A stretch of 64,000 nucleotides of DNA, taken from contig CP055307.1 of assembly GCA_013374835.1 (NCBI GenBank), forward strand, positions 542,963-606,962, in the 5' to 3' direction. The translations under genes and the position numbers were made by a program. This DNA is from Candidatus Woesebacteria bacterium (GTDB lineage: Bacteria; Patescibacteriota; Microgenomatia; UBA8517). Each line of letters starts with the position of its first letter. Within the stretch, counting starts at the first letter, position 1. Below the pieces are notes generated by a model. The model was not told the origin of the DNA, searched no databases, and worked only from the letters and a program-made list of their open reading frames with translations. Positions 1 to 64,000 of this stretch are shown piece after piece.

Positions 1-551
1 GAGGGGAGTGGATTATTTATGTAGATGCAGACGAGAGGGTAACAAAAGAGCTTAGAAGAGAAATACAAAATGTTATTCGGGGGAATACTGATTATAATTT
101 TTATGCTATTCCTCGTGAGAATATTATTTTTGGAAAAGTTTTTAAGCATGGTGGTTTTTGGCCCGATTATGTAAAGAGGCTATTTAGAAAAAAAAAGCTG
201 AAAAAATGGCAAGGTGAGCTTCATGAAGAGCCTCTGGTCGAGGGAGGCATGGGGTATTTAAAGTCGCCCCTTAGGCATCTAAAGCATGAATCATTAAGAG
301 AGATGGTTGAGAAGACTAATATGTGGAGCGAGATTGAGGCAGATTTAATGTATAAAGCCGGTCATCCCAAAATGAACATTATCCGTTTTATGAGTGCGAT
401 GATCCGTGAGTTTTGGCATAGAATGATCAGGGGTATGGCTTTTCTGGATGGGCCTGAGGGCATCATTATGGCAGTTTATCAAGTTTATAGTAGATTTATA
501 AGTTACGCAAAGCTTTGGGAAAGGCAGGAAAATGAAAGCTTGTATCGTTAA
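1..551 (+). CDS. Glycosyltransferase family 2, 5'-truncated at the window edge. Same subfamily as the CDS at 21005-21868.
   Basis: In-frame translation from nt 3 reads GEWIIYVDADERVTKELRREI...FGKVFKHGGFWPDYVKRL and continues into ORF 249..551. It contains the DxD-type VDADE motif. The tail resembles the 21005 protein (LDADERL...GGAYPDGVIRLVKRG). Stop TAA at 549-551. Confidence 0.7.
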   Translation, partial: GEWIIYVDADERVTKELRREIQNVIRGNTDYNFYAIPRENIIFGKVFKHGGFWPDYVKRLFRKKKLKKWQGELHEEPLVEGGMGYLKSPLRHLKHESLREMVEKTNMWSEIEADLMYKAGHPKMNIIRFMSAMIREFWHRMIRGMAFLDGPEGIIMAVYQVYSRFISYAKLWERQENESLYR

Positions 552-1563
552 CCCATATCTTGACAGCCTTGGAGGTGGAGAGCGTTATAGTATGAGTTTT
601 GCTCAAGTTTTATCTGAGATGGGGTTTAATGTAGATGTTCAATGGAATGATCAATCAATTCTTGAAAAATTGCGTAAAAGATTTGGTCTTAAACTTAAAA
701 ATATTAGAATAGTCCCTGATGTAAAGAGAGGGGACGGATATGATGTTTGTTTTTGGCTTTCGGACGGAAGTATCCCGCTTTTGAGATCAAGAAATAATAT
801 TATTCATTTTCAGTTTCCTTTTAAAGGGGTAGCGGGTGGTAGTTTAATTAATAAAATGAAGCTTTTTCGTATAAAACATGTTGTTTGCAACTCTTTTTTC
901 ACAAAAAGTTTTATTGATAGAGAGTTTAAAATAGAGAGTAAGGTTATTTATCCTCCTGTAGATACAGTATCTTTTAGACCGAGCAGAAAAAAGAAGGATG
1001 TTATTTTTTATGTCGGACGGTTCTCTCTTCTTACCCAAAATAAAGCTCAGGGCGAGCTTGTCGATGCGTTTATTAGATTTCATAAAAGATATGGGACATC
1101 TTTTAGGTTGGTTTTAGCAGGAGGAGTCGAGGTGGGTTCGAAAAAATTTTTGAGAGATTTGAAAAAAAAAGCAGATGGTTACCCAGTGACTTTTTTGGAG
1201 AGTCCGGATTTTTCCGAAATAGTTAATCTATATAAAGAATCTAAAATTTTTTGGTCTGCAAGCGGATATGGTGTCGATCCTGTTTCTGAACCAATGAGGG
1301 TTGAGCATTTTGGAATTACAACTGTTGAAGCAATGAGCTCGGGATCGGTACCTTTTTGTTTTGATGCTGGTGGAAATTCTGAAATTATCAAAGATGGAAA
1401 AACAGGATTTTTGTGGAAGAAAAAGAGCGAACTTATTGAAAAAACTATGATGATAATTACGGATAAGAAACTATATAATAGGGTTTCTAGGGCTGCCCAA
1501 AAGGAAAGTGAAAGATATAGCTATGAAGTCTTTAGTAAGAAAGTTGCCAAACTTTTGGTTTAA
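532..1563 (+). CDS. Glycosyltransferase family 4 (GT-B, retaining)
   Basis: C-terminal EX7E-type motif EHFGITTVEAMSSGSVPFCFDAGGNSEIIKDGKTGFL is typical of GT4. 343 aa. Confidence 0.8.
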   Translation: MKACIVNPYLDSLGGGERYSMSFAQVLSEMGFNVDVQWNDQSILEKLRKRFGLKLKNIRIVPDVKRGDGYDVCFWLSDGSIPLLRSRNNIIHFQFPFKGVAGGSLINKMKLFRIKHVVCNSFFTKSFIDREFKIESKVIYPPVDTVSFRPSRKKKDVIFYVGRFSLLTQNKAQGELVDAFIRFHKRYGTSFRLVLAGGVEVGSKKFLRDLKKKADGYPVTFLESPDFSEIVNLYKESKIFWSASGYGVDPVSEPMRVEHFGITTVEAMSSGSVPFCFDAGGNSEIIKDGKTGFLWKKKSELIEKTMMIITDKKLYNRVSRAAQKESERYSYEVFSKKVAKLLV

Positions 1564-3880
1564 GTATTGGCCTTTTTTGATAGCGCTGTTATTGCCGTTT
1601 ATTTTTTTTTGGAAATATTTTTTTCTTTCACTTTATCCTTTTCCCGGGGATTTTGTAACGGGGGTTTACTATCCATGGCTTGATTATAAATGGGGCTTTC
1701 CTGCGGGTGTTCCGGTCAAAAATCCGATTTTGGCAGACATTCCTTCGTATATTTATCCGATGCAGGTGCTTGCGGCAAATTTATTAAAAAAAGGCCAGCT
1801 TCCTTTGTGGAATCCGCATATACTAGGCGGCCTTCCTCTATTGGCAAATTTTCAATCGGCGGCTTTTTCTCCGACCTTATTTTTGTATTTTTTGTTTGAT
1901 GATATAAACGCTTGGAGCCTTCAGGTGTTTTTCCAGCATGTTTTGGTGATTGCCTTCACATATCTTTTTATCAGAGAGATAGGAATTTCAAAATTGGCAT
2001 CGGTTTTTGGATCGGTGTTTTTTGCTTTTTGTGGATACAGTTTGATTTGGTCACAATGGAACGGGCATACGCTTGCTGTTTCTTTTATTCCGCTTTTACT
2101 TTTTTTTGAATATAGATGGTTTAGGGGGGGTGGCGTAGCAAATTTGGGCGGCGGGGCTATTGCCTTTTTATTGCAGGTTGTTTCCGGGTATCCGCAATCT
2201 ATTTTATATACGGGGATTGTTAGTTTGGTGTTATGGATTTTTGTTAGTAAAGGGAGGTGCTTTTGGAAAAGGTCTTTCGCCTGGGGGGCTTTTATGCTTT
2301 TGGGGTTTGGCTTATCTGCATTCCAACTTTTACCTGGAATTGAACTTTTTTACCATTCCCAGTGGACTTATGAAACGCATCCTTTTGAATGGGCCTTTTT
2401 GCCTTGGTCAAAGATTATTACTTTTATTGCTCCGGATTATTTCGGCAATCATTCAACAGGAAATTATTGGGGACCACAAGACTATACTTCAAATACCGGC
2501 TATGTTGGAATAGTTGTATTTGTTTTAGCCACTTCTTCGTTTTTTAATAAGGCATTTTATAAGCAGAGGATGTATCTATTTTCATTTACAATTTTAGTTT
2601 TATCATTGGTGCTTTCTTTTGCGACGCCTTTATCGATTTTTTTATGGAAAAAGGGGGTGTTTGGGATGAGCGCTGCTTCGGCGCATCGGGCGCTTGTTGT
2701 TTCGAATTTTGGATTTTGTCTTTGTGCCTCATATGCAATTGATTATTATAGAAAAAATTTACATTATTTAAGCTGGGGGTTTGTATCTACTTTCGCGCTT
2801 TTGTTTGGATTTGTTTTGGGTAGTATTTATCTTTATTATCATTTTGACGATTTTCATTTTCGGATTGCTTTGAGAAACCTTGTTTTACCATTTTTTATTT
2901 ATTTTATTTTTTTTGTAGGATACAACTTGTTTAGGAGGCATAAAAGCGCTGTTTTGATTTTGATTTTCTTTTTAGGCGTATTTGAATTATTTAGATTCGG
3001 ATGGAAGTTTACTTCTTTTTCTAAAAGAGAGCTAATATATCCGGATACCCCTGTAATTACCTTTTTGAAAGAACAGGATAAACCATTTCGCATGCTCGCT
3101 GTTGACACGATGCCCGTTAATTTTCAGATGGCTTATGGTTTTGAGACGATCGGGGGCTATGAGACTATGAGACCGATGTTTATGTCAAAACTTATCGCCT
3201 TTATTAATTCCGAAAATCTTAAGGCAAGCCCTGCGAGTCGTTATGGGATTATTGATAATGAAACGTCGAGGATTTTAGATTTGGTTAATACAAAGTATTT
3301 TCTTGTATTGAAAGAAAATGGAGAAATTCCTGTCAAGTTTATGGGAAATCGATTTGAGAGTGTTTTTGAAGACAGATCAACCGCGATTTTGGAAAACAAA
3401 GACTCTCTTCCTCGGGCTTTTATGGTTTATGATTGGGAAGTAGTGGAAGATGGAAATGTTTTGACGGGTCTTTTACAGCAAGATTTCCGAGATAAGATTT
3501 ATCTTGATAAAAAAGTATATTTAAATTTGGCTAAATTTTCTACGAGGCAGAGTGTTTCCTATCTTTATTATGATTACCAAAGAAGTATTCTTGATGTAGA
3601 TACCGGCTCGGCGGGGATACTTTTTATATCAGATTCTTATTACCCGGGATGGAAGGCTTATGTTGACGGAGTTGAGACAGAGATAATAAGAGCTAATTAT
3701 GCTTTTCGTGCAATACCGATTGAACATGGAAGGCATACGGTAGAATTTGTATACAAACCGCAATCCTTTTTTTTGGGCGTATGGGTAAGTTTCTTGTCCG
3801 CCGGTTTAATTATTATTTCCCTTTTGACTTACAAGGCAATTGGAATGACAGATAAATTGAAGCTATACTTTAAGAAGTAG
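1508..3880 (+). CDS. YfhO-family polytopic membrane glycosyltransferase-like protein
   Basis: 790 aa with many TM helices. N-terminal loop LPLWNPHILGGLPLLAN and C-terminal beta-rich tail YYPGWKAYVDGVETEIIRANYAFRAIPIEHGRHTVEFVYKP followed by a final TM helix, as in the YfhO family. The start is uncertain: it overlaps the upstream gene by 56 nt, and an ATG at 1523 is an alternative. Confidence 0.6.
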   Translation: MKDIAMKSLVRKLPNFWFKYWPFLIALLLPFIFFWKYFFLSLYPFPGDFVTGVYYPWLDYKWGFPAGVPVKNPILADIPSYIYPMQVLAANLLKKGQLPLWNPHILGGLPLLANFQSAAFSPTLFLYFLFDDINAWSLQVFFQHVLVIAFTYLFIREIGISKLASVFGSVFFAFCGYSLIWSQWNGHTLAVSFIPLLLFFEYRWFRGGGVANLGGGAIAFLLQVVSGYPQSILYTGIVSLVLWIFVSKGRCFWKRSFAWGAFMLLGFGLSAFQLLPGIELFYHSQWTYETHPFEWAFLPWSKIITFIAPDYFGNHSTGNYWGPQDYTSNTGYVGIVVFVLATSSFFNKAFYKQRMYLFSFTILVLSLVLSFATPLSIFLWKKGVFGMSAASAHRALVVSNFGFCLCASYAIDYYRKNLHYLSWGFVSTFALLFGFVLGSIYLYYHFDDFHFRIALRNLVLPFFIYFIFFVGYNLFRRHKSAVLILIFFLGVFELFRFGWKFTSFSKRELIYPDTPVITFLKEQDKPFRMLAVDTMPVNFQMAYGFETIGGYETMRPMFMSKLIAFINSENLKASPASRYGIIDNETSRILDLVNTKYFLVLKENGEIPVKFMGNRFESVFEDRSTAILENKDSLPRAFMVYDWEVVEDGNVLTGLLQQDFRDKIYLDKKVYLNLAKFSTRQSVSYLYYDYQRSILDVDTGSAGILFISDSYYPGWKAYVDGVETEIIRANYAFRAIPIEHGRHTVEFVYKPQSFFLGVWVSFLSAGLIIISLLTYKAIGMTDKLKLYFKK

Positions 3881-5425
3881 ATGTTTGAAAAAAGAGATTT
3901 ATTAATACTAGGTTTTATTTTTTTGTTGGCATATATTTTGCGTGTTATTTTTTTACCATCTAATGCTTTGACATTCGGATATGACCAGGCGAGAGATGCT
4001 TTTGTTGTTCGAGAAATAATTTCGGGAGATTTTAAGATTTTGGGACCGCCTGCTTCAGCACCGGGGCTTTATCATGGGGTATTATATTATTACTATCTTG
4101 TATTTCCCTATTTACTGGGTGCAAATCCAGTTTACGCTGCTTATTGGAATAGTTTGTTTAACGCCTCGGTAGTTTTTTTGGTTTATATACTTACCTATTT
4201 ATTTGTTGGAAAAAAAGGTCCGTCTTTTCTGGCAGCCTTTTTGTTTGCCGTTTCGTTTGAAGCAACGCAATATGCAAATTGGCTTTCTAATCCGACTATT
4301 GGGGTTGTAAGCGTTCCTTTAATTTATTTAGGGCTTTGGATATGGATTAACGATTTCAAGCATAAAAAAGATAAAAGAACTTATTGGGGACCATTTTTAA
4401 CGGCAGTTGGTTTTGGTATATCAATACAAGCTGAAGTTTTTCTTTTATACCATGGGTTTGTTATTGTTTTTTGGCTTTTTGTATCAAGATCGAAAGTTTC
4501 ACTTCGCGAATTTTTATTGTTTTTAACGATTCTTTTTGTTGTTTTATCGACAATGATACTTTCAGAGTTTAAATTCGGATTTAGAGGTGTCATCGGTATT
4601 TTGAGTCTTTTTACGAATGGCGAGTCTTTAAAGTTTGCGAAGAGTTTTGGGGATATTTTGGTTCTTTATTTAAATCAGCTGGGGAGACTTTTTTCTTATT
4701 CAACATATCCCGGGAATGTTTGGTGGGGTGCGGGGTTTGTTTTTACACTTCTTTTATATAGTATTTGGACTTTAAATAAAAAACGCGTTGGATGGAAAGC
4801 TTTTTTGTCGAGTATTTTATTAAGCCATGCAAGTGTTGTTTCGGTTGGTGGACAGAGCACACCCTTTCTGCTTGTAGGTCTTGCTCCTTTTGTTTCTATA
4901 ATTGTTGCAATTTTTTTGTATAAATGGTGGACGGGAGGATATGAAAAAATTGCTTTTTTTGTTTTTTTGATTGTTGTTTTCGGGAATTTGTCTATGATTT
5001 TTCGGGAAAATAAAAAAGGGCAAACTGTTTTTGCGATCCAGCAAGACATGGTGCTTTCGAAGCAGATTCCTCTTATTGATTATACTTACAATGAAGCAAA
5101 TGGAGCTAGTTTTTCAATAAATACGTTGACTAGTCCTTTGTGGGTGAATACTGTGTGGTCTTACTTATATAATTTTTATGGTAAGCCCCGATACGGATAT
5201 CTGCCTTTTTGGCACGGGAGAGACCAGGTTGGAAGACTTGGCAATAATCTTGAAAAGACTTCTCAGGATGTTAATTTGTTTTATCTTATTTTGGAGCCAA
5301 TGGAGGGAATACCAAAAAGATTTTTAGATGAGACTGTGGCGGGTGAGGATGTTGTTTCAAGAATAATTGAAAGTAGGAATTTTGGTAGTATTGTGGTTCA
5401 GAAAAGAGAGGCTTTAAATGAATAG
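3881..5425 (+). CDS. Polytopic membrane protein, GT-C-like (PMT_2/ArnT-related) candidate
   Basis: 514 aa with at least 10 predicted TM helices. An N-terminal loop motif FGYDQARDAFVVREIISGDFKILGPP sits at the position of the DE-loop in the ArnT-like paralogs. Confidence 0.45.
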   Translation: MFEKRDLLILGFIFLLAYILRVIFLPSNALTFGYDQARDAFVVREIISGDFKILGPPASAPGLYHGVLYYYYLVFPYLLGANPVYAAYWNSLFNASVVFLVYILTYLFVGKKGPSFLAAFLFAVSFEATQYANWLSNPTIGVVSVPLIYLGLWIWINDFKHKKDKRTYWGPFLTAVGFGISIQAEVFLLYHGFVIVFWLFVSRSKVSLREFLLFLTILFVVLSTMILSEFKFGFRGVIGILSLFTNGESLKFAKSFGDILVLYLNQLGRLFSYSTYPGNVWWGAGFVFTLLLYSIWTLNKKRVGWKAFLSSILLSHASVVSVGGQSTPFLLVGLAPFVSIIVAIFLYKWWTGGYEKIAFFVFLIVVFGNLSMIFRENKKGQTVFAIQQDMVLSKQIPLIDYTYNEANGASFSINTLTSPLWVNTVWSYLYNFYGKPRYGYLPFWHGRDQVGRLGNNLEKTSQDVNLFYLILEPMEGIPKRFLDETVAGEDVVSRIIESRNFGSIVVQKREALNE

Positions 5426-6068
5426 TTCTATAAAATCCGCAGCAAATCTCCATGAGAAGGTGCCACCCGATTGGTATTATAGGTCTATTAAAAGAAATTT
5501 GTTGCAAAGAATTTGGCACAAAAAAAGATTTAGTGTAGTATCTTCGCTTTCAGAAAAAAGTGACCGTGTCCTTGATATTGGCTGTGCTGACGGTGTTTTT
5601 ACTAATGAAATTGCAAAATCTACTCATGCTCAGGAGGTTGTCGGGATAGATGTGTTGAAAGATTCTATTAATTGGGCTCGTAGTAAATGGCGAGGAAAAA
5701 ATATGAAGTTTTTGGTTGGGAATGCGCATAAACTTAATTTTAGAGCTAATTATTTTGATGCGGTTTATGCGCTTGAAGTTATGGAGCATGTTAGCAATCC
5801 GTATAAAGTAATATCTGAGATTAAAAGGGTTTTGAAAAGGGGTGGGTGTGTAATAATTTTGGTTCCGACCGATAGTACGCTTTTTCGTATAGTATGGTTT
5901 TTTTTGACAAATTATTGGTGGGCTAGGATTTGGGATGGTTGTCATATTCAATCTTTTAGTAAAAAAAATAGATTATCGAAACACCTTAAGGATGCTGGAT
6001 TTGCGATAGAGATTGACAAGACTTTTTGGTTTGGGATGCTTAATGTGGTTAAAGCAAGAAAAAAATGA
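5418..6068 (+). CDS. Class I SAM-dependent methyltransferase
   Basis: Motif I VLDIGCADGVF, an acidic post-I residue (VGIDV), and ...YFDAVYALEVMEHVSNP...LKRGGCVII are typical of Methyltransf_11/25. Confidence 0.85.
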   Translation: MNSSIKSAANLHEKVPPDWYYRSIKRNLLQRIWHKKRFSVVSSLSEKSDRVLDIGCADGVFTNEIAKSTHAQEVVGIDVLKDSINWARSKWRGKNMKFLVGNAHKLNFRANYFDAVYALEVMEHVSNPYKVISEIKRVLKRGGCVIILVPTDSTLFRIVWFFLTNYWWARIWDGCHIQSFSKKNRLSKHLKDAGFAIEIDKTFWFGMLNVVKARKK

Positions 6069-6973
6069 AGATAAACGCTGTTTCTATTGTTATACCTAAT
6101 TGGAACGGAAGAAAGCTTCTGGAGAAGAATTTGCCCCAAGTTCTTGAGGCGAAAAAGTATTCTAAAAATATGATATCCGAGGTGATTGTGGTAGATGATG
6201 CATCGGAAGATGATTCTTTAGATTATTTGGAGAAATTAAAGGGCGAGATAAGGTTGATAAAACACAAAAAAAATCGAGGATTTTCATCAAGTGTCAATAT
6301 GGGCGTAAATCAGGCTCGTGGGGAATATGTTTGTCTTCTTAATACCGATGTGTCTCCAAGTGCAAACTTTTTGGAACACGCGGTAAGGCATTTTAAAAAA
6401 GAGAGCGTCTTTGCAGTTTCCTTGCATGAGAAAGGTTACGGTCCTGCGGCCGGGAGGTTTAAAGATGGGTTTGTTGTGTTCGATGGGCTCGAGGAAAAAA
6501 ACGATTCCTGCATTAGTTTCTGGGCCAATGGGGGAAGTGCGCTTTACTCGCGAAAAATTTGGCTAAAACTTAAGGGGATGGATGAGAAAGTTTTTAGTCC
6601 TTTTTATTGGGAAGATATTGATTTGTCTTACCGGGCGTGGAAGAGAGGATATATTATTTTATGGGAGCCAAGGGCACACGTTGTTCATGAACATGAATCC
6701 GTTATAAATGAAAAGCATTTCAACAAACGGTTTATGGATTTAATTAAGGAGAGAAACCAACTTCTTTTTGTTTGGAAAAATATTACTAGCGATAGTCTTT
6801 TTAATAAGCACAAAAAGAATTTAATAAAAAGAATTTTAAAGCATCCGGGGTATTTACGTGTTGTACACCTGGCTTTGAAAAAGAGGGATGTTTCTTTAAA
6901 ATCTCGAGAGACAGAGAAAAAGGAGAGCAAAATTTCCGACGAAGCGGTTTTTTCCAAGTTTGAAATAGAATAG
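6065..6973 (+). CDS. Glycosyltransferase family 2
   Basis: SIVIPNWNGRKLL, VVDDASEDDS and NTDVSP (DxD), plus the C-terminal EDIDLSYRAW. Confidence 0.85.
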   Translation: MKINAVSIVIPNWNGRKLLEKNLPQVLEAKKYSKNMISEVIVVDDASEDDSLDYLEKLKGEIRLIKHKKNRGFSSSVNMGVNQARGEYVCLLNTDVSPSANFLEHAVRHFKKESVFAVSLHEKGYGPAAGRFKDGFVVFDGLEEKNDSCISFWANGGSALYSRKIWLKLKGMDEKVFSPFYWEDIDLSYRAWKRGYIILWEPRAHVVHEHESVINEKHFNKRFMDLIKERNQLLFVWKNITSDSLFNKHKKNLIKRILKHPGYLRVVHLALKKRDVSLKSRETEKKESKISDEAVFSKFEIE

Positions 6974-6975
6974 AT

Positions 6976-7788
6976 ATGGATGTAAGTATAGTTATTGTTA
7001 ATTATAATACCGCTGATCTGGTTTCTAATTGTGTTGATTCAGTTTATAAAAGTAAGCCGAAGGCAAAGTTTGAGGTTATTATTATTGATAACGGATCAGA
7101 TGACGCCTTAAGTCTAAAAAAAATTAAGAAATCCCATCCGGGGGTTAAAATTTTGTTTAACAAGAAAAATGAGGGATATTCTAAAGCTAATAATCAAGGT
7201 ATAAAGATGGCTTTGGGGAAGTACGTATGGCTTTTAAACTCTGATACTGTTGTTAAGAAAAATGCTCTTGACGCGCTGTTTTCTGCAGCAAAGCAAAGGA
7301 TTAACGGAGGGGTTTTTGGATCAAAACTTTATAATGCGGATGGGAGTGTTCAGGAATCTTGCATGAGGTTTCCAACGCAGTGGCGAGCTTTCAAGCAATA
7401 TTTTTTGGGTGAAAAAGGCCTGTTGGACAAATACGCACCCAAGTGTAAAGATGTTTGTGAAGTTGAAGCTCTCGTTGGCGCCTCTTTTTTGATTACTGAA
7501 GATGCTTTGAAGGGGGTCGGATTTTTAGATGAGCGTTTTTTTATGTATTATGAAGATCTAGATTATTGCAGGAGGGTAAGGACAATGGGGCTTAAAGTAT
7601 ATTATGTGCCTCATTCAGAAGTTGTTCATTTTCATGGTAAAAGTGGCGAGAGACTCGTTAATCCCGAAAATCAGTGGAGAAGGCTTATTCCGTCTGCAAA
7701 AATTTATCATGGAAGAGCGGGGTTTTATTTATTTAATTTTATAATTTGGGCGGGACAAAAATGGCAAAGTTTCAAAAATTTGTTTTAA
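6976..7788 (+). CDS. Glycosyltransferase family 2
   Basis: VSIVIVNYNTADLV, IIIDNGSDD, LLNSDTVV and EDLDYCRRVRTMG. Confidence 0.85.
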   Translation: MDVSIVIVNYNTADLVSNCVDSVYKSKPKAKFEVIIIDNGSDDALSLKKIKKSHPGVKILFNKKNEGYSKANNQGIKMALGKYVWLLNSDTVVKKNALDALFSAAKQRINGGVFGSKLYNADGSVQESCMRFPTQWRAFKQYFLGEKGLLDKYAPKCKDVCEVEALVGASFLITEDALKGVGFLDERFFMYYEDLDYCRRVRTMGLKVYYVPHSEVVHFHGKSGERLVNPENQWRRLIPSAKIYHGRAGFYLFNFIIWAGQKWQSFKNLF

Positions 7789-9188
7789 TAAAGAATTTTT
7801 TTATAAAAAATTGGCGGGAAGTTTTGTTAACTGTTTTGATAATTTTTTTGGGCAATAGGCTTCGTGAGTTTTCATATGCAAGCGTTCCATTGCCAGGAGA
7901 AACGGCCGATGAGTACAGTTTTGCATGGCTTGGGATAAGCTTGATTAAAGATAGATACCCAATTGCTTGGTCCGGACTTTCTGCATACAAAAGCCACGAT
8001 TATCAAAGAATAAACGTAGATGGTATATATGACGAAAATAAAGATCCCAATAGAGAGCCTTTTTCTATCGATAAGCCGTGGTTTGATCATCCGCCACTTT
8101 TCGGATTGATGATTGGTGGTTATGGATACTTAAAAGGAGTAAGGGATTTTAAAGACGCTTCGGTAATAATTATTAGACGTCCGATGCTTAAGATTGCGCT
8201 TTTTAGTAGCATACTTTTATATGTTTTGGCAAGAAGGCTTTATGGAAAAACGATTGCTTTTTTTTCTTTGATTTTATATTCGGTTACACCGTCTTTGGTT
8301 ATTTCTTCCCGACTTGTTTTGGCTGAAAATGCGCTTGTGCCACTTTTTTTACTAACGGCTATTTTGTTTAATGAGTATGTAAGTAATGAGAAAAGAAAAT
8401 ATCTTTTTGTGGCATATGGGGTGTGCTTTATTTCAATGTGGGTCAAGCTATCTTCGATGGCATCGATTTTAGCACTGTTTCTACTTGGATTATGGCACTC
8501 TAAACAGAAATTTGTCCACCTAAAGATTGCTGGTTTAACCTTTTTGTTATTTTTTATTAGTTATGTTTTATATGGGGCTTTGTTCGGAATTGATACTTTT
8601 TTTGCGGTATTAAAGGCTAATTCTCAAAGAATTTTTGGCGCGGGTGCTGAAATATTTTATTCGGCCTTGATGCAGCACAAAATAACAAATCTGAGGTACT
8701 TAACGGATGGATGGATTATAGTTTTTTGGATATCCTTTTTTGTAACTTGTCTTGAGATAAAAAATGGGTTTAGTAACAGATTTATTCCTTTAATTTTTGT
8801 TGTTTCGTATCTCTTTGTTTTTTTAATTTTCGGCAGCGAGTCATATGGATGGTATCGGTATCCTTTTTATCCTTTTTTAATTATTATTTTCTCCTCTTAT
8901 GTGTACAAACTTTGGAAGCGGGCGGATATTATTTCTTTTAGTGCGGTTGCGCTTATTCCGTTTGGGACCGCTTTCCACCGCTTGGTTGGAATTGAAGGGT
9001 TTGAACAGTATGTTTTTTCTTTTAGGCTTAATGTTGTATTTTTAATTTTTTTGACTTGTCTTTATTTGCTCAAAAAAAATCTTTCTGTTATTCGTGCTTA
9101 TATGCTGGCTGTTATAATCTTTTTAGTATATATTTCGATTAAGCTTGTCTATTTTTATGATCTAGGTAATTGGTATTTTGTTACATGA
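7746..9188 (+). CDS. Polytopic membrane protein, GT-C-like candidate
   Basis: 480 aa, multi-TM. An N-terminal extracytoplasmic loop has PGETADEYSFAWLGISLIKDRYP (DE motif). The start is probably the ATG at 7761. Confidence 0.45.
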   Translation: MGGTKMAKFQKFVLIKNFFIKNWREVLLTVLIIFLGNRLREFSYASVPLPGETADEYSFAWLGISLIKDRYPIAWSGLSAYKSHDYQRINVDGIYDENKDPNREPFSIDKPWFDHPPLFGLMIGGYGYLKGVRDFKDASVIIIRRPMLKIALFSSILLYVLARRLYGKTIAFFSLILYSVTPSLVISSRLVLAENALVPLFLLTAILFNEYVSNEKRKYLFVAYGVCFISMWVKLSSMASILALFLLGLWHSKQKFVHLKIAGLTFLLFFISYVLYGALFGIDTFFAVLKANSQRIFGAGAEIFYSALMQHKITNLRYLTDGWIIVFWISFFVTCLEIKNGFSNRFIPLIFVVSYLFVFLIFGSESYGWYRYPFYPFLIIIFSSYVYKLWKRADIISFSAVALIPFGTAFHRLVGIEGFEQYVFSFRLNVVFLIFLTCLYLLKKNLSVIRAYMLAVIIFLVYISIKLVYFYDLGNWYFVT

Positions 9189-10855
9189 AAAAATATATTT
9201 TGTTTTTAATTGTAGTAATTGCTTTGTTCCTTAGGTTTTGGAGAATTGGAGAGGCTCCCATATCGCTTTTTGGAGACGAGCTTGATGTGGGTTATCAAGC
9301 TTACTCAATACTCAAAACAGGCAAGGATTATTATGGCAATTTTATGCCGCTTCATTTCCATTCTTTGGCCGAGTGGAGAACCCCTGTTTATCTTTATTCT
9401 GCTGTGCCGACTGTTGCTTTTTTTGGTATAAGTCCTTTGGGAGTAAGACTTCCTGCAGCTATTTTTGGTGTTTTAGGTGTGATTGCATTTTACTATTTAG
9501 TCTATGAAATTACAAAGGATAGAAAACATGCTATTGCAGCCTCTTTTTTAATGGCTATTTCTCCTTGGCAAATTCAATATAGCAGAGCCGGTTTTGAGGT
9601 AACTCAGATGCTCTTTTTTTTACTTCTTGCAGTTTACTTTTTTTTGAAATCTTTCAAAGTACACAAAAGTTTACCTATTTCGTCTTTGTTTTTTAGCTTA
9701 ATTCCATGGGTCTACAGTACAGGCAAATTTTTTGTTCCTTTGTTTGTTTTTTTTATCGTTTTAAACTGGTTTGATGATTTTAGGAAAATTAGAAGAAAAT
9801 ATATTTATTTTTCTTTATTAATTATTTTGTTTTTTGCGATTCCCATGATATTGATTTCTGGGGGCGCATCTCAGAGATTTTCTTATATTAGCGTTTTTAC
9901 AGATCCGACTCTCGAGAGCGAGATTGGATATGACAGATCTGTTGATGCGCGATCAGGTGTGCCGCCGTTTATTTCCCGAGTGTTTCACAATAAGGTGATT
10001 TTTTGGTCCGATATGATAATTAGAAATATTTTGACCTCTTTTTCAAGCGATTTTTTGTTTGTTAATGGGGATCCGAATCTCAGGCATTCGGTCGCGGGTG
10101 TTGGGCAGTTTTACAAAGTAGAATTTTTAAGCTTGCTTTTCGGAGCAATAGCCTTTTTTGGGAGTTATAAAAATATTAAAGCAAAGAGAATGCTTGTAAT
10201 TTGGATAGGATTGTCTGTTATTACCTCCTCACTAACAAGAGACGGAGGAAACCACGCAACGCGGCTTTTTTTGATGCTGCCTCCTTTTTTGATTCTTTCT
10301 TCCTGGGGGTTTTTAACATTATTATATAAAAATAGAATTTTTTATAAGTTTTTGTTTTTAACCCTTTTTGTATTGCTTTTGACCAATTTTATTAGCTACC
10401 AGCATAACTATTGGCTTCACTATATTTACGATTCTGAGCGTTGGTGGCATGCGGGTTTAGGTGAGGCAATAAAATCGCTTAAAGGTAATGAGGCAAAATA
10501 TGAGAAAATAATTATCACCACTTATGACGAGCCTCCTTGGGTCTTTTTTGCCGGATGGTATGAATACCCGCCCGAGAAGTGGCAGAGTAATTTTCCTATT
10601 GAAAATAAAACAGTTTTACCTGGGTTTGGTGAGGTTTCTTTTATTGACAAGTTTTACTTTGGGTCTCCGGTTGATTTAGGCTTTTACGAATGGCCTCAGA
10701 TAATTGACGATAAGACACTTTATCTTGCTTCTGCCAAGGAGGTTAAAATCAATCTGATTCAAGAGCCTCAAAGAATTCCACGGGGGCTACATTTTGTTGA
10801 CGTTATAACTTTTCCTTCAGGCGAGCCTGCTTATTATTTGTTTACTGGAGAATAA
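9170..10855 (+). CDS. ArnT/PMT_2-like GT-C glycosyltransferase, paralog 1 of 6
   Basis: GDELDVGYQAYSILKTGKDYYGNFMPLHFHS matches the DE-x3-Y-x3-S-x2-L-x-(S/T)G-(D/R) loop of ArnT, followed by SPLGVRLPAAIFGV. The C-terminal soluble domain ends FPSGEPAYYLF. The likely start is the ATG at 9185, giving an ATGA overlap with the upstream gene. Confidence 0.65.
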   Translation: MVFCYMKKYILFLIVVIALFLRFWRIGEAPISLFGDELDVGYQAYSILKTGKDYYGNFMPLHFHSLAEWRTPVYLYSAVPTVAFFGISPLGVRLPAAIFGVLGVIAFYYLVYEITKDRKHAIAASFLMAISPWQIQYSRAGFEVTQMLFFLLLAVYFFLKSFKVHKSLPISSLFFSLIPWVYSTGKFFVPLFVFFIVLNWFDDFRKIRRKYIYFSLLIILFFAIPMILISGGASQRFSYISVFTDPTLESEIGYDRSVDARSGVPPFISRVFHNKVIFWSDMIIRNILTSFSSDFLFVNGDPNLRHSVAGVGQFYKVEFLSLLFGAIAFFGSYKNIKAKRMLVIWIGLSVITSSLTRDGGNHATRLFLMLPPFLILSSWGFLTLLYKNRIFYKFLFLTLFVLLLTNFISYQHNYWLHYIYDSERWWHAGLGEAIKSLKGNEAKYEKIIITTYDEPPWVFFAGWYEYPPEKWQSNFPIENKTVLPGFGEVSFIDKFYFGSPVDLGFYEWPQIIDDKTLYLASAKEVKINLIQEPQRIPRGLHFVDVITFPSGEPAYYLFTGE

Positions 10856-10856
10856 G

Positions 10857-12164
10857 ATGAAGATAATTAAGAATAATTTATTACTTTTTTTAATTTTTTT
10901 TGCTTTTGTACTTCGATTGCTTGTTGTTTTTTGGGGTTATCATGGCGATTTAAATAACAATATTTCCTGGAGTGAGACTGCAATTAGCCACGGATTAAAT
11001 GGTTTCTATGAGATTGACAGTTGGGATTATTCGGCGCCTAATCAGCCGCCTCTTTATATATTACTTTTTGTTTTTCTAAGAAAAATTTGGGAAGCGGTGG
11101 GAGATATCTCAGGCTACTTAAATCATTCTATTGGTGTTTTTCCATCTGCTTTTGTATGGTTTTGGGAGAGGCGTGGGATGATTTTATTAGTTAAACTGCC
11201 ATCCATAATTTCGGATCTTGCAATAGGATATCTAATGTATCTATTTTTAAGAAATAGAAATAAAAAGTGGGCTATAATGTCAACGGGCTTATGGCTTTTT
11301 AACCCGATTGTATGGTATAACAGTGCGATTTGGGGGCAAACTGATGCGATTGTTAATTTGATCGGATTGGCTTCTTTAATTGCACTTTTAAACAAAAAAC
11401 TAGTCCTATCTAGCGCTTTAATTGCGCTTTCAATTTTGTTTAAAGGTTCTTTACTTGTGTTTATTCCGGTTTTTTTTCTAATTGCTTTGAGGCAAAGGCA
11501 AAAGGCAAAGAACTGGGTCATTTCTCTTTGTGCGGCTTTATTGGTGGTTTTTTTGACATCGATATGGTTTCATCCGGAATATGATTTTATTGTTTGGCTG
11601 GCGAATCTTTATAAAAACAGAATCTTACCCGGAGAGATAGGCTATCTGACTGCAAATGCTTTTAATTTTTGGTGGTTAGTCGATCACGGAAAGACCTATG
11701 ATTCTAAGGTTTTTTTTGGTTTGGCAGCGAGGGTGTGGGGTTATCTTATTTCGCTGGGGTTGATATTCGGTTTGCTACCGCGTCTTAAGAAAATTGACGA
11801 GGGGAGAGTCTTTTATATGCTAGCTTTAACCTCGTTTATAACATTTTTGTTTCTAACCAGGATGCACGAGCGGTATTTATACCCTTTTTTTTTGATGGCC
11901 AGCATGCTTTTAGCTTATAAAAGACGTGTCTTGCCTGTTTATTTAACACTTTCGATAACTCATTTATTTAATTTGTATCACTTATTTTGGGTGCCAAACT
12001 TGAAAATATGGGAGAACCTTTATTTAAATCCTGGCTTTATGATTTTTTTGTCGTTTCTTCAGATTGTGCTCTTTTTTTATCTATATGTTTTGTTTTTTCA
12101 GACAACGTTTGAAAAGACCTCGAACTTTCAGTCCAATGCTGCTAGTAAAAAAACCAAGCGATGA
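10857..12164 (+). CDS. Polytopic membrane protein, possible DUF2029/GT87-like GT-C
   Basis: 435 aa, multi-TM. The N-terminal region GYHGDLNNNISWSE...PNQPPLYILLF...VKLPSIISDLAIGYLMY is loosely GT87-like. It is inserted inside the paralog array. Confidence 0.35.
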   Translation: MKIIKNNLLLFLIFFAFVLRLLVVFWGYHGDLNNNISWSETAISHGLNGFYEIDSWDYSAPNQPPLYILLFVFLRKIWEAVGDISGYLNHSIGVFPSAFVWFWERRGMILLVKLPSIISDLAIGYLMYLFLRNRNKKWAIMSTGLWLFNPIVWYNSAIWGQTDAIVNLIGLASLIALLNKKLVLSSALIALSILFKGSLLVFIPVFFLIALRQRQKAKNWVISLCAALLVVFLTSIWFHPEYDFIVWLANLYKNRILPGEIGYLTANAFNFWWLVDHGKTYDSKVFFGLAARVWGYLISLGLIFGLLPRLKKIDEGRVFYMLALTSFITFLFLTRMHERYLYPFFLMASMLLAYKRRVLPVYLTLSITHLFNLYHLFWVPNLKIWENLYLNPGFMIFLSFLQIVLFFYLYVLFFQTTFEKTSNFQSNAASKKTKR

Positions 12165-12748
12165 AATTCTTACTCACGACAATTTTTTTATTTATTCTTA
12201 CTCCTGCATTTATTTTTACTGTTAATGGAAGAGTGTCAAAGCCTGACGGATTTATCAGTGTATCTGACAGGGAAGCTTTAGAGACTATAAATTACAAAAG
12301 AGGTGTTTTGATAGAATCGGGTATCCCTTTTGTCCGGTTGTTTGAAAATAAGCTTACGTATGGGTTAAGACAAATTTTTGTGAGGATGGGAAACAGTTTT
12401 GAGGCACATTATTTGTTTTTCGGAGGTTTGGGGTTTGTGGGTTTAATGCCACTTTTTTATTTGCCGTTAATGATCACCGGTTTATTAAAGAGCACTTTAA
12501 GATTTAAAAAGATATTTGTAGCGCTTTTTTTAGCTGTTTCTGTCCCTGTGGGAGTAGTTTCTCATGAATATAATGTTTTTGTGAGGCTACCTGTTGTAAT
12601 ACTTTATTGCTTTTTGGCTACGAAAGGGGTTTTTTATCTGTTTGATAAAAAAAGAAGGGTTTTTATTTTTTTAGTGTTTTTTGGATTTTACGAATTTTTA
12701 AAATTTGTTCATGATTACATCTATGTTTATCCAACGGTTATTCGTTAA
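12161..12748 (+). CDS. Hypothetical membrane protein
   Basis: 195 aa ORF translationally coupled to its neighbours, with an N-terminal TM and C-terminal TM helices. No recognisable motif. Confidence 0.4.
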   Translation: MKFLLTTIFLFILTPAFIFTVNGRVSKPDGFISVSDREALETINYKRGVLIESGIPFVRLFENKLTYGLRQIFVRMGNSFEAHYLFFGGLGFVGLMPLFYLPLMITGLLKSTLRFKKIFVALFLAVSVPVGVVSHEYNVFVRLPVVILYCFLATKGVFYLFDKKRRVFIFLVFFGFYEFLKFVHDYIYVYPTVIR

Positions 12749-14427
12749 TGCGTAATGTATTTTTGAAAAGAATATATAAAAGTGATTTTTTTGTAGTGAG
12801 CTTAGTGTTTTTCGGAGCCTTTTTGATGAGGGTGGTTTTAATCACAAAAGTACCCGTGAGCATGAATTGGGATGAGGCAAGCTTTGGATACAACGCTTAT
12901 TCGATACTAAAGACCGGACGTGATGAGTATGGAGAGCTTTTGCCGCTTCAGTTTCGTTCAGTAGGAGACTATAAGGCGCCCCTTTTTATTTATGCACTCG
13001 TTCCTTTTGTAAAAATTTTTGGTCTTAGTGTGTGGACTGTTCGCATTTTACCGAGCTTAACAGGATCGCTTTCGGTAGTTTGTTTTTATTTTTTGGTTAA
13101 AGCTCTTCTTGATAGGAAATCTGCGATTATAGCGTCTTTGTTTTTAACCATTAGCCCTTGGCATATTCAGTTTACCAGAGGGGGGGCTGATGTCGGCTTT
13201 GCTACTTTTTTTACGCTTTTGGGAATTGTTTCGTTTGTTTATGCTCAGAAAAATAAGTTTTTTTATTATTTATCTGTTGTTTCCTTTTCGCTTTCTGTTT
13301 ATTCCTATTTTGCAGAGCGGTTGTTTGTCCCTTTTATTTTTATATTTCTTTTGTTGGTTTATAGAGAAAATTTTTTTGGTCAAAGTAAACGAACAATTTT
13401 GAATCTTACTTTTACCACCTTGCTTTTTGCTTTACCGATATTTTTACCGCTTTTTTCGTCAGGGCATATAGAGAAGATTGAGAAAACTACAATTTTCGGA
13501 TACAGCCGCCCGGTTGAATATGAAAGAAGGATGAAGGCCTCGAGCGCTTCGGATTTTAGTTACAATTTATTTCATGGGTCGGTTATCGAAAACGGATTTG
13601 GGTTTTTGGACCGCTATTTAACGCATTTTTCACCTCGTTTTCTGTTTTTTTACGGTCCTTCGTATGACCCAAGGCAATTTATTTCTTATATGGGGATGCT
13701 TTATTTATCTGATGTATTTTTTATAATTATTGCTTTTATGTTTTTAAAAAAGATGCCTAAAACAAGCAGAATGATTGTTTTAGGCTGGATGGTGCTAGCT
13801 CCTATTCCTGCCGCTATTACGCGGGATACTGTACATGCAAGGCGGGCTTTTAATTTAGTTTATCCTTTGGTTTTTTTATCTTCGTTTGGGTTTATTGAAT
13901 TTTATCGGAGAATTTTAATAAATTTTGATAAGGTTTGGAGGGTTTTTTTGGGAAGCGTTTTTTGTATTTTGTTTTTGTACCTTTTTTTAGGCTATTTGTG
14001 GGGGTATTATCTTTTTTCTCCAAGGGTTAATTACAAAGGGCCTTCTGGATGGCAGTGGGGTTACAAAGAACTTGTTGAGACGATTAGTCCGATTGCTACT
14101 AATTACGAAAAAGTGGTTGTAGATACAACATATCAAGGGCCATATGTTTTTTTCTTGTTTTTTAACAAATACTCGCCTGAAAGATATCATCCTCAAGCGC
14201 GTTTAGTGCAGGAAAGCCGAGAATTTTTAGGTGAAGGTGCGGGATTTGATAATTACGAGTTCAGGCCAATTTATTGGCCTGAAGACAGGTATTTATCAAA
14301 TACAATTTTTGCCGGACCTCCTGAGAGAGTAAGAATAAAAGATATTGATCCAGCTGATGCGAGAATTTTAAGTACAATAAATTTCCCCAACGGGGAAATT
14401 GCGTGGCTTGTGGTTGAGGTATATTAA
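12748..14427 (+). CDS. ArnT/PMT_2-like GT-C glycosyltransferase, paralog 2 of 6
   Basis: NWDEASFGYNAYSILKTGRDEYGELLPLQFRSVGDYKAPLFIY...SVWTVRILPSLTG. The C-terminus ends FPNGEIAWLVVEVY. Confidence 0.65.
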   Translation: MRNVFLKRIYKSDFFVVSLVFFGAFLMRVVLITKVPVSMNWDEASFGYNAYSILKTGRDEYGELLPLQFRSVGDYKAPLFIYALVPFVKIFGLSVWTVRILPSLTGSLSVVCFYFLVKALLDRKSAIIASLFLTISPWHIQFTRGGADVGFATFFTLLGIVSFVYAQKNKFFYYLSVVSFSLSVYSYFAERLFVPFIFIFLLLVYRENFFGQSKRTILNLTFTTLLFALPIFLPLFSSGHIEKIEKTTIFGYSRPVEYERRMKASSASDFSYNLFHGSVIENGFGFLDRYLTHFSPRFLFFYGPSYDPRQFISYMGMLYLSDVFFIIIAFMFLKKMPKTSRMIVLGWMVLAPIPAAITRDTVHARRAFNLVYPLVFLSSFGFIEFYRRILINFDKVWRVFLGSVFCILFLYLFLGYLWGYYLFSPRVNYKGPSGWQWGYKELVETISPIATNYEKVVVDTTYQGPYVFFLFFNKYSPERYHPQARLVQESREFLGEGAGFDNYEFRPIYWPEDRYLSNTIFAGPPERVRIKDIDPADARILSTINFPNGEIAWLVVEVY

Positions 14428-14447
14428 ATTGATTATAATAGTAGAAA

Positions 14448-16079
14448 GTGAAAAGAAAAATTTATCTTTTTTTAATATTTTCGGTGGCCGCTATAATTCG
14501 TATTTTATGGTTAGATAAATATCCGTCAGGCTTTACTCCTGATGAGGCCTCTTTTGGGTATGATGCTTATTCGATTTTGAAAACAGGCGCAGATCAGTGG
14601 GGCAGAAGCTTTCCTTTGTCTTTTAAGTCTTTTGGTGATTATAAAATGCCTCTTTATGGTTATTTATCGGTTCCTTTTGTTTTTATTTTCGGATTGAGCG
14701 AGTTTTCTGTAAGGCTTCCAGCCGCATTATTAGGGACTTTGAGTGTATTTTTTACATACCTACTTGTAAAGGAGTGGAGAAAAAATGAGAAGGAAGCGTT
14801 AATTTCAAGCTTTTTTTTGGCCGTGTCGCCTTGGCATATTGCGCTTTCAAGGGGTGCCTTTGAGGCTAATCTTACGAGTTTTTTTATAACCAGCGGCATA
14901 TATTTTTTTTTGAAGGGGGGACGGCGTTTTGTTTTTTTGTCTTCTTTGATCTTGGGGCTAAACTTATTTAGCTATCATTCTGCTCGTTTTGTGACGCCTT
15001 TTTTGTTTTTAATGCTTTTGTTTAAATTAAGAAATAACAGGAAAGAAAGATTTGTTTTTGTTATGTCTTTTTTGTTTTTTGCTTTTTTGACAGTGTTAAG
15101 TTATTTGGGAGGGGCGGGTTCAAGGGTCGCGACAGCAGGTATATTTTCATCCTCTTCAAATATGAGCACTGAAAGGTTTGTCGCTTTAACGAGTGGAATG
15201 CCTGAGCCTGTTGCAAGATTTTTTAATAATAAATATATATATTTCGGAAAAGTTTTTGTGGATAACTATTTATCATATTATTCTACTGAATTTTTATTTT
15301 CGAAAGGGGCGGGTGAGTTTACATACGGGATGATGCCGGGGATTGGAGTTCTTTATTATTTGGATTTTATTTTCTTGTTTTTATTTATAGCTTACTTTTT
15401 TTCGCGGTTTGATTTTATGAGAGACGGTTGGTTTGCAGCTTGGCTTTTGATTTCGCCTATTCCTGCCGCTTTATCTATCGGTCCTGGGTATGCGGCAAAT
15501 CGAGCGGCGGTAGTCTTGCCGGCATTAGTGATTGCCAGTGGATTGGGTGCGTCTTACTTGTTAAATAAATTTTTGAAAATAAAAATTTTTCATCTATTAG
15601 CTTTTATAGCTTATTTGCTGTTTTTTATATTTTTTGTGGAGAAATATTTTGTTCAAATGCCGGTTTACGGATCTCGCCACATGATTTATGGTACCAAACA
15701 GGTTTTTGATTTTTTGAGCGAGCATGAAAGTTTTTATGAAAAGATAATAGTAAGTAAGAGCGTTTCCGAGCCGCATATATTTGCTGCATTTTATTTGAAG
15801 AAAGACCCTGTTGAATACCAGCGGCAGGCTCAAAAGTGGAGATTTGAGGAAGATGGGTTAAGGTGGGTTGACCAGCTTGATTCTTATTCTTTGGAGAAAT
15901 ATGTTTTTAAGAGTTTAGAAGAGGAAGATTTTTTATATGAAAACGCGCTGATTGTGGGTACGGGTGAAGAGATACCTGATAATGTTAATTTGCTGGAGAC
16001 GATTTTTTATCCAGACGGTAGGGTCGCCTATAAAATAGTTGATACGAGTGAAAAATTATTTGCTTATGGAAAGCATTGA
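14448..16079 (+). CDS. ArnT/PMT_2-like GT-C glycosyltransferase, paralog 3 of 6
   Basis: GTG start at 14448. TPDEASFGYDAYSILKTGADQWGRSFPLSFKSFGDYKMPLYGY...FSVRLPAALLG. The C-terminus ends YPDGRVAYKIV. Confidence 0.65.
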   Translation: MKRKIYLFLIFSVAAIIRILWLDKYPSGFTPDEASFGYDAYSILKTGADQWGRSFPLSFKSFGDYKMPLYGYLSVPFVFIFGLSEFSVRLPAALLGTLSVFFTYLLVKEWRKNEKEALISSFFLAVSPWHIALSRGAFEANLTSFFITSGIYFFLKGGRRFVFLSSLILGLNLFSYHSARFVTPFLFLMLLFKLRNNRKERFVFVMSFLFFAFLTVLSYLGGAGSRVATAGIFSSSSNMSTERFVALTSGMPEPVARFFNNKYIYFGKVFVDNYLSYYSTEFLFSKGAGEFTYGMMPGIGVLYYLDFIFLFLFIAYFFSRFDFMRDGWFAAWLLISPIPAALSIGPGYAANRAAVVLPALVIASGLGASYLLNKFLKIKIFHLLAFIAYLLFFIFFVEKYFVQMPVYGSRHMIYGTKQVFDFLSEHESFYEKIIVSKSVSEPHIFAAFYLKKDPVEYQRQAQKWRFEEDGLRWVDQLDSYSLEKYVFKSLEEEDFLYENALIVGTGEEIPDNVNLLETIFYPDGRVAYKIVDTSEKLFAYGKH

Positions 16080-17769
16080 GAAACTAAATAAATATGTATT
16101 GGCGATATTGCTTGTCTTTTCTTTTTTGGTCAGAATTTATGCAATAGATAAGGTGCCGCCGTCTTTAAATTGGGATGAGGTGAGTCATGGTTACAATGCT
16201 TACTCCATATTAAAAACAGGGCGCGATGAGTGGGGAGAGCATTTCCCTTTTTTATTTAGAGCTTATGGCGACTATAAGCTTCCGCTTTATATTTATTTGT
16301 CCGTGCCTTTTATATATATTTTTGGACTTAATCTTTTTTCTGTAAGGCTCTTGTCGGCGGTTTCAGGAGTAGGTACTGTCTATTTTACTTATTTGCTCAC
16401 CGCTAATCTTTTTGAAAAACAAGAAAGGACAAGGATCATTTCTTTTATTTCGGCGTTTTTGGTTGCTTTTAGTCCTTGGACGGTGTTTATATCAAGAGCC
16501 GCTTTTGAGGCAAATTTGGCCGTTTTTTTTATTACTGCCGGCGCTTATTTTTATTTAAATGGTCTTAAAAAGGAAAATATCCGGCATTTTGTTTTTGGCA
16601 TTGTTTTTTTAGGAGCTTCAGTTTGGGCCTATAATTCGGCACGAATTTTTGTTCCTTTCTGGATTTTTTTGATAAGTACACTATTTTTTTATCGAGTTAA
16701 AAGGTTGTTTGTTAGATTTGGGTTTAAGTTTTTGGCAAGCATTTTACTGGGCTTAGTTTTTTTTGCACCAATGATATATCAGATTTTTGTTTCTCACGGC
16801 CTTGACAGGTATGGATGGGTAGGAATTATTGACAGTGGCACAATTGGAAAAATAATCGAGTTTAGAAAAAGTTCTTCCTTGGGTACATTGTTAACAAGAT
16901 TGGTTTATAACAGACCTACTTATTTTATATACACATTTGGTATTAACTGGATAAGACATTTTGATCCGAGATTTTTATTTTTAAAAGGTGGGACTCATTA
17001 TCAGTTTAGCGTTCCCGGGCATGGAATTTTATATTCAGTTGACGCATTGTTTTTTGTTTTGGGGTATTATTTTTTGTTTAGACAAAGAAAAGAAAAAAGC
17101 CTTGCTTTTGGAGTTATTTTTACCTGGAGTCTTCTTTCTCCAATTGCTTCAAGTGCAACCAGAGAAGCGCCTCACGTTCTTCGCTTTGTTACCTATTTGC
17201 CTGTTCCCATGATGGTAATTTCTTTTGGATTTGTAAATTTTGTATCAAAGTTAAAGACGGATAATAAAGTATGGTTTGGTTTGTATTTTGGAATTATTGC
17301 ATTAAGCTTTTTGAATTATTGGATTAGTTACTCTGGTAATTATAGAAAAAACTATTCATGGGCATGGCAGTATGGGTATAAAAATGTGGTTTCTTATATA
17401 AAAGAGGTATATTCCGATTATGATAAAATTATTTTTACAAAAAAGTACGGAGAGCCTCATGAATTTATTCTTTTTTATTGGCCTTGGGATCCTGAAAGAT
17501 TTCAAAAGGATGAAAATCTAAATCGGTTTTATCAGACACATTGGTTTTGGGTGGATTCTTTTGACAAATTTTATTTTGTTAATGAGTGGGACATTGTTAA
17601 TAAATATAATGACAAGCTTTTTAAACTTGAAAGTGGTGATTTGGTTGATTGTAGGGGCATAAAATGTCTTTTGGTTACTGATAGTGCCAATGTTCCTAAA
17701 AATTGGGTAAGAGTAAAGGTCTTTTTTTATCCGAGCGGAGAGAGCGTTTTTGAAATATATGAAAATTAA
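16039..17769 (+). CDS. ArnT/PMT_2-like GT-C glycosyltransferase, paralog 4 of 6
   Basis: NWDEVSHGYNAYSILKTGRDEWGEHFPFLFRAYGDYKLPLYIY...FSVRLLSAVSG. The C-terminus ends YPSGESVFEIYEN. The ORF-track start at 16039 is a TTG; the ATG at 16066 (MESIEKL) is the more likely start. Confidence 0.65.
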   Translation: MIRVKNYLLMESIEKLNKYVLAILLVFSFLVRIYAIDKVPPSLNWDEVSHGYNAYSILKTGRDEWGEHFPFLFRAYGDYKLPLYIYLSVPFIYIFGLNLFSVRLLSAVSGVGTVYFTYLLTANLFEKQERTRIISFISAFLVAFSPWTVFISRAAFEANLAVFFITAGAYFYLNGLKKENIRHFVFGIVFLGASVWAYNSARIFVPFWIFLISTLFFYRVKRLFVRFGFKFLASILLGLVFFAPMIYQIFVSHGLDRYGWVGIIDSGTIGKIIEFRKSSSLGTLLTRLVYNRPTYFIYTFGINWIRHFDPRFLFLKGGTHYQFSVPGHGILYSVDALFFVLGYYFLFRQRKEKSLAFGVIFTWSLLSPIASSATREAPHVLRFVTYLPVPMMVISFGFVNFVSKLKTDNKVWFGLYFGIIALSFLNYWISYSGNYRKNYSWAWQYGYKNVVSYIKEVYSDYDKIIFTKKYGEPHEFILFYWPWDPERFQKDENLNRFYQTHWFWVDSFDKFYFVNEWDIVNKYNDKLFKLESGDLVDCRGIKCLLVTDSANVPKNWVRVKVFFYPSGESVFEIYEN

Positions 17770-19420
17770 ATTAACTAAAACATCTCTTTTTTTAGTTTTC
17801 TTGCTTATTTTTGGGGGGTTTTTAAGGATTTATAAAATCGGATCAAACCCTCCCCATCTAACTGCTGATGAAGCGTCTCTTGGATATAATGCTTTTTCGA
17901 TATTAAAAACAGGGCGTGATGAATATGGTGAAATATTGCCGATTATTTTTAAGTCATTTGGGGACTATAAGCCCGGTCTTTATGTTTATTTGACTATTCC
18001 TTTTGTATTTATTTTTGGTATGAACGAATTTTCGGTCAGGCTTCCATCGGCTTTAACGGGTGTGCTGTCAATATTTTTGGTCTATCTTATTTTGAAGGAG
18101 TTTTTCGGCAGAGACAGAAAGGCTTTGTTTGGTGCTTTTTTGCTTACGATTAATCCTTGGCTTATTAATTTTTCAAGAGCAGCATGGGAAGTAAATGTAG
18201 CTTTAGGTTTGACTTTAATTGCTATTTACTTTTTTTTATTATCTTTTAGAAAGAATAAGTATTTAGTTTTGTCTTCTTTGTTTTTTGCCTTTAGCCTTCT
18301 TTGTTATCAGGGAGCTAAGCTTTCAAGTGGCATTGTTGTTTTGATTTTAGCTTTAGTTTATAGGAGAGAGCTTTTAAAAATTGAAAGAAAATTTTTGGCG
18401 GCGAGTATTATCTTAGGTGTAATTGTTTCTTTGCCTATAATTATAAGTTTTTTTCAAGGTAAAACCGGAAGACTGACTGTTTTTAGTGTATTTTCTTATC
18501 CGCGGCCTGATGAGTACTTGAACGAATTTTTGAGTGAGAGCGGTGTTAAAAAAGGAAGCCTGCCTTATTATCTTTATTATTCGGAAGGATATAATTTTTT
18601 AAGAGGAGTAATGGGGCGGTACTTTAATCATTTTTCTGGCAGGTTTCTTTTTTTTGATGGGGATTGGCAAAACCTTAAGCATTCGACGCCAAACGCAGGA
18701 GTAATGCTTTTTTCAGACTTGATTCTTGTTTTGGTGGGAGTTTACTTTCTTTTTAGAGAAAAAATTACTAAACCTGTTTTTTTTATACTTTTTTGGCTTC
18801 TACTTTCTCCACTTCCTTCGGCTCTTTCGCGGGATCAGGTACATGCCGTAAGGGCATTGAATATGGCTGTTCCTTTGGTCTTCGTTGCCGGATTCGGGCT
18901 TGACTGGATTTTTGAAAAAAGCCGAATAATGTTTGTTTTAGTTTCTTTAAGTATAGTTTTGAGTTTGATTTATTACCTTGATTCTTTGTTTATCCATCAG
19001 CCTGTGCATCATGCTAAGTATTGGGAATACGGGTATAGGGAAATTGTAAAAGCGGTTACTCCGGTTATGAATGATTATGAAGATATTGTTGTTCAGCAGT
19101 CTTATTCACAGCCTTATATTTATTTTCTTTTTTATTGGGCGTCGGGCTTGAAAGAGGATTTTGATCCAAGAGATTATCAGGGATTAAACCGGTCTGTTGG
19201 AAGCAATTATTTGGATGTAGGGCTTGTTGAAAAGCTTGACAAAATTATTTTTAGAGGAATTGACTGGAGTATTGATCGCGGGAAGCGTGGTACGCTTTTT
19301 GTAGGGGATAGTGTAAGAATTCCGGTTTCCGATTCTTCTGATTTAGGTCAGTTTGATATAGTAGGGAAAATTATGTATCCGGATGGAGCGCTTGCTTTTC
19401 GAGTTGTTGAGGTGAAATGA
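17750..19420 (+). CDS. ArnT/PMT_2-like GT-C glycosyltransferase, paralog 5 of 6
   Basis: LTADEASLGYNAFSILKTGRDEYGEILPIIFKSFGDYKPGLYVY...FSVRLPSALTG. The C-terminus ends YPDGALAFRVVEVK. Confidence 0.65.
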   Translation: MKYMKIKLTKTSLFLVFLLIFGGFLRIYKIGSNPPHLTADEASLGYNAFSILKTGRDEYGEILPIIFKSFGDYKPGLYVYLTIPFVFIFGMNEFSVRLPSALTGVLSIFLVYLILKEFFGRDRKALFGAFLLTINPWLINFSRAAWEVNVALGLTLIAIYFFLLSFRKNKYLVLSSLFFAFSLLCYQGAKLSSGIVVLILALVYRRELLKIERKFLAASIILGVIVSLPIIISFFQGKTGRLTVFSVFSYPRPDEYLNEFLSESGVKKGSLPYYLYYSEGYNFLRGVMGRYFNHFSGRFLFFDGDWQNLKHSTPNAGVMLFSDLILVLVGVYFLFREKITKPVFFILFWLLLSPLPSALSRDQVHAVRALNMAVPLVFVAGFGLDWIFEKSRIMFVLVSLSIVLSLIYYLDSLFIHQPVHHAKYWEYGYREIVKAVTPVMNDYEDIVVQQSYSQPYIYFLFYWASGLKEDFDPRDYQGLNRSVGSNYLDVGLVEKLDKIIFRGIDWSIDRGKRGTLFVGDSVRIPVSDSSDLGQFDIVGKIMYPDGALAFRVVEVK

Positions 19421-21015
19421 AAAAGTACTATTTATTACTAATAATTTTATTTGGTTCTTTGCTCAGACTTTGGAGAATATGGGAGTTTCCCGCTTTAAAT
19501 GCGGATGAGGCCGCTTTGGGGTATAACGCTTATTCTATTTTGGAAACCGCAAGAGACGAGCATGGAAATATTCTGCCAATTCATTTTCAGTCGTTTAATG
19601 ATTTTAAGCCCGGACTTTATGTTTATTTGACGACCCCATTTGTTTATTTATTTGGACTAAATGTTTGGGTTGTTAGAATGCCCGGGGTTTTTGCTGGTAT
19701 TGTTTCGATATACCTTGTTTATAGGCTTATAAAAGATTTGTTTAAGGATGAAAGTTTTGCTTTAGCAGCTTCATTTTTGTTGGCTTTCTCACCTTGGCAT
19801 ATCCATTTTTCAAGGGGGGCGTGGGAAGCAAATGTGGCTACGCTACTAATCGTTTTTGGAGTTTTCAGTTTTTATAAGGCTGGACAAAGAAGAATATATT
19901 ATTATTTATCGATTTTTTCTTTTGTAATGTCTTTGTATGCTTATCATGCTGCAAGAATTATTTCGCCGCTTCTTTTTTTTGGGTTAACTTATTTTAATAG
20001 AAAACAGGTTAAAGAATCTTTCAAGCATTTTTTCGCTGCCGGGTTATTTGGATTTATTGTTTTTATTCCTCTTTTGGCATCTTTATTTTCAGGCGAGGCT
20101 TTAACCTCAAGGGCTTATGGCGTTGGTTTATTTTCGGATCCGGGGCCTTTTTCGCGAATAAACGAGCAGAGAGGAGAACACGGTAATTATACCGGAGTTG
20201 TTGCTAAAGCTTTTCATAATAAGCCGGTTAATTATGGCCTTGCCTTTATTTCAAACTGGCTTGAGCATTATTGGGGTGAATTTTTGTTTTTGTCTGGTGA
20301 CGAAATTCAGAGAAATCGTGTGCCGGAAACAGGTCAGCTATATATTTTTGAATCAGTTTTTATATTGGCTTCTTTTTATTTTATATTTAAGGAAAAGAAA
20401 TTTCGGTTTTTTGGATTTTTTATTTACTGGCTTTTAATCGCTCCTATTCCCGCTGCGCTTACTTTTCAGTCACCGCACGCGCTTCGTGCTTTGAATATGG
20501 TGATACCAATAACTCTTTTTTCATCATATGGCTTAGTTAGACTTTATAAAATGTTTTCAAAGTATAGGGTGGTTTTTGTAGCACTTTTTTTATGGGGTAT
20601 TTCGAGATATTTGATTATGTATTGGATGCATATGGCAAAGGAGTATCCATTTTCATCGCAATATGGTATGGCTGAACTTGTTACTTTTTTGGACAAAGAA
20701 GCAAAAGATGTTAAGAGAATAGTTATTACCGATCGCTATGATCAGCCTTATATTCTTTTTCTATTTTATTTGAAATACCCGCCCGATAAATTTCAGGAGG
20801 AGCATGAGCTTTCGAGACGGGATAAATACGGCTTTTCCACTGTTCGGTCATTTGACAAATATATATTTATGAATATCAATTATGATATTGTTCAGCCTGC
20901 TTATCCCGGATCGCTTATAATTGGTACAGATGGGGAGATTCCTGATCATGCGAATATTGTTAAGAAGATCTATTTTCCAAGTGGAGAAGTAGCTTTTGAG
21001 ATAGTTGCAAACTAA
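19417..21015 (+). CDS. ArnT/PMT_2-like GT-C glycosyltransferase, paralog 6 of 6
   Basis: NADEAALGYNAYSILETARDEHGNILPIHFQSFNDFKPGLYVY...VWVVRMPGVFAG. The C-terminus ends FPSGEVAFEIVAN. Confidence 0.65.
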   Translation: MKKYYLLLIILFGSLLRLWRIWEFPALNADEAALGYNAYSILETARDEHGNILPIHFQSFNDFKPGLYVYLTTPFVYLFGLNVWVVRMPGVFAGIVSIYLVYRLIKDLFKDESFALAASFLLAFSPWHIHFSRGAWEANVATLLIVFGVFSFYKAGQRRIYYYLSIFSFVMSLYAYHAARIISPLLFFGLTYFNRKQVKESFKHFFAAGLFGFIVFIPLLASLFSGEALTSRAYGVGLFSDPGPFSRINEQRGEHGNYTGVVAKAFHNKPVNYGLAFISNWLEHYWGEFLFLSGDEIQRNRVPETGQLYIFESVFILASFYFIFKEKKFRFFGFFIYWLLIAPIPAALTFQSPHALRALNMVIPITLFSSYGLVRLYKMFSKYRVVFVALFLWGISRYLIMYWMHMAKEYPFSSQYGMAELVTFLDKEAKDVKRIVITDRYDQPYILFLFYLKYPPDKFQEEHELSRRDKYGFSTVRSFDKYIFMNINYDIVQPAYPGSLIIGTDGEIPDHANIVKKIYFPSGEVAFEIVAN

Positions 21016-21868
21016 TATGTGCAATTTAAGTGTGGTTTATGTTACTAGGAATGAAGAGGAAAATATTGGCGATTCTTTAGCTTCTCTATATGATATTGCG
21101 GATGAGATTATTGTTTTTGATGAGAACAGTGCAGATCGAACGCGTGAGATTGCAAAGAAATATGGTGCAAAGGTTTACAAGGTTCCTCATGAAATAAATT
21201 TTCATAAAACGAAAAGAAAAGCACTTTCCAAAGCAACTTGCAAATGGATACTTCAGCTTGATGCGGATGAAAGATTAAGCAGCGAGCTTAGAAGTGAAAT
21301 TGTTGAGGTTATAAATTTAAGCGATGCGGATATCAGAAGACGCGTTTTTCCTGAAGATAGAAAGAAACTTTTTTTAAGACATCAAAAAATTCTCGGATAT
21401 CAAAAGTCAGATGGCAGAGAGATAGCTGCCTTTTTCATACCCAGAAGAAATTATTTTTTGGGTAAGCCGCTTCGTTTTGGCGGCGCTTATCCTGATGGAG
21501 TAATCAGACTTGTCAAAAGGGGAAAGGCTATATTTCCTGCAAAACATGTACACGAACAAATTGATATAGACGGAGGTGTTTCTTGGCTTTTTAACGATTT
21601 GGAGCACTTTGATTCGCCTTCTTTAAAAAGATACTTGATGCGTCTTAATAGATATACAGATTTACACGCCGTTTCGCTTAAGAAACGTAAAGCTCCGAGA
21701 AATTTTGTTTATTTGTTTTACTACTCCTTTCTAAAAGCCTTTCTTGTTTTTCTGTCGCTTTACATAAGGCATAAAGGGTTTAAGGATGGGATTAGAGGTT
21801 TTTTGTGGTCTTTCTTTAGCGCTTCGCATTATACAATTTCATATTTTAAATACTGGAATATGAATTAG
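21005..21868 (+). CDS. Glycosyltransferase family 2. Same subfamily as the truncated CDS at 1-551.
   Basis: LSVVYVTRNEEENIGDSL...IIVFDENSADRT...ILQLDADERL (DxD). The likely start is the ATG at 21017. Confidence 0.75.
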   Translation: MQTNMCNLSVVYVTRNEEENIGDSLASLYDIADEIIVFDENSADRTREIAKKYGAKVYKVPHEINFHKTKRKALSKATCKWILQLDADERLSSELRSEIVEVINLSDADIRRRVFPEDRKKLFLRHQKILGYQKSDGREIAAFFIPRRNYFLGKPLRFGGAYPDGVIRLVKRGKAIFPAKHVHEQIDIDGGVSWLFNDLEHFDSPSLKRYLMRLNRYTDLHAVSLKKRKAPRNFVYLFYYSFLKAFLVFLSLYIRHKGFKDGIRGFLWSFFSASHYTISYFKYWNMN

Positions 21869-21894
21869 ACTTCTTGCTAGAATTAATAATAGTT

Positions 21895-22644
21895 ATGAGA
21901 CTTAAGGGTAAGGTGTGTTTAATAACCGGTTCTTCGCGCGGTATAGGGAAAGCAACTGCTGTTAAGTTTGCTGTTAATGGAGCATCTGTTGTGGTTAATT
22001 ATCGAGTCAATGAAAACGAGGCTAATGAGGTTGTCTCAGAGATTAGAAAACTTGGGGTGCAGGCTATTGCAGTTAAAGCAGATGTTAGCGTGCCTTTTGA
22101 GGTTAAAAACATGTTTAAAATGGTTTTGGAGGAGTTTGGGAAAATAGACGTTTTGGTGAATAACGCGGGTGTTGACCGGCCAAAGCCTTTTTTGGATTTG
22201 ACTCTTTCTGATTGGGAAGAGACTTTCAGGGTTAATTTATACGGGGCGTTTTTATGTTCTCAAGAAGCTGCAAAAGTTATGCTTGAGATGGGGGGAGGGA
22301 AGATATTGAATACAGTTTCGGTGCGCGGTCTTTCATATTGCGGAAGGCGTGGAAATATTGTTTACTCCGCTTCTAAGGCGGCCATGTATAGTTTTACAAA
22401 GACGCTTGCTAAGGAACTTGCCCCGGTTATCCGTGTTAATGGCGTTTCCCCGGGACCTTCAAATACCGATATTAGCCGAGTTTGGGACAGTAAAACTCGT
22501 GAGACAGCGATTAATGACAGCTATTTAAAGAGATTGGTTGAACCGGATGATATTGCAAACGCTTTTGTTTTTCTTGCTTCGGATGAGTCCAATGCTATGA
22601 CTGGTGAGGTAATAATTGTTGATGGGGGGTATAATCTTTCGTAA
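21895..22644 (+). CDS. SDR-family oxidoreductase (FabG-like ketoreductase), possible sugar or acyl ketoreductase
   Basis: Rossmann motif GKVCLITGSSRGIGKA, NNAG, the YSASKAAM catalytic YxxxK, and the PG motif IRVNGVSPGP. An alternative upstream in-frame start lies at 21874. Confidence 0.8.
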   Translation: MRLKGKVCLITGSSRGIGKATAVKFAVNGASVVVNYRVNENEANEVVSEIRKLGVQAIAVKADVSVPFEVKNMFKMVLEEFGKIDVLVNNAGVDRPKPFLDLTLSDWEETFRVNLYGAFLCSQEAAKVMLEMGGGKILNTVSVRGLSYCGRRGNIVYSASKAAMYSFTKTLAKELAPVIRVNGVSPGPSNTDISRVWDSKTRETAINDSYLKRLVEPDDIANAFVFLASDESNAMTGEVIIVDGGYNLS

Positions 22645-23760
22645 ATGTTAAAGGTTGCAATTGATAACGGTGCTTTAGAGGAGGGGCATCGTGTTCGTGG
22701 AATCGGATTTTACAGTAGGAATTTGGTAGAAGGCTTGAGTTTGTTAAAGAGCCAGGTAAGGGTGGATGTTTTTTCATTTTTTTCAGAACCATCGCGTGTA
22801 AATCGGTATGATATTGCTCATTATCCTTATTATGATCTTTTTTTTAATACACTTTTGACTCCATTTAAGATACCAACTGTTGTGACGATTCATGATGTTA
22901 TCCCTTTGATTTACCCAAAGCAATATCCAAAAGGAATAAAAGGCAGCATTGCTTTTTACAAACAAAAGAAAGCTTTAAAAGCCGTTTCGGCGATTATTAC
23001 TGATACACAAACTTCAAAAAAGGATATCGTGAGATTTTTGGATGTTGAAGAGAAAAAAATAAATGTTATTTATCTTGCCGCGTCGAGAAGTTATAAAATT
23101 ATTAAGGATAGAAAAATTCTTGAATCAGTAATAAAAAAGTATGGATTACCCCAGAAGTTTATTCTTTATGTGGGAGATATAAATTACAATAAAAATTTGA
23201 TTAATTTGATCCGTGCTATACGGAAAGTTGGTTTAAAACTTGTTATTGTGGGAAAGAGCGCTTTGGATATTTCAGAAAACAATAATTTAAACGATATTCG
23301 CGGTCCACGAGATTATTTGCGGTATTATTTGGGAAAGGTTCATCCTGAAATCACCCATTTTAAAAAGTTGGCAAAGGAGTTTGAAAAGGCAGGAGTTTTA
23401 AGGCTTGGATTTATATCCAATGAAGATTTGGCGGCAATTTATAATTTGGCTACTTTTTATGTACAACCTTCTTATTATGAGGGTTTTGGTTTGCCTCCAC
23501 TTGAGGCCATGGCATCTGGATGCCCTGTGTTAATTAGTAAAACACAGGCTTTGGTTGAGGTGTGCGGGGATGCTTCTATTACTTTTGATCAGAAGCAGGG
23601 CTCACGTGACTTGGCCAATAAATTAAGCGAGATAGTAAAAGACAAAAAGCTTCAAAGAGAGCTTTCGGAAAGAGGTATTCGGCATGCTGCAAGATATTCA
23701 TGGGAAAAAGCAGCTCTTGAGACACTTGAAGTTTATAAAAAATTAGTAAAGCCAAAATGA
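22645..23760 (+). CDS. Glycosyltransferase family 4
   Basis: YYEGFGLPPLEAMASGCPVLISKTQALVEVCGDAS (EX7E region). 371 aa. Confidence 0.8.
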   Translation: MLKVAIDNGALEEGHRVRGIGFYSRNLVEGLSLLKSQVRVDVFSFFSEPSRVNRYDIAHYPYYDLFFNTLLTPFKIPTVVTIHDVIPLIYPKQYPKGIKGSIAFYKQKKALKAVSAIITDTQTSKKDIVRFLDVEEKKINVIYLAASRSYKIIKDRKILESVIKKYGLPQKFILYVGDINYNKNLINLIRAIRKVGLKLVIVGKSALDISENNNLNDIRGPRDYLRYYLGKVHPEITHFKKLAKEFEKAGVLRLGFISNEDLAAIYNLATFYVQPSYYEGFGLPPLEAMASGCPVLISKTQALVEVCGDASITFDQKQGSRDLANKLSEIVKDKKLQRELSERGIRHAARYSWEKAALETLEVYKKLVKPK

Positions 23761-24905
23761 ATAGAAATTATTCAGTTAAAATCGGTTTGGTTTATTTTTT
23801 GTGGCTTCTTTTTTTAATTGCAGGACTTTTTTTTGGCATTAATTTTATTAAGCTTGGGGAGAATTTTTTAGGTGGAGGGCTAAACAATTATCTTAAAAAT
23901 CCTTTTGTTTGGGCTTGGGCCAATTTCGACGGAGAGCATTATTTGGCTATTGCAAGAGAGGGGTATAGGCCATTGAGATATTTTTATTTTCCGGTTTATC
24001 CAAAAATTATCGGATTTTTGGCTTCTTTGACCGGGCAAAATGAACTAATGGCTTATTTGTTTTCCGGTTTATTTGTATCGAACGTTTTTTCGTTGTTGAG
24101 TATAATTTTTTTTTGGAAGCTTCTTAGAGTTGATTATAAGAAAAAGTTTTCTTTTGGCGTGCTTGTGATTTTTTTGTTTTTTCCCACATCGTTTTATCTA
24201 GTGAGTGTATATACTGAATCTCTCTTTTTGTTTTTTGTTTTGATTTGTTTTTATTTCGCCAGAAAGCGCAGGTGGTTTTGGGCATCTTTATTAGCGTCGT
24301 TTGCGGGAGCAACACGCTTGGTCGGATTTTCGCTTTTTTTTGCTTTGATGGTCGAATGGTGGTTAGTAGCCAAAAAGCAGGATAAAAAAGATTTTAAAGG
24401 TCTTTTATCTATTTTATTTTTAGCACCTTTGGGTTTGGTTTTTTATATGTATTATTTAGAAAAAAGTACCGGTGATTTTTTGATTTTTTTAAATACTGTT
24501 GAGATTTTTGGGGAGCAGAGATCGTCAAGTTTTGTTATTCTGCCTCAGGTTTTTTATAGATATCTATTTAAGATTATCCCGAATTTAACGCTTTATCCGC
24601 CTTATGTGTTTCGCGTATTTTTAGAGCTTTTTATTGGGCTTATTTTTTTAGGGCTTTTGATATATTCGTTTGTTAAATTAAGGCTAAGTTATAGTGTTTA
24701 TTTTTTGTTTACATATATTACCCCGACATTATCGGGAAGTTTTTCGTCTTTTCCAAGATATGTTTTAGTTATCTTCCCGGCGTTTATAACGCTTGGTGTG
24801 TTTTTTGAAAAGAGAACTTTTATTAAGAAATTATACTTATTTATATCGGCTTTTTTGCTTTTTTTTTCCAGCGCACTTTTTTTTAGTGGATATTTTGTAT
24901 CATGA
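23757..24905 (+). CDS. Polytopic membrane protein, PIG-V/GT-C-like mannosyltransferase candidate
   Basis: 382 aa, multi-TM. The N-terminal loop NFDGEHYLAIAREGYRP resembles the WD(A/S)EH(F/Y)L.IA..GY signature I recall for GPI mannosyltransferase-II (PIG-V) family proteins. Confidence 0.4.
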   Translation: MNRNYSVKIGLVYFLWLLFLIAGLFFGINFIKLGENFLGGGLNNYLKNPFVWAWANFDGEHYLAIAREGYRPLRYFYFPVYPKIIGFLASLTGQNELMAYLFSGLFVSNVFSLLSIIFFWKLLRVDYKKKFSFGVLVIFLFFPTSFYLVSVYTESLFLFFVLICFYFARKRRWFWASLLASFAGATRLVGFSLFFALMVEWWLVAKKQDKKDFKGLLSILFLAPLGLVFYMYYLEKSTGDFLIFLNTVEIFGEQRSSSFVILPQVFYRYLFKIIPNLTLYPPYVFRVFLELFIGLIFLGLLIYSFVKLRLSYSVYFLFTYITPTLSGSFSSFPRYVLVIFPAFITLGVFFEKRTFIKKLYLFISAFLLFFSSALFFSGYFVS

Positions 24906-26155
24906 TCGAGATGATTAAAACTCTAAGAAAAAATACTTTATTTTCCGGAGGTATAGTGATGGTTGTTGGGAGTATGAGTATAAATGCTATTAATTATTTA
25001 TATCATCTTGTTATGGGAAGAGCTTTGGGGCCAAGCTCGTATTCGGTATTAGCAAGCGTTTTCTCACTTTATTATATGATTGCGATAATTCCTCAGTCAG
25101 CAAGCGTATCTATAGTAAAATTTGTTTCTGAGACAAAGGATAAAAAAGATTTATCAATTTTGTACTCAAGTTTGTATAAATTTATCAATATATTGGCATT
25201 AGTTTTGGCTTTTTTTATAATATTTTTTTCTCCTTTGATTACAAAATTTCTTCATTTTGACAGTTTTTTATTGATTCCCCTTTTAGCTCCAATAACTTAT
25301 TTCAGCTTAGGCACCCTCCTTAATCAATCTGTAGTACAAGGGCTTCTTAGGTTTAAGGAAGTGGTTTCTATTAATTTGGTTGCTGCTTTGGGTAAGCTTT
25401 TTCTGGGGCTTTTGTTTGTAATTTTGGGTTTTTCTGCCGGTGGTGCTGTTTTGGGTTTAGCTATTGCTACGTTTATAACCTTTTTTTATTCAAGGCGCTT
25501 GATATCTGTACGGGTAAACGTTGTGTCAGAAAGGCAAATACTTTCTGATTTTTTTAAATTTTCTGTTCCAGCTCTTTTTCAAGCTTTATCTTTTACTTTT
25601 ATTTTTACTGCCGATCTTATCTTAGTTAAACATTTTTTCTCCGGCTATGATGCCGGTCTTTATGCAGCGCTTTCGACATTGGGTAAGATAATATTTTTTG
25701 CTTCAAGTCCGATTGCTATGGTTATGTTTCCTGCGGTTTCGGGTAGACGGGCAAGAGGAGAGAGTTATAGGAAAGTTTTTTATATAACTTTTTTTGCTAC
25801 TTTTTTAATTGCTGGAGGTATTGTGTCTTTTTATTATTTTTTTCCTGAGTTTGCAATCAGAGTTTTATATGGAAGCAGTTATCTAGCCGCATCTACTTAT
25901 CTTTTTTGGATGGGTGGATTTATCGCGATTTATACTTTAAACTATTTTTTGGTAAATTTTTTGCTTTCTGTGGGGAAGGTAAAAGTTGTAACAGTTCCTT
26001 TATTGTCAAGTGTTTTACAAATTATTGCAATTAGTTTGTGGCACGAGAGCCTTTTGGTGGTGATTCAGATATCTTTGGCTATTATGATTTTTATGATGAT
26101 TTTACTTGTATTATACTTAGCTAGTTATCAATTAAAAGTTTATGGGAAGAAATAG
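24902..26155 (+). CDS. Wzx-like oligosaccharide/lipid-linked sugar flippase (MOP superfamily), copy A
   Basis: 417 aa with about 12 TM helices. The N-terminal RALGPSSYSVLASVFSLYY pattern is typical of the polysaccharide biosynthesis (Wzx) family. It is a paralog of 55419-56672. Confidence 0.55.
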   Translation: MIEMIKTLRKNTLFSGGIVMVVGSMSINAINYLYHLVMGRALGPSSYSVLASVFSLYYMIAIIPQSASVSIVKFVSETKDKKDLSILYSSLYKFINILALVLAFFIIFFSPLITKFLHFDSFLLIPLLAPITYFSLGTLLNQSVVQGLLRFKEVVSINLVAALGKLFLGLLFVILGFSAGGAVLGLAIATFITFFYSRRLISVRVNVVSERQILSDFFKFSVPALFQALSFTFIFTADLILVKHFFSGYDAGLYAALSTLGKIIFFASSPIAMVMFPAVSGRRARGESYRKVFYITFFATFLIAGGIVSFYYFFPEFAIRVLYGSSYLAASTYLFWMGGFIAIYTLNYFLVNFLLSVGKVKVVTVPLLSSVLQIIAISLWHESLLVVIQISLAIMIFMMILLVLYLASYQLKVYGKK

Positions 26156-26894
26156 AAAATTGCTTTTATCGATAATTGTGCCTGCTTATAAGCAGGAAAA
26201 GACTATAAAAAAAGATCTTGAACGAATGATTTCGGTTTTTGAAGAGGGACTTGGCAAAACTATAGATTTTGAGGTAATAGTTGTGGTTGACGGGAAAGTA
26301 GATAAAACGGAGCAAGAAGCAAAAAAGGTAAAAGATGGCCGGATAAGAATAATTAGCTACGAGCAAAATCGGGGTAAAGGGTATGCTGTTCGAATGGGAA
26401 TGAAGTCTGCGCATGGGGAGCTTATTTCATTTCTTGATGCAGGGATGGATATAAGTCCCAAGAGCCTTTTGATGCTTATGGCGCATTTTACTTGGTATGA
26501 GGCAGATATAATAGTAGGGTCTAAGAGACATCCCGTTTCGCGCGTAAATTACCCATTTAAGAGGAAGCTATTAAGCTTGGGGTATCATTTACTGGTTAGA
26601 GTGTTTTTTGGACTTAATCTGTCGGATACACAAAGCGGCATTAAAATTTTTAGGCGTGAGGTTGTTGAAAAAATAATCGATAAGCTTTTGGTTAAGCGGT
26701 ATGCAATGGATATTGAGATGCTTGCTGTTGCCAGACGATTTGGGTTCAGAAGAATTTATGAAGCACCCATTGAAGTGACTTTTAATAAAAGTACTAGTGC
26801 AATAAATTGGCATACAATTTATAAGATGCTTTGGGATACTTTGGCTGTTTTTTATAGACTTAAAATTCTTAGGTATTATGATAAAGCCAGATAG
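26142..26894 (+). CDS. GT2, Dpm1/GtrB-like polyprenol-phosphate sugar synthase candidate
   Basis: LLSIIVPAYKQEKTI, VIVVVDGKVDKT, NRGKGYAVRMGMKSAHGELISFLDAGMD (DxD) and GSKRHP. It sits immediately after the flippase. Confidence 0.65.
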   Translation: MGRNRKLLLSIIVPAYKQEKTIKKDLERMISVFEEGLGKTIDFEVIVVVDGKVDKTEQEAKKVKDGRIRIISYEQNRGKGYAVRMGMKSAHGELISFLDAGMDISPKSLLMLMAHFTWYEADIIVGSKRHPVSRVNYPFKRKLLSLGYHLLVRVFFGLNLSDTQSGIKIFRREVVEKIIDKLLVKRYAMDIEMLAVARRFGFRRIYEAPIEVTFNKSTSAINWHTIYKMLWDTLAVFYRLKILRYYDKAR

Positions 26895-29298
26895 ATTCCC
26901 AATATTTGTCTTTCTTTTTGTTTTAGCCTCGTGGTCTTTAACTGTATTTTTTTGGTTTAACAATTTTGATTTGGCTTATATTCACGGTTATATAGGGATC
27001 GAGAATACTTTACACAACGTTAATTTAAAAAATCTCATTAGGGGGCACCAAATAATCAATTTTTTTGTTTATTTGATTTTCGGCCTTAGGCCATGGGGCT
27101 ATTATTTGGTTGCAAATATTTTGCATGCTTTGGTAGCTGTCTTTGGTTATTTGGTATTTAAAAATTTCTTTAAGGATAGGTTTTATAGTTTGCTTTTAGC
27201 CCTTTTGGTGTTTGTAAACTTTACTTATTCTAATGTACTTTTTGAAGGTACTTTTAATCAATATTATTCCTTTATCTTGCTTACTTTTTTGATTTCTGTT
27301 TATTTGTTACAAAAAAGAATATGTAGGTTCTTCGGTCTTCCAATTTTGATGATACTAGGCTTTTTGTTTAGAGAGACTTCTTATGTACTTTTCGGCTTAG
27401 TTTTTTTTTACGTAGCTATTTTTAGCAAAGACAAGGATAGCTTTTTGAAAGATATTAGATATTTGGCTCCTCTTTTTGTAGTTTTATCGATTTATACTTA
27501 TTTTCGCATTTTTCATCTGGGGGATCTTTTTTCCGATCTTACTGATGATGCAGTACAGGCAAGGATTTCCTTTATACAAAGTGGGAATTATAAAGACTAC
27601 TTTGTAACTTCTTTAAATAATTTTTCGAGGATGGTTGGTGAACAGACGCTTTCTTACCCCGTGCTTTATAAGATGCGCGATTTTTTAGTTTTATTTGCCT
27701 TAAAAGCAAAGATCTATCAACTTGCTTCTTTTAAATATTTTATTCCGCTTATTGGTTTTTTGATTTTTTTGATTTTTTTTGTAATTGTGGTCTTAGTTTT
27801 TATCGAGAGATTGAAGATTAAAAAAGATAAAAGAAGAATTGTTTATTTTGGTATTTTATGGTTTATTCTTTTGAACTTTTTTATGAGTTTGGTTTTGCCC
27901 TTTCCTGAATATGTATGGAACAGAAACCTCGATTTTATAAGAGTTCTGGCAAGATACAATTATTATCAGATTTTTGGATTAGTTCTTTTTGTGGGTGCTT
28001 TGTTTTATGAATGGAGGAATAAAAAATTTTTGAGAATAACTCTTTTGTTCTTGATTGCTGTTAATTTTTTGGCCATTCAGTATAATGCATATAAGATTTA
28101 TTTGATTAAACATAGGCCTGCGAGATATTTTTTCACTCAAGTTTTTGAAAAATATCCAGATTTCCCCAGAAAAACAGTAATTTACTATAATTTCTTTCAG
28201 GTTAATAACCTTCGTGACTGGATTTATGATTTATCTTATATTTTTAGAAAGATTAGATATCCGAATTCAGAGTTTTTATTTGAATCTTCGCTAGCTGAGG
28301 TGCAAAAGAAATATTTAAGTTCAGAATACGAACTATCTGGGATTTACGCTTTTGATTTAGATGAGAAAGGATATTTCGTTGATAAAACGGATATGGTCAG
28401 AAAATATTTTGTTGATTTGAAAGAAGTTGATCTAGGCGATCAACCAGAAATATCTTTAAGTTCTCACAATCTTTTTTCAAATGGTAGGTACATGCTTAGT
28501 TTCGAAGCCAGATTTTTGAAAAAGAAGAGCAATTTAGTCTGCAATGAAACACTTTCTAGATATTCTAATCAAAGAAGGAGATTTTTAGAGAAAGCCTCTT
28601 TAGAAGTGGGAAGTAAATACGGCGGAAATACGAATATATTCCCTTATGTGGGCAAGAGTAAGCTTATTGATAATGGCTATTATAAAGATAGTATGTGGCA
28701 GGCAGAACCTGGAAATAATCCCGATGAGCTTGTATTGGATTTGGGTGAGGAGCGGGTGATTAATGGTTTTTCTTGGATATCTAATGGTTTGAATGCCAAC
28801 CCGAACGTTTATGAAATAAAGGTTTCAATAGATGGCTCTAAATATAAAACTGTTTTTGAGAGCTATGAGACAAAAGAAGACTCGCGGATTGATTATTTTG
28901 AGCCAATTTACGCACGATATATAATGATGGATACTAAATCGACTTTGCTTGGCCAACCGGTCATTTTTTATGAGATAGAAGCTAATCAGTATTCTGAAGC
29001 TATCAGGGATAGGTATCAACGTTTCGATAAACTTTTGGAGGATGCCTTTTTAAAATCGTGTCCCTTGGACTTTAACTGGGGGAAAATAAGGATAACTACA
29101 AGTTCTGGTACGACAAAAGAGTTTCCGATCATGTTTGATAAAGACAGAGTTTGGAAAAAATATTCTTTTGAAATAGTAAATTATGAACCATTTATGGCAA
29201 CAAGAACTTTGCTTGAGGATAAATTAAGAACCTTAAGTGTGTTTTTGGTTAATGATGGTATGGATTATGAATTTAGAAATTTTAAGTTAGTTCCATGA
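26878..29298 (+). CDS. Membrane protein with an N-terminal polytopic domain and a C-terminal F5/8 type C (discoidin)-like carbohydrate-binding domain
   Basis: 806 aa, with about 420 aa of TM helices. The C-terminal VINGFSWISNGLNANPNVYEIKVSIDGSKYKTVFESYE...YFEPIYARYIMMD resembles discoidin/F5_F8_type_C. Confidence 0.45.
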   Translation: MIKPDRFPIFVFLFVLASWSLTVFFWFNNFDLAYIHGYIGIENTLHNVNLKNLIRGHQIINFFVYLIFGLRPWGYYLVANILHALVAVFGYLVFKNFFKDRFYSLLLALLVFVNFTYSNVLFEGTFNQYYSFILLTFLISVYLLQKRICRFFGLPILMILGFLFRETSYVLFGLVFFYVAIFSKDKDSFLKDIRYLAPLFVVLSIYTYFRIFHLGDLFSDLTDDAVQARISFIQSGNYKDYFVTSLNNFSRMVGEQTLSYPVLYKMRDFLVLFALKAKIYQLASFKYFIPLIGFLIFLIFFVIVVLVFIERLKIKKDKRRIVYFGILWFILLNFFMSLVLPFPEYVWNRNLDFIRVLARYNYYQIFGLVLFVGALFYEWRNKKFLRITLLFLIAVNFLAIQYNAYKIYLIKHRPARYFFTQVFEKYPDFPRKTVIYYNFFQVNNLRDWIYDLSYIFRKIRYPNSEFLFESSLAEVQKKYLSSEYELSGIYAFDLDEKGYFVDKTDMVRKYFVDLKEVDLGDQPEISLSSHNLFSNGRYMLSFEARFLKKKSNLVCNETLSRYSNQRRRFLEKASLEVGSKYGGNTNIFPYVGKSKLIDNGYYKDSMWQAEPGNNPDELVLDLGEERVINGFSWISNGLNANPNVYEIKVSIDGSKYKTVFESYETKEDSRIDYFEPIYARYIMMDTKSTLLGQPVIFYEIEANQYSEAIRDRYQRFDKLLEDAFLKSCPLDFNWGKIRITTSSGTTKEFPIMFDKDRVWKKYSFEIVNYEPFMATRTLLEDKLRTLSVFLVNDGMDYEFRNFKLVP

Positions 29299-30422
29299 GA
29301 ATTCTTGTTCTTTCTTGGCGAGATCTTAGACATCCTTCGGCCGGAGGTGCCGAATATGTAATGCATGAACATATGAAGGGGTGGGTGAAAGCCGGACACA
29401 GCGTTACGCATTTTTCCTCTTATTTAAAAGGAAAGCCTCGAGAGGAAGAAATTGATGGGGTAAGGATAGTTAGGCGTGGCTATCAATATATCGGGGTTCA
29501 GGCGGCTGCTTTTTTATATTATTTGAAAAATAGGAAAAGTTACGATTTTTTGGTAGATGAATTTCACGGAATACCGTTTTTCACTCCGCTTTTTAGCAGG
29601 AAACCAAAGATTGCGGTCATACATGAGACAGCGCGCAATGTGTGGTTTATGAACCCTCTGCCTTTTCCTATCAGCATTGTTGTTGGGATAATGGGATTTT
29701 TGCTTGAACCACTCTTTTTTTTGTTTTATAGGAATACCTCTTTTATGACTGTTTCTAATTCAACTAAAAGGAGTCTTTGCTTAATGGGTATCCCCGAAAA
29801 GAATATAACGATTATTTATAATGCTGTTGATGTGGATGTGTCAAAATATAAAAATTATTTGAAAGAATGTGAGTATACGATTAGTTATTTAGGTGCTTTA
29901 AGTAAAGATAAAGGTGTTGAAGATGCTGTTAAGTGCTTTTTTTATCTTAAAAAGAAAGGGATAGAGAGTTTTTGGGTAATAGGTAAGGCTGTTACTAAAG
30001 AATATGAGCGTAAGCTGCGAGTTTTAGTTAAAAAATATGGTTTGGTCAAGAATGTTAAGTTTTGGGGTTATGTAGATGAAGATAAAAAATATGAACTGCT
30101 TAGGCGTTGCCATATATTAATCAACCCATCTATGCGTGAGGGCTGGGGTCTTGTAAATGTTGAGGCCAATATAATGGGTACTCCAGTTGTGGCTTATAAA
30201 TCTCCGGGTCTTATTGATTCTATTACAGTAGACTCGGGAGTTTTGGTTGATGAAAATACACCTAGTGCTTTGGCACAAGCTGTTTTTGAATTGCTTCGGG
30301 ATAGGGATAGATACGAGAGGCTTTGCCGTGGTGCAAAAGAATGGAGCAAAAAGTTTAATTGGGAAGAGAGCAGGAGTCAAAGTCTTAGACTTATTGAAAA
30401 CATCTATGAAAAAGAGCAGTAA
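29295..30422 (+). CDS. Glycosyltransferase family 4
   Basis: REGWGLVNVEANIMGTPVVAYKSPGLIDSI. 375 aa. Confidence 0.8.
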   Translation: MRILVLSWRDLRHPSAGGAEYVMHEHMKGWVKAGHSVTHFSSYLKGKPREEEIDGVRIVRRGYQYIGVQAAAFLYYLKNRKSYDFLVDEFHGIPFFTPLFSRKPKIAVIHETARNVWFMNPLPFPISIVVGIMGFLLEPLFFLFYRNTSFMTVSNSTKRSLCLMGIPEKNITIIYNAVDVDVSKYKNYLKECEYTISYLGALSKDKGVEDAVKCFFYLKKKGIESFWVIGKAVTKEYERKLRVLVKKYGLVKNVKFWGYVDEDKKYELLRRCHILINPSMREGWGLVNVEANIMGTPVVAYKSPGLIDSITVDSGVLVDENTPSALAQAVFELLRDRDRYERLCRGAKEWSKKFNWEESRSQSLRLIENIYEKEQ

Positions 30423-31008
30423 TTTAAAAAAGCATACATCAAAAAATCCTTTGCAAAGATTTTTAATTGACAGATTTCAAGATTCTGTAGCCGCTGAGGT
30501 CAAAAAATTAAAGCCGGAAAGTCTTTTATCGGTTGGTTGTGGAGAGGGATTTGATTTAAAGCATGTTATAAGTTTTTTTAAACCAAGAAGGGTAGTGGGA
30601 GTTGATTTTGACAATGGCGCTTTAAAATATGCAAGAATGCAGTTGCCAGGTGTGAATTTTAAAAAAGCAAATGCAACAAGATTACCTTTCAAGGATAAAG
30701 AGTTTGATTTAGTTTTGGCTCTTGAGGTAATAGAGCATATTAAAGAATTTGAAAAGGTTTTGGATGAGATTAAGAGAGTTGCCAAGAAATTCGCTTTAAT
30801 AACAGTTCCATGGGAGCCGTGCTTCAGCTTTATTGGGCTCCTGAGGGGGAAGTATATTAAAAGACTGGGTAGGCATCCTGAACATGTTAATGCTTGGAGT
30901 AAAAAAGCCTTTTTACAAGTACTTAAGGAGCGAAATTGGGAAATTAAGAAGCATAAAATTATTTTCCCTTGGCAGATGGCTCTAGTTTATAAACAGGATG
31001 AGAAATAG
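30406..31008 (+). CDS. Class I SAM-dependent methyltransferase
   Basis: LLSVGCGEGFDL (motif I), VGVDFD, FDLVLALEVIEHIKEF. The start is placed at the ATG at 30406, giving a 17-nt overlap with the upstream GT4. The ORF-track start at 30247 is implausible. Confidence 0.75.
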   Translation: MKKSSNLKKHTSKNPLQRFLIDRFQDSVAAEVKKLKPESLLSVGCGEGFDLKHVISFFKPRRVVGVDFDNGALKYARMQLPGVNFKKANATRLPFKDKEFDLVLALEVIEHIKEFEKVLDEIKRVAKKFALITVPWEPCFSFIGLLRGKYIKRLGRHPEHVNAWSKKAFLQVLKERNWEIKKHKIIFPWQMALVYKQDEK

Positions 31009-32704
31009 GATTGTTTATTGGATTTTTCCTCTTTTGTTTTTGATTATCAGCTTGTTTACGCTTTCGGATTATGGCCTTAATTGGGATAGTGCAAAGCATT
31101 TTAGAAAAGGGCAGGCATATCTTCACTATATTTTAACTGGGGAAGATACCTACGAAAGCTTACCTGATTATCCAAGTTTAAATCCCGAAACGGGTCCAGG
31201 TCCACAAGACTGGGAGCCCTATGAAGTTGGGCAAGGAAGGATATATGAGGAAGCAGTTTGGGAGGGATGGCCGGGAAGAAAAAGAAGTTTTTATCAGGCG
31301 GATGGTGCTGGCTATATAAACATGATTGAAGGCGGACTTGATGGATATAGCCACCCTGCAGGAAATGATTTGTTTGCCGCTATTACTAATTATATGTTTT
31401 TTCAAAAGTTTCATATTTTGGGGGATTATGAAGCCCATAATTTGTTTATAGTTTTAATTAGTTTTGTATCGGTATTAGCAGTTTCATATTTTGCTTATCG
31501 TGAGTTTGGGAAAATAGCCTCGCTTTTGACTGGGTTTTTTTATGCCTTTTACCCTCTTTTTTTCGCTGAAGCACATTTTAATATTAAAGATCCAGTAATA
31601 ACTTCATATATATCTTTAACTATAATTACATTTTATTATGCCATTAAAAATATGAGCTACAAACTAGTTTTTTTGGCATCAGTATTTGCCGGTTTAGGAC
31701 TGTCAACAAAACTAAATATAGTTTTTGTGCCAGTTATAATTTTGCCTTGGCTCCTACTTTATTTAATTAAAACACGCCGTAAATTAAGAAATAACATAAA
31801 ATTTTACTTAAGTTTTATTTTTATTCCAATTATATCCTTTGCTGTATTTGTATTAACATGGCCTTATCTATGGCATAGTATTTTAGTGGGTACTGTGGAG
31901 ATGATGCTTTATTATATTGAGGTTGGATCCGGGAGAAATCTGGAAGTTTATAGAGACTTTATTTTTGGAGGAATAAATTTTTACCCTCTTTATTATATAT
32001 TTGTAACGACCCCATTAGGTATGCTTTTGTTGTTTTGGTTGGGTTTTTTAATTTCTGTTTACAGACTTTTGAAAAGAAAAGGGGAGATTTATTTATTGAT
32101 CTTAATTTGGTTTTTATTTCCTATTGTTCGTGTTAGTATTGGCGCAGCAACTATATACGGTGGTGTAAGACAAATTATGGAATTTTTGCCGGCAATGGCT
32201 TTGTCTTCAGCATTAGGCGGACAATTTATTTTTAACAAGATTAAATCTAAATGCGTTGCTGTGTTTATATTGACGGTAGTAGCGCTGTCAATGGCTTGGG
32301 AAATGGTTAGTATTCATCCAAACCAAAATGTCTACTTTAACCAGCTGGTAGGAGGACTTAAGGGCGCTGTTAATAAAAATATACCATATTGGGGCAACTC
32401 TTTTGGTAATGCTTATTTACAAGGCATTTTGTGGCTTAATAAGAATGCAGAGCCTAATTCAAAGGTTTCCAATATATTGTTTTTGAGTAAAGAACTTCCG
32501 TTTCAGAATCTTAGATCAGATTTGAGTCTTAGTAATTCATATTTTAGTAGTGATCAGAAACTTGGTGAATATATTATAGAGCTTTGGGGGTATGAGGTAG
32601 GGCAAGATAATGAAAGTTATCAGTATGTAGTAAATAATATAGATTCAGTTTATGAGATTAACGTTCAAGGAGCACCTATACTAAAAATTTGGAGAAATAT
32701 TTAG
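30998..32704 (+). CDS. ArnT/GT39-like GT-C polytopic membrane glycosyltransferase candidate
   Basis: 568 aa, multi-TM. An N-terminal loop (NWDSAKHFRKGQAYL) and FYAFYPLFFAEAHFNIKDP resemble the PMT_2 family. Confidence 0.45.
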   Translation: MRNRIVYWIFPLLFLIISLFTLSDYGLNWDSAKHFRKGQAYLHYILTGEDTYESLPDYPSLNPETGPGPQDWEPYEVGQGRIYEEAVWEGWPGRKRSFYQADGAGYINMIEGGLDGYSHPAGNDLFAAITNYMFFQKFHILGDYEAHNLFIVLISFVSVLAVSYFAYREFGKIASLLTGFFYAFYPLFFAEAHFNIKDPVITSYISLTIITFYYAIKNMSYKLVFLASVFAGLGLSTKLNIVFVPVIILPWLLLYLIKTRRKLRNNIKFYLSFIFIPIISFAVFVLTWPYLWHSILVGTVEMMLYYIEVGSGRNLEVYRDFIFGGINFYPLYYIFVTTPLGMLLLFWLGFLISVYRLLKRKGEIYLLILIWFLFPIVRVSIGAATIYGGVRQIMEFLPAMALSSALGGQFIFNKIKSKCVAVFILTVVALSMAWEMVSIHPNQNVYFNQLVGGLKGAVNKNIPYWGNSFGNAYLQGILWLNKNAEPNSKVSNILFLSKELPFQNLRSDLSLSNSYFSSDQKLGEYIIELWGYEVGQDNESYQYVVNNIDSVYEINVQGAPILKIWRNI

Positions 32705-32705
32705 A

Positions 32706-33644
32706 TTAGTTGATCTCCGCTTCTACAAATTTTTGAGTGTCAACTTTAGATTTTGAAAAGATAATAAGCTCTGATACAAGACCTGTTGAAATTAGTTGTA
32801 CCCCGATAATCATAAGAAGCATCCCCAGATATAACAGTGGGTGTCTATTCTGGATCGTACCTGTTGTGAATCTCAGATAGCTTATGTATAAGCCTATTAT
32901 AAATCCGCTTGAAAATGAAATTGCCCCTAAGCTTCCGAAGAAATGACCGGGACGTGCGTTGTATGCGGTTAAAAATAACACTGTGACCAAATCCAAACCT
33001 CCCTTGATAAACCTGCTCCAGCCATATTTTGATTTACCATATTTTCGAGGGCGATGATTAACTGGAATTTCAGCAATTTTATAGTTTTGTTTGGCCACAA
33101 AAATAGGGATAAAGCGATAAAGCTCTCCATAGAGGTTTAACGATTTAGCTACTGATGTTTTGTAGGCTTTGAATCCGCAATTCATATCGTGGATTTTTAC
33201 GCCAGTTAGGATTCTTGTCATAAAGTTTATGATACGCGAAGGTAAGACTTTGGTAGCGGGATCACGGCGTTTTTGCTTCCAGCCGGAAACTAGATCATAC
33301 CCTTCTTCTAGTTTTTGCAAAAAGCGCCCAATTTCCTTGGGGTTATCTTGTAAATCTGCGTCCATGGTAATAATAATCTCACCTCTAGCTTTTTCAAATC
33401 CAACCGAAAGGGCAACCGATTTGCCAAAATTGCCCCGTAGCTTAATTCCTTGCACTGCTTTATCTTTGCCCGCGATATCAGAGATTATTTCAAAAGTTTT
33501 GTCGTTAGAACCATCGTCTATTAAAATTATTTCATAAGATTTGTTAATCTTTTTGAGTTCGTTCACTAGCTCAGTATATAATTTGACGATAGATTTCTCC
33601 TCATCTTTGGCAGGGATGATGACGCTTATTTCCGGATTTTTCAT
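32706..33644 (-). CDS. GtrB/ArnC/Dpm1-like polyprenol-phosphate glycosyltransferase (GT2 with C-terminal TM anchor)
   Basis: ISVIIPAKDEEKSI, ILIDDGSNDKT, NFGKSVALSVGFEKARGEIIITMDADLQDNPKEI, YDLVSGWKQKRRD and two C-terminal TM helices form the classic GtrB architecture. Confidence 0.8.
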   Translation of the reverse strand: MKNPEISVIIPAKDEEKSIVKLYTELVNELKKINKSYEIILIDDGSNDKTFEIISDIAGKDKAVQGIKLRGNFGKSVALSVGFEKARGEIIITMDADLQDNPKEIGRFLQKLEEGYDLVSGWKQKRRDPATKVLPSRIINFMTRILTGVKIHDMNCGFKAYKTSVAKSLNLYGELYRFIPIFVAKQNYKIAEIPVNHRPRKYGKSKYGWSRFIKGGLDLVTVLFLTAYNARPGHFFGSLGAISFSSGFIIGLYISYLRFTTGTIQNRHPLLYLGMLLMIIGVQLISTGLVSELIIFSKSKVDTQKFVEAEIN

Positions 33645-33665
33645 GAGTCTATTATACTAGAAATA
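33645..33665. promoter_or_regulatory. Divergent 21-nt junction carrying TATTATACTAG (TATAAT on the minus strand, TATACT on the plus strand). Putative bidirectional promoter core.
   Basis: This is the only sequence between the divergent start codons at 33644 (minus) and 33666 (plus). The same 11-mer recurs at the other tight divergent junction, 52303-52313. Confidence 0.3.
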
Positions 33666-34490
33666 ATGATTAGTTTTATTATAACTACAAAAAACAACGA
33701 AAAAACACTTGAGCGGCTTTTGCAAAGTATTAAAAAGCAAACTTATAAAGATTGGGAGATAATAGTTGTTGACAACAATTCTACCGATAAGACAAAAGAA
33801 ATTGCTAAAAAATTCACTGAAAAAGTTTTTAATAAGGGACCTGAGCGCTCGATGCAGCGTAACTTTGGTGTTCAAAAAGCAAGAGGTAAATATGTTGTAA
33901 TTTTGGATTCAGATATGTATTTAGGGATAAATGTCGCAAAAGATTGTCTTAAAACGATAAATAATTCAGAATATAAAGCATTAGTAATACCTGAAAAAAC
34001 GGTGGGGAATAACTGGTTGGCAAGGGTTCGCAGGTTTGAACGGGAAATGTATGAGGGTGATCTTAAAATAGAAGTTGCTCGTTTTTTTAAACGCGAAGTT
34101 TTTTTGGAATTTGGAGGTTATGATATAAATCTTACTGGACCTGAAGATTACGATTTGCATTATCGTATAAGTAAAAAATATCCGATTGGTAGAGCAAATG
34201 AATATTTATATCACGACGAGTCGGATTTTACGCTTATAAAGCTTTTGCAAAAAAAATTCTACTATGCTAAAGCTGGCGCTAGATATGCCAATAAGCATCC
34301 TGAATTGGTCAAAATTCAGGGAAATTTACTTTTTAGAAAGGCTTATTTTAAGAATTGGAAAAAATTTGTACGTTTTCCATTTTTGGGGATTAGTTTTATT
34401 TTTGTGCGTATACTTGAAACTATTATTGCAACGGCTGGGTTTATATCTGCTGTTGGTATCGGCGGGTTTATAAAAACTATTTTACGATGA
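33666..34490 (+). CDS. Glycosyltransferase family 2
   Basis: ISFIITTKNNEKTLERLLQSIKKQTYKDWEIIVVDNNSTDKT and ILDSDMY (DxD). Confidence 0.8.
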   Translation: MISFIITTKNNEKTLERLLQSIKKQTYKDWEIIVVDNNSTDKTKEIAKKFTEKVFNKGPERSMQRNFGVQKARGKYVVILDSDMYLGINVAKDCLKTINNSEYKALVIPEKTVGNNWLARVRRFEREMYEGDLKIEVARFFKREVFLEFGGYDINLTGPEDYDLHYRISKKYPIGRANEYLYHDESDFTLIKLLQKKFYYAKAGARYANKHPELVKIQGNLLFRKAYFKNWKKFVRFPFLGISFIFVRILETIIATAGFISAVGIGGFIKTILR

Positions 34491-35611
34491 TACTTATAAC
34501 CACTCACGCAGTATTTGATGAAAAAGGTGTTCACCGACATGGAACAGGGACGGAGCTTGGTAATTATTTTAAAAACAAGAATAAAAACTATATTTTTATA
34601 AGACACGCATTATATGGTGAAGCAAAAAGCCAAGTAGATAATTTCCATAAAGACAAAACTACAATTAAAAGACTAGGTTTTTCTGGCATGGTATTGCCAT
34701 TTAGACTTATCCAAGACCAAATTATAAATTTATTTTTTATACTAAAATATCGAAAAAAATTAGATCTATACATTGGAATTGATCCGTTAAATGCATTTAC
34801 TGGCATTATAGCTAAAAGATTAAAAATAATAGATAAGGTTATTTTTTATACAGCGGATTATGCTCATCGGCGTTTTGCTAACAAATTGGTTAATAATCTA
34901 TATCATATCCTTGATGGTTTTGTAGCAAGAAATGCAGACCAAGTGTGGAATGTGTCATCACGTATTGTAAACGAGCGAATAAAACAAGGATTAAATCCAA
35001 GTAAAATATATCTTGTTCCAAATACTCCGGAATTTAGTAAAACCAAGAGGTTGTCGCTTACAAAAATTAATAAACACGACTTGGTAATTGTAAGTAATAT
35101 TACTAACGCTATAAATTATATGCTTCTTATCAAATCTGTTAAAAAACTAAAAGAGAAATACAGCGATATTCGTTTAATTGTTATCGGGAGCGGCAATTAT
35201 CAAAAATTCTTAGAAAAAGAAGTGGCGAGACTTAAGCTAAAAAAGACCGTAATTTTTAAAGGAAGTAAATCTCATGAAGAAGTATTGGATATACTTTCAA
35301 GATCTGCTGTGGGTGTGGCAATTTATACTTTAAATAATCCGTGGACAGAATTTGGTGATTCTTTAAAAGTTAGGGAATATTTGGCCTGTGGGTTGCCTGT
35401 AATTATGAATAATGTAGCTGCTACTGCAGATGATGTTAAAAGGTATAAGGCTGGGATAATTTTGGATGAAAATGCAAAGGGTTTTGAAAAGGCTGTAGAA
35501 GAGATCTTTAATTCTGCCCAAAAATATAATTTTTATCGCAAAAATGCTATAAAGTTAGCGCGCAGGTTTGACTTTACAAAAATAGTTAATCAAGCTTTGG
35601 CAAATATTTAA
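34487..35611 (+). CDS. GT-B fold glycosyltransferase (GT4-like)
   Basis: 374 aa. The C-terminal VREYLACGLPVIMNNVAATADDV occupies the EX7E-like region. Confidence 0.6.
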   Translation: MILITTHAVFDEKGVHRHGTGTELGNYFKNKNKNYIFIRHALYGEAKSQVDNFHKDKTTIKRLGFSGMVLPFRLIQDQIINLFFILKYRKKLDLYIGIDPLNAFTGIIAKRLKIIDKVIFYTADYAHRRFANKLVNNLYHILDGFVARNADQVWNVSSRIVNERIKQGLNPSKIYLVPNTPEFSKTKRLSLTKINKHDLVIVSNITNAINYMLLIKSVKKLKEKYSDIRLIVIGSGNYQKFLEKEVARLKLKKTVIFKGSKSHEEVLDILSRSAVGVAIYTLNNPWTEFGDSLKVREYLACGLPVIMNNVAATADDVKRYKAGIILDENAKGFEKAVEEIFNSAQKYNFYRKNAIKLARRFDFTKIVNQALANI

Positions 35612-35613
35612 CA

Positions 35614-36636
35614 ATGAAAAATAAACCGTTGGTGTCTATATTAATAGTAAATTGGAACGGCAAAAAACATTTAAAAGAAGTATTGAGTTCTATTAAAAAA
35701 AATACATATAGAAATTATGAAGTTATAATTGTTGATCAAGGCTCAGACGACGGTAGTGTTTCCTATATAAAAAAGGGGCACCCTTATGTGAAGCTTGTTG
35801 AGACAAAAGAAAATCTTGGATTTGCCGGGGGAAATAACGTGGGTGTGAAATATGCGAGGGGTAAATACATTCTTTTTCTGAATAATGATACAAAGCTTGA
35901 GCCGGACCTTCTTACTTATTTAGTTCGTGCTATAGCAGAGAAGGGAGTTGGGGTTGTTCAACCCAAGATACTTTTTTATGATGGCGCTGAAATCCAAAGT
36001 ACGGGTTCTTTTTTGACAAAAAGCGGATTTTTGTTTCACCGCGGTTATGGTGCGCCGAGGGACTCGTATAACGAACCCGATTATATATTTTCAGCCAACG
36101 GATCTTCGATGCTTGTTAGGAGGGCTTTGATAGAAAGAATAGGCCTTTTTGATGAGGATTTTTTTGCGTATTTTGAGGAAAGTGATTTTTGCTGGAGGGC
36201 GTGGAATGCGGGATATAAGGTAAAGTATGAGCCGCGAGCGGTGGTATATCATAAAGGCGGGCAGACCTCAAAAGCTTTGGCAAATGATTTTGTACAGTTT
36301 CACTCCTTTAAGAATAGGATTTGTTCTATATTAAAGAATTCGCAAGGAATGGAAATTTTTTATATGACGTTTTTAAACATATTTTTTAGCGAGATCGCCT
36401 TTTTGGCGTTTTTGCTAACGGGCAAGCTTAGAAATTCTTTGGCGGTTCAGAGAGCTGTTTTATGGAATGCTTTTAATTTAGATAATACCTTAAAAAAGAG
36501 GGGTTTGGTAAATATCAAAAAGTCTGCCAGCTGGAAAAAATTTATGCGCGAGAATATATATGATAATCCGCCATTGATCTATTATTACTATTTGTTTAGT
36601 GATCTAAGAAATTATGAGAAGGCAAAAAATAGTTGA
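35614..36636 (+). CDS. Glycosyltransferase family 2
   Basis: VSILIVNWNGKKHL, VIIVDQGSDDGS, NLGFAGGNNVG, LNNDTKL and EESDFCWRAW. Confidence 0.85.
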   Translation: MKNKPLVSILIVNWNGKKHLKEVLSSIKKNTYRNYEVIIVDQGSDDGSVSYIKKGHPYVKLVETKENLGFAGGNNVGVKYARGKYILFLNNDTKLEPDLLTYLVRAIAEKGVGVVQPKILFYDGAEIQSTGSFLTKSGFLFHRGYGAPRDSYNEPDYIFSANGSSMLVRRALIERIGLFDEDFFAYFEESDFCWRAWNAGYKVKYEPRAVVYHKGGQTSKALANDFVQFHSFKNRICSILKNSQGMEIFYMTFLNIFFSEIAFLAFLLTGKLRNSLAVQRAVLWNAFNLDNTLKKRGLVNIKKSASWKKFMRENIYDNPPLIYYYYLFSDLRNYEKAKNS

Positions 36637-39600
36637 AATTTTTTATCTTTTTTTGATAAGTTTGACTCCACTTCTTTGGTTGAGGGGAAGAGAGGTTATT
36701 ATCGGACACGATAGCGGATTTTTTTTAGATCCCGTTGAGAGGTTGAGAACTTTATACTATGCATGGAATCCAATTGATGAATTTGGTAATAACTATAGTC
36801 TTTATAGCGGTTTTCTGATAACGCTTTTTCCCCATGCCTTTTTTGGATATTTGACCGGGTCGCTCGCATGGGCTCAGAGGCTAGCGTTTATTTTTTGGTT
36901 TTTTGTAATGGGTATTTCGATGTATGTTTTTGCCTCTTATATTTTGCCCCAAAAGCGGAATTGGCCTTTTAGGCTAATTGCCTCTACTATGTATGTTTAT
37001 AATTTTTATATACTTCAAGCCTGGTTCATTGCCGAGCGGGCTAAGTTTTCTCTTTATGCGGCTCTGCCTCTGGTTTTATTTTTTCTTTTTAAAACAATAC
37101 GCGGCGAGTATAAGATACTAAAGGGCGCTTTCTTATGTTCGTTAACACTTTTTTTTCTAAACGGCGGCGGTGTACTGCCGAACTATGGTTTTTTGGTTTT
37201 ATCAATTGTTGTTTTTGCCGCATTTTTTGCTGTTGCCGCAGCTAATAAAAGAGATTTGATCCAAATTTTTAGGATTGTTAAGACTTATGCTCTTTTTTTT
37301 CTAGGATTTGTTTTTGTAAATTTTTATTGGATATACCCCGTATTTAGAAGATATCTTTTTTCTTTTGGAAACGAGGTCGCCGCGCGTGGAGGAATAGGAA
37401 GCCAGATAGATTGGATAATTGAGATTAGCAAAAATACCAGCTATCTTAATTTGCTTAGATTTCAAGGTATTCCTGATTGGTATGATAATCCAGCCCATCC
37501 TTTTTCGAACTGGTATTTAAATAATCCAATCGCGGTTTTTTTGAGTTTAATTCCCCCGTTGTCTGTTCTATGGATCATTTCTAAGAGGATATTTTCAAGG
37601 ATTAAATCTAAAAGGAATCGAAAAATTATTTATTTTGCTTCAATCCTTATGATTGTTAGTATGGTTTTTACAGCAGGAGCACAGCCTCCTTTTGGAGGGA
37701 TATATCTTTTTTTGATAAAGCATTTACCGGGTTTTGTAATGTTTCGGAACCCTTTTTATAAATTTGGCGGAGCTTTTTGGTTTTCTTATATTTTAATTTT
37801 TTCGTATTTTATCAGTTATTTATTGAGTAAGAAAATATTTTTGAAAGTAAGAAGCTATATATCTTTTGTAATAATTGCTCTAATTCTGCTTTACCATTAT
37901 CCCTACTTTTTTTCCGATATTTTTAGGTTTGACAAAAAATTTACTACACGAGTTGAGATCCCTGCTTATGTTTATAAGATGAATGATTATGTTAGAGCTA
38001 ATATGGATGCTGAAGAAAGGACGCTTCTTGTTCCCGAGGTTGATCCAGATAGCGGCATAGATGCTTATAGCTGGGGTTTTTATAGCTTTGATTATTTGCC
38101 CAAAAGCGTTTTTGCCAGATCTGTTGTTGGTGGAAGATCAACAGAGTCACGTAATTTATATAAAGCAATTGCTGAGCTAAGACCTGAACTGGTCGAAAAA
38201 TATGTGGAAATATATGGAATAGATAAGATTCTTTGGCGTGGTGATGTGATTTATCCTACGAGTGGGCTTACAAGCTCTGATTTTGTTGATCAAAAAGAGA
38301 TGATTTCTTCGCTTTATACCCTTGAGGCTCAATATGGAGAATGGATGCTTTTTGATACAGATGACAAAGAAGATAAAATATATTTATCAAATAAATTGAT
38401 TTCTTCGAACGCAGACCTTTCTTTTGTTGTAGAAAATTATCCTTTTTCAAAGAATATGTCCCTTCTTGGAATTTCTGATTATGATCCTCGCTACAGTTCA
38501 TTAATTCTTCGTCCTCAGTGTGTGGCTTGTAATTTTGATTTTGGATTTAGGATAAATCCGCAAGTATTTATACCAGAAATAAAGTACGATACAAAAAGCC
38601 TTTTTTACCCACTTTTTAGATGGACTGAGAAAAGGTGCGTGGAGAAAGCATCTAGTTTTTCGTCGAAGATTGATGCGCTTCTTGTTAATATGTCCAAAAG
38701 AGTTAATGAGATTAAGCGTGACGGGGAAAGTCCGAGAGCTTCTAAGGATTATGTGTCTGATCTCGAAAATATAAAAGTATATTTTAATAGTCTCGATGAA
38801 AAGGATAAACTTTTTTATGCTTCTCGGATAATTTCTTTTCTTGATTATCATCTCTTATATCTTCGTGAGGCAGGGCAAGAGCCTTCATTAGCTCCTGCCA
38901 TTGAAAATGAACTTGAATATTTCAAAGAATTTAGCTGGAGCAGTGATAGCCCCAGTAAGATCAAGATGGCTTTTGAAAATCCTAGAAATGAAATATATGA
39001 GGTTGCCAATAGTTCCGGTCTAAATATGTTTATTGACGGAGAAGAAGTCGCTAAAAAAAGTATTAATATCAAAGCAGGCCTTAGGAAAATATTAATTGAA
39101 AGAGAAATTGGAGAAAATATGGCTGGTCAGCAAGAAGCCTCTGGTCATTCTGCTGTTGTATATGAAAGGCAAATTGAGAATTTAATTCCAAAAGGTTCCT
39201 ATCTTGTTAGTTTTGAATATAAGATAGATTCAGATGCTTTGGTACTTTTTAGAATAGATGATTATATAAAAAATGCCGAATTTATACTTTTTGCTGACGG
39301 GCGTTGGCACAAGTTTTCTCATCTTTTTTCTGTTGAAAAAGAGAAAGCTAATTTTAAAATATATTCAAAAGGCATTAAACCTGAGTTTGATTTCGAGGTT
39401 AGAAACTATTTTATTGGTGAATTTAATGTCCCAAATATTTATTTTTACAAAGATATTGGAAGTTTTATAAATAATCAAAAAGTTTCTTATAAAAGAATTT
39501 CCCCCATTGAATATAGGATTAGTTTGGAGGGTAACCCGCCTTATTTTTTGGTTTTAGACGAGGGATATGAACCTTTTTGGGAATTGCTGGGAGCGCCGGG

Positions 39601-39781
39601 TGCAAGACATGTCAAAGTAAACGGATATACGAATGGTTGGTTGATTACTGACAAACCGACTGGGGATTTAACTATTTATTATAATCAGCAAAGAAATTTC
39701 AGAATTGGTCTTTTGATATCAGCGATAGGCATTTTTTCGATAATTTTATTTTTGGCAGCAAACCATTATGTTTCTAGATAA
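36614..39781 (+). CDS. Large polytopic membrane protein with a YfhO-like C-terminal domain (GT-C-like candidate)
   Basis: 1055 aa: about 430 aa of TM helices, then a large soluble region and a C-terminal anchor. The tail reads KVNGYTNGWLITDKPTGDLTIYYNQQ followed by a final TM, as in YfhO-like tails. Confidence 0.45.
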   Translation: MRRQKIVEIFYLFLISLTPLLWLRGREVIIGHDSGFFLDPVERLRTLYYAWNPIDEFGNNYSLYSGFLITLFPHAFFGYLTGSLAWAQRLAFIFWFFVMGISMYVFASYILPQKRNWPFRLIASTMYVYNFYILQAWFIAERAKFSLYAALPLVLFFLFKTIRGEYKILKGAFLCSLTLFFLNGGGVLPNYGFLVLSIVVFAAFFAVAAANKRDLIQIFRIVKTYALFFLGFVFVNFYWIYPVFRRYLFSFGNEVAARGGIGSQIDWIIEISKNTSYLNLLRFQGIPDWYDNPAHPFSNWYLNNPIAVFLSLIPPLSVLWIISKRIFSRIKSKRNRKIIYFASILMIVSMVFTAGAQPPFGGIYLFLIKHLPGFVMFRNPFYKFGGAFWFSYILIFSYFISYLLSKKIFLKVRSYISFVIIALILLYHYPYFFSDIFRFDKKFTTRVEIPAYVYKMNDYVRANMDAEERTLLVPEVDPDSGIDAYSWGFYSFDYLPKSVFARSVVGGRSTESRNLYKAIAELRPELVEKYVEIYGIDKILWRGDVIYPTSGLTSSDFVDQKEMISSLYTLEAQYGEWMLFDTDDKEDKIYLSNKLISSNADLSFVVENYPFSKNMSLLGISDYDPRYSSLILRPQCVACNFDFGFRINPQVFIPEIKYDTKSLFYPLFRWTEKRCVEKASSFSSKIDALLVNMSKRVNEIKRDGESPRASKDYVSDLENIKVYFNSLDEKDKLFYASRIISFLDYHLLYLREAGQEPSLAPAIENELEYFKEFSWSSDSPSKIKMAFENPRNEIYEVANSSGLNMFIDGEEVAKKSINIKAGLRKILIEREIGENMAGQQEASGHSAVVYERQIENLIPKGSYLVSFEYKIDSDALVLFRIDDYIKNAEFILFADGRWHKFSHLFSVEKEKANFKIYSKGIKPEFDFEVRNYFIGEFNVPNIYFYKDIGSFINNQKVSYKRISPIEYRISLEGNPPYFLVLDEGYEPFWELLGAPGARHVKVNGYTNGWLITDKPTGDLTIYYNQQRNFRIGLLISAIGIFSIILFLAANHYVSR

Positions 39782-40441
39782 TGTAGGAAGGTTTTTGGCA
39801 TATCGGTGGGGGATAAAAAGATAGTTGCTTAAATTTATCCTATCGCCATAAATTTTGATATTTCTGAACCCGCTTTCTTTTAGTTGTTCCTTAATGTTGT
39901 TTGGTGTGTAGTAGCGTATATGACCCACATTAAATTCTTTTGACGGGAGTTTGGTTGAGTACTCAATAAACGGATTTTTTCCAAATAGCAGCAATATTCT
40001 TCTGCCAAGTGACGCTAAGTTTGGTGTGGTGAGTAAGAGTTTGCCGTCTTTTTTAAGGACCTTGTGGATTTTAAGTAGAAATCGATCTGTATCAAAAATG
40101 TGTTCTATTATATCACCTGCAATTACTACATTAAAATAATTATTGTATTTTGGAGGGAGACTTTCTATATCTGAGAGCTTGCAGGGCAGTCCTTTTTTTT
40201 TGCATTCTTTGATTGCTTTTTTGCTAATATCGATACCAAGAACTTGTCCGAATTTTGTATATTTTTTGATCAGTTCACCATCGTTACAACCTATGTCTAG
40301 TATTTTTATTCTTTTATCCTTTTTATTGTATCTTTTTAGTTCTTCTAAAAAAAAGTTGATTTTTTCCTGATAATAGCCCCTTTTGGACGATTGCATTAGC
40401 AGTTTTTGATTATAGAAGTTATGTATTTTTGATTTTTTCAT
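39746..40441 (-). CDS. Class I SAM-dependent methyltransferase
   Basis: ILDIGCNDGEL (motif I), LGIDIS, FNVVIAGDIIEHI, VLKKDGKLLLTTPN. It overlaps the 36614 gene convergently by 36 nt. Confidence 0.85.
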   Translation of the reverse strand: MKKSKIHNFYNQKLLMQSSKRGYYQEKINFFLEELKRYNKKDKRIKILDIGCNDGELIKKYTKFGQVLGIDISKKAIKECKKKGLPCKLSDIESLPPKYNNYFNVVIAGDIIEHIFDTDRFLLKIHKVLKKDGKLLLTTPNLASLGRRILLLFGKNPFIEYSTKLPSKEFNVGHIRYYTPNNIKEQLKESGFRNIKIYGDRINLSNYLFIPHRYAKNLPTLSRNIMVCCQK

Positions 40442-41364
40442 TAATTTTTGATACCTATTTTTTCTTTTATTATATACTCAGGCCGTTTTTTAACCTCTTC
40501 ATATATTCTTGCTAAATATTCGCCTATTATTCCTAATGTGATTAGCTGTACACCCCCAATAAGAAGTACTGTTGAGATGGTTGATGCCCATCCTATTATT
40601 CCGATTTGAAAGAATAATCTGAGGATAAAAATTATTAGGATAAATATGAATGCAAGAGCGGCAAAGATCATTCCCAGAAAGCTTGAGATTCTCAGTGGTA
40701 TATATGAAAAGGAAAGAAGCCCGTCAAACGCCAGATTAAAAAGTCTTCTCAGAGAAGCGGGTTTCCCCTTGTATCTTTTGTCTCTTTCATAGAGAAGTCC
40801 GGTTTGACGAAAGCCTGTCCATGCACGGAGACCGCTAAAATATTTATTCCTTTCGGGCATTTCTGTCAGAATATCTACAACCTTTCTGTTAAGAAGAGAG
40901 AATGTCCCTGAATCAAGGGGCATTTTGTAATATGAAATACTGTTTAGAAGAATATAATATACTTTAAAGAGAATCCTTCTAAAAATATCTTCCTTTCTTT
41001 TGGTTTTTATTCCGTAGACCACCTCGAACCCTTCCTGTGCTTTCTTGAACATTTTTAGTATTACTTCGGGTGGATCTTGAAGGTCGGCATCTAGGACTGT
41101 TACCCATTTCCCTTTTGAGTTAGCGAGCCCTGCGTGGATTGCTGCCATGTGGCCGAAATTTCTTGAAAAGGAGATTAGCTTTACTTTATTGTCATTTTTA
41201 TTAATTTTTTTGATTACAATTTCACTTTTATCTTCGCTTCCGTCGTTAATAAAAATCATTTCGTGGTAGGGTGATATTTTATTCAATACTTTTTTGAGTC
41301 TTTTGTAGAGAGGCATTAGATTTTCTTCTTCGTTGAAAAAGGGGATTACAGCAGATATTTCCAT
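40441..41364 (-). CDS. GtrB/ArnC/Dpm1-like polyprenol-phosphate glycosyltransferase (GT2 with C-terminal TM anchor)
   Basis: ISAVIPFFNEEENL, IFINDGSEDKS, NFGHMAAIHAGLANSKGKWVTVLDADLQDPPEVI, YGIKTKRKE and two C-terminal TM helices. Confidence 0.8.
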   Translation of the reverse strand: MEISAVIPFFNEEENLMPLYKRLKKVLNKISPYHEMIFINDGSEDKSEIVIKKINKNDNKVKLISFSRNFGHMAAIHAGLANSKGKWVTVLDADLQDPPEVILKMFKKAQEGFEVVYGIKTKRKEDIFRRILFKVYYILLNSISYYKMPLDSGTFSLLNRKVVDILTEMPERNKYFSGLRAWTGFRQTGLLYERDKRYKGKPASLRRLFNLAFDGLLSFSYIPLRISSFLGMIFAALAFIFILIIFILRLFFQIGIIGWASTISTVLLIGGVQLITLGIIGEYLARIYEEVKKRPEYIIKEKIGIKN

Positions 41365-41430
41365 CTTTTTTATAAGCTTAATAATACTTCTTTGTGGTGA
41401 ACAAAGTCAATTTGATGTATATTTTGATAT
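41365..41430. promoter_or_regulatory. Divergent intergenic region with a TAATAATACT box and an inverted repeat CTTTGT-N5-ACAAAG
   Basis: 66-nt AT-rich spacer between the GtrB-like gene (minus) and the Zn-ribbon methyltransferase (plus). Reading TTCTTTGTGGTGAACAAAGTCAA, the 6-bp arms CTTTGT/ACAAAG are visible, and a TATATGAAT -10-like element sits just before the ATG. Confidence 0.25.
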
Positions 41431-42369
41431 ATGAATGCACGTTTTAAAAGTATTTTGGCTTGTCCGAAATGCAGATCAAGTTTGAGCGAGAGGAGGGGAA
41501 AATTAGTTTGCGGCCGGGGACATAAATTTGAGATCGACGGGGAAGTTCCTGTTATGACAAAGCTTGATCCCTACTTGGAAAAAGAAGCGAAAGCTTGGGA
41601 GGATAGCTGGAAGCGTGGTGTGGGTAAAAGGGCTCTTGGTGCATATAAAAAAAATATGAAGGTTTTTGAGAGACTTGGCTATTGGGAAGAATCCGGTAGA
41701 GCTACCCGAATTATTAAGAGCAAAAAGAACTGGTATGTACTTGATTTAGGGTGTGGTAATGGACTTTCTACAGCGAATATTAAAGGGGGCGTAGTTGTCG
41801 GAATGGATTTATCCAAAAAGCAGATGGTCAGGGCATCAAAAAGATATAAAAATAATTTTTTTGTTGTGGGAGATGCGACTTGTTTGCCTTTTCGTAGCGG
41901 AATTTTTGATTTGGTTATAGCTATAAATTTGTTTCATCACCTTAGGGATAAGAAGGAAGTGGCGTTGCGGGAAGTTTATCGGGTTCTTAAAAAGGGAGGA
42001 GTGCTTTTGGCTGTTGACCCCAATCTTACAAATCCGATAGGTTTTACGGGCAGAGGGTTTTTTAAGCTTTTGGGACTTAAAAGGTTTTTTCCAACGTTTC
42101 CTCAGTTTGCGCTTGGAGATGATGAGAAGCAGTTTACAAAGGCTCAGTACTATGGGTTTTTTGAGAACTCTCCATTTAAAAAATTTAAAATAATTCCTCA
42201 CAGAATTGAGAGAATACTTTTTTTTGCTACGATTCTTCTTCCTCCTCTTTCAAAACTTCCCGGCTATGAAAGCTTTTTGGTTTTTGTAAGCCGCGCGGGG
42301 GAGCAGATAGTTAAGATTCCTCCTTTTGATTATCTGTGCTATTTTTGGAAAGTAGAGGCTGTCAAATGA
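41431..42369 (+). CDS. SAM-dependent methyltransferase with an N-terminal Trm112-like zinc-ribbon
   Basis: LACPKCRSSL...LVCGRGHKFEIDGEVPVM (Cys4 ribbon), then VLDLGCGNGL, VGMDLS, FDLVIAINLFHHL and VLKKGGVLLAVDPN. Confidence 0.85.
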   Translation: MNARFKSILACPKCRSSLSERRGKLVCGRGHKFEIDGEVPVMTKLDPYLEKEAKAWEDSWKRGVGKRALGAYKKNMKVFERLGYWEESGRATRIIKSKKNWYVLDLGCGNGLSTANIKGGVVVGMDLSKKQMVRASKRYKNNFFVVGDATCLPFRSGIFDLVIAINLFHHLRDKKEVALREVYRVLKKGGVLLAVDPNLTNPIGFTGRGFFKLLGLKRFFPTFPQFALGDDEKQFTKAQYYGFFENSPFKKFKIIPHRIERILFFATILLPPLSKLPGYESFLVFVSRAGEQIVKIPPFDYLCYFWKVEAVK

Positions 42370-43091
42370 AATATATTAGGCTTATTCTTATAAAACTTTT
42401 GACTTGGTTTTTTGAATTTGTTTACCCAATTGAGAATAAGAAAGTATTTTCAAAAAATATGAAAAGGGCTGTTAACTTGTATGCCGACGGAGGATTTGAC
42501 GGGCTTTTTGCCAAAATTAGGATGTGGGACGCACCTTATAAAGAGATTGAGAAAATGGTTCCTAAAAAAGGAATAGTTGTTGATTTAGGATCTGGAGACG
42601 GACTTCTTTCAAATTATCTTGCTATTGAGAGTACACAAAGAAAGGTTATAGGGTTTGAAAATAACAAAGAAAGAGTAAAAAGAGCTGAAAAAGGCCTTAA
42701 AAACACAATTTTTAAAGAGGCAGATATACTTAATGTGGATTTTCCTAAAGCTGAGTGCTTTCTTTTAATACATGTTTTTCACCATTTGTCAAAAAAGAGT
42801 GATCAGAAAAAGCTTCTTTTGAAAATTCGTAAAAGTATTAAAGGAAGCCTTATTGTTGCCGAAATTTCAGAGAAACCTTTTTTGAAGTTTATTTTCTCGG
42901 TATTTACAGATTTTTTAATTGTGCCCATTCTTTTTGGAGAAAAGCTTGTTGATACAAATGTCCATTACAGGAAAGATAAGGAGTGGAGAAAGCTTTTTAC
43001 CGAATGCGGCTTTGAGGTGAAAAGGGTTAGTTTTCCCCATAGGGGCATGCCTTTTAGTCATGTCCTATATGAATGCAGAAAGAGTAGTTAG
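42336..43091 (+). CDS. Class I SAM-dependent methyltransferase
   Basis: VVDLGSGDGLLS, IGFENNKERVKRAE, CFLLIHVFHHL. The likely start is the ATG at 42366, giving an ATGA overlap with the upstream gene. Confidence 0.75.
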   Translation: MLFLESRGCQMKYIRLILIKLLTWFFEFVYPIENKKVFSKNMKRAVNLYADGGFDGLFAKIRMWDAPYKEIEKMVPKKGIVVDLGSGDGLLSNYLAIESTQRKVIGFENNKERVKRAEKGLKNTIFKEADILNVDFPKAECFLLIHVFHHLSKKSDQKKLLLKIRKSIKGSLIVAEISEKPFLKFIFSVFTDFLIVPILFGEKLVDTNVHYRKDKEWRKLFTECGFEVKRVSFPHRGMPFSHVLYECRKSS

Positions 43092-43142
43092 TAAGTTTTT
43101 TAGTTATTATTTATTATATAAATATAATGTTTTAGGAATTTT

Positions 43143-44120
43143 ATGCGATCTTTTATCGAACTTAAGGTTAGTATTATTATCCCGCTTTATGTTATAGTTC
43201 CTAGGTTCTTTAGGGACTTGAAAAAGTTTAGAAAATTAAATTATTCAAATTATGAAATTTTGATTGTAACTGATAGGGAGGTTGATAATATTGACGAACC
43301 TAAAGTTCGCGTAATATATACGGGAAAGAAGAGAACGGGGCCGGCTGAGAAGAGAGATATTGCTATTTCTCAATCTAAAGGGGATATTTGTGCGTTTATA
43401 GATGATGATGCATACCCTCATCCTAATTGGCTAAAGAATGCAATGATTCATTTTAATCATCCTTTGATAGCGGCTGTTGGTGGACCGGGCGTGACCCCAA
43501 AGGAGGATAAATATTGGGAACAGCTTACAGGTTTTGTTTATGAATCTTATTTTACCGGAGGTAAAGCAAGGTATAGGTTTGTCAGAGAAAATATGCGATT
43601 TGTTGACGATTACCCTGCTTATAATCTTCTTGTAAGAAAGAAAGTGTTAGAGGATGTAGGAGGCTACGGATCGCATTATTACGGTGGTGAAGACACCTTT
43701 CTTTGCCTTAAGATTCACAAAAAGGGTGGAAAAATTTTATACGACCCTGATGTAGTCGTTTATCATCATCGGAGGGCATTATTTTTGCCATATCTTAAGC
43801 AAATTGCAAACATTGGAAGACACCGGGGATATTTTGCAAGAAAGTATCCTGAAACTTCAAGGCGGCTTTTTTATTTTCTACCAAGCTCCTTGGTTATATT
43901 TGGGCTGATTCTTATTTTAATGGGTCTGCTTTTTAATTTTTTATATATATATTTTTTTGTATTTTTGTTTATTTTTTCTTATTTGGTATCTATTTTTTCC
44001 GTAGTCAGAAAGGCAGGATTTTTGGATTCATTAATTGTCTCAATAGGGATTTTGGCTACCCATGTAGTTTACGGATCAAATTTTATTAAGGGTTTTTTGA
44101 CTAAAAATATAAAGCTATGA
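43143..44120 (+). CDS. Glycosyltransferase family 2 with C-terminal TM helices
   Basis: VSIIIPLY, ILIVTD, DICAFIDDDAYP (DxD), GGEDTFLCLKI. Confidence 0.7.
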   Translation: MRSFIELKVSIIIPLYVIVPRFFRDLKKFRKLNYSNYEILIVTDREVDNIDEPKVRVIYTGKKRTGPAEKRDIAISQSKGDICAFIDDDAYPHPNWLKNAMIHFNHPLIAAVGGPGVTPKEDKYWEQLTGFVYESYFTGGKARYRFVRENMRFVDDYPAYNLLVRKKVLEDVGGYGSHYYGGEDTFLCLKIHKKGGKILYDPDVVVYHHRRALFLPYLKQIANIGRHRGYFARKYPETSRRLFYFLPSSLVIFGLILILMGLLFNFLYIYFFVFLFIFSYLVSIFSVVRKAGFLDSLIVSIGILATHVVYGSNFIKGFLTKNIKL

Positions 44121-45676
44121 TTTACGAAGTTATTATTGCACTTATCATAGGAGTCTTATATTTTCCTCTGTTTGGCGCCTTTTTTGCACAGGACGAATTG
44201 TTTTTTTTTGGAATTGCAAATGAAGTCAAAGGCTTCGGGGTGTTTAGATATTTCGTACCTCATACAACTCACTATATTCCATTCACAGAGATTTTCTCTT
44301 TTCTTTTTTATAGACTTTTCGGTCTAGAGGCACGCTATTATTTCTTTTTGGCTATTTGTGGACATATTGTTTTAGCGTTGATTTTTTACCGTATTTTGAG
44401 GCTTCTTTCTATTTCAAAGAAAAACTCATTAATTACTTCGCTAATGTTCGGATTAAATTCTTCAATACATCAGGGTGTAACATGGCCACTGGTAAGCATT
44501 AATATTTTTGGTTCCAGCTTATTAGGTTTATTTTCTATCCTTTTTTTTATACGTGCAGTAAAAACAAAGAAAAATAGACTCTATCTTGTTTCTTCATCAA
44601 TTCTTTTTCTATCTCTTTTTTTTAAAGAGAGTGTAATTGGCATGTTTTTGTTTTTAATAGTTTTACTTTTTATTTTCGATAAAAGACGAAAGCCTATTTT
44701 ATTTTATTTGGTTAGTTTGTTCTTTTATATTTTATTTAGAATTTATCTTTTAATAAACTCAAAAGACGTTCCTCTTCCTATAGAGTCTCAATCTGTTTTT
44801 GAGATTTTATATAATTTTTTAACATTCCCTCCAAAAATATTTTTCCAAACAATAATACCCAATAATTTTATAAGTTATTTCCATCCTGAAGTTAGGAATT
44901 GGCAGTTTGATGCTTTGTTCATGGTAGCTTTTGTGGTTTTGATTTTTTATATTTATAAGTTGTATCGTTCTAACAAAAGGCTTGGTTACTTGAATTTAGT
45001 TTTAATTTTTTTGTTTTTTGGAATTGTAAATAGCCCCATATATGCGTTTTCTCCAGAGAGGGTGGGGTTGATTACATTTGTCGATTCGAGAAATTTATAT
45101 TTTCCCGCTTTTGGGTATTTATCATTTTTTATGCTTTTTGTGTCTTGCGTAGTTAAAAATAAAAAAACATTTATCTTTTTTATTATTTTATATTTCAGCC
45201 TACATATTTTATTTCTTGAAAAACAATTAATTGAACAATCCCACATAGGCAGCTTGAGAAAAAATATATTAGAAGAGATTCTTGCAATTTATCCTGATTT
45301 GCCTGAAAAGACGGTATTTCTAATGCTTTCTGATAAATCTCACTACGGTCTTCCTGACGAAATAAAAATTCCTCCTTTTCAATCTGGTTTTGGGCATACA
45401 CTTCTTGTTTTTTATGAACCTTATGAAAATTTTCCATCATCTTTTTTTGAACATGATTTCTTATGGCCAATTGATAGTCAAGGCTATAAAAAGGAAGGTG
45501 AGCGTGGGTTTGGTTATTTTAGGAATTATGGTGATATGCTAACTTTTATTAAAGATAGCAGTTTGGATGACGGAAACGTTATAGCTTTTGCTTATAAATC
45601 TGATGAGAAAAGGGTATATGATATAACAGAGAATATTAGGGAACGAATTAAAGCAGATATTGATAATATCGATTAA
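44117..45676 (+). CDS. Polytopic membrane protein, GT-C-like candidate
   Basis: 519 aa, multi-TM. N-terminal loop FAQDELFFFGIANEVKGFG (DE motif). Confidence 0.4.
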   Translation: MIYEVIIALIIGVLYFPLFGAFFAQDELFFFGIANEVKGFGVFRYFVPHTTHYIPFTEIFSFLFYRLFGLEARYYFFLAICGHIVLALIFYRILRLLSISKKNSLITSLMFGLNSSIHQGVTWPLVSINIFGSSLLGLFSILFFIRAVKTKKNRLYLVSSSILFLSLFFKESVIGMFLFLIVLLFIFDKRRKPILFYLVSLFFYILFRIYLLINSKDVPLPIESQSVFEILYNFLTFPPKIFFQTIIPNNFISYFHPEVRNWQFDALFMVAFVVLIFYIYKLYRSNKRLGYLNLVLIFLFFGIVNSPIYAFSPERVGLITFVDSRNLYFPAFGYLSFFMLFVSCVVKNKKTFIFFIILYFSLHILFLEKQLIEQSHIGSLRKNILEEILAIYPDLPEKTVFLMLSDKSHYGLPDEIKIPPFQSGFGHTLLVFYEPYENFPSSFFEHDFLWPIDSQGYKKEGERGFGYFRNYGDMLTFIKDSSLDDGNVIAFAYKSDEKRVYDITENIRERIKADIDNID

Positions 45677-45696
45677 AATATTAGAATTGAATTTGT

Positions 45697-45858
45697 ATGT
45701 TGGAAAAATTAAAGACTATTTCTGAATTATTTAATTTTTTTGCCCGTCAGAAGCGATGGTTTCTTATCCCAATGCTTTTAGTCTTTTTGCTTTTTGGATT
45801 TTTGCTGCTTTTTCTTGGATCTTCACCTCTTGCCCCAATAGTTTATCCCCTTTTCTGA
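45697..45858 (+). CDS. SxtK/DUF5989-like microprotein (53 aa). Absent from the ORF track because it is under 60 aa.
   Basis: ATG at 45697, TGA at 45856-45858. Translation: MLEKLKTISELFNFFARQKRWFLIPMLLVFLLFGFLLLFLGSSPLAPIVYPLF. It has a basic patch, a single TM helix and an ...APxxYxLF tail. As I recall, this is the pattern of the small SxtK-like proteins found next to carbamoyltransferases. Confidence 0.5.
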   Translation: MLEKLKTISELFNFFARQKRWFLIPMLLVFLLFGFLLLFLGSSPLAPIVYPLF

Positions 45859-45859
45859 C

Positions 45860-46072
45860 ATGACGGATATTTGGAATCGTTGGAAAAAATTGACTGAGAA
45901 AATTGGGAGAGTTCAGGCTGTAATTATTTTTTCAGCGCTTTATTTTATCTTGATTACGCCTGTCGGATTTTTAACAGCACGTGTGTTTGATTATTTAAAT
46001 TTGAGAAAGTTGCCAAGATGGGTTGATTTTGAGGGAAGAGAAGATAGTGTAACTGAGCTTAGAAAGCAGTAG
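45860..46072 (+). CDS. SxtJ-like small membrane protein candidate
   Basis: 70 aa, immediately upstream of the carbamoyltransferase and 1 nt after the previous microprotein. One TM helix (VQAVIIFSALYFILITPVGFL). Confidence 0.4.
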   Translation: MTDIWNRWKKLTEKIGRVQAVIIFSALYFILITPVGFLTARVFDYLNLRKLPRWVDFEGREDSVTELRKQ

Positions 46073-46076
46073 AAAG

Positions 46077-47780
46077 ATGAGAATACTTGGAATATCTTGT
46101 TTTTATCACGACTCGGCAGTTGCTTTGATAGAGGATGGAAAAATTATAGCAGCTGCCACCGAGGAGCGCTTTAGTAGGAAAAAACACGACAGCGGTTTTC
46201 CAAAAAATGCGATCCGGTTTTGTTTAGATGAGGGTGGAATAAGTTCTTCAGAACTTGATTGGGTGGTTTTTTATGAAAAGCCTTTTTTAAAGTTTGAGAG
46301 GATTACTTTGTCTTTTTTGCAAACTGCTCCTTTTGCAAGAGGTTCTTTTGTTAATGCTTATACAAGCTGGTTGAAAGACAAAATATGGATTAAGTCTATT
46401 ATCTCAAAAGAAGTGGATGTGCCAGCTGATAGGATTTTATTTACGAAGCACCACGTGTCGCATGCCGCAGCTACTTTTTTTACATCTCCTTTTGAGAGAA
46501 GCGCTATTTTGACGGTTGATGGAGTCGGAGAGTGGACTACAACAGCTTGGGGCATTGGTGAGGGAAGAAAGGTCAGATTGCTTAAAGAAATAAGATTTCC
46601 ACATTCATTAGGGCTTTTTTATAGTGCATTTACTCAGTTTTTGGGTTTTCGCATAAATGATGGTGAGTTTAAGGTAATGGGTCTTTCGCCCTACGGTGAA
46701 CCGAGATATAAAAAGGAAGTTGAAAAACTAATTTACCAATCGGCTGATGGCTCGTTTAGGCTTGATTTATCTTATTTTAATTATCATTTGTCCGATACCG
46801 TAAGCTATAGTAAAAAGTTTATTAAGCTTTTTGGAGAGCCTCAAAATCCTGCTAAAAGCGATAGAGTAATTAAAAGATATGCGGACATCGCCGCGTCTGC
46901 TCAAAAAGTGTTAGAAGAAAAGCTTCTTGTAATTGCCAAAAATGTCAAAGAAAAAACCGGCATGGACAGGCTTTGCTACGGTGGCGGTGTTGCCCTAAAC
47001 GGAGTAGCAAATTGGAGGATATTCAAAGAGATTGGTTTTAGGGATTTATTTATTCATCCTGAAGCTGGAGATGCTGGCGGAGCCTTGGGAGCGGCTTTAT
47101 ATGTGTATCACAGCGTTTTGGGCAAACCAAGAAGGAAGGGTTTTAAAACCGTATATTTAGGATACGAAAACAGCGAGGATGAAATTGCAAGCTTTATTCA
47201 GAAAAATGGGATAGATGCAAAGTATTATAGTGACAGTGAACTTGTGAAAAAAGTATCTAGTTTGCTTTTAAGGAAAAAAGTTGTTGGTGTTGTGCGGGGA
47301 AGGTTTGAGTGGGGTCCGAGAGCGTTGGGAAATAGAAGCATTTTAGCGGATCCAAGAGACAAAAAGATGAAGGATTTGGTTAATGCAAAGATTAAGTTTA
47401 GGGAAGCTTTTAGGCCATTTGCTCCGGTAACTACCTACGAAAAAGCAAGGCTTTACTTTGATGTAGGAAAGATTATCCCACAGCCGCTTTCGCACATGAT
47501 CGCTGTTGTACCTGTAAATGAAAAGTATAGATCGCGGCTTGGGGCTGTTACACATGTTGACGGCACCGCAAGGCCGCAGTTTGTTAAACGATCGGAGAAT
47601 CCTTTTTATTACGATTTAATCAATGCTTTTGGCAAGAAAACAGGCGTTTACGTTTTATTAAATACATCCTTTAATCTTAAGGGGGAACCGATTGTGACTA
47701 GCTGTGAAGATGCGTATAAAACTTTTATGAAAAGCGGGCTTGATGTACTTATCTTGGGGAATTATTTGGTAGTAAAATAA
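46077..47780 (+). CDS. NodU/CmcH-family carbamoyltransferase
   Basis: The N-terminus MRILGISCFYHDSAVALIEDGKIIAAATEERFSRKKHDSGFP is the canonical Carbam_trans_N signature. 567 aa, and the C-terminal region is consistent with Carbam_trans_C. Confidence 0.85.
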   Translation: MRILGISCFYHDSAVALIEDGKIIAAATEERFSRKKHDSGFPKNAIRFCLDEGGISSSELDWVVFYEKPFLKFERITLSFLQTAPFARGSFVNAYTSWLKDKIWIKSIISKEVDVPADRILFTKHHVSHAAATFFTSPFERSAILTVDGVGEWTTTAWGIGEGRKVRLLKEIRFPHSLGLFYSAFTQFLGFRINDGEFKVMGLSPYGEPRYKKEVEKLIYQSADGSFRLDLSYFNYHLSDTVSYSKKFIKLFGEPQNPAKSDRVIKRYADIAASAQKVLEEKLLVIAKNVKEKTGMDRLCYGGGVALNGVANWRIFKEIGFRDLFIHPEAGDAGGALGAALYVYHSVLGKPRRKGFKTVYLGYENSEDEIASFIQKNGIDAKYYSDSELVKKVSSLLLRKKVVGVVRGRFEWGPRALGNRSILADPRDKKMKDLVNAKIKFREAFRPFAPVTTYEKARLYFDVGKIIPQPLSHMIAVVPVNEKYRSRLGAVTHVDGTARPQFVKRSENPFYYDLINAFGKKTGVYVLLNTSFNLKGEPIVTSCEDAYKTFMKSGLDVLILGNYLVVK

Positions 47781-48967
47781 TTTTCAAGTAAATTATTGAA
47801 AAGAAATTTTGCCGCAAGGTCTGATCCCAATTGATTCCAGTGCCCTTCAAGACGATTGTGTGTTTTTGCGCTTTTGTTTTCTATTACATATTTTTTGAAT
47901 GTATCAAGCATTTGCCAGCAGGTAAGATTTTCTTTTTTGCAGAAAGTGTTTATCTCCTTGTCTGGTTTTTCTAGATCGAAATCTTTGTTTTTCATTTCGG
48001 GATATGTATTTTTAATCTCTTCCCAGATACTCTCGTGCACTTGTTCATTGTTTGAAAGCGTGACTAAAATGTAGTCGGCACCCATTTTTTTTGATTCATC
48101 GCGGGATGCGCGAATTAGGGTTTTTGTCAGCTCCCAAGCATTCCGATAATCTGGGCTCCAATCTTTTTCGTAAACATGGTATTCAAGCGGGAACCCATCG
48201 AATTTAGTATGTTTTTTATATTCAAAATATTTTTGTCTTGCTTGGAGTATTAGTTTTACAGTCCTTAATTTTTTGAGAGCTTCTTTAAACCTTGCTAATT
48301 TTCTTTGGCTATGCAGTTTATGCGGAATTAGTTTTAGCTCACCTTTATTGTCTAATTCGAAATAAGGCAGGTAGGAGTCTTCTTGGAGCTTTTGGGAGTT
48401 ATTTTTTATATCGTTGGCTGTTAAAAACATATGTAAAACCAGATCTGGTTTATATCTAGCAACTTCGTTTTTAAGAATGATATATTGCTGGGCTGTGCCT
48501 GTATTTCCGCGTCCGACGGCTATTATTTCTATGTTTTTATCCAGCTTTTCATTGAGCATTTTTTCAAGTTTTCTAAAAAATCTGTTTTCGAGAGATACTT
48601 GCATATTTTCAACAAACGAATCGCCAAGGATAATAATTCTGAATGTGTTTTCTTGTTTTTTAACGGTGTGCTCTATATCGGGCCATCCGTCGGAGTTGAC
48701 CTCTACCCAGGTGAAGTATTCTTTAGTTAGAGGAACAAACCATCCCTCTTGATTTGGAACAAGAGCGTTCCCAAATGTTTTGTTGTCATAAAAGCGTAGA
48801 GTGGTTCTTTGGGGAGTAATGCTTAATATTTGTCTATACCCCAACGCCTGATAGATGCGAAGGCCAATTTCTATTGATGTTAATGGTAATAAGAAGCCTA
48901 AAAATATGAGGATTAGTGGGCTTAATTTTGACAGTAGTTTTTTATATGTTTTTGAGAATAAATCCAT
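47762..48967 (-). CDS. SGNH/GDSL-like hydrolase or acyl-esterase candidate with an N-terminal TM anchor
   Basis: 401 aa. N-terminal TM, then block I IIILGDSFVENM, and a later GRGNTGT plus a C-terminal GHW. It is convergent with the carbamoyltransferase, overlapping it by 19 nt. Confidence 0.4.
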   Translation of the reverse strand: MDLFSKTYKKLLSKLSPLILIFLGFLLPLTSIEIGLRIYQALGYRQILSITPQRTTLRFYDNKTFGNALVPNQEGWFVPLTKEYFTWVEVNSDGWPDIEHTVKKQENTFRIIILGDSFVENMQVSLENRFFRKLEKMLNEKLDKNIEIIAVGRGNTGTAQQYIILKNEVARYKPDLVLHMFLTANDIKNNSQKLQEDSYLPYFELDNKGELKLIPHKLHSQRKLARFKEALKKLRTVKLILQARQKYFEYKKHTKFDGFPLEYHVYEKDWSPDYRNAWELTKTLIRASRDESKKMGADYILVTLSNNEQVHESIWEEIKNTYPEMKNKDFDLEKPDKEINTFCKKENLTCWQMLDTFKKYVIENKSAKTHNRLEGHWNQLGSDLAAKFLFNNLLENYFTTK

Positions 48968-51900
48968 GACAGGATAGCTCCATTTATATTTATAACATGA
49001 ACGAGTGGTTTTTCTTGTATTTTGTAAATGATTGGTTCATTTGGCAAAAGTGTCTTGAAGGAGTTTTCTAGGATTATTACTTCTTCCTTTTCCCAATCTG
49101 TAGTTATTTTTAAACTGCTATAGTAGGGCAGAACGGTTTTGCTACATCCGAGAAACGCTACAGATTTTACTTGAGGCATGCACTTTTTAACGTATTCAGC
49201 TGCTTCGCGGCCTCCGTAACAGAGGCCGATAAGATCGTAATTTTGTGCTTTTTTTGTCCCTCCTGTGAAAACATTATAGAAGGTAAAGTAGTTTGGGAAA
49301 AATTTAATAGCAATTGTTGCTTGATAGATAATTACAAAAATAATTAAAAGGCTTAATAGCTTTTTACTTATTTTTTGGTTTAGAAGGCTGTAGGATGCGG
49401 CCAGATAGATCCATGGCCAAAGAGGGAGTATATAGCGGGCGCCAAGTTTTTTGCCCATAAGGCTCATTGAGAAAAGATAAGCGAGGTTAAAGATGCTGAT
49501 AGCTAACGCTTTTTTGTTTACCAATACCTTATTTATATATTTGAAAGAAACTAGAAAGAGTACAATTATAGGAATGGGTACTCTTGCAGCTAGCTGGAAT
49601 AGGTAATATAGGGCGCTTGGGTTTTTGCTTATGTTCCCCCAAAAGTAGTTAGCAGTCCCTTTGCTTGCAATCGTGCCTTGATTGATTAGATATTCGACTA
49701 TAAATAGAGGGTTTGACCATAAAGCAGGCCACAAGACAAGTAGAGCAATATAAGCGACAGTAAAGGCAAAAAAAGCCTTTTTGGCATTAAAAAAGAAAAA
49801 AGGTATGGCAAGAATTATCGATTGAGGTTTGCTCATAAAAGCGATTGCTGTAAAGATCCCACTTGATATTATTGATTTATTTTTTTCCTCAATAAATAAA
49901 AAGGATATTAAAGCCAAAAATGAAAAAACTGTAAATAACGCATCGTGCTGAAGCATTCGCGAACTTTCTGTGAAAACTGGATCAAAAGAAAGAAGGAGTG
50001 TCGTTAATATTGCGGTCTTGGGTGAAATTTTTAATTTTATAAATAAAAAATAGGTTAAGAGAAAAAGGGATATTGTAAGAGAGTGGGCGATCCGTGAGGC
50101 CGTGAATTCCGGAAGTATGTTAATCGATAATGAGCTGTCGTTTTTTCCTAAAATAATTTGGCTAGGGGATATTAGTGTAATGAGGGGTAATCCTATTGTT
50201 TCTGTGTCTTCTTTTTCATACCACCAGGCATTTTTGAAATAATTAAAATTTTTTTTAAGGATTGCATAAAATACTTCTCTCGAGCGTGAAGCCCAGGTTA
50301 TTTCGTCCGGATTTATGGTTGTTTCTTTTAGATTATAGAGCCGTGGTAAAAAGACGCCTGTCAAAAGTGCGAGATACATTAAAGCTTTCGCATCCGGCAA
50401 ATGAAGCTTAATTTTTTGTTTTTTAAGCGTAATAACTGCAAATACGATTGATAGAGCCGAAATTATAAGACCGTTTATTAGGCCTTTGGGGATATAGGTG
50501 AGTTTCAGGAATCTGGATCCTTTGGGGATTTGAACCTCTCTTAGTGCTTCGGGAGTTTCCTGCACATCTATTTTTCTTCCGTCCAGATATGCGACCCATC
50601 CCGAAGAGTAAATCTCTGATAATATCAAGTTGCCCTCTTGATTCTTGTCGAATTCATATTTCAAAGAGTTTGGTTTTATTGTTATTTTTTTAGGGGGATC
50701 GCCGTTTTTGAAATACGCACGCGGCTTGACAATCGTGTTTTCATATATTTTAAAGCCTTCGATTTCTTCAATTAATTTTAATGAGCTGTCGGTTAGTTTA
50801 TGGGGAGAGACGATATATTTTACCGAGTATTCAGCTAAATAAATTGAATAAGGGTCGAGATTTTCTGAGTAAAGTATCCAAGATGGAGGTATCGAGAGGC
50901 TATATTTTTCGTGCCAAAAAGTATTCATTAAAACCGGCGCTCTTTTGAAGTAGTTTTTTTGTTGGAGAGTGCTGTAGCCCTCGATTGTTTCAAGACCGTA
51001 CTCGACTATCTTATTTTGTGACAAACATCGAGTTGTGCAAAAGACCCTTTCGTCTTTTATATTCTTTTGGAGAAAGATATAAACGGCCTCGGGAACTTTA
51101 TTTTGTGGTGTTTGAACTGGTCTTGTAATTCTTCCCCAAGAAAGGACTGCAAGTTCAACTATTGCGAGAACTGAGAGGGCTTTAACAGTTTTGCTTTTAT
51201 ATTTTTTAAGGGCAAAAGCAGCAAGAAAAATTGTTACTAAAATCGGGATAAAAAAGATTCTTGTTGGTACTCGAAGAAGGATGAAGTAATCAAGCCTAAT
51301 AAGAAACGAATATATTGGTGAAGCGTTTCCTGACGCAAAAAGTGTTATGAGAATCGCCAAGGCGAATATGGAAATTTTGAGATTTTTTTCGAGTTTTAAA
51401 AACCCTAGTAATGCTAGAATAAGCGAAGCTCCTCCGAGCGAGATATAAGCTTCGGTATCTAATTGGCTGATTGCGTTTCTGGAAACTAAAAGCGAATTTA
51501 TCGACGCTTTCATAAATTCAAATATAGAGTGCCAAGGAGGGTAGATTTCCGGATTGTTAAGTAAAAAGCTTCGTGTAGTTTGTGGTTGCCATGCTAGCTG
51601 TGGTAGCATGGCACAAGTAATAAGGCCAAACCCAATAAGATTGCCGCCTATGAAATTTAGCGTTTTTTTGGTTTTTTGTTTTTGATTGATTAACAAATAA
51701 ATGAATATTATTGCTGAAGATAGCAATGCTATTGCCCATGTTACGCTGTGATTGAAAAATATTGAGGCTATAAAAAAAGCGAAGAATATACGATCGTTAG
51801 GTTTTTTATTTTGTGATAATCTAATAACAAAATAAAAAAGCGGCGGGATAAGCCCCCATGAGTATATAAGACCTAAGTGTCCTGCTTCAATGTAAGATGC

Positions 51901-52296
51901 GAGTCTTGGTGTGAAAACATAGGTAATTGATGCAAAAAAAGATGCTGTTTTGGGAAATTTAAAAACTGAAGCGATTTTGTCTATAAAGATAACTCCTAGA
52001 AGAAGATGCAGATAGATTAAAATCAGTGTGCTTATTTTGATAGGTAAGAATAGATGCAGAATGTTTGGAGGGTAAAAAATGGGCGCCTGAGGATCCGGTG
52101 CGAGCGGTGTGCCGGAGAGTATGTGTTTGTTCCAAAGTGGTAGTTTTTTATTTATTAATATCTCCTTTTTGGTATAGGAAATAAGCGGTATAAAAAATTC
52201 TTCAAGGTCGTTTCCGCGAGAGAAAAGAAAATCGGGATGAATAATTACTGGAAGTAGAAAAAATAGTGTTATTACGGCAAGCCTTAGCTCTCTCAT
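48922..52296 (-). CDS. Fusion protein: YfhO-like membrane module + ArnT/PMT_2-like GT-C module
   Basis: 1124 aa. The N-terminal half has LPLWNKHILSGTPLAPDPQAPIFYPPN and a mid-protein GWVAYLDGRKIDVQETPEALREVQIPKGSRFLKLTYIPKG + TM, which corresponds to a YfhO tail. The C-terminal half is a second polytopic domain with LLLSFDPVFTESSRMLQHDALFTVFSFLA, which is PMT_2/ArnT-like. Confidence 0.5.
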   Translation of the reverse strand: MRELRLAVITLFFLLPVIIHPDFLFSRGNDLEEFFIPLISYTKKEILINKKLPLWNKHILSGTPLAPDPQAPIFYPPNILHLFLPIKISTLILIYLHLLLGVIFIDKIASVFKFPKTASFFASITYVFTPRLASYIEAGHLGLIYSWGLIPPLFYFVIRLSQNKKPNDRIFFAFFIASIFFNHSVTWAIALLSSAIIFIYLLINQKQKTKKTLNFIGGNLIGFGLITCAMLPQLAWQPQTTRSFLLNNPEIYPPWHSIFEFMKASINSLLVSRNAISQLDTEAYISLGGASLILALLGFLKLEKNLKISIFALAILITLFASGNASPIYSFLIRLDYFILLRVPTRIFFIPILVTIFLAAFALKKYKSKTVKALSVLAIVELAVLSWGRITRPVQTPQNKVPEAVYIFLQKNIKDERVFCTTRCLSQNKIVEYGLETIEGYSTLQQKNYFKRAPVLMNTFWHEKYSLSIPPSWILYSENLDPYSIYLAEYSVKYIVSPHKLTDSSLKLIEEIEGFKIYENTIVKPRAYFKNGDPPKKITIKPNSLKYEFDKNQEGNLILSEIYSSGWVAYLDGRKIDVQETPEALREVQIPKGSRFLKLTYIPKGLINGLIISALSIVFAVITLKKQKIKLHLPDAKALMYLALLTGVFLPRLYNLKETTINPDEITWASRSREVFYAILKKNFNYFKNAWWYEKEDTETIGLPLITLISPSQIILGKNDSSLSINILPEFTASRIAHSLTISLFLLTYFLFIKLKISPKTAILTTLLLSFDPVFTESSRMLQHDALFTVFSFLALISFLFIEEKNKSIISSGIFTAIAFMSKPQSIILAIPFFFFNAKKAFFAFTVAYIALLVLWPALWSNPLFIVEYLINQGTIASKGTANYFWGNISKNPSALYYLFQLAARVPIPIIVLFLVSFKYINKVLVNKKALAISIFNLAYLFSMSLMGKKLGARYILPLWPWIYLAASYSLLNQKISKKLLSLLIIFVIIYQATIAIKFFPNYFTFYNVFTGGTKKAQNYDLIGLCYGGREAAEYVKKCMPQVKSVAFLGCSKTVLPYYSSLKITTDWEKEEVIILENSFKTLLPNEPIIYKIQEKPLVHVININGAILSWIYSQKHIKNYCQN

Positions 52297-52315
52297 TTAT
52301 GTTATTATACTAGTT
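52297..52315. promoter_or_regulatory. Divergent 19-nt junction carrying the same TATTATACTAG box
   Basis: TATTATACTAG at 52303-52313 lies between the divergent starts at 52296 (minus) and 52316 (plus). The minus strand reads TATAAT. Confidence 0.3.
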
Positions 52316-52810
52316 ATGAAGGTGGCGATAGCTGGTTTGGCGTTTTTTTTAGTATTTTTGGGAGGAGGAGAAGCTCATATTTTTGCGCAAGAGAATCAAA
52401 AAAACGCTATTGAATTTGAAGAGGTAAATCCATCTGATCGAGGGGAGTATTTTATAAAAAGATTTAAGGAGAAACTAACGCTTACTCTCTTAAGTTTTCT
52501 ACCTGAGAAAAAGGCTAATTATTTCCATAAGCTTATTAAAGTAAGATTTTCCGAGCTTGTTAATGTCGCCGAGAACAAGGATTTATATAATTTTGAAAAA
52601 TCTTCGCAGAGATACTATACCACTGTAGGTCAGACGGTAACATATGTGAAAGACAAAAATTTTGGCGTGAAGCAGGACATTTTGGAAACCTTAAATCAAC
52701 ACGAAAAAATAATCGAGTCGCTTTTATCCGAATTTACAAGGGATTCTGCACCGTGGCTTTTTTTAAAGCATGATTATGATTATATTAAGACCTATAAAAC
52801 AATGCTTTAG
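52316..52810 (+). CDS. Secreted hypothetical protein
   Basis: 164 aa. Signal-peptide-like N-terminus MKVAIAGLAFFLVFLGGGEAHIFAQEN, with no Cys for a lipobox. The rest is hydrophilic. Confidence 0.4.
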   Translation: MKVAIAGLAFFLVFLGGGEAHIFAQENQKNAIEFEEVNPSDRGEYFIKRFKEKLTLTLLSFLPEKKANYFHKLIKVRFSELVNVAENKDLYNFEKSSQRYYTTVGQTVTYVKDKNFGVKQDILETLNQHEKIIESLLSEFTRDSAPWLFLKHDYDYIKTYKTML

Positions 52811-52956
52811 GCCTGCGTGCGCTTTGTACTTGTTTTGGACTTCTTTTTTTATTTTTTCGGCTTTTGGTTTTTTAATTGGCTATTACGGTTTTTTCGTTAG
52901 CTTTTTAAATAAGTTTTATTTTTTAATATTTATAGCAACATTATATTTGTTTTTAT

Positions 52957-55434
52957 ATGATAAGGAATAATTTTAAGCTTATTTTATTTATTCTTTTAAT
53001 CTTTGTTTTTTTTAGGCCTTTTTTTACATTTTCAGATCTTTCTTGGGGAGATGCTCCTTATTATTTTCACGGTGAGTTTGCCAATCTTTTAAACGGATTT
53101 TCCGTCTGGAGTAGTGAGGGAAATAATTTTGGTGGTATAAACGCTCTCTTATGGCTTTATCCTATTAATTTTTTGATAGGATTTTTGGGCAGTGTTTTAA
53201 GACTGGATCATCTAGTTATAGTTAGGATAGTTTTTTATTTTCCCAGTTTGATAATGGCCGTAACTACTTCTTATCTTTTGGCAAAAGAACTTGGATTAAA
53301 AAAAGGCGCGTGGGCGGCGGCTTTATTGTATGTTTTTAATTCCTATTACCTTCTTCTGGTTGATGGAGGACAGGTGGGGGTAGTTCTTTCTTACGGTTTT
53401 TTACCTTTAGTTGTACTTTCTTTGATTAAGTTAAAGTTTTCTTTGGCAAATTATGTTTTTTCTACATTGATACTTAATTTTGCAGTGCTTATTGACCCCA
53501 GAATTGCCTTTGTTGGTGTTTTGGGAACTTTTATATATAGAGTATTAGAGTTTGTACGGAATGGTGGCAGAGAAATTAGAGGATTTTTGGCCGCGCTTTT
53601 TTTGGTTTGTGCCAGCGTTTTATTAATGAATATGTTTTGGATTTATCCCCTTTTTGCTCTGGGCGGAATAGAAGTGGGATCTGAGGTTTCCCGTTTAAAT
53701 TTGTTTTCTTTAGTTAATGGATTTACGTTATTTCAACCACACTGGCCGGTTAATATATTCGGAGAGGTAAGGCCGCCACTTTTTTATTTTTTGGTTTTGC
53801 CTATTTTTATATGGTCTGGGTTATTGGTTGATAAAAGAGGAAAGTTGTATACATTTTTATTGTTAAATTTAATATTTATATTTATTTTAAAGGGTGAAAA
53901 TGCTCCCTTTGGACAATTATATAAGTTTATTCTTAGCCTTCCTTTTGGTTTTGTTTTTCGCGATTCGAGTAAGTTTTTTCCGGGTGTTATTTTGTTTTCC
54001 TCCTTGTCGCTTTCGTTTTCGGTTTCGAAGAGGAAGAACAATTTTTTTTCGATTGCAGTTTTTTTGGCGGTAATTGCACCGCTTTTGCCTGGGTTGACAA
54101 AATTTAATTTTGTGCTTTCCAGACGTGTTCATGATAAAGAATTTTACAGGATAGGCGAGTATTTATCAGATACCTCAGGCCGGGCATTGTGGATTCCCGA
54201 GAGATATCCTATCCATTTTAACAGCGATGAAAGCCATGCTCTGGATGGCAGACTTTTAACTGAATATCCTTTGTTTGCTATTAATAATGTTGGCTCTCAT
54301 GATAAGCTCAATTACTTACACAACAGCGATTCCATTTCTCTTCTCAAACGTTTGGGGGTGACTTATCTTGTTTTATCTCAAGATCATAGAAGCATAGCCG
54401 TGGGAGATGAGGAGATTTTAGAGAGGGAAATGCTTATTAAAAGTATTAAGGAAACAGATGGTATTACCAGAGTTGATGGCTTTGAAAGACTTTATCAAAT
54501 TTTAGGTGCGCGACCTTATATTTATACAACCGACTCTTTAGCTATCTATTCTGATTATCTTGAAGGGATATATGAAAATGAAAACAGCGCAATAGCCTTT
54601 TTATCCGATGGTACTTTTCGAATCGAACCCCTTTTCAAAGCTCCTTATGGAAGTATGCTTATTAATGCTTCCACTACTGATGTTGCAATGAATCTTCTTA
54701 TTGATGAGATTTACGAAATCCCTCAAAGTGAGTGGGCTAAATACGACTCCTCCCGTAGACTCGAATGGCAGTATCAGCTTTTGACTCGCGGACTTGCTTT
54801 AAAATCTTTGGATTATAAAAAAGGCGTAGCTTTTTCTGATAGAAGAGGAGAGCGTGTTGTTTTAAGAGAGGATGCTGGGCAAAATGTGTTTGCTCTTAGA
54901 GCTGCAGGTAGCAAGGAGGCTCGGCTAGTCATTAATACAGAAAGCGGCCAAGAATTTATTGAATTTGATGGGGAAGCCGGTTTTAGTTGGTATGTTTTTA
55001 CACTTGATAAGCCTTATGCAGAACTTGTTAATGATGCAGGGCTTGTTGTTTTGAACGTATATTCTTTTGTAGAAAAATCGCGGTTTGATGAAGCTCTTGA
55101 GAAAGCTTCCAGCATGATTTCTAATTATAAGTCTTTGGAAAAAGACGGTTGGTATAAGGTGGATTACAAAAGGGAAATCCCTACTTACTTTCGTGTTGGG
55201 AAAACAGCGGGAAACTATTTGATTGTAGCCGAAAACTACCACAAGGACTGGTTGATTAACGATTCGGTGCATTTCTCTGTTTATGGGGGATTTAACGGGT
55301 TTCTGCTAGAGCCTGAGACTGATGCTGATTTAGTTTTTCGCGGCCAAAGGCATTTGATTTACGGTACAGCTATGTCTTTTGCAGCATATTTAGTCTGTTT
55401 AGTTGCTATTATTAAATTATGCAAAAGAGGTTAA
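52957..55434 (+). CDS. Large polytopic membrane protein with a YfhO-like C-terminal beta domain (GT-C-like candidate)
   Basis: 825 aa. About 380 aa of TM helices, a soluble domain, and a C-terminal YHKDWLINDSVHFSVYGGFNGFLLEPETDADLVFRGQ followed by a final TM helix. Confidence 0.45.
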   Translation: MIRNNFKLILFILLIFVFFRPFFTFSDLSWGDAPYYFHGEFANLLNGFSVWSSEGNNFGGINALLWLYPINFLIGFLGSVLRLDHLVIVRIVFYFPSLIMAVTTSYLLAKELGLKKGAWAAALLYVFNSYYLLLVDGGQVGVVLSYGFLPLVVLSLIKLKFSLANYVFSTLILNFAVLIDPRIAFVGVLGTFIYRVLEFVRNGGREIRGFLAALFLVCASVLLMNMFWIYPLFALGGIEVGSEVSRLNLFSLVNGFTLFQPHWPVNIFGEVRPPLFYFLVLPIFIWSGLLVDKRGKLYTFLLLNLIFIFILKGENAPFGQLYKFILSLPFGFVFRDSSKFFPGVILFSSLSLSFSVSKRKNNFFSIAVFLAVIAPLLPGLTKFNFVLSRRVHDKEFYRIGEYLSDTSGRALWIPERYPIHFNSDESHALDGRLLTEYPLFAINNVGSHDKLNYLHNSDSISLLKRLGVTYLVLSQDHRSIAVGDEEILEREMLIKSIKETDGITRVDGFERLYQILGARPYIYTTDSLAIYSDYLEGIYENENSAIAFLSDGTFRIEPLFKAPYGSMLINASTTDVAMNLLIDEIYEIPQSEWAKYDSSRRLEWQYQLLTRGLALKSLDYKKGVAFSDRRGERVVLREDAGQNVFALRAAGSKEARLVINTESGQEFIEFDGEAGFSWYVFTLDKPYAELVNDAGLVVLNVYSFVEKSRFDEALEKASSMISNYKSLEKDGWYKVDYKREIPTYFRVGKTAGNYLIVAENYHKDWLINDSVHFSVYGGFNGFLLEPETDADLVFRGQRHLIYGTAMSFAAYLVCLVAIIKLCKRG

Positions 55435-56672
55435 GAAATCTTTTTTTAAGCAATACCTTTAAAGATACCGGTAAGATTTTTGCGGGAAACATTTTTTCTT
55501 CTTTTCTCGCGATTTGTTTCTTTGTTTTGGCCGCCAGGGTGCTTGGGCCTGGTAATTTTGGAATTTTTTCTTCTGTTATTTCTTTATCCTTGATTTTTAT
55601 AGCGATTGGAGATTTTGGTCTTGGATCGGCACTATTTAGATTTGTATCGGCAGAGTTGAAAGATACTAAGAAAGCATCAAAAATTCTCGAATTTTTATTC
55701 AACCTAAGGGTCGGCAGCGCAACTGCGTTTTTAATCATTCTTTTAGTTTTTTCTCCTTTGATATCCGTTATTACTTTTGGAGAGATAAATATGTTTTATG
55801 TTTTTATTTCGATTTTAAATGCTTTTTTCTTTTTAATAGTTGATTTTGAAATTCAGAAATACCAATCGAGGAAGCAATTCAAAACCGCTTCGATTTATAT
55901 TGTTTTGGTTAATTTTTTTAGAGTTTTAGGGTTGGTTTTTTTGGTATTAATAAATATAAAAGACTACAAATATTTTTTAGCGATTTATGCCTTATCAAGC
56001 GGCGTTACTTTTTGTTTTCTTTATTTTGTTGAGCCTATCCAATTAAAGCTGGGTGCTGACTGGAAGGTGAAATTTAGAGATGTCTTTCATTTTTCTGGAT
56101 GGATGGGTTTAAATAAATTGCTTTCTTCGATTGGCTCGAGGATTGATGTAATTTTGATCTATCGAATACTTACTCCTTATGAGACCGGGATATATTCGGC
56201 TTCCAAACAGCTTTCTTTTGGGGTACCACTTTTTGTAGGCAGTTTTGCAACTGTGATTGCTCCTAGATTTTCTAGCATTTCAGAAAAAGACCTGTATATG
56301 TATTTAAAAAAAACTATTGGTCTTTCTGTTTTAATATGCTTTGGTCTTATTTTTGGTATTATTGTTTCACCCTTTATTATCGGTTTGTTTGGTAGTGAAT
56401 ACGCGCATTCTTTGGCCGTTTTGAGGATCTTGCTTTTTTCGTATATTCCTTTTGTTTTATCAACACCGGCCGTGAATTATATTATTTATGCTCTAAAAAA
56501 GCCCAGGGTAATTTTTTATATCACTTTGTTTGATGTTTTTGTGGTTATTTTAGGAAATATGTTTTTTCTTCCGCGTTTTGGCGTGATAGGATCTTCTTAT
56601 CTGCAGGTTGTTGTAAATACGGTGCTGTTTTTTTTCGCTAATGTCTATCTTTTTAGTAAAATAAAAACATGA
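55419..56672 (+). CDS. Wzx-like flippase (MOP superfamily), copy B
   Basis: 417 aa, the same length as copy A at 24902-26155, with about 12 TM helices. ARVLGPGNFGIFSSVISLSLIF parallels RALGPSSYSVLASVFSLYY in copy A. Confidence 0.55.
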   Translation: MQKRLRNLFLSNTFKDTGKIFAGNIFSSFLAICFFVLAARVLGPGNFGIFSSVISLSLIFIAIGDFGLGSALFRFVSAELKDTKKASKILEFLFNLRVGSATAFLIILLVFSPLISVITFGEINMFYVFISILNAFFFLIVDFEIQKYQSRKQFKTASIYIVLVNFFRVLGLVFLVLINIKDYKYFLAIYALSSGVTFCFLYFVEPIQLKLGADWKVKFRDVFHFSGWMGLNKLLSSIGSRIDVILIYRILTPYETGIYSASKQLSFGVPLFVGSFATVIAPRFSSISEKDLYMYLKKTIGLSVLICFGLIFGIIVSPFIIGLFGSEYAHSLAVLRILLFSYIPFVLSTPAVNYIIYALKKPRVIFYITLFDVFVVILGNMFFLPRFGVIGSSYLQVVVNTVLFFFANVYLFSKIKT

Positions 56673-57406
56673 AGAAAAAAAAGGTAATAGTTGTCATGCC
56701 GGCCTATAATGCTGAAAAGACACTTAAAAAGACTTATAAAGATATTGATAAGAATCTTGTAAATGAAATAATTCTGGTTGATGATGGATCTAAAGATAAA
56801 ACTGTAGAAGTTGCTAAAAAGATGGGCATAACGACTTTTTCTCATTATAAAAATTTGGGATATGGAGGAAACCAGAAGACGTGTTATTGGGAGGCTTTGA
56901 AAAGAAAGCCTGATGTGGTTGTAATGATACACCCTGATTACCAGTATGACGCTACTTTGATAGAACAATTGATAAATCCTATACTTATGGGAAGATATGA
57001 TTATATGTTCGGATCGCGCATAAGGACTAGAAAAGAGGCTTTAGCTGGCGGGATGCCATATCATAAATATATTTTTAATAGATTTTATACAATAATTGCT
57101 AATTTGGTCATGGGAGTAAATTTTACAGAACATATGTCGGGTATGAGAGCTTATTCTGCAAAGACCCTGAGGAGAATACCGTTTCAAAGATTTTCGAATG
57201 ATTTTGTGTTTGATCAACAGTTTACTGTTTCGGCAGTTGCCAAAGGGCTTAGGGTAGGTGAAATAGCTATACCGGTACGTTATTATGAGGAAAGTTCCTC
57301 TATTAAGTTTTTCGCAGGTTTGAGATTTGGCCTTGGTTCTTTGTGGTGTTTAGCTTTGTTTATTTTTAATTCTTTGGGTATATATAAATCAAAAATATTT
57401 AAGTAA
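56669..57406 (+). CDS. GT2, Dpm1-like polyprenol-phosphate sugar synthase candidate
   Basis: VIVVMPAYNAEKTL, ILVDDGSKDKT, GYGGNQKT, and a C-terminal hydrophobic helix. It sits immediately after flippase copy B. Confidence 0.65.
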   Translation: MKKKKVIVVMPAYNAEKTLKKTYKDIDKNLVNEIILVDDGSKDKTVEVAKKMGITTFSHYKNLGYGGNQKTCYWEALKRKPDVVVMIHPDYQYDATLIEQLINPILMGRYDYMFGSRIRTRKEALAGGMPYHKYIFNRFYTIIANLVMGVNFTEHMSGMRAYSAKTLRRIPFQRFSNDFVFDQQFTVSAVAKGLRVGEIAIPVRYYEESSSIKFFAGLRFGLGSLWCLALFIFNSLGIYKSKIFK

Positions 57407-58242
57407 TGATTACTTCTCTTACTTTAGTAAAGAACGAAGAAAGGTTTGTTTGGTATTCTCTTTCTTCGGTTATTCCTTATGTTGATCGCGCGATTGTATG
57501 GGATAGCGGAAGTACAGATAACACCAGAAAGATTTTGTTTGAGGTAAAAAGGAAATATGGCAGGAAGGTTGATCTAGAGTTTTTGGACAACTTTAAAATT
57601 GAGGATTATTCTGCTGTATATCAAAAGATGCTTGAGAGGATTGGTACTAAGTGGTTTATGGTGCTTGACGGGGATGAAATTTGGTGGGATCAAACTATTT
57701 CCGATTTTTGTAGTTTTATTAAAAAAAGAGGGGATAATTTTGAATCTGTTGTCGTTCCTACGATAAATTTAGTGGGAGATATTTTTCATTTTCAGGAAGA
57801 AGCTGCTGGTAAGTACAATTTGGCGGGAAAAACAGGGCATTATAATTTGCGTGGGGTAAATAAGGAAATCCCGGGCCTTTATGCTGACAATCCCCATGGA
57901 TATTTTGGATGGAAGGACAAATCCGGGCGGCTGATTCAAGACAGAAATCCCAAAAGAATCAAGTATCTTAATTGTCCTTATCTTCACGCAACTTTTTTGA
58001 GGAGGTCTTCTAGTTTTGAAAAAGACAAGCTTGTATCTAAACGAAAAAAGAAAAGGAAATATGAGATTGGTTTGAGCCTTCCGCGGGATTATTATTATCC
58101 TGAAGTATTTTTTAGAGAAAAACCGAAAATCGTTGAATGCCCGTGGGAGAAGATGGATAGGGGATTTTATATTCGGGCTTTTTTTGAGACTCCTTTGCGG
58201 AAAATTAAGAGGCGTATTTTGCCTGATCGCGTAGGTTATTGA
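57406..58242 (+). CDS. Glycosyltransferase family 2
   Basis: LTLVKNEERFVWYSLSSV, IVWDSGSTDNT, FMVLDGDEIW (DxD). Confidence 0.65.
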   Translation: MITSLTLVKNEERFVWYSLSSVIPYVDRAIVWDSGSTDNTRKILFEVKRKYGRKVDLEFLDNFKIEDYSAVYQKMLERIGTKWFMVLDGDEIWWDQTISDFCSFIKKRGDNFESVVVPTINLVGDIFHFQEEAAGKYNLAGKTGHYNLRGVNKEIPGLYADNPHGYFGWKDKSGRLIQDRNPKRIKYLNCPYLHATFLRRSSSFEKDKLVSKRKKKRKYEIGLSLPRDYYYPEVFFREKPKIVECPWEKMDRGFYIRAFFETPLRKIKRRILPDRVGY

Positions 58243-58243
58243 T

Positions 58244-59050
58244 ATGGGAAAATGTATTCTTTGTGGCAGCAATAAATTTGAAGATTTATATGATAGCCTT
58301 GAGCGGTGTACGAATTGTTTTTTGGTGAGGACGAGAAAGAAAAATGAGGTTAACTATAAAGCTTATTACAGGGACTTTGTATATCGAGAGTATGAGAGTT
58401 ATTTCAAAAACATTTACATGAAGCGATTTAAGCTTATCTCGAGATATGTAAAAAGTCCTGGGCGAGTGCTTGAGATTGGGTCTTCTGTTGGAATCTTGCT
58501 TGGTATTTTTAAGGATAAAGGGTGGGAGGTTTGGGGAGTTGAGCCTTCGAAGAGCATAAAGTACTCAAAAAAAAATGCGCATAAGCTTTTAAAAAGTACG
58601 TTTGAGAAATGCCGACTGCCTGAGTCTTATTTTGATGTGGTTGTTCTTAACCATACTCTTGAGCATATGGAAAATCCGAGGGAGACTTTAAAAAAGGTAA
58701 ATATAATTTTAAAGAGGGGCGGAATTGTTTTTATTGATGTACCGAATTTTGGAAGTTTATCGTCTAGAATAAGCAGAGAATATTGGAAATATTTGCTAAC
58801 TAATGAACATACATATCATTTTACGAAAAGTACTCTTACAAAGATTTTAAGAAAGTGCAACTTTGAAATTGTATATTCAAGGAGCTGGTCTGGGATATTC
58901 GATTCGGATAACGTCTTAAAAAGATTTTGGTTTAATTTTAGTAATTTTAAGTTAAATTTTTTTGTCGATATCTTAGATGCTTTCGGAAATATTGTTTCAA
59001 CTATTTTAGATAGAGGAACAAACTTGGTAATAATCGGCAAGAAAAAATGA
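58244..59050 (+). CDS. SAM-dependent methyltransferase with an N-terminal Cys4 zinc-ribbon
   Basis: CILCGSNKF...CTNCFLV, then VLEIGSSVGILL, FDVVVLNHTLEHMENP and LKRGGIVFIDVPN. Confidence 0.85.
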   Translation: MGKCILCGSNKFEDLYDSLERCTNCFLVRTRKKNEVNYKAYYRDFVYREYESYFKNIYMKRFKLISRYVKSPGRVLEIGSSVGILLGIFKDKGWEVWGVEPSKSIKYSKKNAHKLLKSTFEKCRLPESYFDVVVLNHTLEHMENPRETLKKVNIILKRGGIVFIDVPNFGSLSSRISREYWKYLLTNEHTYHFTKSTLTKILRKCNFEIVYSRSWSGIFDSDNVLKRFWFNFSNFKLNFFVDILDAFGNIVSTILDRGTNLVIIGKKK

Positions 59051-60354
59051 AGATTTACCTCGGTTTTTTGATGTTTTTGCATATATTTATTCTCAGGCTT
59101 CTTTCTTTTACAGCTTGGCCTGAGATGTTTTCTTTTCCTTACTTAATTTCGCAAGGATATTCTTTATATAAAGATGTAGTTTATGTTTATACGCCCATCT
59201 TGCCGTATTTGCTTTTGGGTGTGTTTAGAATATTTGGTTATAAGATTTTGGTGCTTAAGGCGTTTACCTGGATTTTAATTCTTCTAAATGATTTTTTGAT
59301 TTATAAAATCACACACCGCCTTACGAAAAAAGAGTATTTGGGTTTTTTGGCTACCGGAATTTATGTTTTTTTGCAGCCTTTTTGGGAGGGAAACATGCTT
59401 TGGTTTGATTTGGCTTATGTAACGCCCGTTCTTTTATCTTTTTATTTTTTGATAAATAGAAAGTATTTTATAGCCGGTTTGGCTATTTCAATAGCTTTTC
59501 TTACAAAGCAGATTGCTGTGGTATTTGCGGCTTTGTTTTTGATGCAGATTTTTTTGAGCAGGAAACGTGTTGATGAATCGGTATATCGATACGCTGTTGG
59601 CGTTTTGTTTCCAGTTGGGATATTTGCTTTTTATCTTATTTTAAGCGGGGATTTGGAGTGGTTTTTTAACTGGACATTTTACTATCCAATGAAATATTGG
59701 AGTTTGTTCCCGGGGTATATTGACTTTAATTTATCTAAATTGGACTTTTTTGAGATTTTGTGCTTACTTTTGCCTTTTTTGGCTGGGCTATATAAGATTC
59801 GAGGAAAGCCTGTGGCAGGATTTTTGGCGGTGGCGCTTTTAATGTCCTTTTTGGCTTTTTATCCGCGTTTTTCATTTTTTCATCTTCAAATGTTTGTAGC
59901 ATTTTTTGCGATTTATTCAGCTTATATTGTTAAATATGTAGGCCGTAGATATGTTTTTTTGCTGTCAATTTTTTTAATATTTTCCGTTGTCGGGCAATTT
60001 AGAGGGGGTAAGGCTTCTTTCCGTGGGGATAGATTTTGGGAAAAGGAAACTCTTTTATTAGCCGAGAAGCTGCCTCAAAAGAGCCATCTATATTATTTGA
60101 ATTTGCCGTCGCATTATTATTTTTTGACAAAAAGTTTGCCCCCTAAACCTTGGGTTGATAATTTTGGTTGGTATTGGGAGGTGCCTGGTTTTCAACAAAA
60201 AACGCTTGAACGCTGGAGTGTTAATCCGCCGAAATATATTGTTTGGCAAAAAGGAGCCTATGAGCCAAAGGTTGTTACATCGTGGATTAAAGCAAACTAT
60301 AATGTTAATAAATTGGTGGAGAATATAATCATATGGCAGAAAAAAGAAAATTAA
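59047..60354 (+). CDS. Polytopic membrane protein, GT-C/DUF2029-like candidate
   Basis: 435 aa with about 11 TM helices and a soluble C-terminal tail. Confidence 0.35.
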   Translation: MKIYLGFLMFLHIFILRLLSFTAWPEMFSFPYLISQGYSLYKDVVYVYTPILPYLLLGVFRIFGYKILVLKAFTWILILLNDFLIYKITHRLTKKEYLGFLATGIYVFLQPFWEGNMLWFDLAYVTPVLLSFYFLINRKYFIAGLAISIAFLTKQIAVVFAALFLMQIFLSRKRVDESVYRYAVGVLFPVGIFAFYLILSGDLEWFFNWTFYYPMKYWSLFPGYIDFNLSKLDFFEILCLLLPFLAGLYKIRGKPVAGFLAVALLMSFLAFYPRFSFFHLQMFVAFFAIYSAYIVKYVGRRYVFLLSIFLIFSVVGQFRGGKASFRGDRFWEKETLLLAEKLPQKSHLYYLNLPSHYYFLTKSLPPKPWVDNFGWYWEVPGFQQKTLERWSVNPPKYIVWQKGAYEPKVVTSWIKANYNVNKLVENIIIWQKKEN

Positions 60355-61376
60355 AATTAGCTTTTTTAAGCTATTACAGCGGCTTGGTTAATAGGGGAGT
60401 AGAGACATTTGTGCATGAACTTGCTAATGCTTTAAATCGTTTGGGGCATGATGTGATTGTCTTCCAAGGCGGCGGTAAATTAAAAAGATGTAAATACAAA
60501 ACTAAAACAATAAAAATAAAAGGAGATCGGGGTTTGAAAAGCACTATTCGTCGATTTACTTTATATTCTCTTAAAGATATGGATCGGGATGTTGATATTA
60601 TTTATCCGACTAATGGGGGGTGGCAATCTGTTTTGTGTCGTCTTTGGACGTGGAAAAACGGCAAGAAACTGGTTATTTCGGGACAATCTGGTTTGGGGCG
60701 AGATGACAAGATTAACTTGCTTACTTTCCCTGATTGTTTTGTGGCGTTGACAAAAAATCAGAAAAAATGGGCTAAAAAGCAAAATAGGTTTGTCAGAATA
60801 AAAGTTATTCCAAACGGAGTTGACTTACGAAAATTTGATAAATCTATTAAACCTATTGATTTAAATTTGCCTAGGCCTGTTGTTTTAAATGTTTCTGCCT
60901 TTGTTGATTGGAAACGCCAAGAGCTTTTAGTCAGAGCTGTAGCTAAACTTGGAGTGGGATCTTTGCTTTTGGTTGGAAGCGGGCCGGAAAAGGAAAAGTT
61001 AAATATGCTTTGTGAGAAGTTAATGCCAAACAGGTATAAAATTACATCTTATCCATATCACAAAATGCCAGCTGTTTACCCCGCGGCAGACGTATTTAGC
61101 TTCCCAACTGTTTCTTGGGAATCTTTTGGGATTGTTATGCTCGAGGCTATGGCTTCCGGCCTTCCTATAGTTGCTACCAATGATCCGATTCGTGCCGAAA
61201 TTATAGGTAGGGCGGGGATTTTGGTTGACCCAACAAATACAGATGCTTATGTTCAAGCGTTGCGGACAGCGTTGGACAAAAACTGGGGTGATCTGCCCCG
61301 CAAGCAGGCAGAAAAATATAGCTGGGAAAAAATTGCCCTTAAATATGAGGATTTATTTTATTTGATTAAAAAATGA
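60333..61376 (+). CDS. Glycosyltransferase family 4
   Basis: WESFGIVMLEAMASGLPIVATNDPIRAEIIGRAGILVD. Confidence 0.8.
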   Translation: MAEKRKLKLAFLSYYSGLVNRGVETFVHELANALNRLGHDVIVFQGGGKLKRCKYKTKTIKIKGDRGLKSTIRRFTLYSLKDMDRDVDIIYPTNGGWQSVLCRLWTWKNGKKLVISGQSGLGRDDKINLLTFPDCFVALTKNQKKWAKKQNRFVRIKVIPNGVDLRKFDKSIKPIDLNLPRPVVLNVSAFVDWKRQELLVRAVAKLGVGSLLLVGSGPEKEKLNMLCEKLMPNRYKITSYPYHKMPAVYPAADVFSFPTVSWESFGIVMLEAMASGLPIVATNDPIRAEIIGRAGILVDPTNTDAYVQALRTALDKNWGDLPRKQAEKYSWEKIALKYEDLFYLIKK

Positions 61377-62209
61377 AAGTAAGTGTGGTGATAGCGGTTT
61401 ATAACGAAGAGGATAAAATTGATAGGTGCCTTAAGTCGTTAGCAAAACAAAGGTTTGATAATTTTGAGGTTATCGTTGTTGACGATGGATCTACTGATGA
61501 AACTTCACAAGTTTTGTCAAATTTTCAATCTTCAATTTTCAATTTACTAATATACAAGAAGAAACATCAGGGGCCGGGGGCAGCCAGGAATTTGGGAGCA
61601 AGCAGAGCTAGAGGAGAGGTTTTAGTCTTTGTCGATGCGGATATGACTTTTGATCCCCGGTTTATTAAAAATCTTACTCGCCCTATTTTTGAAAAACGGA
61701 CGGCTGGTACAAATACTTCGAGTGAGTTTGTTGGTAATTGGGATAACGTATGGGCAAGGTGCTGGAATTATAACGAGGGTATTTCTAGTAATGTCAGATA
61801 CAAAAAGAATGTAGCTAGCGAGCGGGTGTTTAGGGCTATAAGAAAGAAAGAATTTTTAAGCGTTGGGGGATTTGATCCCGGCGGATATACGGATGACTAT
61901 TCTTTGAGCCGAAAACTCGGTTTTTTACCTTTGGTAATCGATGATGCGATAATTTATCATCAGAATCCTGAGAAACTTACCGAAGTGTTTTTCCACGCAA
62001 AGTGGGTTTCAAAAAGAAGTTATAAGTATGGTGTTTTGGGTATTATTTATACGTTTTTGAAGCTAAATTTATTGATGAGTTTTGCTGTCGGTGCTTTTAA
62101 GGCTGTAAAATATAAAGAAGCACGGTTTTTGGTATTTAAGATTGTTTATGATTTCGGGGCGATTTTGGGCCTTGTCGAATATTTTATTTTTAAAAAAGGA
62201 TATAAATGA
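61373..62209 (+). CDS. Glycosyltransferase family 2
   Basis: VSVVIAVYNEEDKIDRCLKSL, VIVVDDGSTDET, VFVDADMTF. Confidence 0.85.
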   Translation: MKVSVVIAVYNEEDKIDRCLKSLAKQRFDNFEVIVVDDGSTDETSQVLSNFQSSIFNLLIYKKKHQGPGAARNLGASRARGEVLVFVDADMTFDPRFIKNLTRPIFEKRTAGTNTSSEFVGNWDNVWARCWNYNEGISSNVRYKKNVASERVFRAIRKKEFLSVGGFDPGGYTDDYSLSRKLGFLPLVIDDAIIYHQNPEKLTEVFFHAKWVSKRSYKYGVLGIIYTFLKLNLLMSFAVGAFKAVKYKEARFLVFKIVYDFGAILGLVEYFIFKKGYK

Positions 62210-63627
62210 AGAGGGTAAAACCGATTTCAATAATTTTAATTTTGGCGTGTTTAGTAAGACTGGTAGGTATTAACGAGTCTTTTTGGTTGGATGAGGCTAC
62301 TGTAGGCGTTCTGGTGAGAGAGATGAGTTTTTCGCAAATACTTGGTATTTTTGCTTTAGGCGATTTTCATCCACCGCTTTATTATTTGATAGTAAAAGTT
62401 TGGAGTAGTATATTGGGGAGCTCTGAGTTTTCTTTGAGGCTTGTTTCTCTGATTTTTGGTGTGGGGAGCGTTTATCTTGTTTATTTGATAGGTAAAACAG
62501 TAAAAAGTCGATCTTTTGGTAATTTGGCTGCTTTTATTTTTTCAATTAATCCGCTTCATGTTTATTATTCCCGTGAAGCGAGGATGTATGCGATGTCGAC
62601 ATTTTTTGTAACACTTTGTTTTTATAGTTTTATAAAATTACTTAGAAAAAACACCCCTTTTAAATATTGGTATATTTTTTCTTTTTCTTTGGCACTTTTA
62701 TTTTTGACTGATTATATAAATTTATTTGTATTACCGGTTTTTTGGATATTCGTCGCTTATAAAAAAAGAAATGAGCGCGAATTTGTTTTGAAATTTGTTT
62801 TTTCTCATACCGCTTTATTATTGGCGGGGTTTGCAATTTTTCCAATTTTTAAAGAGCAATTTGTATCAGGCTTGGCTGTAAAGGAGAAGTCTTTTGAGTG
62901 GTGGAGTGTACTTGGCACAGTTAATTTTAAAAATGTATTTCTTCTTCCGATAAAGATGGTTATTGGAAGGATTGGATTTGAAAACAGATATGTTTATGGG
63001 ACCATTTTGGCTTTGTTTTTCTCATTTTATGGTTTTTTGTTTTATGGGATTATCAAAAATTACAAAAAATATTTGATATTTTTTTTATGGCTTGTTATTC
63101 CTATTTTGCTGGGTATTTTAATCGGATATTTTATACCCATTTTTGTATACTTTCGTTTTGTCTATATTGTTCCTGCTTTTTGTTTGTTGTCTGCTTATGC
63201 AATTTTTGAATTTAATGAGAAGTATTTTTTACCATTGCTGGGTGGAATTTTACTGATAAGCCTTTTTTCGAATTTTTACTATGTTGATAATGATAGATTT
63301 CACCGTGAAGATTGGCGAAATTTGTCGCGTTTTTTGTCTGAGAAGAAAGATTCAGAAGATAAGGATATACAGCTTTTATTTCCTTCTAATTCACAAAGAG
63401 AAGGTCTTGTTTATTACAACGCGGTTTATAAAGATTTGGGACATGAAGATTTTGGCAGCTTGAAAGAAGGGGAGATTTATCTTGTACGCTATGTCTGGGA
63501 TGTGTTTGATCCGGCAGATCTTTTACGCAAAAAACTTGAGGAAGTAGGTTTTATAAAGGTTAATGAGCACAATTTTAACGGCGTTATTTTGTTTGAGTAT
63601 GAAAAGAGTAATGAGAGTTATAATTGA
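62206..63627 (+). CDS. ArnT/GT39 (PMT_2)-family GT-C glycosyltransferase
   Basis: ESFWLDEATVGVLVREMS...FHPPLYYLIVKVW...FSLRLVSLIFGVGSVYLVY...INPLHVYYSREARMYAM is a typical PMT_2 N-terminal signature. 473 aa. Confidence 0.6.
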   Translation: MKRVKPISIILILACLVRLVGINESFWLDEATVGVLVREMSFSQILGIFALGDFHPPLYYLIVKVWSSILGSSEFSLRLVSLIFGVGSVYLVYLIGKTVKSRSFGNLAAFIFSINPLHVYYSREARMYAMSTFFVTLCFYSFIKLLRKNTPFKYWYIFSFSLALLFLTDYINLFVLPVFWIFVAYKKRNEREFVLKFVFSHTALLLAGFAIFPIFKEQFVSGLAVKEKSFEWWSVLGTVNFKNVFLLPIKMVIGRIGFENRYVYGTILALFFSFYGFLFYGIIKNYKKYLIFFLWLVIPILLGILIGYFIPIFVYFRFVYIVPAFCLLSAYAIFEFNEKYFLPLLGGILLISLFSNFYYVDNDRFHREDWRNLSRFLSEKKDSEDKDIQLLFPSNSQREGLVYYNAVYKDLGHEDFGSLKEGEIYLVRYVWDVFDPADLLRKKLEEVGFIKVNEHNFNGVILFEYEKSNESYN

Positions 63628-64000
63628 TACTTCCCAAATTGTTTATGGTACAGGCGTTTCGGTTTATACTGAAAACCTAGTTCGTAATTTGCTGGTATTG
63701 GATAAAAAAAGCCGATATGTACTTTTTGGTGGTTCTTTGCGGCAAAAGGGGGAATTAACAGACATACTTTCTGAATTTTCACAAAAAAATGTAGATATTA
63801 AGATTTATCCTTTTGCCCCGAGTATGCTTGATTTGATGTGGAATAGACTTTCTGTTTTGCCTATAGAACTGTTTTGCGGTAAAGCAGATGTTTACCATTC
63901 ATCTGATTGGGTCCAAGCTCCTTTTGGAGGTTTTAAGGTAACAACTGTACATGATTTATCACCCTTTCTTTTTCCAGATGAAACCCCCAAAAAAATCGTT
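63611..64000 (+). CDS. Glycosyltransferase family 4, 3'-truncated at the window edge
   Basis: The ATG at 63611 overlaps the upstream stop. MRVIIDTSQIVYGTGVSVYTENLVRNL...DVYHSSDWVQAPFGGFKVTTVHDLSPFLFP is a GT4 N-terminal domain of the Glyco_trans_4-like type. Confidence 0.65.
   Translation, partial: MRVIIDTSQIVYGTGVSVYTENLVRNLLVLDKKSRYVLFGGSLRQKGELTDILSEFSQKNVDIKIYPFAPSMLDLMWNRLSVLPIELFCGKADVYHSSDWVQAPFGGFKVTTVHDLSPFLFPDETPKKIV

Follow-up and report, generated by a model that had tools for sequence, protein, structure and literature searches.

Mycobacterial LM, LAM and arabinan assembly, like LLO and GPI assembly in the ER lumen, follows a logic of synthase, flippase and GT-C glycosyltransferase, which is also the logic of the gene island described here. 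The described three-component system combines a synthase, a MATE-family flippase and a GT-C enzyme (PMC11127046), and in streptococci GtrB with the YfhO-type PgtC2, or PgfS with PgfM1, glycosylate proteins outside the membrane (PMC11092751). The island shares its logic with the three-component systems (PMC11127046) and with the streptococcal GtrB/PgtC2 and Pgf systems (PMC11092751), so the initial annotation, which saw no described counterpart as a whole, was too strong.

The 64,000-nucleotide window, the whole stretch of DNA analysed here, covers the middle two-thirds of an island for surface-glycan assembly that spans at least 94 kb in a Microgenomatia (CPR/Patescibacteria) bacterium. The island makes up about one tenth of the host genome (probably ~0.9 Mb) and is not bounded by the window; its left edge is some 20 kb upstream of the window. 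At a coding density of 97.9%, the window encodes 50 complete ORFs (100 aa or longer), along with three small ORFs and two genes that are cut off at its ends (Table 1). Families were called using Pfam and NCBIfam, local profile comparison (hhalign), homologue annotation and two AlphaFold models (g15, g20). By family, profile or structure comparison, 47 of the 50 complete ORFs were assigned to glycan assembly or tailoring, close to the first estimate (about 46 of roughly 52 genes). GT-C membrane glycosyltransferases account for 19 genes and 35.3 kb (55% of the window), more than first counted, and the GT-C-centred design proposed earlier stands. They are accompanied by two Polysacc_synt (MOP/Wzx-type) flippases (g21, g43), six SAM methyltransferases and single genes for a NodU-type carbamoyltransferase, a weak SGNH/GDSL-like protein, a classical SDR, a DUF5667 protein and a truncated GT-C remnant. 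The 13 GT2 genes and five GT4 genes, or six with the partial one at the 3' end, indicate substantial cytoplasmic assembly; so many GT2 and GT4 enzymes are untypical of a simple three-component decoration system.

The tight, one-strand packing first noticed was confirmed, with 45 of the 50 ORFs on the plus strand and 31 of the 49 junctions overlapping (13 of the ATGA type). These overlaps make long polycistronic units plausible; promoter and terminator scans of the window gave signals at chance level. Leading-strand bias offers an alternative reason for the co-orientation of the genes and fits the GC skew, which is constantly positive along the window.

Table 1 Features of the 64-kb window.
Feature	Position	Strand	Evidence
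GT2 gene, 3' part (full gene 258 aa, start upstream of window)	1..551	+	fragment weak PF00535; full-length product PF00535 on source contig
g02 GT4 (GT-B) glycosyltransferase	532..1563	+	Glycos_transf_1 E 1.3e-22
g03 YfhO-family GT-C: ~9 TM, large outside domain, C-terminal TM anchor	1508..3880	+	PF09586 E 4e-22; topology
g04 GT-C, PMT_2/ArnT type, no Pfam match	3881..5425	+	family profile vs array profile: hhalign 99.6%, E 4e-24, 386 columns
g05 SAM methyltransferase	5418..6068	+	Methyltransf_11 E 6e-23
g06 GT2	6065..6973	+	PF00535 E 3e-23
g07 GT2	6976..7788	+	PF00535 E 6e-24
g08 GT-C (PMT_2), DE motif	7746..9188	+	PF13231 E 2.6e-11; motif
g09 array-type ArnT-like GT-C paralogue	9170..10855	+	PMT_2/PMT; 28-31% full-length identity to g12-g16; orthologues head array in some relatives
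g10 GT-C (GT87/PMT_2-like), no Pfam match	10857..12164	+	family profile: hhalign 95.6% to array profile, 95.3% to g47 family
g11 truncated array-type GT-C remnant: middle TM segment only, no catalytic loop	12161..12748	+	hhalign 96.2% to array profile columns 221-419
g12 array GT-C paralogue, conserved core starts here	12748..14427	+	PMT_2; paralogy; DE motif
g13 array GT-C paralogue	14448..16079	+	PMT_2/PMT; positional orthologues in relatives
g14 array GT-C paralogue	16039..17769	+	PMT/PMT_2; positional orthologues
g15 array GT-C paralogue, ArnT-like fold	17750..19420	+	PMT_2 E 2.7e-14; ArnT 5EZM by sequence E 1e-4; AF2 model
g16 array GT-C paralogue	19417..21015	+	PMT_2; positional orthologues 42-57% identical in loci with clear orthology
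g17 core GT2	21005..21868	+	PF00535 E 9e-16; conserved position after array
g18 classical SDR (FabG/glucose-1-dehydrogenase-like)	21874..22644	+	adh_short_C2 E 4e-64; NF005559 228 bits vs cut-off 215
g19 core GT4	22645..23760	+	Glycos_transf_1 E 2.5e-27
g20 core GT-C, PIG-V/Gpi18/GT87-like, invariant NFDGEHY loop	23757..24905	+	homologues with PF04188, PF13231 or PF09594; AF2 model; invariant residues
g21 core MOP/Wzx-family flippase	24902..26155	+	Polysacc_synt_3 E 2e-17
g22 core Dol-P-Man-synthase-like GT2, candidate polyprenyl-P-sugar synthase	26142..26894	+	PF00535; PDB 5MLZ; weak PpgS/PgfS
g23 GT-C (weak PMT_2) fused to F5/8 type C (discoidin, sugar-binding) domain	26878..29298	+	PF00754 E 4e-11; PMT_2 E 1e-3
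g24 core GT4	29295..30422	+	Glycos_transf_1 E 1e-29
g25 SAM methyltransferase; true start probably near 30406	30247..31008	+	Methyltransf_11 E 1.5e-20; indel
g26 GT-C (PMT_2)	30998..32704	+	PF13231 E 6e-10
g27 ArnC/GtrB/PgfS-type polyprenyl-phosphate glycosyl synthase (GT2, C-terminal TM)	32706..33644	-	ArnC NF007986 E 4e-56, PgfS E 1e-41, full length; both below equivalog cut-offs
g28 GT2	33666..34490	+	PF00535 E 2e-25
g29 GT4	34487..35611	+	Glycos_transf_1 E 1e-21
g30 GT2	35614..36636	+	PF00535 E 1e-26
g31 AftD-like GT-C, 1055 aa: 9 TM, large outside domain, C-terminal TM	36614..39781	+	no own Pfam match; family PF11847; topology
g32 SAM methyltransferase	39746..40441	-	Methyltransf_23 E 5e-19
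g33 PgfS/ArnC/GtrB-type polyprenyl-phosphate glycosyl synthase, ~3 C-terminal TM	40441..41364	-	full-length PgfS E 1.2e-75, ArnC E 3e-50
g34 SAM methyltransferase	41431..42369	+	Methyltransf_11 E 6e-23
g35 SAM methyltransferase	42336..43091	+	Methyltransf_25 E 2e-8
g36 membrane GT2, ~4 TM	43143..44120	+	PF00535 E 5e-15
g37 GT-C, PMT_2 type, DE motif, no Pfam match	44117..45676	+	hhalign 93.9% to array profile; QDEL motif after TM1
Two small membrane ORFs (53 aa, 70 aa) immediately 5' of carbamoyltransferase g38	45697..46072	+	read from sequence; no family assigned
g38 NodU/CmcH-type O-carbamoyltransferase (tailoring)	46077..47780	+	Carbam_trans_N E 1e-83; Carbam_trans_C E 2e-66
g39 membrane-anchored SGNH/GDSL-like protein, weak assignment	47762..48967	-	Lipase_GDSL_2 E 5e-5, below cut-off
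g40 two fused GT-C modules (YfhO-like N half, PMT_2 C half), 1124 aa, ~16 TM	48922..52296	-	PF09586 E 2e-11 residues 534-613; PF13231 E 2e-10 residues 732-859
g41 small DUF5667 membrane protein, paired with g42	52316..52810	+	weak PF18915
g42 AftD-like GT-C, g31 paralogue	52957..55434	+	24% identity to g31, E 1e-6; same topology; family evidence
g43 second MOP/Wzx-family flippase	55419..56672	+	Polysacc_synt E 9e-24
g44 DPM1/AglJ/PpgS-like GT2, directly 3' of flippase g43	56669..57406	+	PF00535; AglJ E 3e-20, PpgS E 3e-14, Dol-P-hexose transferase E 3e-14, all below cut-offs
g45 GT2	57406..58242	+	PF00535 E 4e-8
g46 SAM methyltransferase	58244..59050	+	Methyltransf_23 E 1e-26
g47 GT-C (PMT_2/GT87-like)	59047..60354	+	homologues with PF13231 or PF09594; family profile vs array profile 93.8%
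g48 GT4	60333..61376	+	Glycos_transf_1 E 9e-26
g49 GT2	61373..62209	+	PF00535 E 4.5e-34
g50 GT-C (PMT_2), distant array-family member, DE motif	62206..63627	+	PF13231 E 1.4e-15; hhalign 99.1% to array
GT4 gene, 5' part (359 aa on source contig)	63611..64000	+	Glycos_transf_1 + Glyco_transf_4 on source contig

Structural models agreed with the GT-C calls. The top 34 PDB fold matches of the g20 AF2 model (pLDDT 88) were all GT-C proteins, and the g15 model (pLDDT 76) matched ArnT best (E 6.7e-8), followed by OSTs, ALG9/12, Pmt4 and AftA/B/D. Seven polytopic proteins unassigned by Pfam were considered as hidden Wzy polymerases; this was rejected, as all seven resolved as GT-C. Flippases, the negative controls in the hhalign profile comparison, scored 0.4-0.8%. 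Array paralogues within the window are about 30% identical to each other and carry a DE motif after TM1, with D40 invariant in the eight-sequence alignment A4; their Lys-rich N termini place this loop after TM1 outside. The g31 family is large (2428 representatives), and among 26 aligned members, including g31 and g42, PF11847 (GT-C_AftD) was matched by 8 (best E 1e-13) and DUF5667 was present in 13.

Feeding of these enzymes by Dpm1/GtrB-like synthases, as the initial annotation suggested, is supported by g27 and g33, which match ArnC and PgfS along their full length (NCBIfam), and by g22, whose best PDB sequence match is the archaeal Dol-P-Man synthase DPMS (5MLZ, E 5e-13), then ArnC and GtrB. 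The flippases g21 and g43 each lie directly upstream of one such synthase (g22 and g44, respectively), and we infer that they flip polyprenyl-P-monosaccharides. The SDR g18, once the sole nucleotide-sugar candidate, was rejected as an extended nucleotide-sugar SDR, being of the classical FabG/glucose-dehydrogenase type (NF005559).

The absences reported for the window held. No ORF in it matched Bac_transf, Glycos_transf_4 (WecA/MraY), Wzy_C, Wzz or ABC-transporter families, nor epimerase/dehydratase, DegT or nucleotidyltransferase families (Pfam/NCBIfam). PglC and WecA probes (used without a positive control) gave no matches in the window and detected no PGT near the core in the loci of 80 relatives; by Pfam, no PGT was found in the -20 to -10 kb region of a relative. 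The initial annotation had asked whether canonical genes flank the window: no PGT, ABC, Wzz or sugar-nucleotide gene was found from -20 kb to +9.6 kb around it, but a Wzy_C gene is present on the source contig, 3.9 kb downstream of the window's 3' end. Wzy_C is a ligase/polymerase/O-OTase family, and Polysacc_synt proteins usually flip Und-PP-oligosaccharides. This Wzy_C protein and the flippases g21 and g43, which are canonical Wzx-family proteins, suggest that at least one pathway in the island is Und-PP-linked and requires a PGT, presumably encoded elsewhere.

On balance, we lean towards a system in which the three components, polyprenyl-P-sugar synthase, flippase and GT-C, have been greatly expanded and which builds envelope glycans outside the membrane. 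A priming PGT would not be needed in cis, because such a system glycosylates an acceptor that is already outside. In the route that we infer, from donor and flippase cargo to order of action, acceptor and product, the GT2 synthases g22, g27, g33 and g44 (Dpm1/GtrB/ArnC/PgfS kind) would transfer single sugars from nucleotide sugars to polyprenyl phosphate at the inner membrane face, and the MOP flippases would bring these lipid-linked sugars, possibly also lipid-linked primers, to the outer face. There, the 19 GT-Cs, with predicted outward-facing acidic catalytic loops, would add sugars singly to a growing acceptor whose cytoplasmic part would be built by soluble GT4 and GT2 enzymes. The methyltransferases, the carbamoyltransferase and the SGNH-like enzyme may then tailor the product. 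Candidate acceptors are a GT4-primed membrane glycolipid or lipoglycan, a wall polymer and Ser/Thr-rich proteins.

The proposal of a lineage-specific system was borne out by the synteny comparison that the initial annotation had called for. The centre of the window (g12-g24, 12.7-30.4 kb) recurs with positional orthologues in most of the 80 Microgenomatia genomes compared, in the order ArnT-like GT-C array, GT2, SDR, GT4, PIG-V-like GT-C, MOP flippase, Dol-P-Man-synthase-like GT2 and GT4. A GT4 gene lies immediately 5' of the g20-family GT-C in 76 of the 80 loci, with an SDR just upstream of this pair in 20, and GT-C, flippase and GT2 are adjacent in 61. Among the 65 loci whose sequence reaches far enough upstream, 55 have three or more array GT-Cs there. 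The order g13-g14-g15-g16 recurs in relatives; in the closer ones, array orthologues are mostly 40-55% identical (g13 orthologues often 35-44%), with bit scores about double those of the next paralogue. Judging by orthology, this ordered array of non-redundant ArnT-like GT-C paralogues would most likely act sequentially or as a complex. None of the 80 loci has both a MOP flippase (65 loci) and a small DUF2304 membrane protein (13 loci), a pattern consistent with a donor-flippase function that could be taken over by a small protein. DUF5667 genes recur close to the core in relatives, and the junction 30387/30402, near the g25 start, is the site of an extra GT-C gene in one relative (indel).

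An NAD-dependent epimerase/dehydratase gene lies beside the core in 44 of the 80 loci, and tblastn with this epimerase found no counterpart in the window or in the 10 kb on either side of it. The lack of precursor genes, first read as a feature of the system, is a peculiarity of the present genome's arrangement. The core itself is an ancient module present across the whole class, and the rest of the island, including the two AftD-like GT-Cs and the double GT-C fusion, would be accessory modules of the same logic.

GT-C glycosyltransferases dominate the window, accounting for 19 genes and 35.3 kb, or 55% of its length. Eleven polytopic proteins (g03, g08, g09, g12-g16, g26, g40 and g50; window ORFs are numbered g02-g50, with g01 the GT2 gene cut by the window start) matched Pfam PMT_2, PMT or YfhO above the cut-off, and g23 gave a sub-threshold PMT_2 match (19.6 bits against a cut-off of 26.1). 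Seven further polytopic proteins had no Pfam match (g04, g10, g20, g31, g37, g42 and g47). All seven resolved as GT-C, which rules out hidden Wzy polymerases among them. The homologues of g20 (n = 801, 47-53% identical, from Woesebacteria and WWE3) carry Mannosyl_trans2/PIG-V, PMT_2 or GT87 domains, and those of g47 carry PMT_2 or GT87. The g31 protein and its paralogue g42 belong to a large family of 2428 cluster representatives; among 26 aligned members, a set that includes both, eight matched GT-C_AftD (PF11847, best E 1e-13) and one matched CBM_4_9. No Pfam match was found in g31 itself, the topology of which fits the AftD family. Alignment by hhalign to GT-C profiles built from the related loci gave 99.6% for g04, 95.6% for g10 and 93.9% for g37, with less than 1% for the two window flippases used as negative controls. 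These richer profiles were needed, single-sequence hhalign against the six-paralogue profile being too weak for g10, g37 and g47 (10-57%).

Structure models were made for two of the GT-C proteins only, g15 and g20. The first 34 Foldseek PDB matches of the g20 AlphaFold model (pLDDT 88.1) were all GT-C enzymes, as were the top 33 of the g15 model (pLDDT 76), led by ArnT (E 6.7e-8); ALG9, ALG12, ALG6, ALG3, GPI-MT-I, Pmt4 and the Pmt1-Pmt2 complex were among the fold matches of these models. For the array, the set of GT-C paralogues g09 and g12-g16, ArnT is the nearest solved relative both by sequence and by the fold of the g15 model. Oligosaccharyltransferases also rank high among the g15 fold matches, and that assignment was rejected for the array members because the WWDYG motif is absent; no WWDYG/WWD-type motif occurs in any of the 19 window GT-Cs. 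A DE motif follows TM1 in g08, g09, g12-g16, g37 and g50, and in the array its Asp (D40) is invariant across the eight-sequence alignment A4. The g20 family has an invariant D58 and a nearly invariant E60 in its NFDGEHY loop. A regular-expression search for a two-residue acidic motif found none in g03, g04, g10, g23, g40, g42 and g47, in which single Asp residues are present. The array proteins have Lys-rich N termini followed by one TM segment and then the DE motif, which places the catalytic loop outside the membrane. The co-location of Dpm1/GtrB/ArnC-like GT2 genes suggests that these GT-Cs would use a polyprenyl-phosphate-linked sugar as donor.

The g11 ORF, which lies between g10 and g12, is without the N-terminal catalytic loop and the C-terminal domain of the array GT-Cs and, judged from its sequence, looks like a decayed duplicate or truncated remnant of an array-type gene. 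The double GT-C fusion g40 is also found in a relative (1126 aa). In one divergent strain assembly two ORFs correspond to the single YfhO gene g03, owing to either a frameshift or an assembly error. The DUF5667 protein g41 is encoded just before the AftD-like g42. DUF5667 is present in 13 of the 26 aligned g31-family members (alignment A2), at least 14 related loci have separate DUF5667 genes close to the core, and it is possible that this protein is a partner or regulator of AftD-like GT-Cs.

Beside the GT-Cs, the Pfam and NCBIfam tally comprised GT2 (n = 13, including the 5' partial gene), GT4 (n = 5, plus a 3' partial gene), SAM methyltransferases (n = 6) and Polysacc_synt/MOP flippases (n = 2), giving 18-19 Leloir-type glycosyltransferases in the window. 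A NodU/CmcH-type carbamoyltransferase, a classical SDR and a weak SGNH-like protein are each present in single copy. Four of the GT2 proteins are candidate polyprenyl-P-sugar synthases. Two of them, g27 and g33, have C-terminal TM segments, as in GtrB-type polyprenyl-phosphate glycosyl synthases, and gave full-length matches to ArnC and PgfS: g27 matched ArnC at E 4e-56 (190 bits, cut-off 529) and PgfS at E 1e-41, and g33 matched PgfS at E 1e-75 (255 bits, equivalog cut-off 500) and ArnC at E 3e-50 (171 bits, cut-off 529); being below the equivalog cut-offs, these matches are family-level only. The best PDB relative of g22 is the archaeal Dol-P-Man synthase 5MLZ (E 5e-13), followed by ArnC and GtrB, and g44 resembles AglJ, PpgS and Dol-P-hexose transferases; these two are likewise below the equivalog cut-offs and matched at family level only. 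Each of the two flippases, g21 and g43 (Polysacc_synt/Polysacc_synt_3, Wzx family), lies directly upstream of a DPM-like GT2 gene (g22 and g44, respectively), and g42, g43 and g44 form an adjacent GT-C, flippase and GT2. The SDR, g18, which the initial annotation had named as the only candidate nucleotide-sugar gene, was rejected as an epimerase or dehydratase; it is a classical short SDR of the FabG/glucose-1-dehydrogenase type, not an extended SDR, and a DprE2-like role on a lipid-linked sugar would be speculation. An attempt to identify the acceptor through the two core GT4 proteins g19 and g24 was uninformative, their PDB sequence matches being generic (MshA, GlgA and weak PimA and PimB').

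Using the g20 family as the query, we scanned one genome per GTDB species and recovered 80 loci, of which the best is only 50-52% identical, and classified their ORFs with HMMs built from the window's own families. The taxa named for these loci are Woesebacteria, Daviesbacteria, Blackburnbacteria and Microgenomatus (Microgenomatia-type CPR). The initial annotation had looked to synteny with other Patescibacteria, and on comparison a core order does recur across the 80 Microgenomatia-type loci: a tandem array of PMT_2-type GT-Cs, a GT2, often an SDR, a GT4, the g20-family GT-C, a MOP flippase, a DPM-like GT2 and a GT4. The window genes g12-g24 follow this order. A GT4 gene adjoins the g20-family GT-C in 76 of the 80 loci, the GT-C-flippase-GT2 adjacency of g20-g21-g22 is kept in 61, and at least three array GT-Cs lie upstream in 55 of the 65 loci with sufficient upstream sequence. 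The title 'uncultured Gammaproteobacteria bacterium' is borne by dozens of public MAG records (L004, L006, L007 and many more) that contain this Microgenomatia-type cluster and were evidently mislabelled at deposition.

Within the window, the array paralogues are about 30% identical to each other. In the closer relatives there is a clear orthologue for each array position and the order g13-g14-g15-g16 is fixed; identities of these orthologues are mostly 40-55% (often 35-44% for g13), with bit scores about double those of the next-best paralogue. In more distant relatives (Daviesbacteria-type loci) the array is present, but one-to-one orthologues did not stand out. On sequence comparison the array members are not recent duplicates, and the ordered orthologues, with their twofold margin over the next paralogue, argue for distinct, non-redundant roles.

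The surroundings of the core vary. A MOP flippase lies by the g20-family GT-C in 65 loci and a DUF2304 small membrane protein in 13, never the two together, and in the 13 flippase-less loci the DUF2304 protein is encoded between two GT2 genes. This mutual exclusion suggests that DUF2304 substitutes for the flippase. The commonest gene foreign to the window is an NAD-dependent epimerase/dehydratase, found in 44 of the 80 loci, of which no counterpart was detected in the window or its flanks. Among the 25 commonest Pfam families listed for the unassigned locus ORFs were scattered UDP-glucose dehydrogenase, DegT and Epimerase_2 matches. In 11 relatives a flavoprotein with an Amino_oxidase match, absent from the window, is encoded between the array and the core GT2; a UDP-galactopyranose-mutase-like or DprE1-like function is possible for it. 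The locations of these and other features are collected in the table below.

Locations of the core, of individual ORFs and of features in the flanks and in related loci
Feature	Location	Strand	Description
g11	12161-12748	+	195 aa, 4 TM; matches array GT-C profile columns 221-419 (middle third)
Core, g12-g24	12.7-30.4 kb		Order recurring in related loci
g24/g25 junction	30387/30402		Clean junction in the window
53-aa ORF	45697-45858	+	Small, hydrophobic; directly upstream of carbamoyltransferase g38
70-aa ORF	45860-46072	+	Small, hydrophobic; directly upstream of carbamoyltransferase g38
g40	48922-52296	-	YfhO-like and PMT_2 GT-C fusion, 1124 aa, ~16 TM; single ORF
g41	52316-52810		DUF5667 small protein
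g42	52957-55434		AftD-like GT-C
Upstream flank	10 kb before window start		Three GT2, 565-aa membrane protein, third MOP flippase, PMT_2 gene, PTPS_related membrane proteins
Further upstream	Read in relative Ga0209164_1000061		PTPS_related, GT87, three PMT_2, GT2, GH15-like, then DHHA1-domain housekeeping gene
Downstream flank	9.6 kb after window end		Two GT4, hexapeptide acyltransferase, GT2, Wzy_C protein, PMT-type GT-C, further GT4 and GT2
Split g03 orthologue	L002 1822-3907 (Logan SRR6825879_2)		182-aa and 528-aa ORFs
GH15-like glycoside hydrolase	L084 4383-5501 (relative)		~16 kb upstream of window
Extra PMT_2 GT-C	L164 16605-18134 (collinear relative)		510 aa; between g24 and g25 orthologues
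Flavoprotein	L004, L006, L011, L015, L018, L019, L029, L038, L046, L054, L060		~447 aa

The initial annotation listed priming, polymerisation, export and precursor genes as missing, and for the window the list is correct: family scans of all window ORFs found no Pfam match to the families of priming phosphoglycosyltransferases (PGT; Bac_transf, Glycos_transf_4), Wzy_C, Wzz, an ABC exporter, GtrA, an LCP ligase or nucleotide-sugar enzymes. No Pfam match to a PGT was found in the window, its 10-kb flanks or the -20 to -10 kb region of the relative, and PglC and WecA probes, used without a positive control, gave no match in the window, the flanks or 1.4 Mb of the 80 related loci. ABC_tran and ABC2_membrane were likewise without a match in the window or flanks. 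The initial annotation also stated that canonical genes in the immediate flanks would make this an ordinary, if large, Wzy- or ABC-dependent cluster. That expectation applies to Wzy, since a Wzy_C gene starts 3.9 kb past the window end (E 1.6e-12; 47.9 bits, cut-off 31.7), although the Wzy_C family also takes in ligases and O-OTases. It does not extend to a PGT, ABC exporter, Wzz or sugar-nucleotide gene, none of which was found anywhere in the -20 to +9.6 kb region.

This Wzy_C gene bears on one alternative, in which the island is an ordinary, very large Wzx/Wzy heteropolysaccharide or O-oligosaccharyltransferase locus: a distal PGT would prime Und-P, the GT2 and GT4 enzymes would build Und-PP repeats, g21 and g43 would flip them, the Wzy_C protein would polymerise or ligate, and the GT-Cs would merely decorate side chains as in Gtr systems. 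The two Wzx-family flippases of the window and the third upstream, the number of Leloir-type enzymes and the hexapeptide acyltransferase downstream would all fit, and PGT genes, wecA for example, sometimes lie away from their clusters. However, the GT-Cs are the most numerous class and hold more than half of the bases, whereas in decoration systems each synthase is normally paired with a single GT-C. The core keeps four to six ordered GT-C orthologues, and neither Wzy_C (among the 25 commonest Pfam families listed) nor a PGT (with the PglC and WecA probes, without positive control) was detected within ~10 kb of it in the 80 genomes. The DUF2304 protein in the flippase's place in 13 genomes is hard to square with repeat-unit flipping, and both Wzz/PCP and LCP ligase are absent from the window and from the -20 to +9.6 kb region. 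We regard this alternative as unlikely; a Wzx/Wzy pathway with a distal PGT is possible for part of the island.

The island extends beyond the window on both sides. Its left border is taken, from the gene content of the relative Ga0209164_1000061, as the DHHA1-domain housekeeping gene ~20 kb before the window start, and the right border was not reached within 9.6 kb downstream. It spans at least 94 kb in the source genome and at least 105 kb in the relative, and holds ~28 GT-C-type genes when PTPS_related is counted as GT-C-like, which we assume from the Pfam clan. The GH15-like protein is the only hydrolase seen in it. The window proteins are also found on a 901,682-bp NCBI contig that is probably the whole chromosome, complete relatives being 0.82-0.92 Mb, so that the island makes up ~10% of a genome of ~0.9 Mb. 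Ga0209164_1000061 shares ~90% protein identity with the window (DNA 75-82% over one compared segment). An extra GT-C gene between the g24 and g25 orthologues of a relative collinear in the stretches fetched (75-82% DNA identity in this segment) indicates that GT-C gene content varies even among close relatives. In the window the g24 and g25 ORFs overlap by 176 nt, probably because the g25 start is over-called.

Given the extremely monotonous gene content and the metagenomic source, a third alternative is that an assembly or binning artefact, or a horizontal mosaic acquired recently, underlies the island in place of a native functional locus. Over the ~11 kb by which they overlap at each end, the window and a 193,888-bp Logan contig show 0 mismatches, in independent assemblies from different runs. 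Gene for gene, Ga0209164_1000061 is collinear with the window in the three fetched stretches (combined span of more than 100 kb on that relative's contig), and the core is conserved across the class. The G+C content (~35%; range 0.30-0.39) is uniform, and the GC skew is positive in every 2-kb bin of the window (1-64000), the cumulative skew climbing monotonically. Independent assemblies, collinear relatives and uniform composition thus exclude an artefact or recent transfer, which we consider extremely improbable.

The tight packing and strand bias described in the initial annotation were accurate. Coding sequence makes up 97.9% of the window, with 50 complete ORFs (at least 100 aa), two end-cut genes and three small ORFs; 45 of the 50 ORFs are on the + strand, and 31 of the 49 junctions overlap, 13 of them as 4-base ATGA overlaps. 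Given these overlaps, translational coupling and long transcripts are plausible. The uniformly positive GC skew places the whole island on one replichore, and the near-total co-orientation of the genes presumably matches the direction of replication; leading-strand bias could therefore be an alternative cause of co-orientation. Both GtrB-type synthases (g27 and g33) are among the five minus-strand genes, so at least those are separate transcription units. Scans of the window for promoter consensus sequences were at chance (52 against 56 ± 8 and 69 against 71 ± 8.5), terminator scans were counted as chance-level (25 against 18 ± 5 and 21 against 14 ± 3), and no tRNA gene or Rfam family match was found in the window. 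The sole large 'intergenic' gap (400 bp) is occupied by the 53-aa and 70-aa ORFs, which may resemble the DUF5989/SxtJ-like small membrane proteins that accompany carbamoyltransferases elsewhere.

We compared the island with known systems that rely on GT-C enzymes. In three-component systems (GtrA/GtrB/GtrC of Shigella and Salmonella phages; CsbB/GtcA/YfhO of Firmicutes; and the Citrobacter system of a polyprenyl-phosphoribose synthase, a MATE flippase and GT136, with a MATE-family protein instead of GtrA, PMC11127046), the polyprenyl-P-monosaccharide made by a GT2 is moved by a flippase, and its sugar is then transferred outside by a GT-C, a step that is PGT-free. The window likewise has four such GT2s, two of them right after a MOP flippase and beside GT-Cs, and includes a YfhO member. 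Unlike those systems, which have one GT-C per synthase and decorate the polymer of another pathway, it has 19 GT-Cs (~28 in the island) for four synthases, an ordered array of four to six paralogues kept across the class, and flippases of the Polysacc_synt type with the GtrA family absent. In the ArnC/ArnT modification of lipid A with aminoarabinose, the full-length ArnC matches of g27 and g33 and the closeness of the array to ArnT find their parallel, but both synthases fall below the ArnC equivalog cut-off, ArnA, ArnB, ArnD, ArnE and ArnF are absent from the window, and there are at least six paralogues here against a single transferase. To our knowledge, lipid A is not expected in Microgenomatia.

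The streptococcal pairs GtrB/PgtC2 and PgfS/PgfM1 carry out extracytoplasmic protein glycosylation (PMC11092751). With these and the wider PgfS/PgfM1/PgfE/PgfM2 system the window shares a GtrB/PgfS-type synthase, YfhO-type GT-Cs, outward catalytic loops and independence from a PGT, and the match of g33 to the PgfS model is full-length. Yet g33, at 255 bits against the PgfS cut-off of 500, is not an orthologue; the window is without a PgfE-like epimerase and without adhesin substrates nearby, and it has far more GT-Cs along with many Leloir enzymes and tailoring enzymes. A second alternative follows this precedent. The PMT_2/YfhO GT-Cs would be protein O-glycosyltransferases, as are actinobacterial Pmt, yeast PMT1-6 and streptococcal PgtC2/PgfM1, and the paralogues would serve different secreted, S-layer or pilin substrates or hetero-oligomerise, instead of building one glycan stepwise. 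The PMT/PMT_2 and YfhO assignments, the PMT-like DE motif, Pmt4 and the Pmt1-Pmt2 complex among the fold matches, the closeness of g33 to PgfS (PMC11092751) and a mechanism without need for a PGT speak for it, as do the pili and surface proteins that CPR cells need for attachment according to PMC11310336. Against it, among solved structures the array comes closest to ArnT, which glycosylates lipid, and not to a PMT; PMT and PMT_2 matches and the DE motif are present in the window GT-Cs, but Pfam detected no MIR domain in the window ORFs. AftD-, PIG-V- and GT87-like members are present, the known counterparts of which act on glycans or glycolipids. The many cytoplasmic glycosyltransferases and tailoring enzymes point to a complex glycan and not to a single sugar, and no obvious Ser/Thr-rich substrate gene lies in the window. 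We give general protein O-glycosylation a low probability.

Two further systems resemble the island in using many GT-Cs. Mycobacterial and corynebacterial LM/LAM and arabinogalactan are assembled by PimA/PimB' (GT4), Ppm1 (GT2) and the GT-Cs PimE, MptA/MptB/MptC, AftA-D and EmbA-C. Shared with the window are cytoplasmic GT4s acting on a lipid, a Dpm1-like synthase, many outside GT-Cs that elongate and branch, the absence of Wzy and Wzz, and AftD-like (g31, g42) and GT87/PIG-V-like (g20, g47, g10) GT-Cs. The window matches are at family or fold level only, however, and not sequence-level orthology; the window lacks the DprE1/DprE2 pair, the Emb-type CBM architecture, WecA, Glf and GlfT, and its genes form one island in a monoderm-like CPR bacterium of 0.9 Mb, whereas theirs are dispersed. 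In the eukaryotic ER lumen, LLO and GPI synthesis involves DPM1, ALG5 and distinct GT-Cs (ALG3/9/12/6/8/10, PIG-M/V/B/Z), each GT-C using Dol-P-Man or Dol-P-Glc to extend a flipped lipid-linked glycan by a single sugar. The island shares with these the serial, distinct GT-Cs, the PIG-V/Gpi18-like homologues of g20 and the ALG9, ALG12, ALG6, ALG3 and GPI-MT-I fold matches, but the window has no STT3/PglB-type oligosaccharyltransferase (no WWDYG). The likeness is one of design, and we claim no link of ancestry.

A class-wide reading, which we consider less likely than not, is that Microgenomatia (Woesebacteria, Daviesbacteria and relatives) have a class-conserved, PGT-independent route to a major envelope glycoconjugate, with polyprenyl-P-sugar donors and a glycolipid or lipoglycan acceptor primed by the two core GT4s. 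It would be a counterpart of ER-lumen LLO/GPI and mycobacterial LM/LAM assembly, expanded here to ~28 GT-C-type genes and ~10% of the chromosome. Gene families, folds, synteny, orthology and absences were observed, whereas the donors, acceptors, flippase cargo and order of action are our proposals. For the island itself, the logic that we tentatively favour is that of the three-component systems: a synthase would make the polyprenyl-P-sugar, a flippase would pass it on and a GT-C would transfer the sugar outside the membrane. Such systems require no PGT of their own, which would account for the failure to detect one next to the core in the relatives. The 19 GT-Cs would share the four synthases g22, g27, g33 and g44, and the ordered array would act in stepwise assembly; array order and this ratio bring the island closer to LM/LAM, arabinan and ER-lumen LLO/GPI assembly than to simple decoration. 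The two core GT4s and the GT2 could prime a glycolipid acceptor in the manner of PimA/PimB, and the methyltransferases, carbamoyltransferase and SGNH-like protein would tailor the product. With three flippases and four synthases, several glycan pathways are likely to run side by side.

All components belong to known families, and clear precedents exist for the mechanism. The system is not categorically new. Three features appear to be undescribed within the searchable literature, outside which most subscription journals fall: a Microgenomatia core with an ordered array of ancient GT-C paralogues; the density of GT-Cs, at 55% of 64 kb and ~28 genes in ~94 kb of a 0.9-Mb genome; and the lack of a detected priming enzyme beside the core in any relative examined. 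We know of no denser clustering of GT-C genes in any genome. The ~28 paralogues are a natural panel for the evolution of acceptor and linkage specificity in the GT-C fold, and the conserved core offers a testable handle, with a searchable gene order, groups of orthologues and candidate synthases open to assay in E. coli membranes, an approach already used for GtrB (PMC11092751).

CPR bacteria are episymbionts of very small size, mostly uncultured and with a reduced metabolism. PMC11310336 states in general terms that their genomes encode glycosyltransferases that modify the surface and that the surface is believed to serve attachment to hosts. The core bears on the question of what makes up the Microgenomatia envelope. 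The commitment of ~10% of a 0.9-Mb genome to the making of glycans, over half of that share being GT-C, implies a central place for an elaborate surface glycoconjugate in CPR biology. If the class-wide reading is true, the expansion would fit a surface glycan coat used by these episymbionts for host attachment or phage evasion.

Follow-up and report, generated by a model that had tools for sequence, protein, structure and literature searches.

The GT-C glycosyltransferases described to date provide several systems with which the present locus can be compared. In mycobacteria, arabinan and mannan are assembled outside the membrane by the Emb, Aft and Mpt enzymes. These are several GT-C paralogs, partly encoded in tandem (embCAB), each of which performs a distinct step on the envelope glycan using polyprenyl-phosphate sugars, and their extracytoplasmic C-terminal domains bind the acceptor. 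The ALG3/9/12 and ALG6/8/10 enzymes of the ER lumen belong to a pathway with a lipid-linked oligosaccharide and an oligosaccharyltransferase step. ArnT (GT83; PDB 5ezm and 5f15) is the lipid A 4-amino-4-deoxy-L-arabinose transferase, and works in a pathway with ArnA, ArnB, ArnD and ArnE/F, while the protein O-mannosyltransferases (GT39), which transfer mannose to Ser/Thr of proteins and in eukaryotes carry a MIR domain, include Pmt1/2/4 and the mycobacterial PMT. In the three-component systems (GtrA/GtrB/GtrC; CsbB/GtcA/YfhO; GT136) a GtrB-type polyprenyl-phosphate sugar synthase is coupled to a GT-C that modifies the finished polymer outside the membrane, and each modification usually has a single GT-C, with a small flippase of the GtrA or MATE type encoded alongside (PMC11127046, PMC8035078).

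We have analyzed a stretch of 64 kb (the window) from a Candidatus Woesebacteria bacterium that contains a tandem array of GT-C genes. All six ORFs of the family are found where the original prediction placed them, at 9170-21015 on the + strand, encoding proteins of 532-576 aa (Table 1). Together they occupy about 10 kb, ~1% of the 0.9-Mb contig that carries an identical P5. For three of them the true start is likely to lie inside the tabulated ORF: at 9185 for P1, in an ATGA overlap with the stop codon of the gene at 7746-9188, and, from gene calls on the identical contig, at 16066 for P4 (567 aa) and at 17759 for P5 (553 aa). Start and stop codons overlap elsewhere too, with ATGA at 19417-19420 as well as at 9185-9188. 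The gaps or overlaps of 1-20 nt between the genes suggest that the array is co-transcribed; scans for promoters and terminators gave no excess over shuffled sequence.

Table 1. Genes of the array and selected genes of the surrounding glycan locus, in window coordinates.
Feature	Position	Strand	Length (aa)	Description
YfhO-family GT-C	1508-3880	+	790	Pfam YfhO 78.8 bits
PMT480	7746-9188	+	480	PMT_2-type GT-C upstream of P1; Pfam PMT_2 44.4 bits
P1	9170-10855	+	561	ORF, GT-C paralog; Pfam PMT_2 and PMT
G435	10857-12164	+	435	ALG6/ALG3/GPI-mannosyltransferase-like GT-C, predicted class B fold, between P1 and P3
f195	12161-12748	+	195	4 hydrophobic segments; stand-alone second membrane half of family
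P2	12748-14427	+	559	GT-C paralog; Pfam PMT_2 42.9 bits
P3	14448-16079	+	543	GT-C paralog; Pfam PMT_2 and PMT
P4	16039-17769	+	576	ORF, GT-C paralog; Pfam PMT and PMT_2
P5	17750-19420	+	556	ORF, GT-C paralog; protein used for AlphaFold model
P6	19417-21015	+	532	GT-C paralog; Pfam PMT_2 and PMT
GT2_287	21005-21868	+		Pfam Glycos_transf_2; one C-terminal hydrophobic segment
Wzx-type (Polysacc_synt) flippase	24902-26155	+		Pfam Polysacc_synt_3 and Polysacc_synt
ArnC/GtrB-like polyprenyl-phosphate glycosyltransferase	32706-33644	-		phmmer against PDB
GtrB-like polyprenyl-phosphate glycosyltransferase	40441-41364	-		phmmer against PDB

All six paralogs pass the Pfam PMT_2 profile (PF13231), with 32.4-54.1 bits against a cut-off of 26.1. 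Five of the six, all except P2, also pass Pfam PMT (PF02366; 28.7-36.6 bits, cut-off 22.7), and since the PMT and PMT_2 models overlap this match does not separate the families. The AlphaFold model of P5 (pLDDT 90) has a GT-C fold of class A. Its top Foldseek match is ArnT (E = 4e-8), also the sole significant PDB sequence match, and EmbC, AftA, AftB and AftD are significant structural matches. ALG12, ArnT, AglB and Pmt4 match the model about equally, and therefore the label 'ArnT-like' is too narrow. The NCBIfam ArnT equivalog (PRK13279) gives 16.1 bits against a cut-off of 567, with P5 alone scoring, and an hhalign comparison with the E. coli protein reaches a probability of 15%. Nor do the paralogs reach NCBIfam Agl23 (TIGR03663; best score 55.6 against 126) or the LA_3751/LA_3752 family (NF047440; best score 25.4 against 200). 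No MIR domain was found in the six by Pfam search. Searches with the full-length structure gave no convincing match for the C-terminal domain, and in the alignments with Pmt structures, covering 336-343 of 556 residues, this alpha/beta domain lies outside the aligned part.

The first-loop motif reads DELDVGYQAYSIL in P1, with the variants GYDAYSIL in P3 and GYNAFSIL in P5. The VR motif is PLGVRLP, WTVRILP, FSVRLP, FSVRLL, FSVRLP and WVVRMP across the six, and the C-terminal motif is (F/Y)P(S/N/D)G(E/R/A). The motifs quoted originally are present, in patterns that admit a few extra substitutions. D36, E37, D53, R93 and R139 (P1 numbering) are invariant in 6/6 paralogs, and, in P5 numbering, D40, E41, D57, R97, R143, E147 and R368 persist through every clade in almost all of 344 relatives; at the D-E pair the exceptions are three P1-clade sequences with a gap in the alignment and a single P6-clade sequence with Q. 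In the P1 clade R stands in for K74, and the P6 clade has a clade-specific F/Q at R361/D362. The predicted match to the catalytic DE loop of ArnT is borne out by alignment with the E. coli protein (K-12 genome), where PDETRYAEISREMLASGDW..FEKP..FGANNFGVRAG corresponds to ADEASLGYNAFSILKTGRDEYG..DYKPG..FGMNEFSVRLP in P5. The order of elements, DE...(S/T)G.D...(E/Y)KP...FG.N.F.VR, is identical, and the array loop is longer by 4 residues. Where the alignment places the 'EKP' motif of ArnT the array family has K or R; in ArnT this residue binds the carrier phosphate. ArnT resembles the paralogs further in its length (550 aa), its class A fold and its soluble C-terminal domain past the last helix.

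In all six proteins K and R number 16-21 in the 48-75 residues of the proposed cytoplasmic loops, and 3-5 in the 34-35 residues of the short outside loops; the first loop is placed outside because of this positive-inside count. The proteins are predicted to cross the membrane with about 11 helices, beginning in the cytoplasm and ending outside. Facing outward, by prediction, are the first loop with its catalytic residues (DE...D...K/R...R), the long loop EL4 and the ~130-aa alpha/beta C-terminal domain. Mean identity among the six is 38% in the N-terminal module, 25% in the second membrane half and 28% in the C-terminal domain, and within orthogroups the C-terminal domain is 38% identical and the membrane core 39%. 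With these values the C-terminal domain does not stand out as the fastest-evolving part, being no more divergent than the second membrane half, and the earlier statement that it is far more divergent than the membrane cores fails as worded. The within/between-orthogroup identity ratio is the only informative measure for specificity regions; it is highest for EL4 (1.59) and the C-terminal domain (1.53), and on this sequence comparison the paralog-specific signal sits in these two regions. Clade-specific fixed positions were rejected as specificity determinants, with just 0-2% of columns per region meeting a strict criterion.

How old is the array? The paralogs are 28-35.5% identical in protein sequence (all-against-all BLASTP, full-length matches, E = 1e-56 to 1e-101), well past what chance would give, and 46-52%, about 48%, in codon-aligned nucleotide sequence. 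In 79 related loci P1, P3, P4, P5 and P6 are separate orthogroups forming exclusive clades, which by neighbor joining (NJ) hold 77 sequences from 68 loci for P1, 38 from 38 for P3, 76 from 65 for P4 and 38 from 38 for P6. There is exactly one copy per locus of P3, P5 and P6, and mostly one of P1 and P4. Each paralog is nearer to its own orthologs (40-57% identity) than to its neighbors in the array (about 30%). The order P1-P3-P4-P5-P6 holds in 52/52 testable loci (those with at least three assigned members) across Microgenomates, and the ordered set spans the candidate phyla Woese-, Davies-, Shapiro-, Collier- and Amesbacteria. The member set does vary, with some loci lacking P3 or P5 to give the patterns P1-P4-P5-P6 and P1-P4-P6. 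P2 has one clear ortholog among the 79 loci (L004, 62%) and branches as the sister of the P5 orthogroup; it is an additional copy confined to its lineage. The five paralogs are thus an ancient, ordered set across Microgenomates, and the orthogroups and collinearity argue for the old, maintained expansion of the original prediction more strongly than the modest nucleotide identity that it had noted. We found no prior description of the array in the full-text literature, the coverage of which was incomplete.

The two membrane genes that interrupt the array had been considered unrelated to it, and this does not hold for either. The AF2 model of G435 (pLDDT 91.4) has yeast ALG6 as its best Foldseek match (6snh; E = 3e-7, TMq 0.72), with further matches to ALG3 (TMq 0.61) and GPI-MT-I (TMq 0.59), and it thus has the modeled fold of an ALG6-like GT-C of class B. 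There is no Pfam match, Alg6_Alg8 at E = 2.5 not being significant. Some of the 697 homologs are labelled 'Gpi18-like mannosyltransferase' by JGI, and the gene occupies the same place between P1 and P3 in many related loci. The protein f195 matches positions 215-420 only of the six-paralog profile, including the FLF-G motif (hmmsearch, E = 1e-6), and is 33% identical to residues 218-300 of P1 (BLASTP, E = 2e-5). It has neither the catalytic N-module nor the C-terminal domain, and its ortholog in L004 (47% identity) likewise lies directly upstream of the P2 ortholog. Upstream of the array PMT480 overlaps P1 by 4 nt, and its relatives adjoin the array in L008, L011, L019, L033, L036, L039, L056 and others. 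PMT480 and the genes at 30998-32704, 62206-63627 and part of 48922-52296 (- strand) are the other sequences in the window that pass Pfam PMT_2.

The glycan locus fills all 64 kb of the window, and conservation of the context of the array reaches from the GT4 at 532 as far as the GT2 at 26142. Its content includes two Wzx-type flippases, YfhO, about 12 GT2, GT4s, methyltransferases and a carbamoyltransferase. The YfhO gene is kept upstream of P1 in many loci, and a counterpart of the tabulated flippase lies downstream of the array in L036, L044, L061 and L073. GT2_287 comes after P6 in most related loci with sequence downstream of P6, within the syntenic run P6-GT2_287-GT4_371-M382; its PDB and NCBIfam matches are to generic GT2 only, such as GmaR and SunS, and do not single it out as a third donor synthase. 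Two other GT2 enzymes are candidate makers of the lipid-linked monosaccharide donor, as judged by phmmer against the PDB. That at 32706-33644 matches ArnC (E = 8e-46) and GtrB sll0501 (E = 7e-31) over nearly its full length, and that at 40441-41364 matches GtrB sll0501 over residues 2-305 (E = 6.5e-75) and ArnC (E = 2e-44). The searches of the 64-kb window recognised neither a priming phosphoglycosyltransferase nor an LCP ligase nor a small flippase of the GtrA/ArnE type, and no candidate gene for an acceptor protein was found there. Six Pfam-negative polytopic proteins (3881-5425, 23757-24905, 36614-39781, 44117-45676, 52957-55434 and 59047-60354) gave nothing above cut-off (Pfam E<=5, NCBIfam E<=0.1).

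Like the three-component systems, the locus has GtrB/ArnC homologs and YfhO proteins, but instead of a GtrA, ArnE/F or MATE-type flippase, none of which is recognised in the window, there are two of the Wzx type, and the GT-C genes exceed the recognised donor synthases in number. The mycobacterial sets share with the array the multiplicity of GT-C paralogs, but Emb and AftD are twice as long, with lectin or CBM domains, and orthology with the array is undetectable at the sequence level; the array, with its five or six members, is confined to Microgenomates. The ALG enzymes belong to eukaryotes, where their genes are scattered through the genome, and they have no soluble domain at the C-terminus; the array shows no sign of a lipid-linked oligosaccharide or of an oligosaccharyltransferase step.

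On balance we think it somewhat probable that the six are active, non-redundant class A GT-C enzymes that act outside the membrane to build, or to decorate, a single conserved glycoconjugate of the cell surface. What we observed directly is the fold, together with the motifs, the topology bias, the orthology, the collinearity and the content of the locus; the donor type, the side of the membrane on which the reaction occurs, a glycan rather than a protein as acceptor, and one step per paralog are inferred. As proposed originally, the acceptor may be a glycoprotein or wall polymer rather than lipid A. In all known GT-C enzymes the donor is a single sugar on a polyprenyl-phosphate carrier, and the same would be expected of each paralog, with the two GtrB/ArnC-like enzymes of the window as candidate suppliers. 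A lipid-linked or wall-linked glycan would first be made in the cytoplasm and then flipped; outside the cytoplasmic membrane the sugar would be passed on, each paralog adding one particular residue or linkage to the flipped glycan, with EL4 and the C-terminal domain setting the choice of acceptor. There is precedent for a GT-C with a C-terminal acceptor-binding domain acting on a polysaccharide after polymerisation (PMC11127046). The whole would be an extracytoplasmic line of assembly or decoration, comparable to mycobacterial Emb/Aft/Mpt or the ER-lumenal ALG3/9/12/6/8/10 steps. The fixity of gene order is by itself no proof of sequential action.

Other readings of the array are less well placed. 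That it is a recent, fast-evolving or artefactual duplication, arising from assembly collapse or expansion or as an antigenic-variation cassette, is suggested by nothing more than the tandem arrangement; genes with 46-52% nucleotide identity are too divergent for a collapsed or duplicated assembly, and the orthogroups, the collinearity and the recurrence of the same ordered set in 79 independent assemblies, which represent several candidate phyla, leave it practically inconceivable. It is unlikely, too, that the six glycosylate proteins at O-linked sites in the manner of bacterial PMT, each with its own set of secreted or surface proteins (pilins, sortase substrates, S-layer proteins) and with polyprenyl-phosphate mannose or another hexose as donor. 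The Pfam PMT scores of five paralogs and the source name of homologs, 'glycosyltransferase family 39', agree with such a role, but the paralogs have no MIR domain of the kind present in eukaryotic GT39 members, and the array always lies within a locus of polysaccharide type, in the company of Wzx flippases and many glycosyltransferases of the cytoplasm, whereas an actinobacterial PMT needs only a polyprenol-phosphate-mannose synthase. Moreover ALG12 and ArnT, whose acceptors are a lipid-linked glycan or a lipid, equal or exceed Pmt in score, and no candidate gene for an acceptor protein was found in the window. A role as ArnT-like modifiers, adding charged or neutral sugars to a membrane glycolipid or lipoteichoic-acid-like anchor and so tuning surface charge and resistance to antimicrobial peptides, seems very doubtful. 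The structural and sequence searches with ArnT at their head, the loop-1 motif common to E. coli ArnT and the ArnC-like GT2 at 32706-33644 all point toward it. Yet the equivalog score falls far below its cut-off, the ArnC-like GT2 is the sole part of the pathway in the window, with ArnA, ArnB and ArnD missing from the Pfam matches, the lineage is thought to lack lipid A, and six conserved, differentiated paralogs exceed the need of a single lipid modification.

Two further readings concern how the enzymes might work together. The paralogs could be subunits of one hetero-oligomeric membrane machine, as are EmbA-EmbB (7bvc/7bvf) and Pmt1-Pmt2 (6p25) among solved GT-C heterodimers, with gene order reflecting co-translational assembly. 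The copy numbers of the five orthogroups, the strict collinearity and the ATGA overlaps are consistent with this, but loci missing P3 or P5 exist, and so the full set is not obligatory; we hold the idea doubtful, though by no means far-fetched. Such a machine would be compatible with either acceptor model. The array might also be the bacterial counterpart of the ER-lumenal N-glycan precursor pathway, in which a Wzx-flipped lipid-linked oligosaccharide would be extended stepwise in the outer leaflet by a fixed GT-C series and transferred en bloc. The series would comprise the five class-A orthogroups and the ALG6-like class-B enzyme, possibly as one complex, and a YfhO- or PMT_2-type GT-C of the locus would move the product to protein or wall. 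We consider this quite improbable.

In CPR bacteria, with their genomes of roughly 1 Mb, most pathways of biosynthesis have been lost. Despite this reduction the lineage keeps at least 12 GT-C-type genes and a glycan locus that fills the window. The retention of five differentiated paralogs in the same order across candidate phyla implies that each does what the others cannot, and that the product matters to the lifestyle of these organisms; it may plausibly have a role in the surface by which cells attach to a host, or in protection. The array provides a testable handle on the envelope chemistry of Microgenomates, and a natural set of GT-C enzymes for the study of acceptor specificity, the determinants of which may lie in EL4 and the C-terminal domain. 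If the pathway did prove to resemble that of N-glycans, it would yield an envelope glycoconjugate that defines the lineage, in a major superphylum of uncultured bacteria.

The original prediction of a tandem array of six related GT-C proteins (P1 to P6, numbered in gene order) holds in its coordinates, and all-against-all BLASTP matches every pair over the full length, with 28-35.5% identity and E from 1e-56 to 1e-101. Identity at the DNA level (codon-aligned) is 46-52%, as modest as was first supposed, and copies this divergent rule out an assembly artefact as their source. The array genes are spaced by gaps of 1-20 nt or by short overlaps. P1 probably starts at the ATG at 9185, forming an ATGA overlap with the stop of the upstream gene PMT480, and the gene calls of a contig carrying an identical P5 place the starts of P4 and P5 at 16066 and 17759. 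There are 41 invariant columns among the six, including D36, E37, D53, R93 and R139 (P1 numbering). The motifs first quoted for the family are all present, albeit with a few more substitutions than were written.

Features of the array and its surroundings (window positions)
Feature	Position	Strand	Description
P1	9170-10855	+	ORF, 561 aa
P2	12748-14427	+	ORF, 559 aa
P3	14448-16079	+	ORF, 543 aa
P4	16039-17769	+	ORF, 576 aa
P5	17750-19420	+	ORF, 556 aa
P6	19417-21015	+	ORF, 532 aa
G435	10857-12164	+	435 aa, ALG6-like GT-C
f195	12161-12748	+	195 aa, stand-alone, matches only second membrane half of family
PMT480	7746-9188	+	further PMT_2 gene
PMT_2 gene	30998-32704		passes Pfam PMT_2
PMT_2 gene	62206-63627		passes Pfam PMT_2
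YfhO	1508-3880	+	YfhO-family GT-C
1124-aa protein	48922-52296	-	16 hydrophobic segments; YfhO C-terminal match (534-613), passes Pfam PMT_2 in part (732-859)
806-aa protein	26878-29298	+	polytopic, then F5/8 type C domain
100-aa ORF	249-551	+	no family match
GT2_287	21005-21868		GT2
GtrB-like GT2	40441-41364	-	full-length homology, GtrB sll0501 E 6.5e-75
ArnC-like GT2	32706-33644	-	full-length homology, ArnC E 8e-46
Carbamoyltransferase	46077-47780
Polytopic protein	3881-5425
Polytopic protein	23757-24905		weak match, 'cell surface glycopolymer formation' family
Polytopic protein	36614-39781
Polytopic protein	44117-45676
Polytopic protein	52957-55434
Polytopic protein	59047-60354		sub-threshold PMT_2 and GT87 matches

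The predicted family membership is borne out by the Pfam PMT_2 profile, which all six pass (32-54 bits against a cut-off of 26.1); five also pass Pfam PMT. All curated NCBIfam models fall far short of their cut-offs, with 56 bits against 126 for Agl23, 25 against 200 for the LA_3751/2 family and, in P5 only, 16 against 567 for the ArnT equivalog. Searched against PDB sequences, a profile of the six finds Cupriavidus ArnT as its sole significant match (E 8e-4, residues 60-230). Loop 1 of E. coli ArnT (K-12 genome) reads PDETRYAEISREMLASGDW...FEKP...FGANNFGVRAG and that of P5 ADEASLGYNAFSILKTGRDEYG...DYKPG...FGMNEFSVRLP. The elements occur in identical order, the K/R before P of the array family aligning with the ArnT 'EKP' motif, although the family loop is 4 residues longer; thus the proposed match to the catalytic loop of ArnT stands. 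Individually these genes are not new, being already labelled ArnT/GT39-like by standard annotation pipelines.

Almost without exception, and whichever clade they belong to, 344 family members from 79 related loci and the window retain D40, E41, D57, R97, R143, E147 and R368 (P5 numbering), so that none of the paralogs looks like a dead enzyme. On the helices of the P5 AlphaFold model (pLDDT 90), with an 11-helix N-in/C-out scheme, all six paralogs carry 16-21 Lys+Arg in 48-75 residues of cytoplasmic loop and 3-5 in 34-35 residues of short outside loop, and by the positive-inside rule the DE loop (EL1), the long loop EL4 (~236-322) and the C-terminal domain (~426-556) would lie outside the membrane.

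The C-terminal domains had been thought much more divergent than the membrane cores. This is not so: the six share on average 38% identity over the N-terminal module, rising to 56% in its DE loop, and 28% over the C-terminal domain, against 25% over the second membrane half, so the C-terminal domain is not the most divergent part. Comparison within and between orthogroups gives 65 and 50% for EL1 (ratio 1.31), 39 and 32% for TM2-7 (1.21), 39.5 and 24.9% for EL4 (1.59) and 38.4 and 25.1% for the C-terminal domain (1.53). Thus EL4 and the C-terminal domain are constrained like the membrane core inside orthogroups, and are the most differentiated between paralogs. Such a pattern is expected if paralog-specific (acceptor) functions reside there, with shared donor chemistry in EL1.

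How old is the array? Homologs of P5 number thousands, all from Patescibacteria wherever the source is named and often Woesebacteria, under the names 'ArnT family glycosyltransferase', 'glycosyltransferase family 39 protein' and 'phospholipid carrier-dependent glycosyltransferase'; one, on a 901,682-bp contig, aligns with 99% of the query at 100% identity. The six-paralog profile recovers 6,152 clusters (50% identity) at E <=1e-30 among 1.84 billion representatives. A scan of one genome per GTDB species gave at least 595 matches, from which 79 loci were kept, belonging to Woese-, Davies-, Shapiro-, Collier-, Ames- and Gottesmanbacteria and to MAGs with evidently wrong labels. Nearly all hold 3-8 family members in tandem. 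Best-hit assignment and a neighbour-joining tree of the 344 sequences define five exclusive clades: P1 (77 sequences from 68 loci), P3 (38 from 38), P4 (76 from 65), P5 (36 from 36) and P6 (38 from 38). P2, with a single ortholog (in L004), branches as sister to the P5 clade. All 52 loci in which three or more members were assigned show the strand order P1, P3, P4, P5, P6. The duplications are therefore older than the split of these candidate phyla, identity and order having been kept since, in agreement with the old, maintained expansion first proposed. Array size varies around this conserved core among related loci: there are extra tandem copies of P1 (L017, L025, L030, L032, L064, L071) and P4 (L047, L054, L061, L066 and others), and P3 or P5 is absent in other lineages. 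Many array-bearing GTDB records (L001, L005, L008, L012, L036 and L037 among them) are titled 'uncultured Gammaproteobacteria/Pseudomonadales bacterium', 'Clostridia bacterium' or 'Spirochaetia bacterium'; these titles are probably wrong, the locus content being of Woese-, Davies- or Shapirobacteria type.

Neither gene interrupting the array is unrelated to it in the way originally described. G435 has no Pfam or NCBIfam match and 697 homologs in Patescibacteria, some named 'Gpi18-like mannosyltransferase' by JGI. Its model (pLDDT 91.4) is matched best by yeast ALG6 (E 3e-7, TMq 0.72), followed by ALG3 and GPI mannosyltransferase I, which makes it a class-B GT-C on modelled structure; many of the related loci have it at this place, P1 on one side and P3 on the other. 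The product of f195 aligns to family profile positions 215-420, including the FLF-G motif (E 1e-6), and to P1 (BLASTP E 2e-5). Its counterpart in L004 (12944-13534, 47% identity) again lies directly upstream of the P2 ortholog. f195 may be either a truncated remnant or an accessory subunit.

Mapping window proteins onto the loci gives a conserved order of (100-aa ORF)-GT4-YfhO-514-aa membrane protein-methyltransferase-GT2-GT2-(PMT480) upstream, P1-(G435)-(f195, P2)-P3-P4-P5-P6 in the array and GT2_287-(SDR)-GT4-382-aa membrane protein-(Wzx)-GT2 downstream. Glycan machinery takes up the entire 64 kb and lies almost wholly on the + strand, with at least 12 GT-C-type genes, ~12 GT2, 5 GT4, 7 SAM methyltransferases, 2 Wzx-type flippases and an SDR; it makes up ~7% of a ~0.9-Mb genome if the contig with the identical P5 is the source. 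The GtrB-like and ArnC-like GT2s are the expected makers of lipid-linked monosaccharide donors for the GT-C enzymes. The window shows no recognisable priming phosphoglycosyltransferase, LCP ligase or small flippase of the GtrA type. GC skew is positive in each 2-kb bin and rises monotonically when cumulated, consistent with a window on one replichore whose genes are co-oriented with replication.

Several neighbours deserve comment. The 1124-aa protein has the look of two fused GT-C modules, and the 806-aa protein, in which seven N-terminal segments precede a discoidin (sugar-binding) domain, is reminiscent of GT-C enzymes with carbohydrate-binding modules. Few genes in the cluster are better conserved than the 100-aa ORF (39-74% identity across loci, mostly 55-74%), which resembles the C-terminal part of GT2_287 (23% identity, E 1e-4). 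Six polytopic proteins (7-11 hydrophobic segments, 382-1055 aa) have no family match above threshold and are candidates for additional GT-C enzymes, for polymerases or for ligases.

With fold, motifs, charge bias, orthology, collinearity and locus content established here, function may be approached by analogy. GT-C enzymes take sugar from a polyprenyl-phosphate carrier on the membrane's outer face (e.g. PMC11127046, PMC8035078), and each paralog would likewise transfer sugar from such a carrier to an acceptor there. We somewhat favour a reading in which the paralogs would act as a fixed extracytoplasmic series, extending or decorating a single conserved surface glycoconjugate, because they have become differentiated, occur mostly once per locus, and are set inside a Wzx-type polysaccharide locus with an ALG6-like GT-C. 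The mycobacterial Emb/Aft/Mpt enzymes work as such a series, as do the lumenal ALG enzymes. In the main rival, which we think rather unlikely, the paralogs are protein O-glycosyltransferases, each with a different protein target. Assembly into a hetero-oligomeric machine is a tentative possibility compatible with either the glycoconjugate series or the O-glycosyltransferases. ArnT-like lipid modification ranks lower and seems improbable.

We found no description in the searchable literature of a GT-C array of this kind, ancient and collinear with five orthogroups (six copies here), and the ALG6-like GT-C within it and the conservation of the locus across Microgenomates appear likewise undescribed. 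Of the 35 Microgenomates-enriched families, Méheust et al. 2019 (PMC6744442) say just that they are mainly hypothetical proteins and that 14 are predicted to be membrane-localised. The organisation of the array is striking and offers a lead on the envelope chemistry of CPR bacteria that can be tested.

Follow-up and report, generated by a model that had tools for sequence, protein, structure and literature searches.

In the Gac system of Streptococcus pyogenes (GacI/GacJ/GacK/GacL, with Epa homologues in Enterococcus faecalis), GacI is a GT2 without transmembrane (TM) segments that makes GlcNAc-P-Und, GacK is a flippase of the Wzx type and not of the GtrA type, and GacL is a GT-C enzyme (bioRxiv 10.1101/180810; PMC8035078). 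Monosaccharide flipping by GacK, and by AglR of Haloferax volcanii, was deduced from mutant phenotypes only (bioRxiv 10.1101/180810; PMC3871713). A similar three-step logic of lipid-phosphate-sugar synthase, flippase and GT-C enzyme is followed by the Gtr systems (GtrA/GtrB/Gtr*) and by CsbB/GtcA/YfhO. The Agl cluster of H. volcanii (AglJ; AglD/AglR/AglS; Agl15) groups DPMS-like GT2s, GT2 and GT4 extenders, a methyltransferase, the Wzx-like flippases AglR and Agl15, and a GT-C transferase. In the O-antigen pentofuranose system of Citrobacter youngae, which comprises a polyprenyl-phosphoribose synthase, a MATE flippase and GT136, a flippase of the MOP superfamily replaces GtrA.

We compared these systems with two flippase-GT2 pairs, A and B, in a 64 kb stretch of DNA (the window). 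Pair A and the adjacent ORF 23757 place the same three protein types as Gac side by side, when compared by protein type. However, no GacJ/DUF2304-like helper was found in the pair A locus, its genes run GT-C, flippase, GT2 with overlapping frames, conserved GT4s are present, and GT2A carries D-A-G-x-[DE] rather than DAD. In contrast to Gtr, no small flippase of the GtrA family was detected in the window, where MOP/PST-type proteins were the sole recognisable flippases. The Agl system differs in being archaeal and dolichol-based and in ending with the AglB oligosaccharyltransferase, whereas no AglB/PglB-type (STT3) match was found in the window. The C. youngae synthase is a phosphoribosyltransferase and not a GT2, and its flippase is of the MATE rather than the PST family.

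Protein families of the window

The positions first proposed for the four paired ORFs held, all on the + strand: flipA (24902..26155) and GT2A (26142..26894, 250 aa) in pair A, flipB (55419..56672) and GT2B (56669..57406, 245 aa) in pair B. Each overlapped neighbouring ORFs by 1-17 nt, with flipA overlapped 14 nt by GT2A and 4 nt by ORF 23757. Both flippases scored above the Pfam gathering scores for the Polysacc_synt and Polysacc_synt_3 families (flipA: PF13440, 63.8 bits, and PF01943, 51.1 bits; flipB: PF01943, 84.8 bits, with a weak NCBIfam match to TuaB), confirming them as Wzx-like MOP/PST proteins and not as unrelated transporters. Of the 12 TM segments that a sequence-only reading had given to each, hydropathy recovered 12 in flipA but 11 in flipB. 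The N-terminal R.LGP..(Y/F)G motif said to link the two was indeed present in both, but is general to both whole families. That both are 417 aa long is coincidental, as orthologues vary from about 397 to 486 aa. flipB was poorly conserved, with only 12 homologues at E<=1e-10, the best of which, past a 90%-identical sister lineage, was 38% identical.

The two small GT2s fell with DPMS, GtrB and ArnC, and not with cytoplasmic chain-extending GT2s, by sequence, predicted fold and acceptor-phosphate residues. Pyrococcus furiosus DPMS (5mlz), related to eukaryotic Dpm1, ranked first for both in the sequence and structure comparisons. For GT2A this PDB match covered residues 7-182 (E 5e-13 with the single sequence, 1.2e-17 with the family profile), and the top 19 Foldseek matches of its model (pLDDT 82) were all ArnC, DPMS or GtrB. 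Used as controls, GT2s 61373 and 6065 of the window first matched chondroitin synthase, GalT1 and TarS/TarP, over the N-terminal ~100 residues only. The GT2A-family invariant residues K128, R141 and S145 aligned with R117, R131 and S135, the ligands of the Dol-P phosphate in DPMS (PMC5526996). Identity to DPMS was nevertheless ~20%, and GT2A lacks the four-helix TM domain. The DxD motif expected of such synthases was altered in GT2A, whose invariant Gly101 replaces the second Asp of DXD (metal-binding Asp91 in DPMS). GT2B retains Asp and Gln as metal ligands and shows an invariant HPDYQYD motif, but the equivalent of sugar-binding Asp89 is His. A membrane anchor had also been anticipated; GT2A has no TM segment and a weakly amphipathic C-terminal helix (muH 0.17), while GT2B has a single C-terminal TM helix, like yeast Dpm1. 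In NCBIfam, AglJ was the best match of GT2B and was also matched by GT2A, at 34-73 bits against a cut-off of 325 bits. GT2A had more than 6000 homologues, the top 120 of which were 64-74% identical, two near-identical ones excepted.

Two further GT2s on the - strand, previously described as ArnC/GtrB-like, were verified at full length with C-terminal TM segments, matching the GtrB/ArnC/CsbB architecture. GT2 32706 (32706..33644, 312 aa) scored 190 bits against the ArnC model (model positions 7-297 of 316; cut-off 529 bits). GT2 40441 (40441..41364, 307 aa, PgfS/CsbB type with two such segments) scored 254.7 bits against PgfS (positions 1-304 of 308; cut-off 500 bits). From these matches they are the third and fourth candidate polyprenyl-phosphate sugar synthases. 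The earlier figure of about 19 GT-C proteins proved an upper bound: 11 had significant PMT, PMT_2 or YfhO matches, ~5 more candidates (26878, 59047, 23757, 36614, 52957) were recognised by weak matches, orthologues or in-window paralogues alone, and ORFs 3881, 10857 and 44117 were merely polytopic and had no family assignment. That census had omitted five GT4s, eight GT2s not of the polyprenyl-phosphate type, seven methyltransferases, a carbamoyltransferase and an SDR. The window thus held 13 glycosyltransferases without the polyprenyl-phosphate-type signature; three of these, two GT4s and a GT2, lie in the conserved core around pair A. Window ORFs of at least 150 aa showed no PGT (PF00953, PF02397), Wzy_C, Wzz or LCP domain, in agreement with the proposal that the cluster does not fit Wzy-dependent assembly.

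Conservation of the pair A locus

In 58 of 78 species-representative genomes, spanning at least 10 named candidate lineages, the ORF immediately upstream of the GT2A orthologue was flipA-like and on the same strand, and this synteny was kept in all three contexts looked up. Such counts, here and for GT2B, are approximate because loci were taken in order of their similarity to the query and because metagenome contigs are often short. Relatives usually have a PIG-V-like GT-C before the pair and two GT4s flanking it. The counterpart of the upstream GT2 (21005..21868, +, 287 aa, PF00535/Glyco_tranf_2_4 type) held the same position in many of 80 relatives. Orthologues of the first GT4 (22645..23760, +, 371 aa) were observed in 53 relatives at a median identity of 41%, and the counterpart of the second (29295..30422, +, 375 aa) immediately followed GT2A in 30. 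In conservation within the locus, these two GT4s and the further GT2 were on a par with the flippase itself, whose median identity (32%) was well below that of GT2A (53%). In ~7 relatives the flippase was bracketed by two DPMS-like GT2s.

ORF 23757 (23757..24905, +), a polytopic protein of 382 aa with ~9 TM segments, had no Pfam match of its own but was 49% identical over its full length to an orthologue (L004) carrying PF04188, which places it with PIG-V/Mannosyl_trans2-like GT-C proteins. In at least 22 relatives its counterpart immediately precedes flipA, and from sequence it is a candidate extracytoplasmic transferase for pair A. On the other side, the 806-aa membrane protein ORF 26878 (26878..29298, +) combines a GT-C-like N-terminal half (weak PMT_2 match, E 1.1e-3, residues 63-204) with an F5/8 type C (discoidin) domain (PF00754, 43.5 bits). 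Its slot was variable among relatives, containing 136-, 635- or ~675-aa proteins or being empty, and it is possibly a second transferase or an acceptor-binding partner.

Possible roles of pair A

We think it somewhat probable that the pairs are independent and that pair A and its GT-C neighbours within the conserved core, ORF 23757 and probably ORF 26878, form a three-component glycosylation system whose flippase is of the Wzx type. GT2A would use a nucleotide sugar to load a single sugar onto polyprenyl phosphate at the cytoplasmic face, the translationally coupled flipA would move the lipid-linked sugar outward, and a GT-C enzyme would pass it to an extracytoplasmic acceptor; here we infer the substrate of each flippase, the sugar, the lipid and the acceptor. 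The flanking conserved GT2 and two GT4s would probably either synthesise the acceptor glycan or add to the lipid-linked sugar. By analogy with GacI/GacK/GacL, the logic of lipid-monosaccharide synthase, flippase and GT-C is plausible for pair A. The one-sugar-at-a-time stoichiometry proposed earlier is not supported: it leaves out the 13 other glycosyltransferases. Gly101 of GT2A, its absent TM segment and weak amphipathicity, and the missing GacJ/DUF2304-like partner count against a three-component system. So does the conservation of the GT4s and GT2 alongside the flippase, which fits oligosaccharide assembly before flipping. Because the pair A core holds these enzymes, a lipid-linked oligosaccharide is likely to be assembled in part in the cytoplasm.

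A priming role for GT2A, as for AglJ on dolichyl phosphate, is an unlikely alternative. GT2A would start a glycan on polyprenyl monophosphate, GT2 21005 and GT4s 22645 and 29295 would extend it in the cytoplasm, flipA would export the polyprenyl-P-oligosaccharide, a role also suggested for Agl15, and a GT-C enzyme would hand the glycan over en bloc, the acceptor being a protein or the wall. That relatives keep this GT2 and both GT4s together with flipA and GT2A is consistent with this, as are the AglJ matches of GT2B and GT2A, but these scores are far below the model's cut-off. The Haloferax pathway has exactly this set of protein types, methyltransferase included (PMC3871713), but an STT3 match is missing here. 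No priming PGT (PF00953/PF02397) was found among the ~49 genes in the 64 kb or in the relatives' contexts looked up; PGT genes, however, often lie outside the cluster. We know of no established bacterial case of a polyprenyl-monophosphate-linked oligosaccharide carrier, which also counts against this route.

The classical cargo of Wzx/PST flippases is Und-PP-oligosaccharides, and we consider it quite improbable that this is what flipA and flipB flip, with a PGT encoded elsewhere priming the units and the GT4s and soluble GT2s assembling them. Side-branch donors would then come from the DPMS-like GT2s and be translocated by another route, and flippase-GT2A adjacency would reflect shared regulation, not a shared substrate. 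PF01943 and PF13440 are families of O-antigen and teichoic-acid exporters, and flipB resembles TuaB, if weakly. The 13 glycosyltransferases without the polyprenyl-phosphate-type signature, the non-DPMS-like GT2 and GT4 adjoining flipB relatives, and the lower identity of flipA than of GT2A, typical of substrate-specific Wzx proteins, also point this way, but the window lacks PGT, Wzy_C, Wzz and LCP domains. Moreover, the flippase-GT2A junction was kept over deep divergence, and the bracketing of the flippase by two DPMS-like GT2s argues against this reading. The title of a 2026 paper proposes that a DPMS can flip its own product (PMC12992685), but GT2A has no TM domain for doing so.

Pair B and its relation to pair A

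Pair B is an adjacency seen in this lineage only and not a conserved unit. A flippase was directly upstream of the GT2B orthologue at none of 67 loci and anywhere within ±8 kb at only 2 of 80, and none adjoined it in four contexts looked up (63-75% identity); the flipB-GT2B adjacency recurred solely in a 96%-identical sister lineage. In all three flipB relatives (L171, L172, L173) GT2B was absent and the flippase was directly followed by an orthologue (45-52% identity) of GT2_57406 (57406..58242, +, 278 aa, no predicted TM segment). L171 and L172 share the wider order mem_52957, flippase, GT2_57406, methyltransferase, GT-C, GT4, with orthologues of mem_52957 (52957..55434, +, 825 aa, polytopic, no Pfam family) directly upstream of the flippase at 29-32% identity. 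The genes of the flipB locus from 58244 to 63627, all on the + strand, are the methyltransferase (58244-59050), a 435-aa GT-C-like protein (59047-60354), a GT4 (60333-61376), GT2_61373 (61373-62209) and a PMT_2 GT-C (62206-63627). Their order was matched in L171 and largely in L172, where a GT2_21005-like gene occupies the GT2_61373 slot. GT2B, a DPMS-like synthase with a single TM helix, is widely conserved and elsewhere usually lies next to large polytopic (GT-C-type) proteins; its immediate neighbours were polytopic in 35% of cases against a background of 17%. Here it is wedged between flipB and flipB's usual partner GT2_57406, a position that may serve a function in this lineage and need not be incidental.

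The sequence-only reading had taken the pairs for copies of one duplicated module, each flipping its own lipid-linked monosaccharide, a very improbable account that synteny and identities already largely refute. The same two families do occur in the same order with overlapping frames and equal flippase lengths, and the flippase family profiles are homologous over 372 columns (18% identity), but flipA and flipB are 26% identical over 270 aa (pairwise E 1e-4), GT2A and GT2B are 22% identical, and GT2B ranks fifth among in-window matches of GT2A, behind GT2s 32706, 6065, 61373 and 40441. For each protein, closer relatives in other genomes number in the hundreds, and the pair B adjacency is missing in every relative below 96% identity, from the GT2B and flipB sides alike. 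A given flippase would precede a DPMS/GtrB-type GT2 with a rough chance of ~8% (4 among ~48 other genes), and therefore one such adjacency is unremarkable. Pairs A and B represent the same two protein families independently of each other, and many Microgenomates/WWE3 (CPR) bacteria share the surface-glycosylation locus whose conserved core is pair A.

Glycan gene content of the window

Some 49 genes tile the window (G+C ~35%), which is part of a metagenome contig, almost gaplessly, and nearly all of them are glycan-related. The nearest named relatives of the encoded proteins were found in Candidatus Microgenomatus, Woesebacteria, other Microgenomates and WWE3; many related genomes carry the label 'uncultured Gammaproteobacteria', which conflicts with the named Patescibacteria ones and looks like a mislabel. 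The + strand carries 44 of the 49 genes, and GC skew was positive in all 4-kb bins (0.16-0.30). The four ORFs central to the sequence-only reading, two flippases and two small GT2s, were recovered at the positions it had reported. Pair A consists of flipA (417 aa; 24902-26155, +) and GT2A (250 aa; 26142-26894, +), and pair B of flipB (417 aa; 55419-56672, +) and GT2B (245 aa; 56669-57406, +), each overlapping neighbouring genes by 1-17 nt.

Four GT2s in the window are of the polyprenyl-phosphate type, namely GT2A, GT2B and two ORFs named here by their start coordinates, 32706 (ArnC model, 190 bits) and 40441 (PgfS model, 255 bits), and all four score under the curated equivalog cut-offs. The only MOP/PST flippases were flipA and flipB. 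The large complement of GT-C enzymes claimed earlier was upheld in part: 11 have significant PMT, PMT_2 or YfhO matches, about five further candidates have weak, orthologue-based or paralogue-based support, and three polytopic proteins were assigned to no family. The earlier census was also incomplete, with five GT4s, eight further GT2s, seven methyltransferases, a carbamoyltransferase and an SDR left out. Many glycosyltransferases of the window show no polyprenyl-phosphate-type signature, which implies that some glycan assembly takes place inside the cell.

No PGT, Wzy_C, Wzz, LCP, GtrA or DUF2304 domains were detected among the window ORFs, and PF00953, PF02397, PF04932 and PF02706 gave zero matches among ORFs of at least 150 aa. 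The combination of PGT, Wzy polymerase and chain-length regulator that would mark a Wzx/Wzy pathway was not found in the cluster, in agreement with the claim that assembly is not Wzy-dependent; this absence is weak evidence, since Wzy is very divergent and several polytopic window ORFs are without family.

Several other membrane proteins were observed. A tandem of six PMT/PMT_2 GT-C paralogues (532-576 aa, mutual identity 28-36%) occupies 9170-21015 (+), with a more distant member of the array at 7746-9188; within it lie a 435-aa polytopic ORF and a 195-aa 4-TM ORF, both without family. Relatives carry two to five PMT/PMT_2-type genes in the equivalent place upstream of the pair-A locus. In an 1124-aa protein with about 19 hydrophobic segments (48922-52296, -), residues 534-613 correspond to the C-terminal end of the YfhO model and residues 732-859 to PMT_2, as though two GT-C modules had been fused; the sister lineage has this gene too, at 1126 aa. 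The one sizeable intergenic gap in the window holds just two small membrane ORFs (45697-46072, +), a 53-aa DUF5989 protein (52 bits) and a 70-aa ORF without significant family, ahead of the carbamoyltransferase (46077-47780).

Family assignment of the flippases and small GT2s

Both flippases scored above the gathering scores of Polysacc_synt_3 and Polysacc_synt (63.8 and 51.1 bits for flipA; 64.5 and 84.8 bits for flipB), which places them by profile in the PST (Wzx-like) branch of the MOP superfamily. The possibility that they are transporters unrelated to MOP/Wzx was not borne out. By hydropathy, flipA has 12 hydrophobic segments and flipB has 11. A PDB sequence search with either protein returned nothing at E<=1, and thus no solved sequence relative. 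Translocation of a lipid-linked glycan is a putative role for both, suggested by genomic association.

GT2A and GT2B match PF00535 with 89.1 and 70.9 bits (cut-off 23.3), and AlphaFold (AF2) models built from 28-sequence alignments (pLDDT 82 for GT2A, 89 for GT2B) have a GT-A fold in both cases. The best solved relative of each is the Pyrococcus furiosus dolichyl-phosphate mannose synthase (DPMS, PDB 5mlz), matched by family profile at E 1.2e-17 (GT2A) and 1.5e-7 (GT2B). In a Foldseek search against the PDB, the best 19 matches of the GT2A model were without exception ArnC, DPMS or GtrB, the three solved kinds of polyprenyl-phosphate glycosyltransferase. The nearest solved relatives were thus polyprenyl-phosphate enzymes, aligned over the catalytic domain and the helices that follow it, and not chain-extending GT2s, a grouping that would have contradicted the proposed Dpm1/GtrB kinship. 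Two other GT2s of the window, run as controls, found chondroitin synthase, GalT1 and TarS/TarP first, over the first ~100 residues only. We predict from sequence and models that GT2A and GT2B are polyprenyl-monophosphate monosaccharide synthases.

Residues of DPMS were mapped onto both proteins through profile alignments. In its motif 89-DADLQ-93, Asp91 and Gln93 bind the metal and Asp89 contacts the sugar, while Arg117, Arg131 and Ser135 are ligands of the Dol-P phosphate (PMC5526996). The phosphate ligands have counterparts in GT2A (Lys128, Arg141 and Ser145), all invariant in 28 sequences. In GT2B, R117 aligns with a DPMS phosphate ligand and is invariant, and K133 and N137 were matched by manual alignment only. 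The GT2A metal site, D99-A-G101-M-D103, aligns with D89-A-D91-L-Q93 and is not a canonical DXD: Gly101 is invariant, and the family has an acidic residue at the position of the metal ligand Gln93. This D-x-G-x-[DE] pattern was observed in 74 of 80 species-level orthologues and 118 of 120 database homologues, and the metal site of the GT2A family may be shifted, with Gly replacing the second Asp and an Asp/Glu two residues on. GT2B retains both metal ligands (H88-P-D90-Y-Q92) and has His in place of the sugar-contacting Asp89; HPDYQYD occurs in 120 of 120 homologues.

The two enzymes also differ at the C-terminus. Helix 214-235 of GT2B (mean hydrophobicity 0.58) is predicted as one TM and would serve as a membrane anchor. 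GT2A is without TM; its helices 139-156 and 223-247 sit where DPMS has the interface helices IFH1 and IFH2, and the conserved C-terminal helix is aromatic/basic-rich and weakly amphipathic (muH 0.17). Of the DxD motif and the amphipathic or TM anchor that the sequence-only reading had named as typical of such synthases, a TM anchor is predicted in GT2B, and GT2A has neither a canonical DXD nor a TM.

That reading had also described the pairs as copies of one duplicated module, which our comparisons do not support. Identity is 26% over 270 residues between flipA and flipB and 22% between GT2A and GT2B. Four other GT2s in the window outscore GT2B against GT2A, leaving it fifth, and for each GT2 thousands of proteins in other genomes are far more similar; the two pairs are not each other's closest relatives. 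Profile-profile comparison found the flippase families homologous over 372 columns at 18% identity. The shared N-terminal motif R.LGP..(Y/F)G is real and is a consensus feature of both flippase families. Full-length alignments among the GT2s of the window were found only between GT2A, GT2B and the ArnC-like 32706, which fits a shared clade and not a recent copy. Recurrence of the same two Pfam families does not amount to duplication.

We also considered an ancient duplication of a larger block, made up of a flippase, a Glyco_tranf_2_4-type GT2 and a GT4, and rejected it because the matches, at ~45 bits each, are too weak. The sole in-window match of GT2 57406 (57406-58242) is GT2 21005 (21005-21868), and the best in-window match of GT4 60333 (60333-61376) is GT4 22645 (22645-23760). 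A very old common layout of flippase, this type of GT2 and GT4 might underlie both flippase loci, too weakly indicated to claim.

Gene order at the two loci in related genomes

GT2A has more than 6000 homologues, the best 120 at 64-74% identity with two near-identical ones set aside. Three distant relatives share a locus that begins with PMT_2 genes, a GT2, sometimes an SDR, a GT4 and usually a 380-aa PIG-V-like membrane protein, and continues with a Polysacc_synt flippase, the GT2A orthologue, a variable gene, a GT4 and a DUF5667 protein. The GT2A orthologue overlaps the flippase by 14 nt in all three, a figure that rests on loci with gene calls, since longest-ORF starts elsewhere make overlaps unreliable. 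Across 80 loci from species-representative genomes, a flipA-like ORF lay directly upstream of the GT2A orthologue on the same strand in 58 of the 78 having an upstream gene. The order GT-C (ORF 23757), flipA, GT2A is conserved, with a PIG-V-like GT-C next upstream in at least 22 loci. ORF 23757 has no Pfam match itself and is a GT-C candidate because an orthologue of 49% full-length identity carries PF04188 (Mannosyl_trans2). Median identity to the window proteins across relatives was 53% for GT2A, 32% for flipA and ~40% for the GT-C and two GT4s. Pair A is a conserved unit, in which synthase, flippase and GT-C are encoded together across genomes. Literature searches on this locus in CPR bacteria found nothing relevant.

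Variations were seen around pair A. In seven related loci the flippase is preceded by a further TM-less DPMS-like GT2 (~227-258 aa), whose motif is a canonical QDADLEY, and so stands between two synthase-type GT2s; the window is without this extra GT2. Adjoining GT2A is a discoidin (F5/8 type C) domain joined to a GT-C-like membrane protein (26878-29298, +), and in a complete genome of Woesebacteria the GT2B orthologue has a similar 889-aa discoidin protein (7768-10437 of locus L008) beside it. Such a carbohydrate-binding module on a transferase may select the acceptor. In L002, L004 and L006 the pair-A locus is bordered downstream by a small single-TM DUF5667-like protein. Its counterpart in the window (52316-52810, +) is found immediately ahead of the flipB locus and 22 kb away from pair A, which suggests that the region between was inserted or expanded in this lineage.

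Pair B behaved differently. GT2B itself is widespread among genomes as well, and its best 120 homologues, beyond two near-identical ones, are 63-76% identical. In three relatives (63-75% identity) no flippase is adjacent, and among the neighbours are GT-C enzymes of the PMT_2 or PTPS_related kind, a discoidin-domain protein or another GT2. Among 80 metagenome loci, none of the 67 having an upstream gene had a flippase directly upstream of the GT2B orthologue, and two of the 80 contained any flippase. Large polytopic proteins made up 35% of the immediate neighbours versus 17% of background, and the link of GT2B to GT-C-type neighbours is conserved.

Conservation of flipB is poor: its homologues at E<=1e-10 numbered 12, the best 38% identical if the 90%-identical sister lineage is set aside. 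In three of three flipB relatives an orthologue of GT2 57406 (45-52% identity) directly follows the flippase and GT2B is absent. Two of them (L171, L172) continue with a methyltransferase, a GT-C-like gene, a GT4, a GT2 and a PMT_2 gene, as in the window minus GT2B; L172 also has a carbamoyltransferase 69% identical to that of the window near its flipB relative. Beyond the window, the flipB-GT2B junction was seen in one sister lineage alone, at 96% identity; at 72% identity it is absent. Since the flipB relatives lack GT2B and the junction is confined to the sister lineage, GT2B appears to have been interposed in the flipB locus in the lineage of the window. Pair B is not a conserved unit, and synthase, flippase and GT-C are not kept together across genomes.

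Proposed role of the pair-A locus

The sequence-only reading had lipid-linked monosaccharides flipped and added one by one. The observation and family assignments behind it stand, the duplication does not, and the system-level reading is plausible for pair A only. The best-supported model for pair A, in which we place moderate confidence, is a three-component glycosylation system with a Wzx-type flippase. GT2A would charge polyprenyl phosphate with a sugar, flipA would then move the polyprenyl-linked sugar outward, and the PIG-V-like GT-C (23757) and/or the discoidin-bearing 26878 would pass it to an acceptor. S. pyogenes offers a direct precedent in the TM-less GT2 GacI, which produces GlcNAc-P-Und, the Wzx-type flippase GacK and the GT-C GacL (bioRxiv 10.1101/180810; PMC8035078), where the GacK flippase step is itself a hypothesis (bioRxiv 10.1101/180810). 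MOP-superfamily flippases have likewise been proposed in the Citrobacter pentofuranose system and in Haloferax (AglR, Agl15; PMC3871713). Neither a GacJ/DUF2304 helper nor a GtrA-type flippase was found among the unassigned window ORFs or in a relative's 136-aa gene after GT2A.

The conserved GT2 and GT4s of the locus could also act on the GT2A product, extending it before export as in Agl-like priming, a rather unlikely reading in our judgement. We consider it unlikely that the flippases have their classical role of moving an Und-PP-oligosaccharide, which would suit their Wzx-like family and would place at an unlinked site the PGT that was not detected in the window. The genomic data cannot separate these two from the three-component model.

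A broader form of the Agl-like view, quite improbable as we see it, would make the pair-A locus an equivalent, in bacteria, of the Agl-type pathway of archaea and the main envelope-glycan route of a large clade. The non-canonical (D-x-G-x-D/E) GT2A would prime a glycan on polyprenyl monophosphate, the conserved GT2 and GT4s would extend it, the translationally coupled Wzx-like flippase would export it, and the expanded GT-C arsenal would deliver it to surface proteins or wall. If true, a large clade of uncultivated bacteria would make envelope glycans without a phosphoglycosyltransferase-primed diphosphate carrier.

Two features of pair A are modestly unusual, the clade-wide conserved, translationally coupled Wzx-like flippase and DPMS-like GT2, and the D-x-G-x-[DE] variant of the metal site. 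Few Patescibacteria/CPR have been cultivated, and next to nothing is known of the chemistry of their surfaces. The gene set of pair A, which joins a Wzx-like flippase and a DPMS-like GT2 of unusual metal-site motif to a GT-C and flanking GT4s, is common to a large sample of Microgenomates/WWE3 and offers clonable targets for identifying their lipid-linked sugars. Its conservation is a comparative-genomic argument for the idea, as yet unproven, that flippases of the Wzx type can serve polyprenyl-monophosphate sugars.
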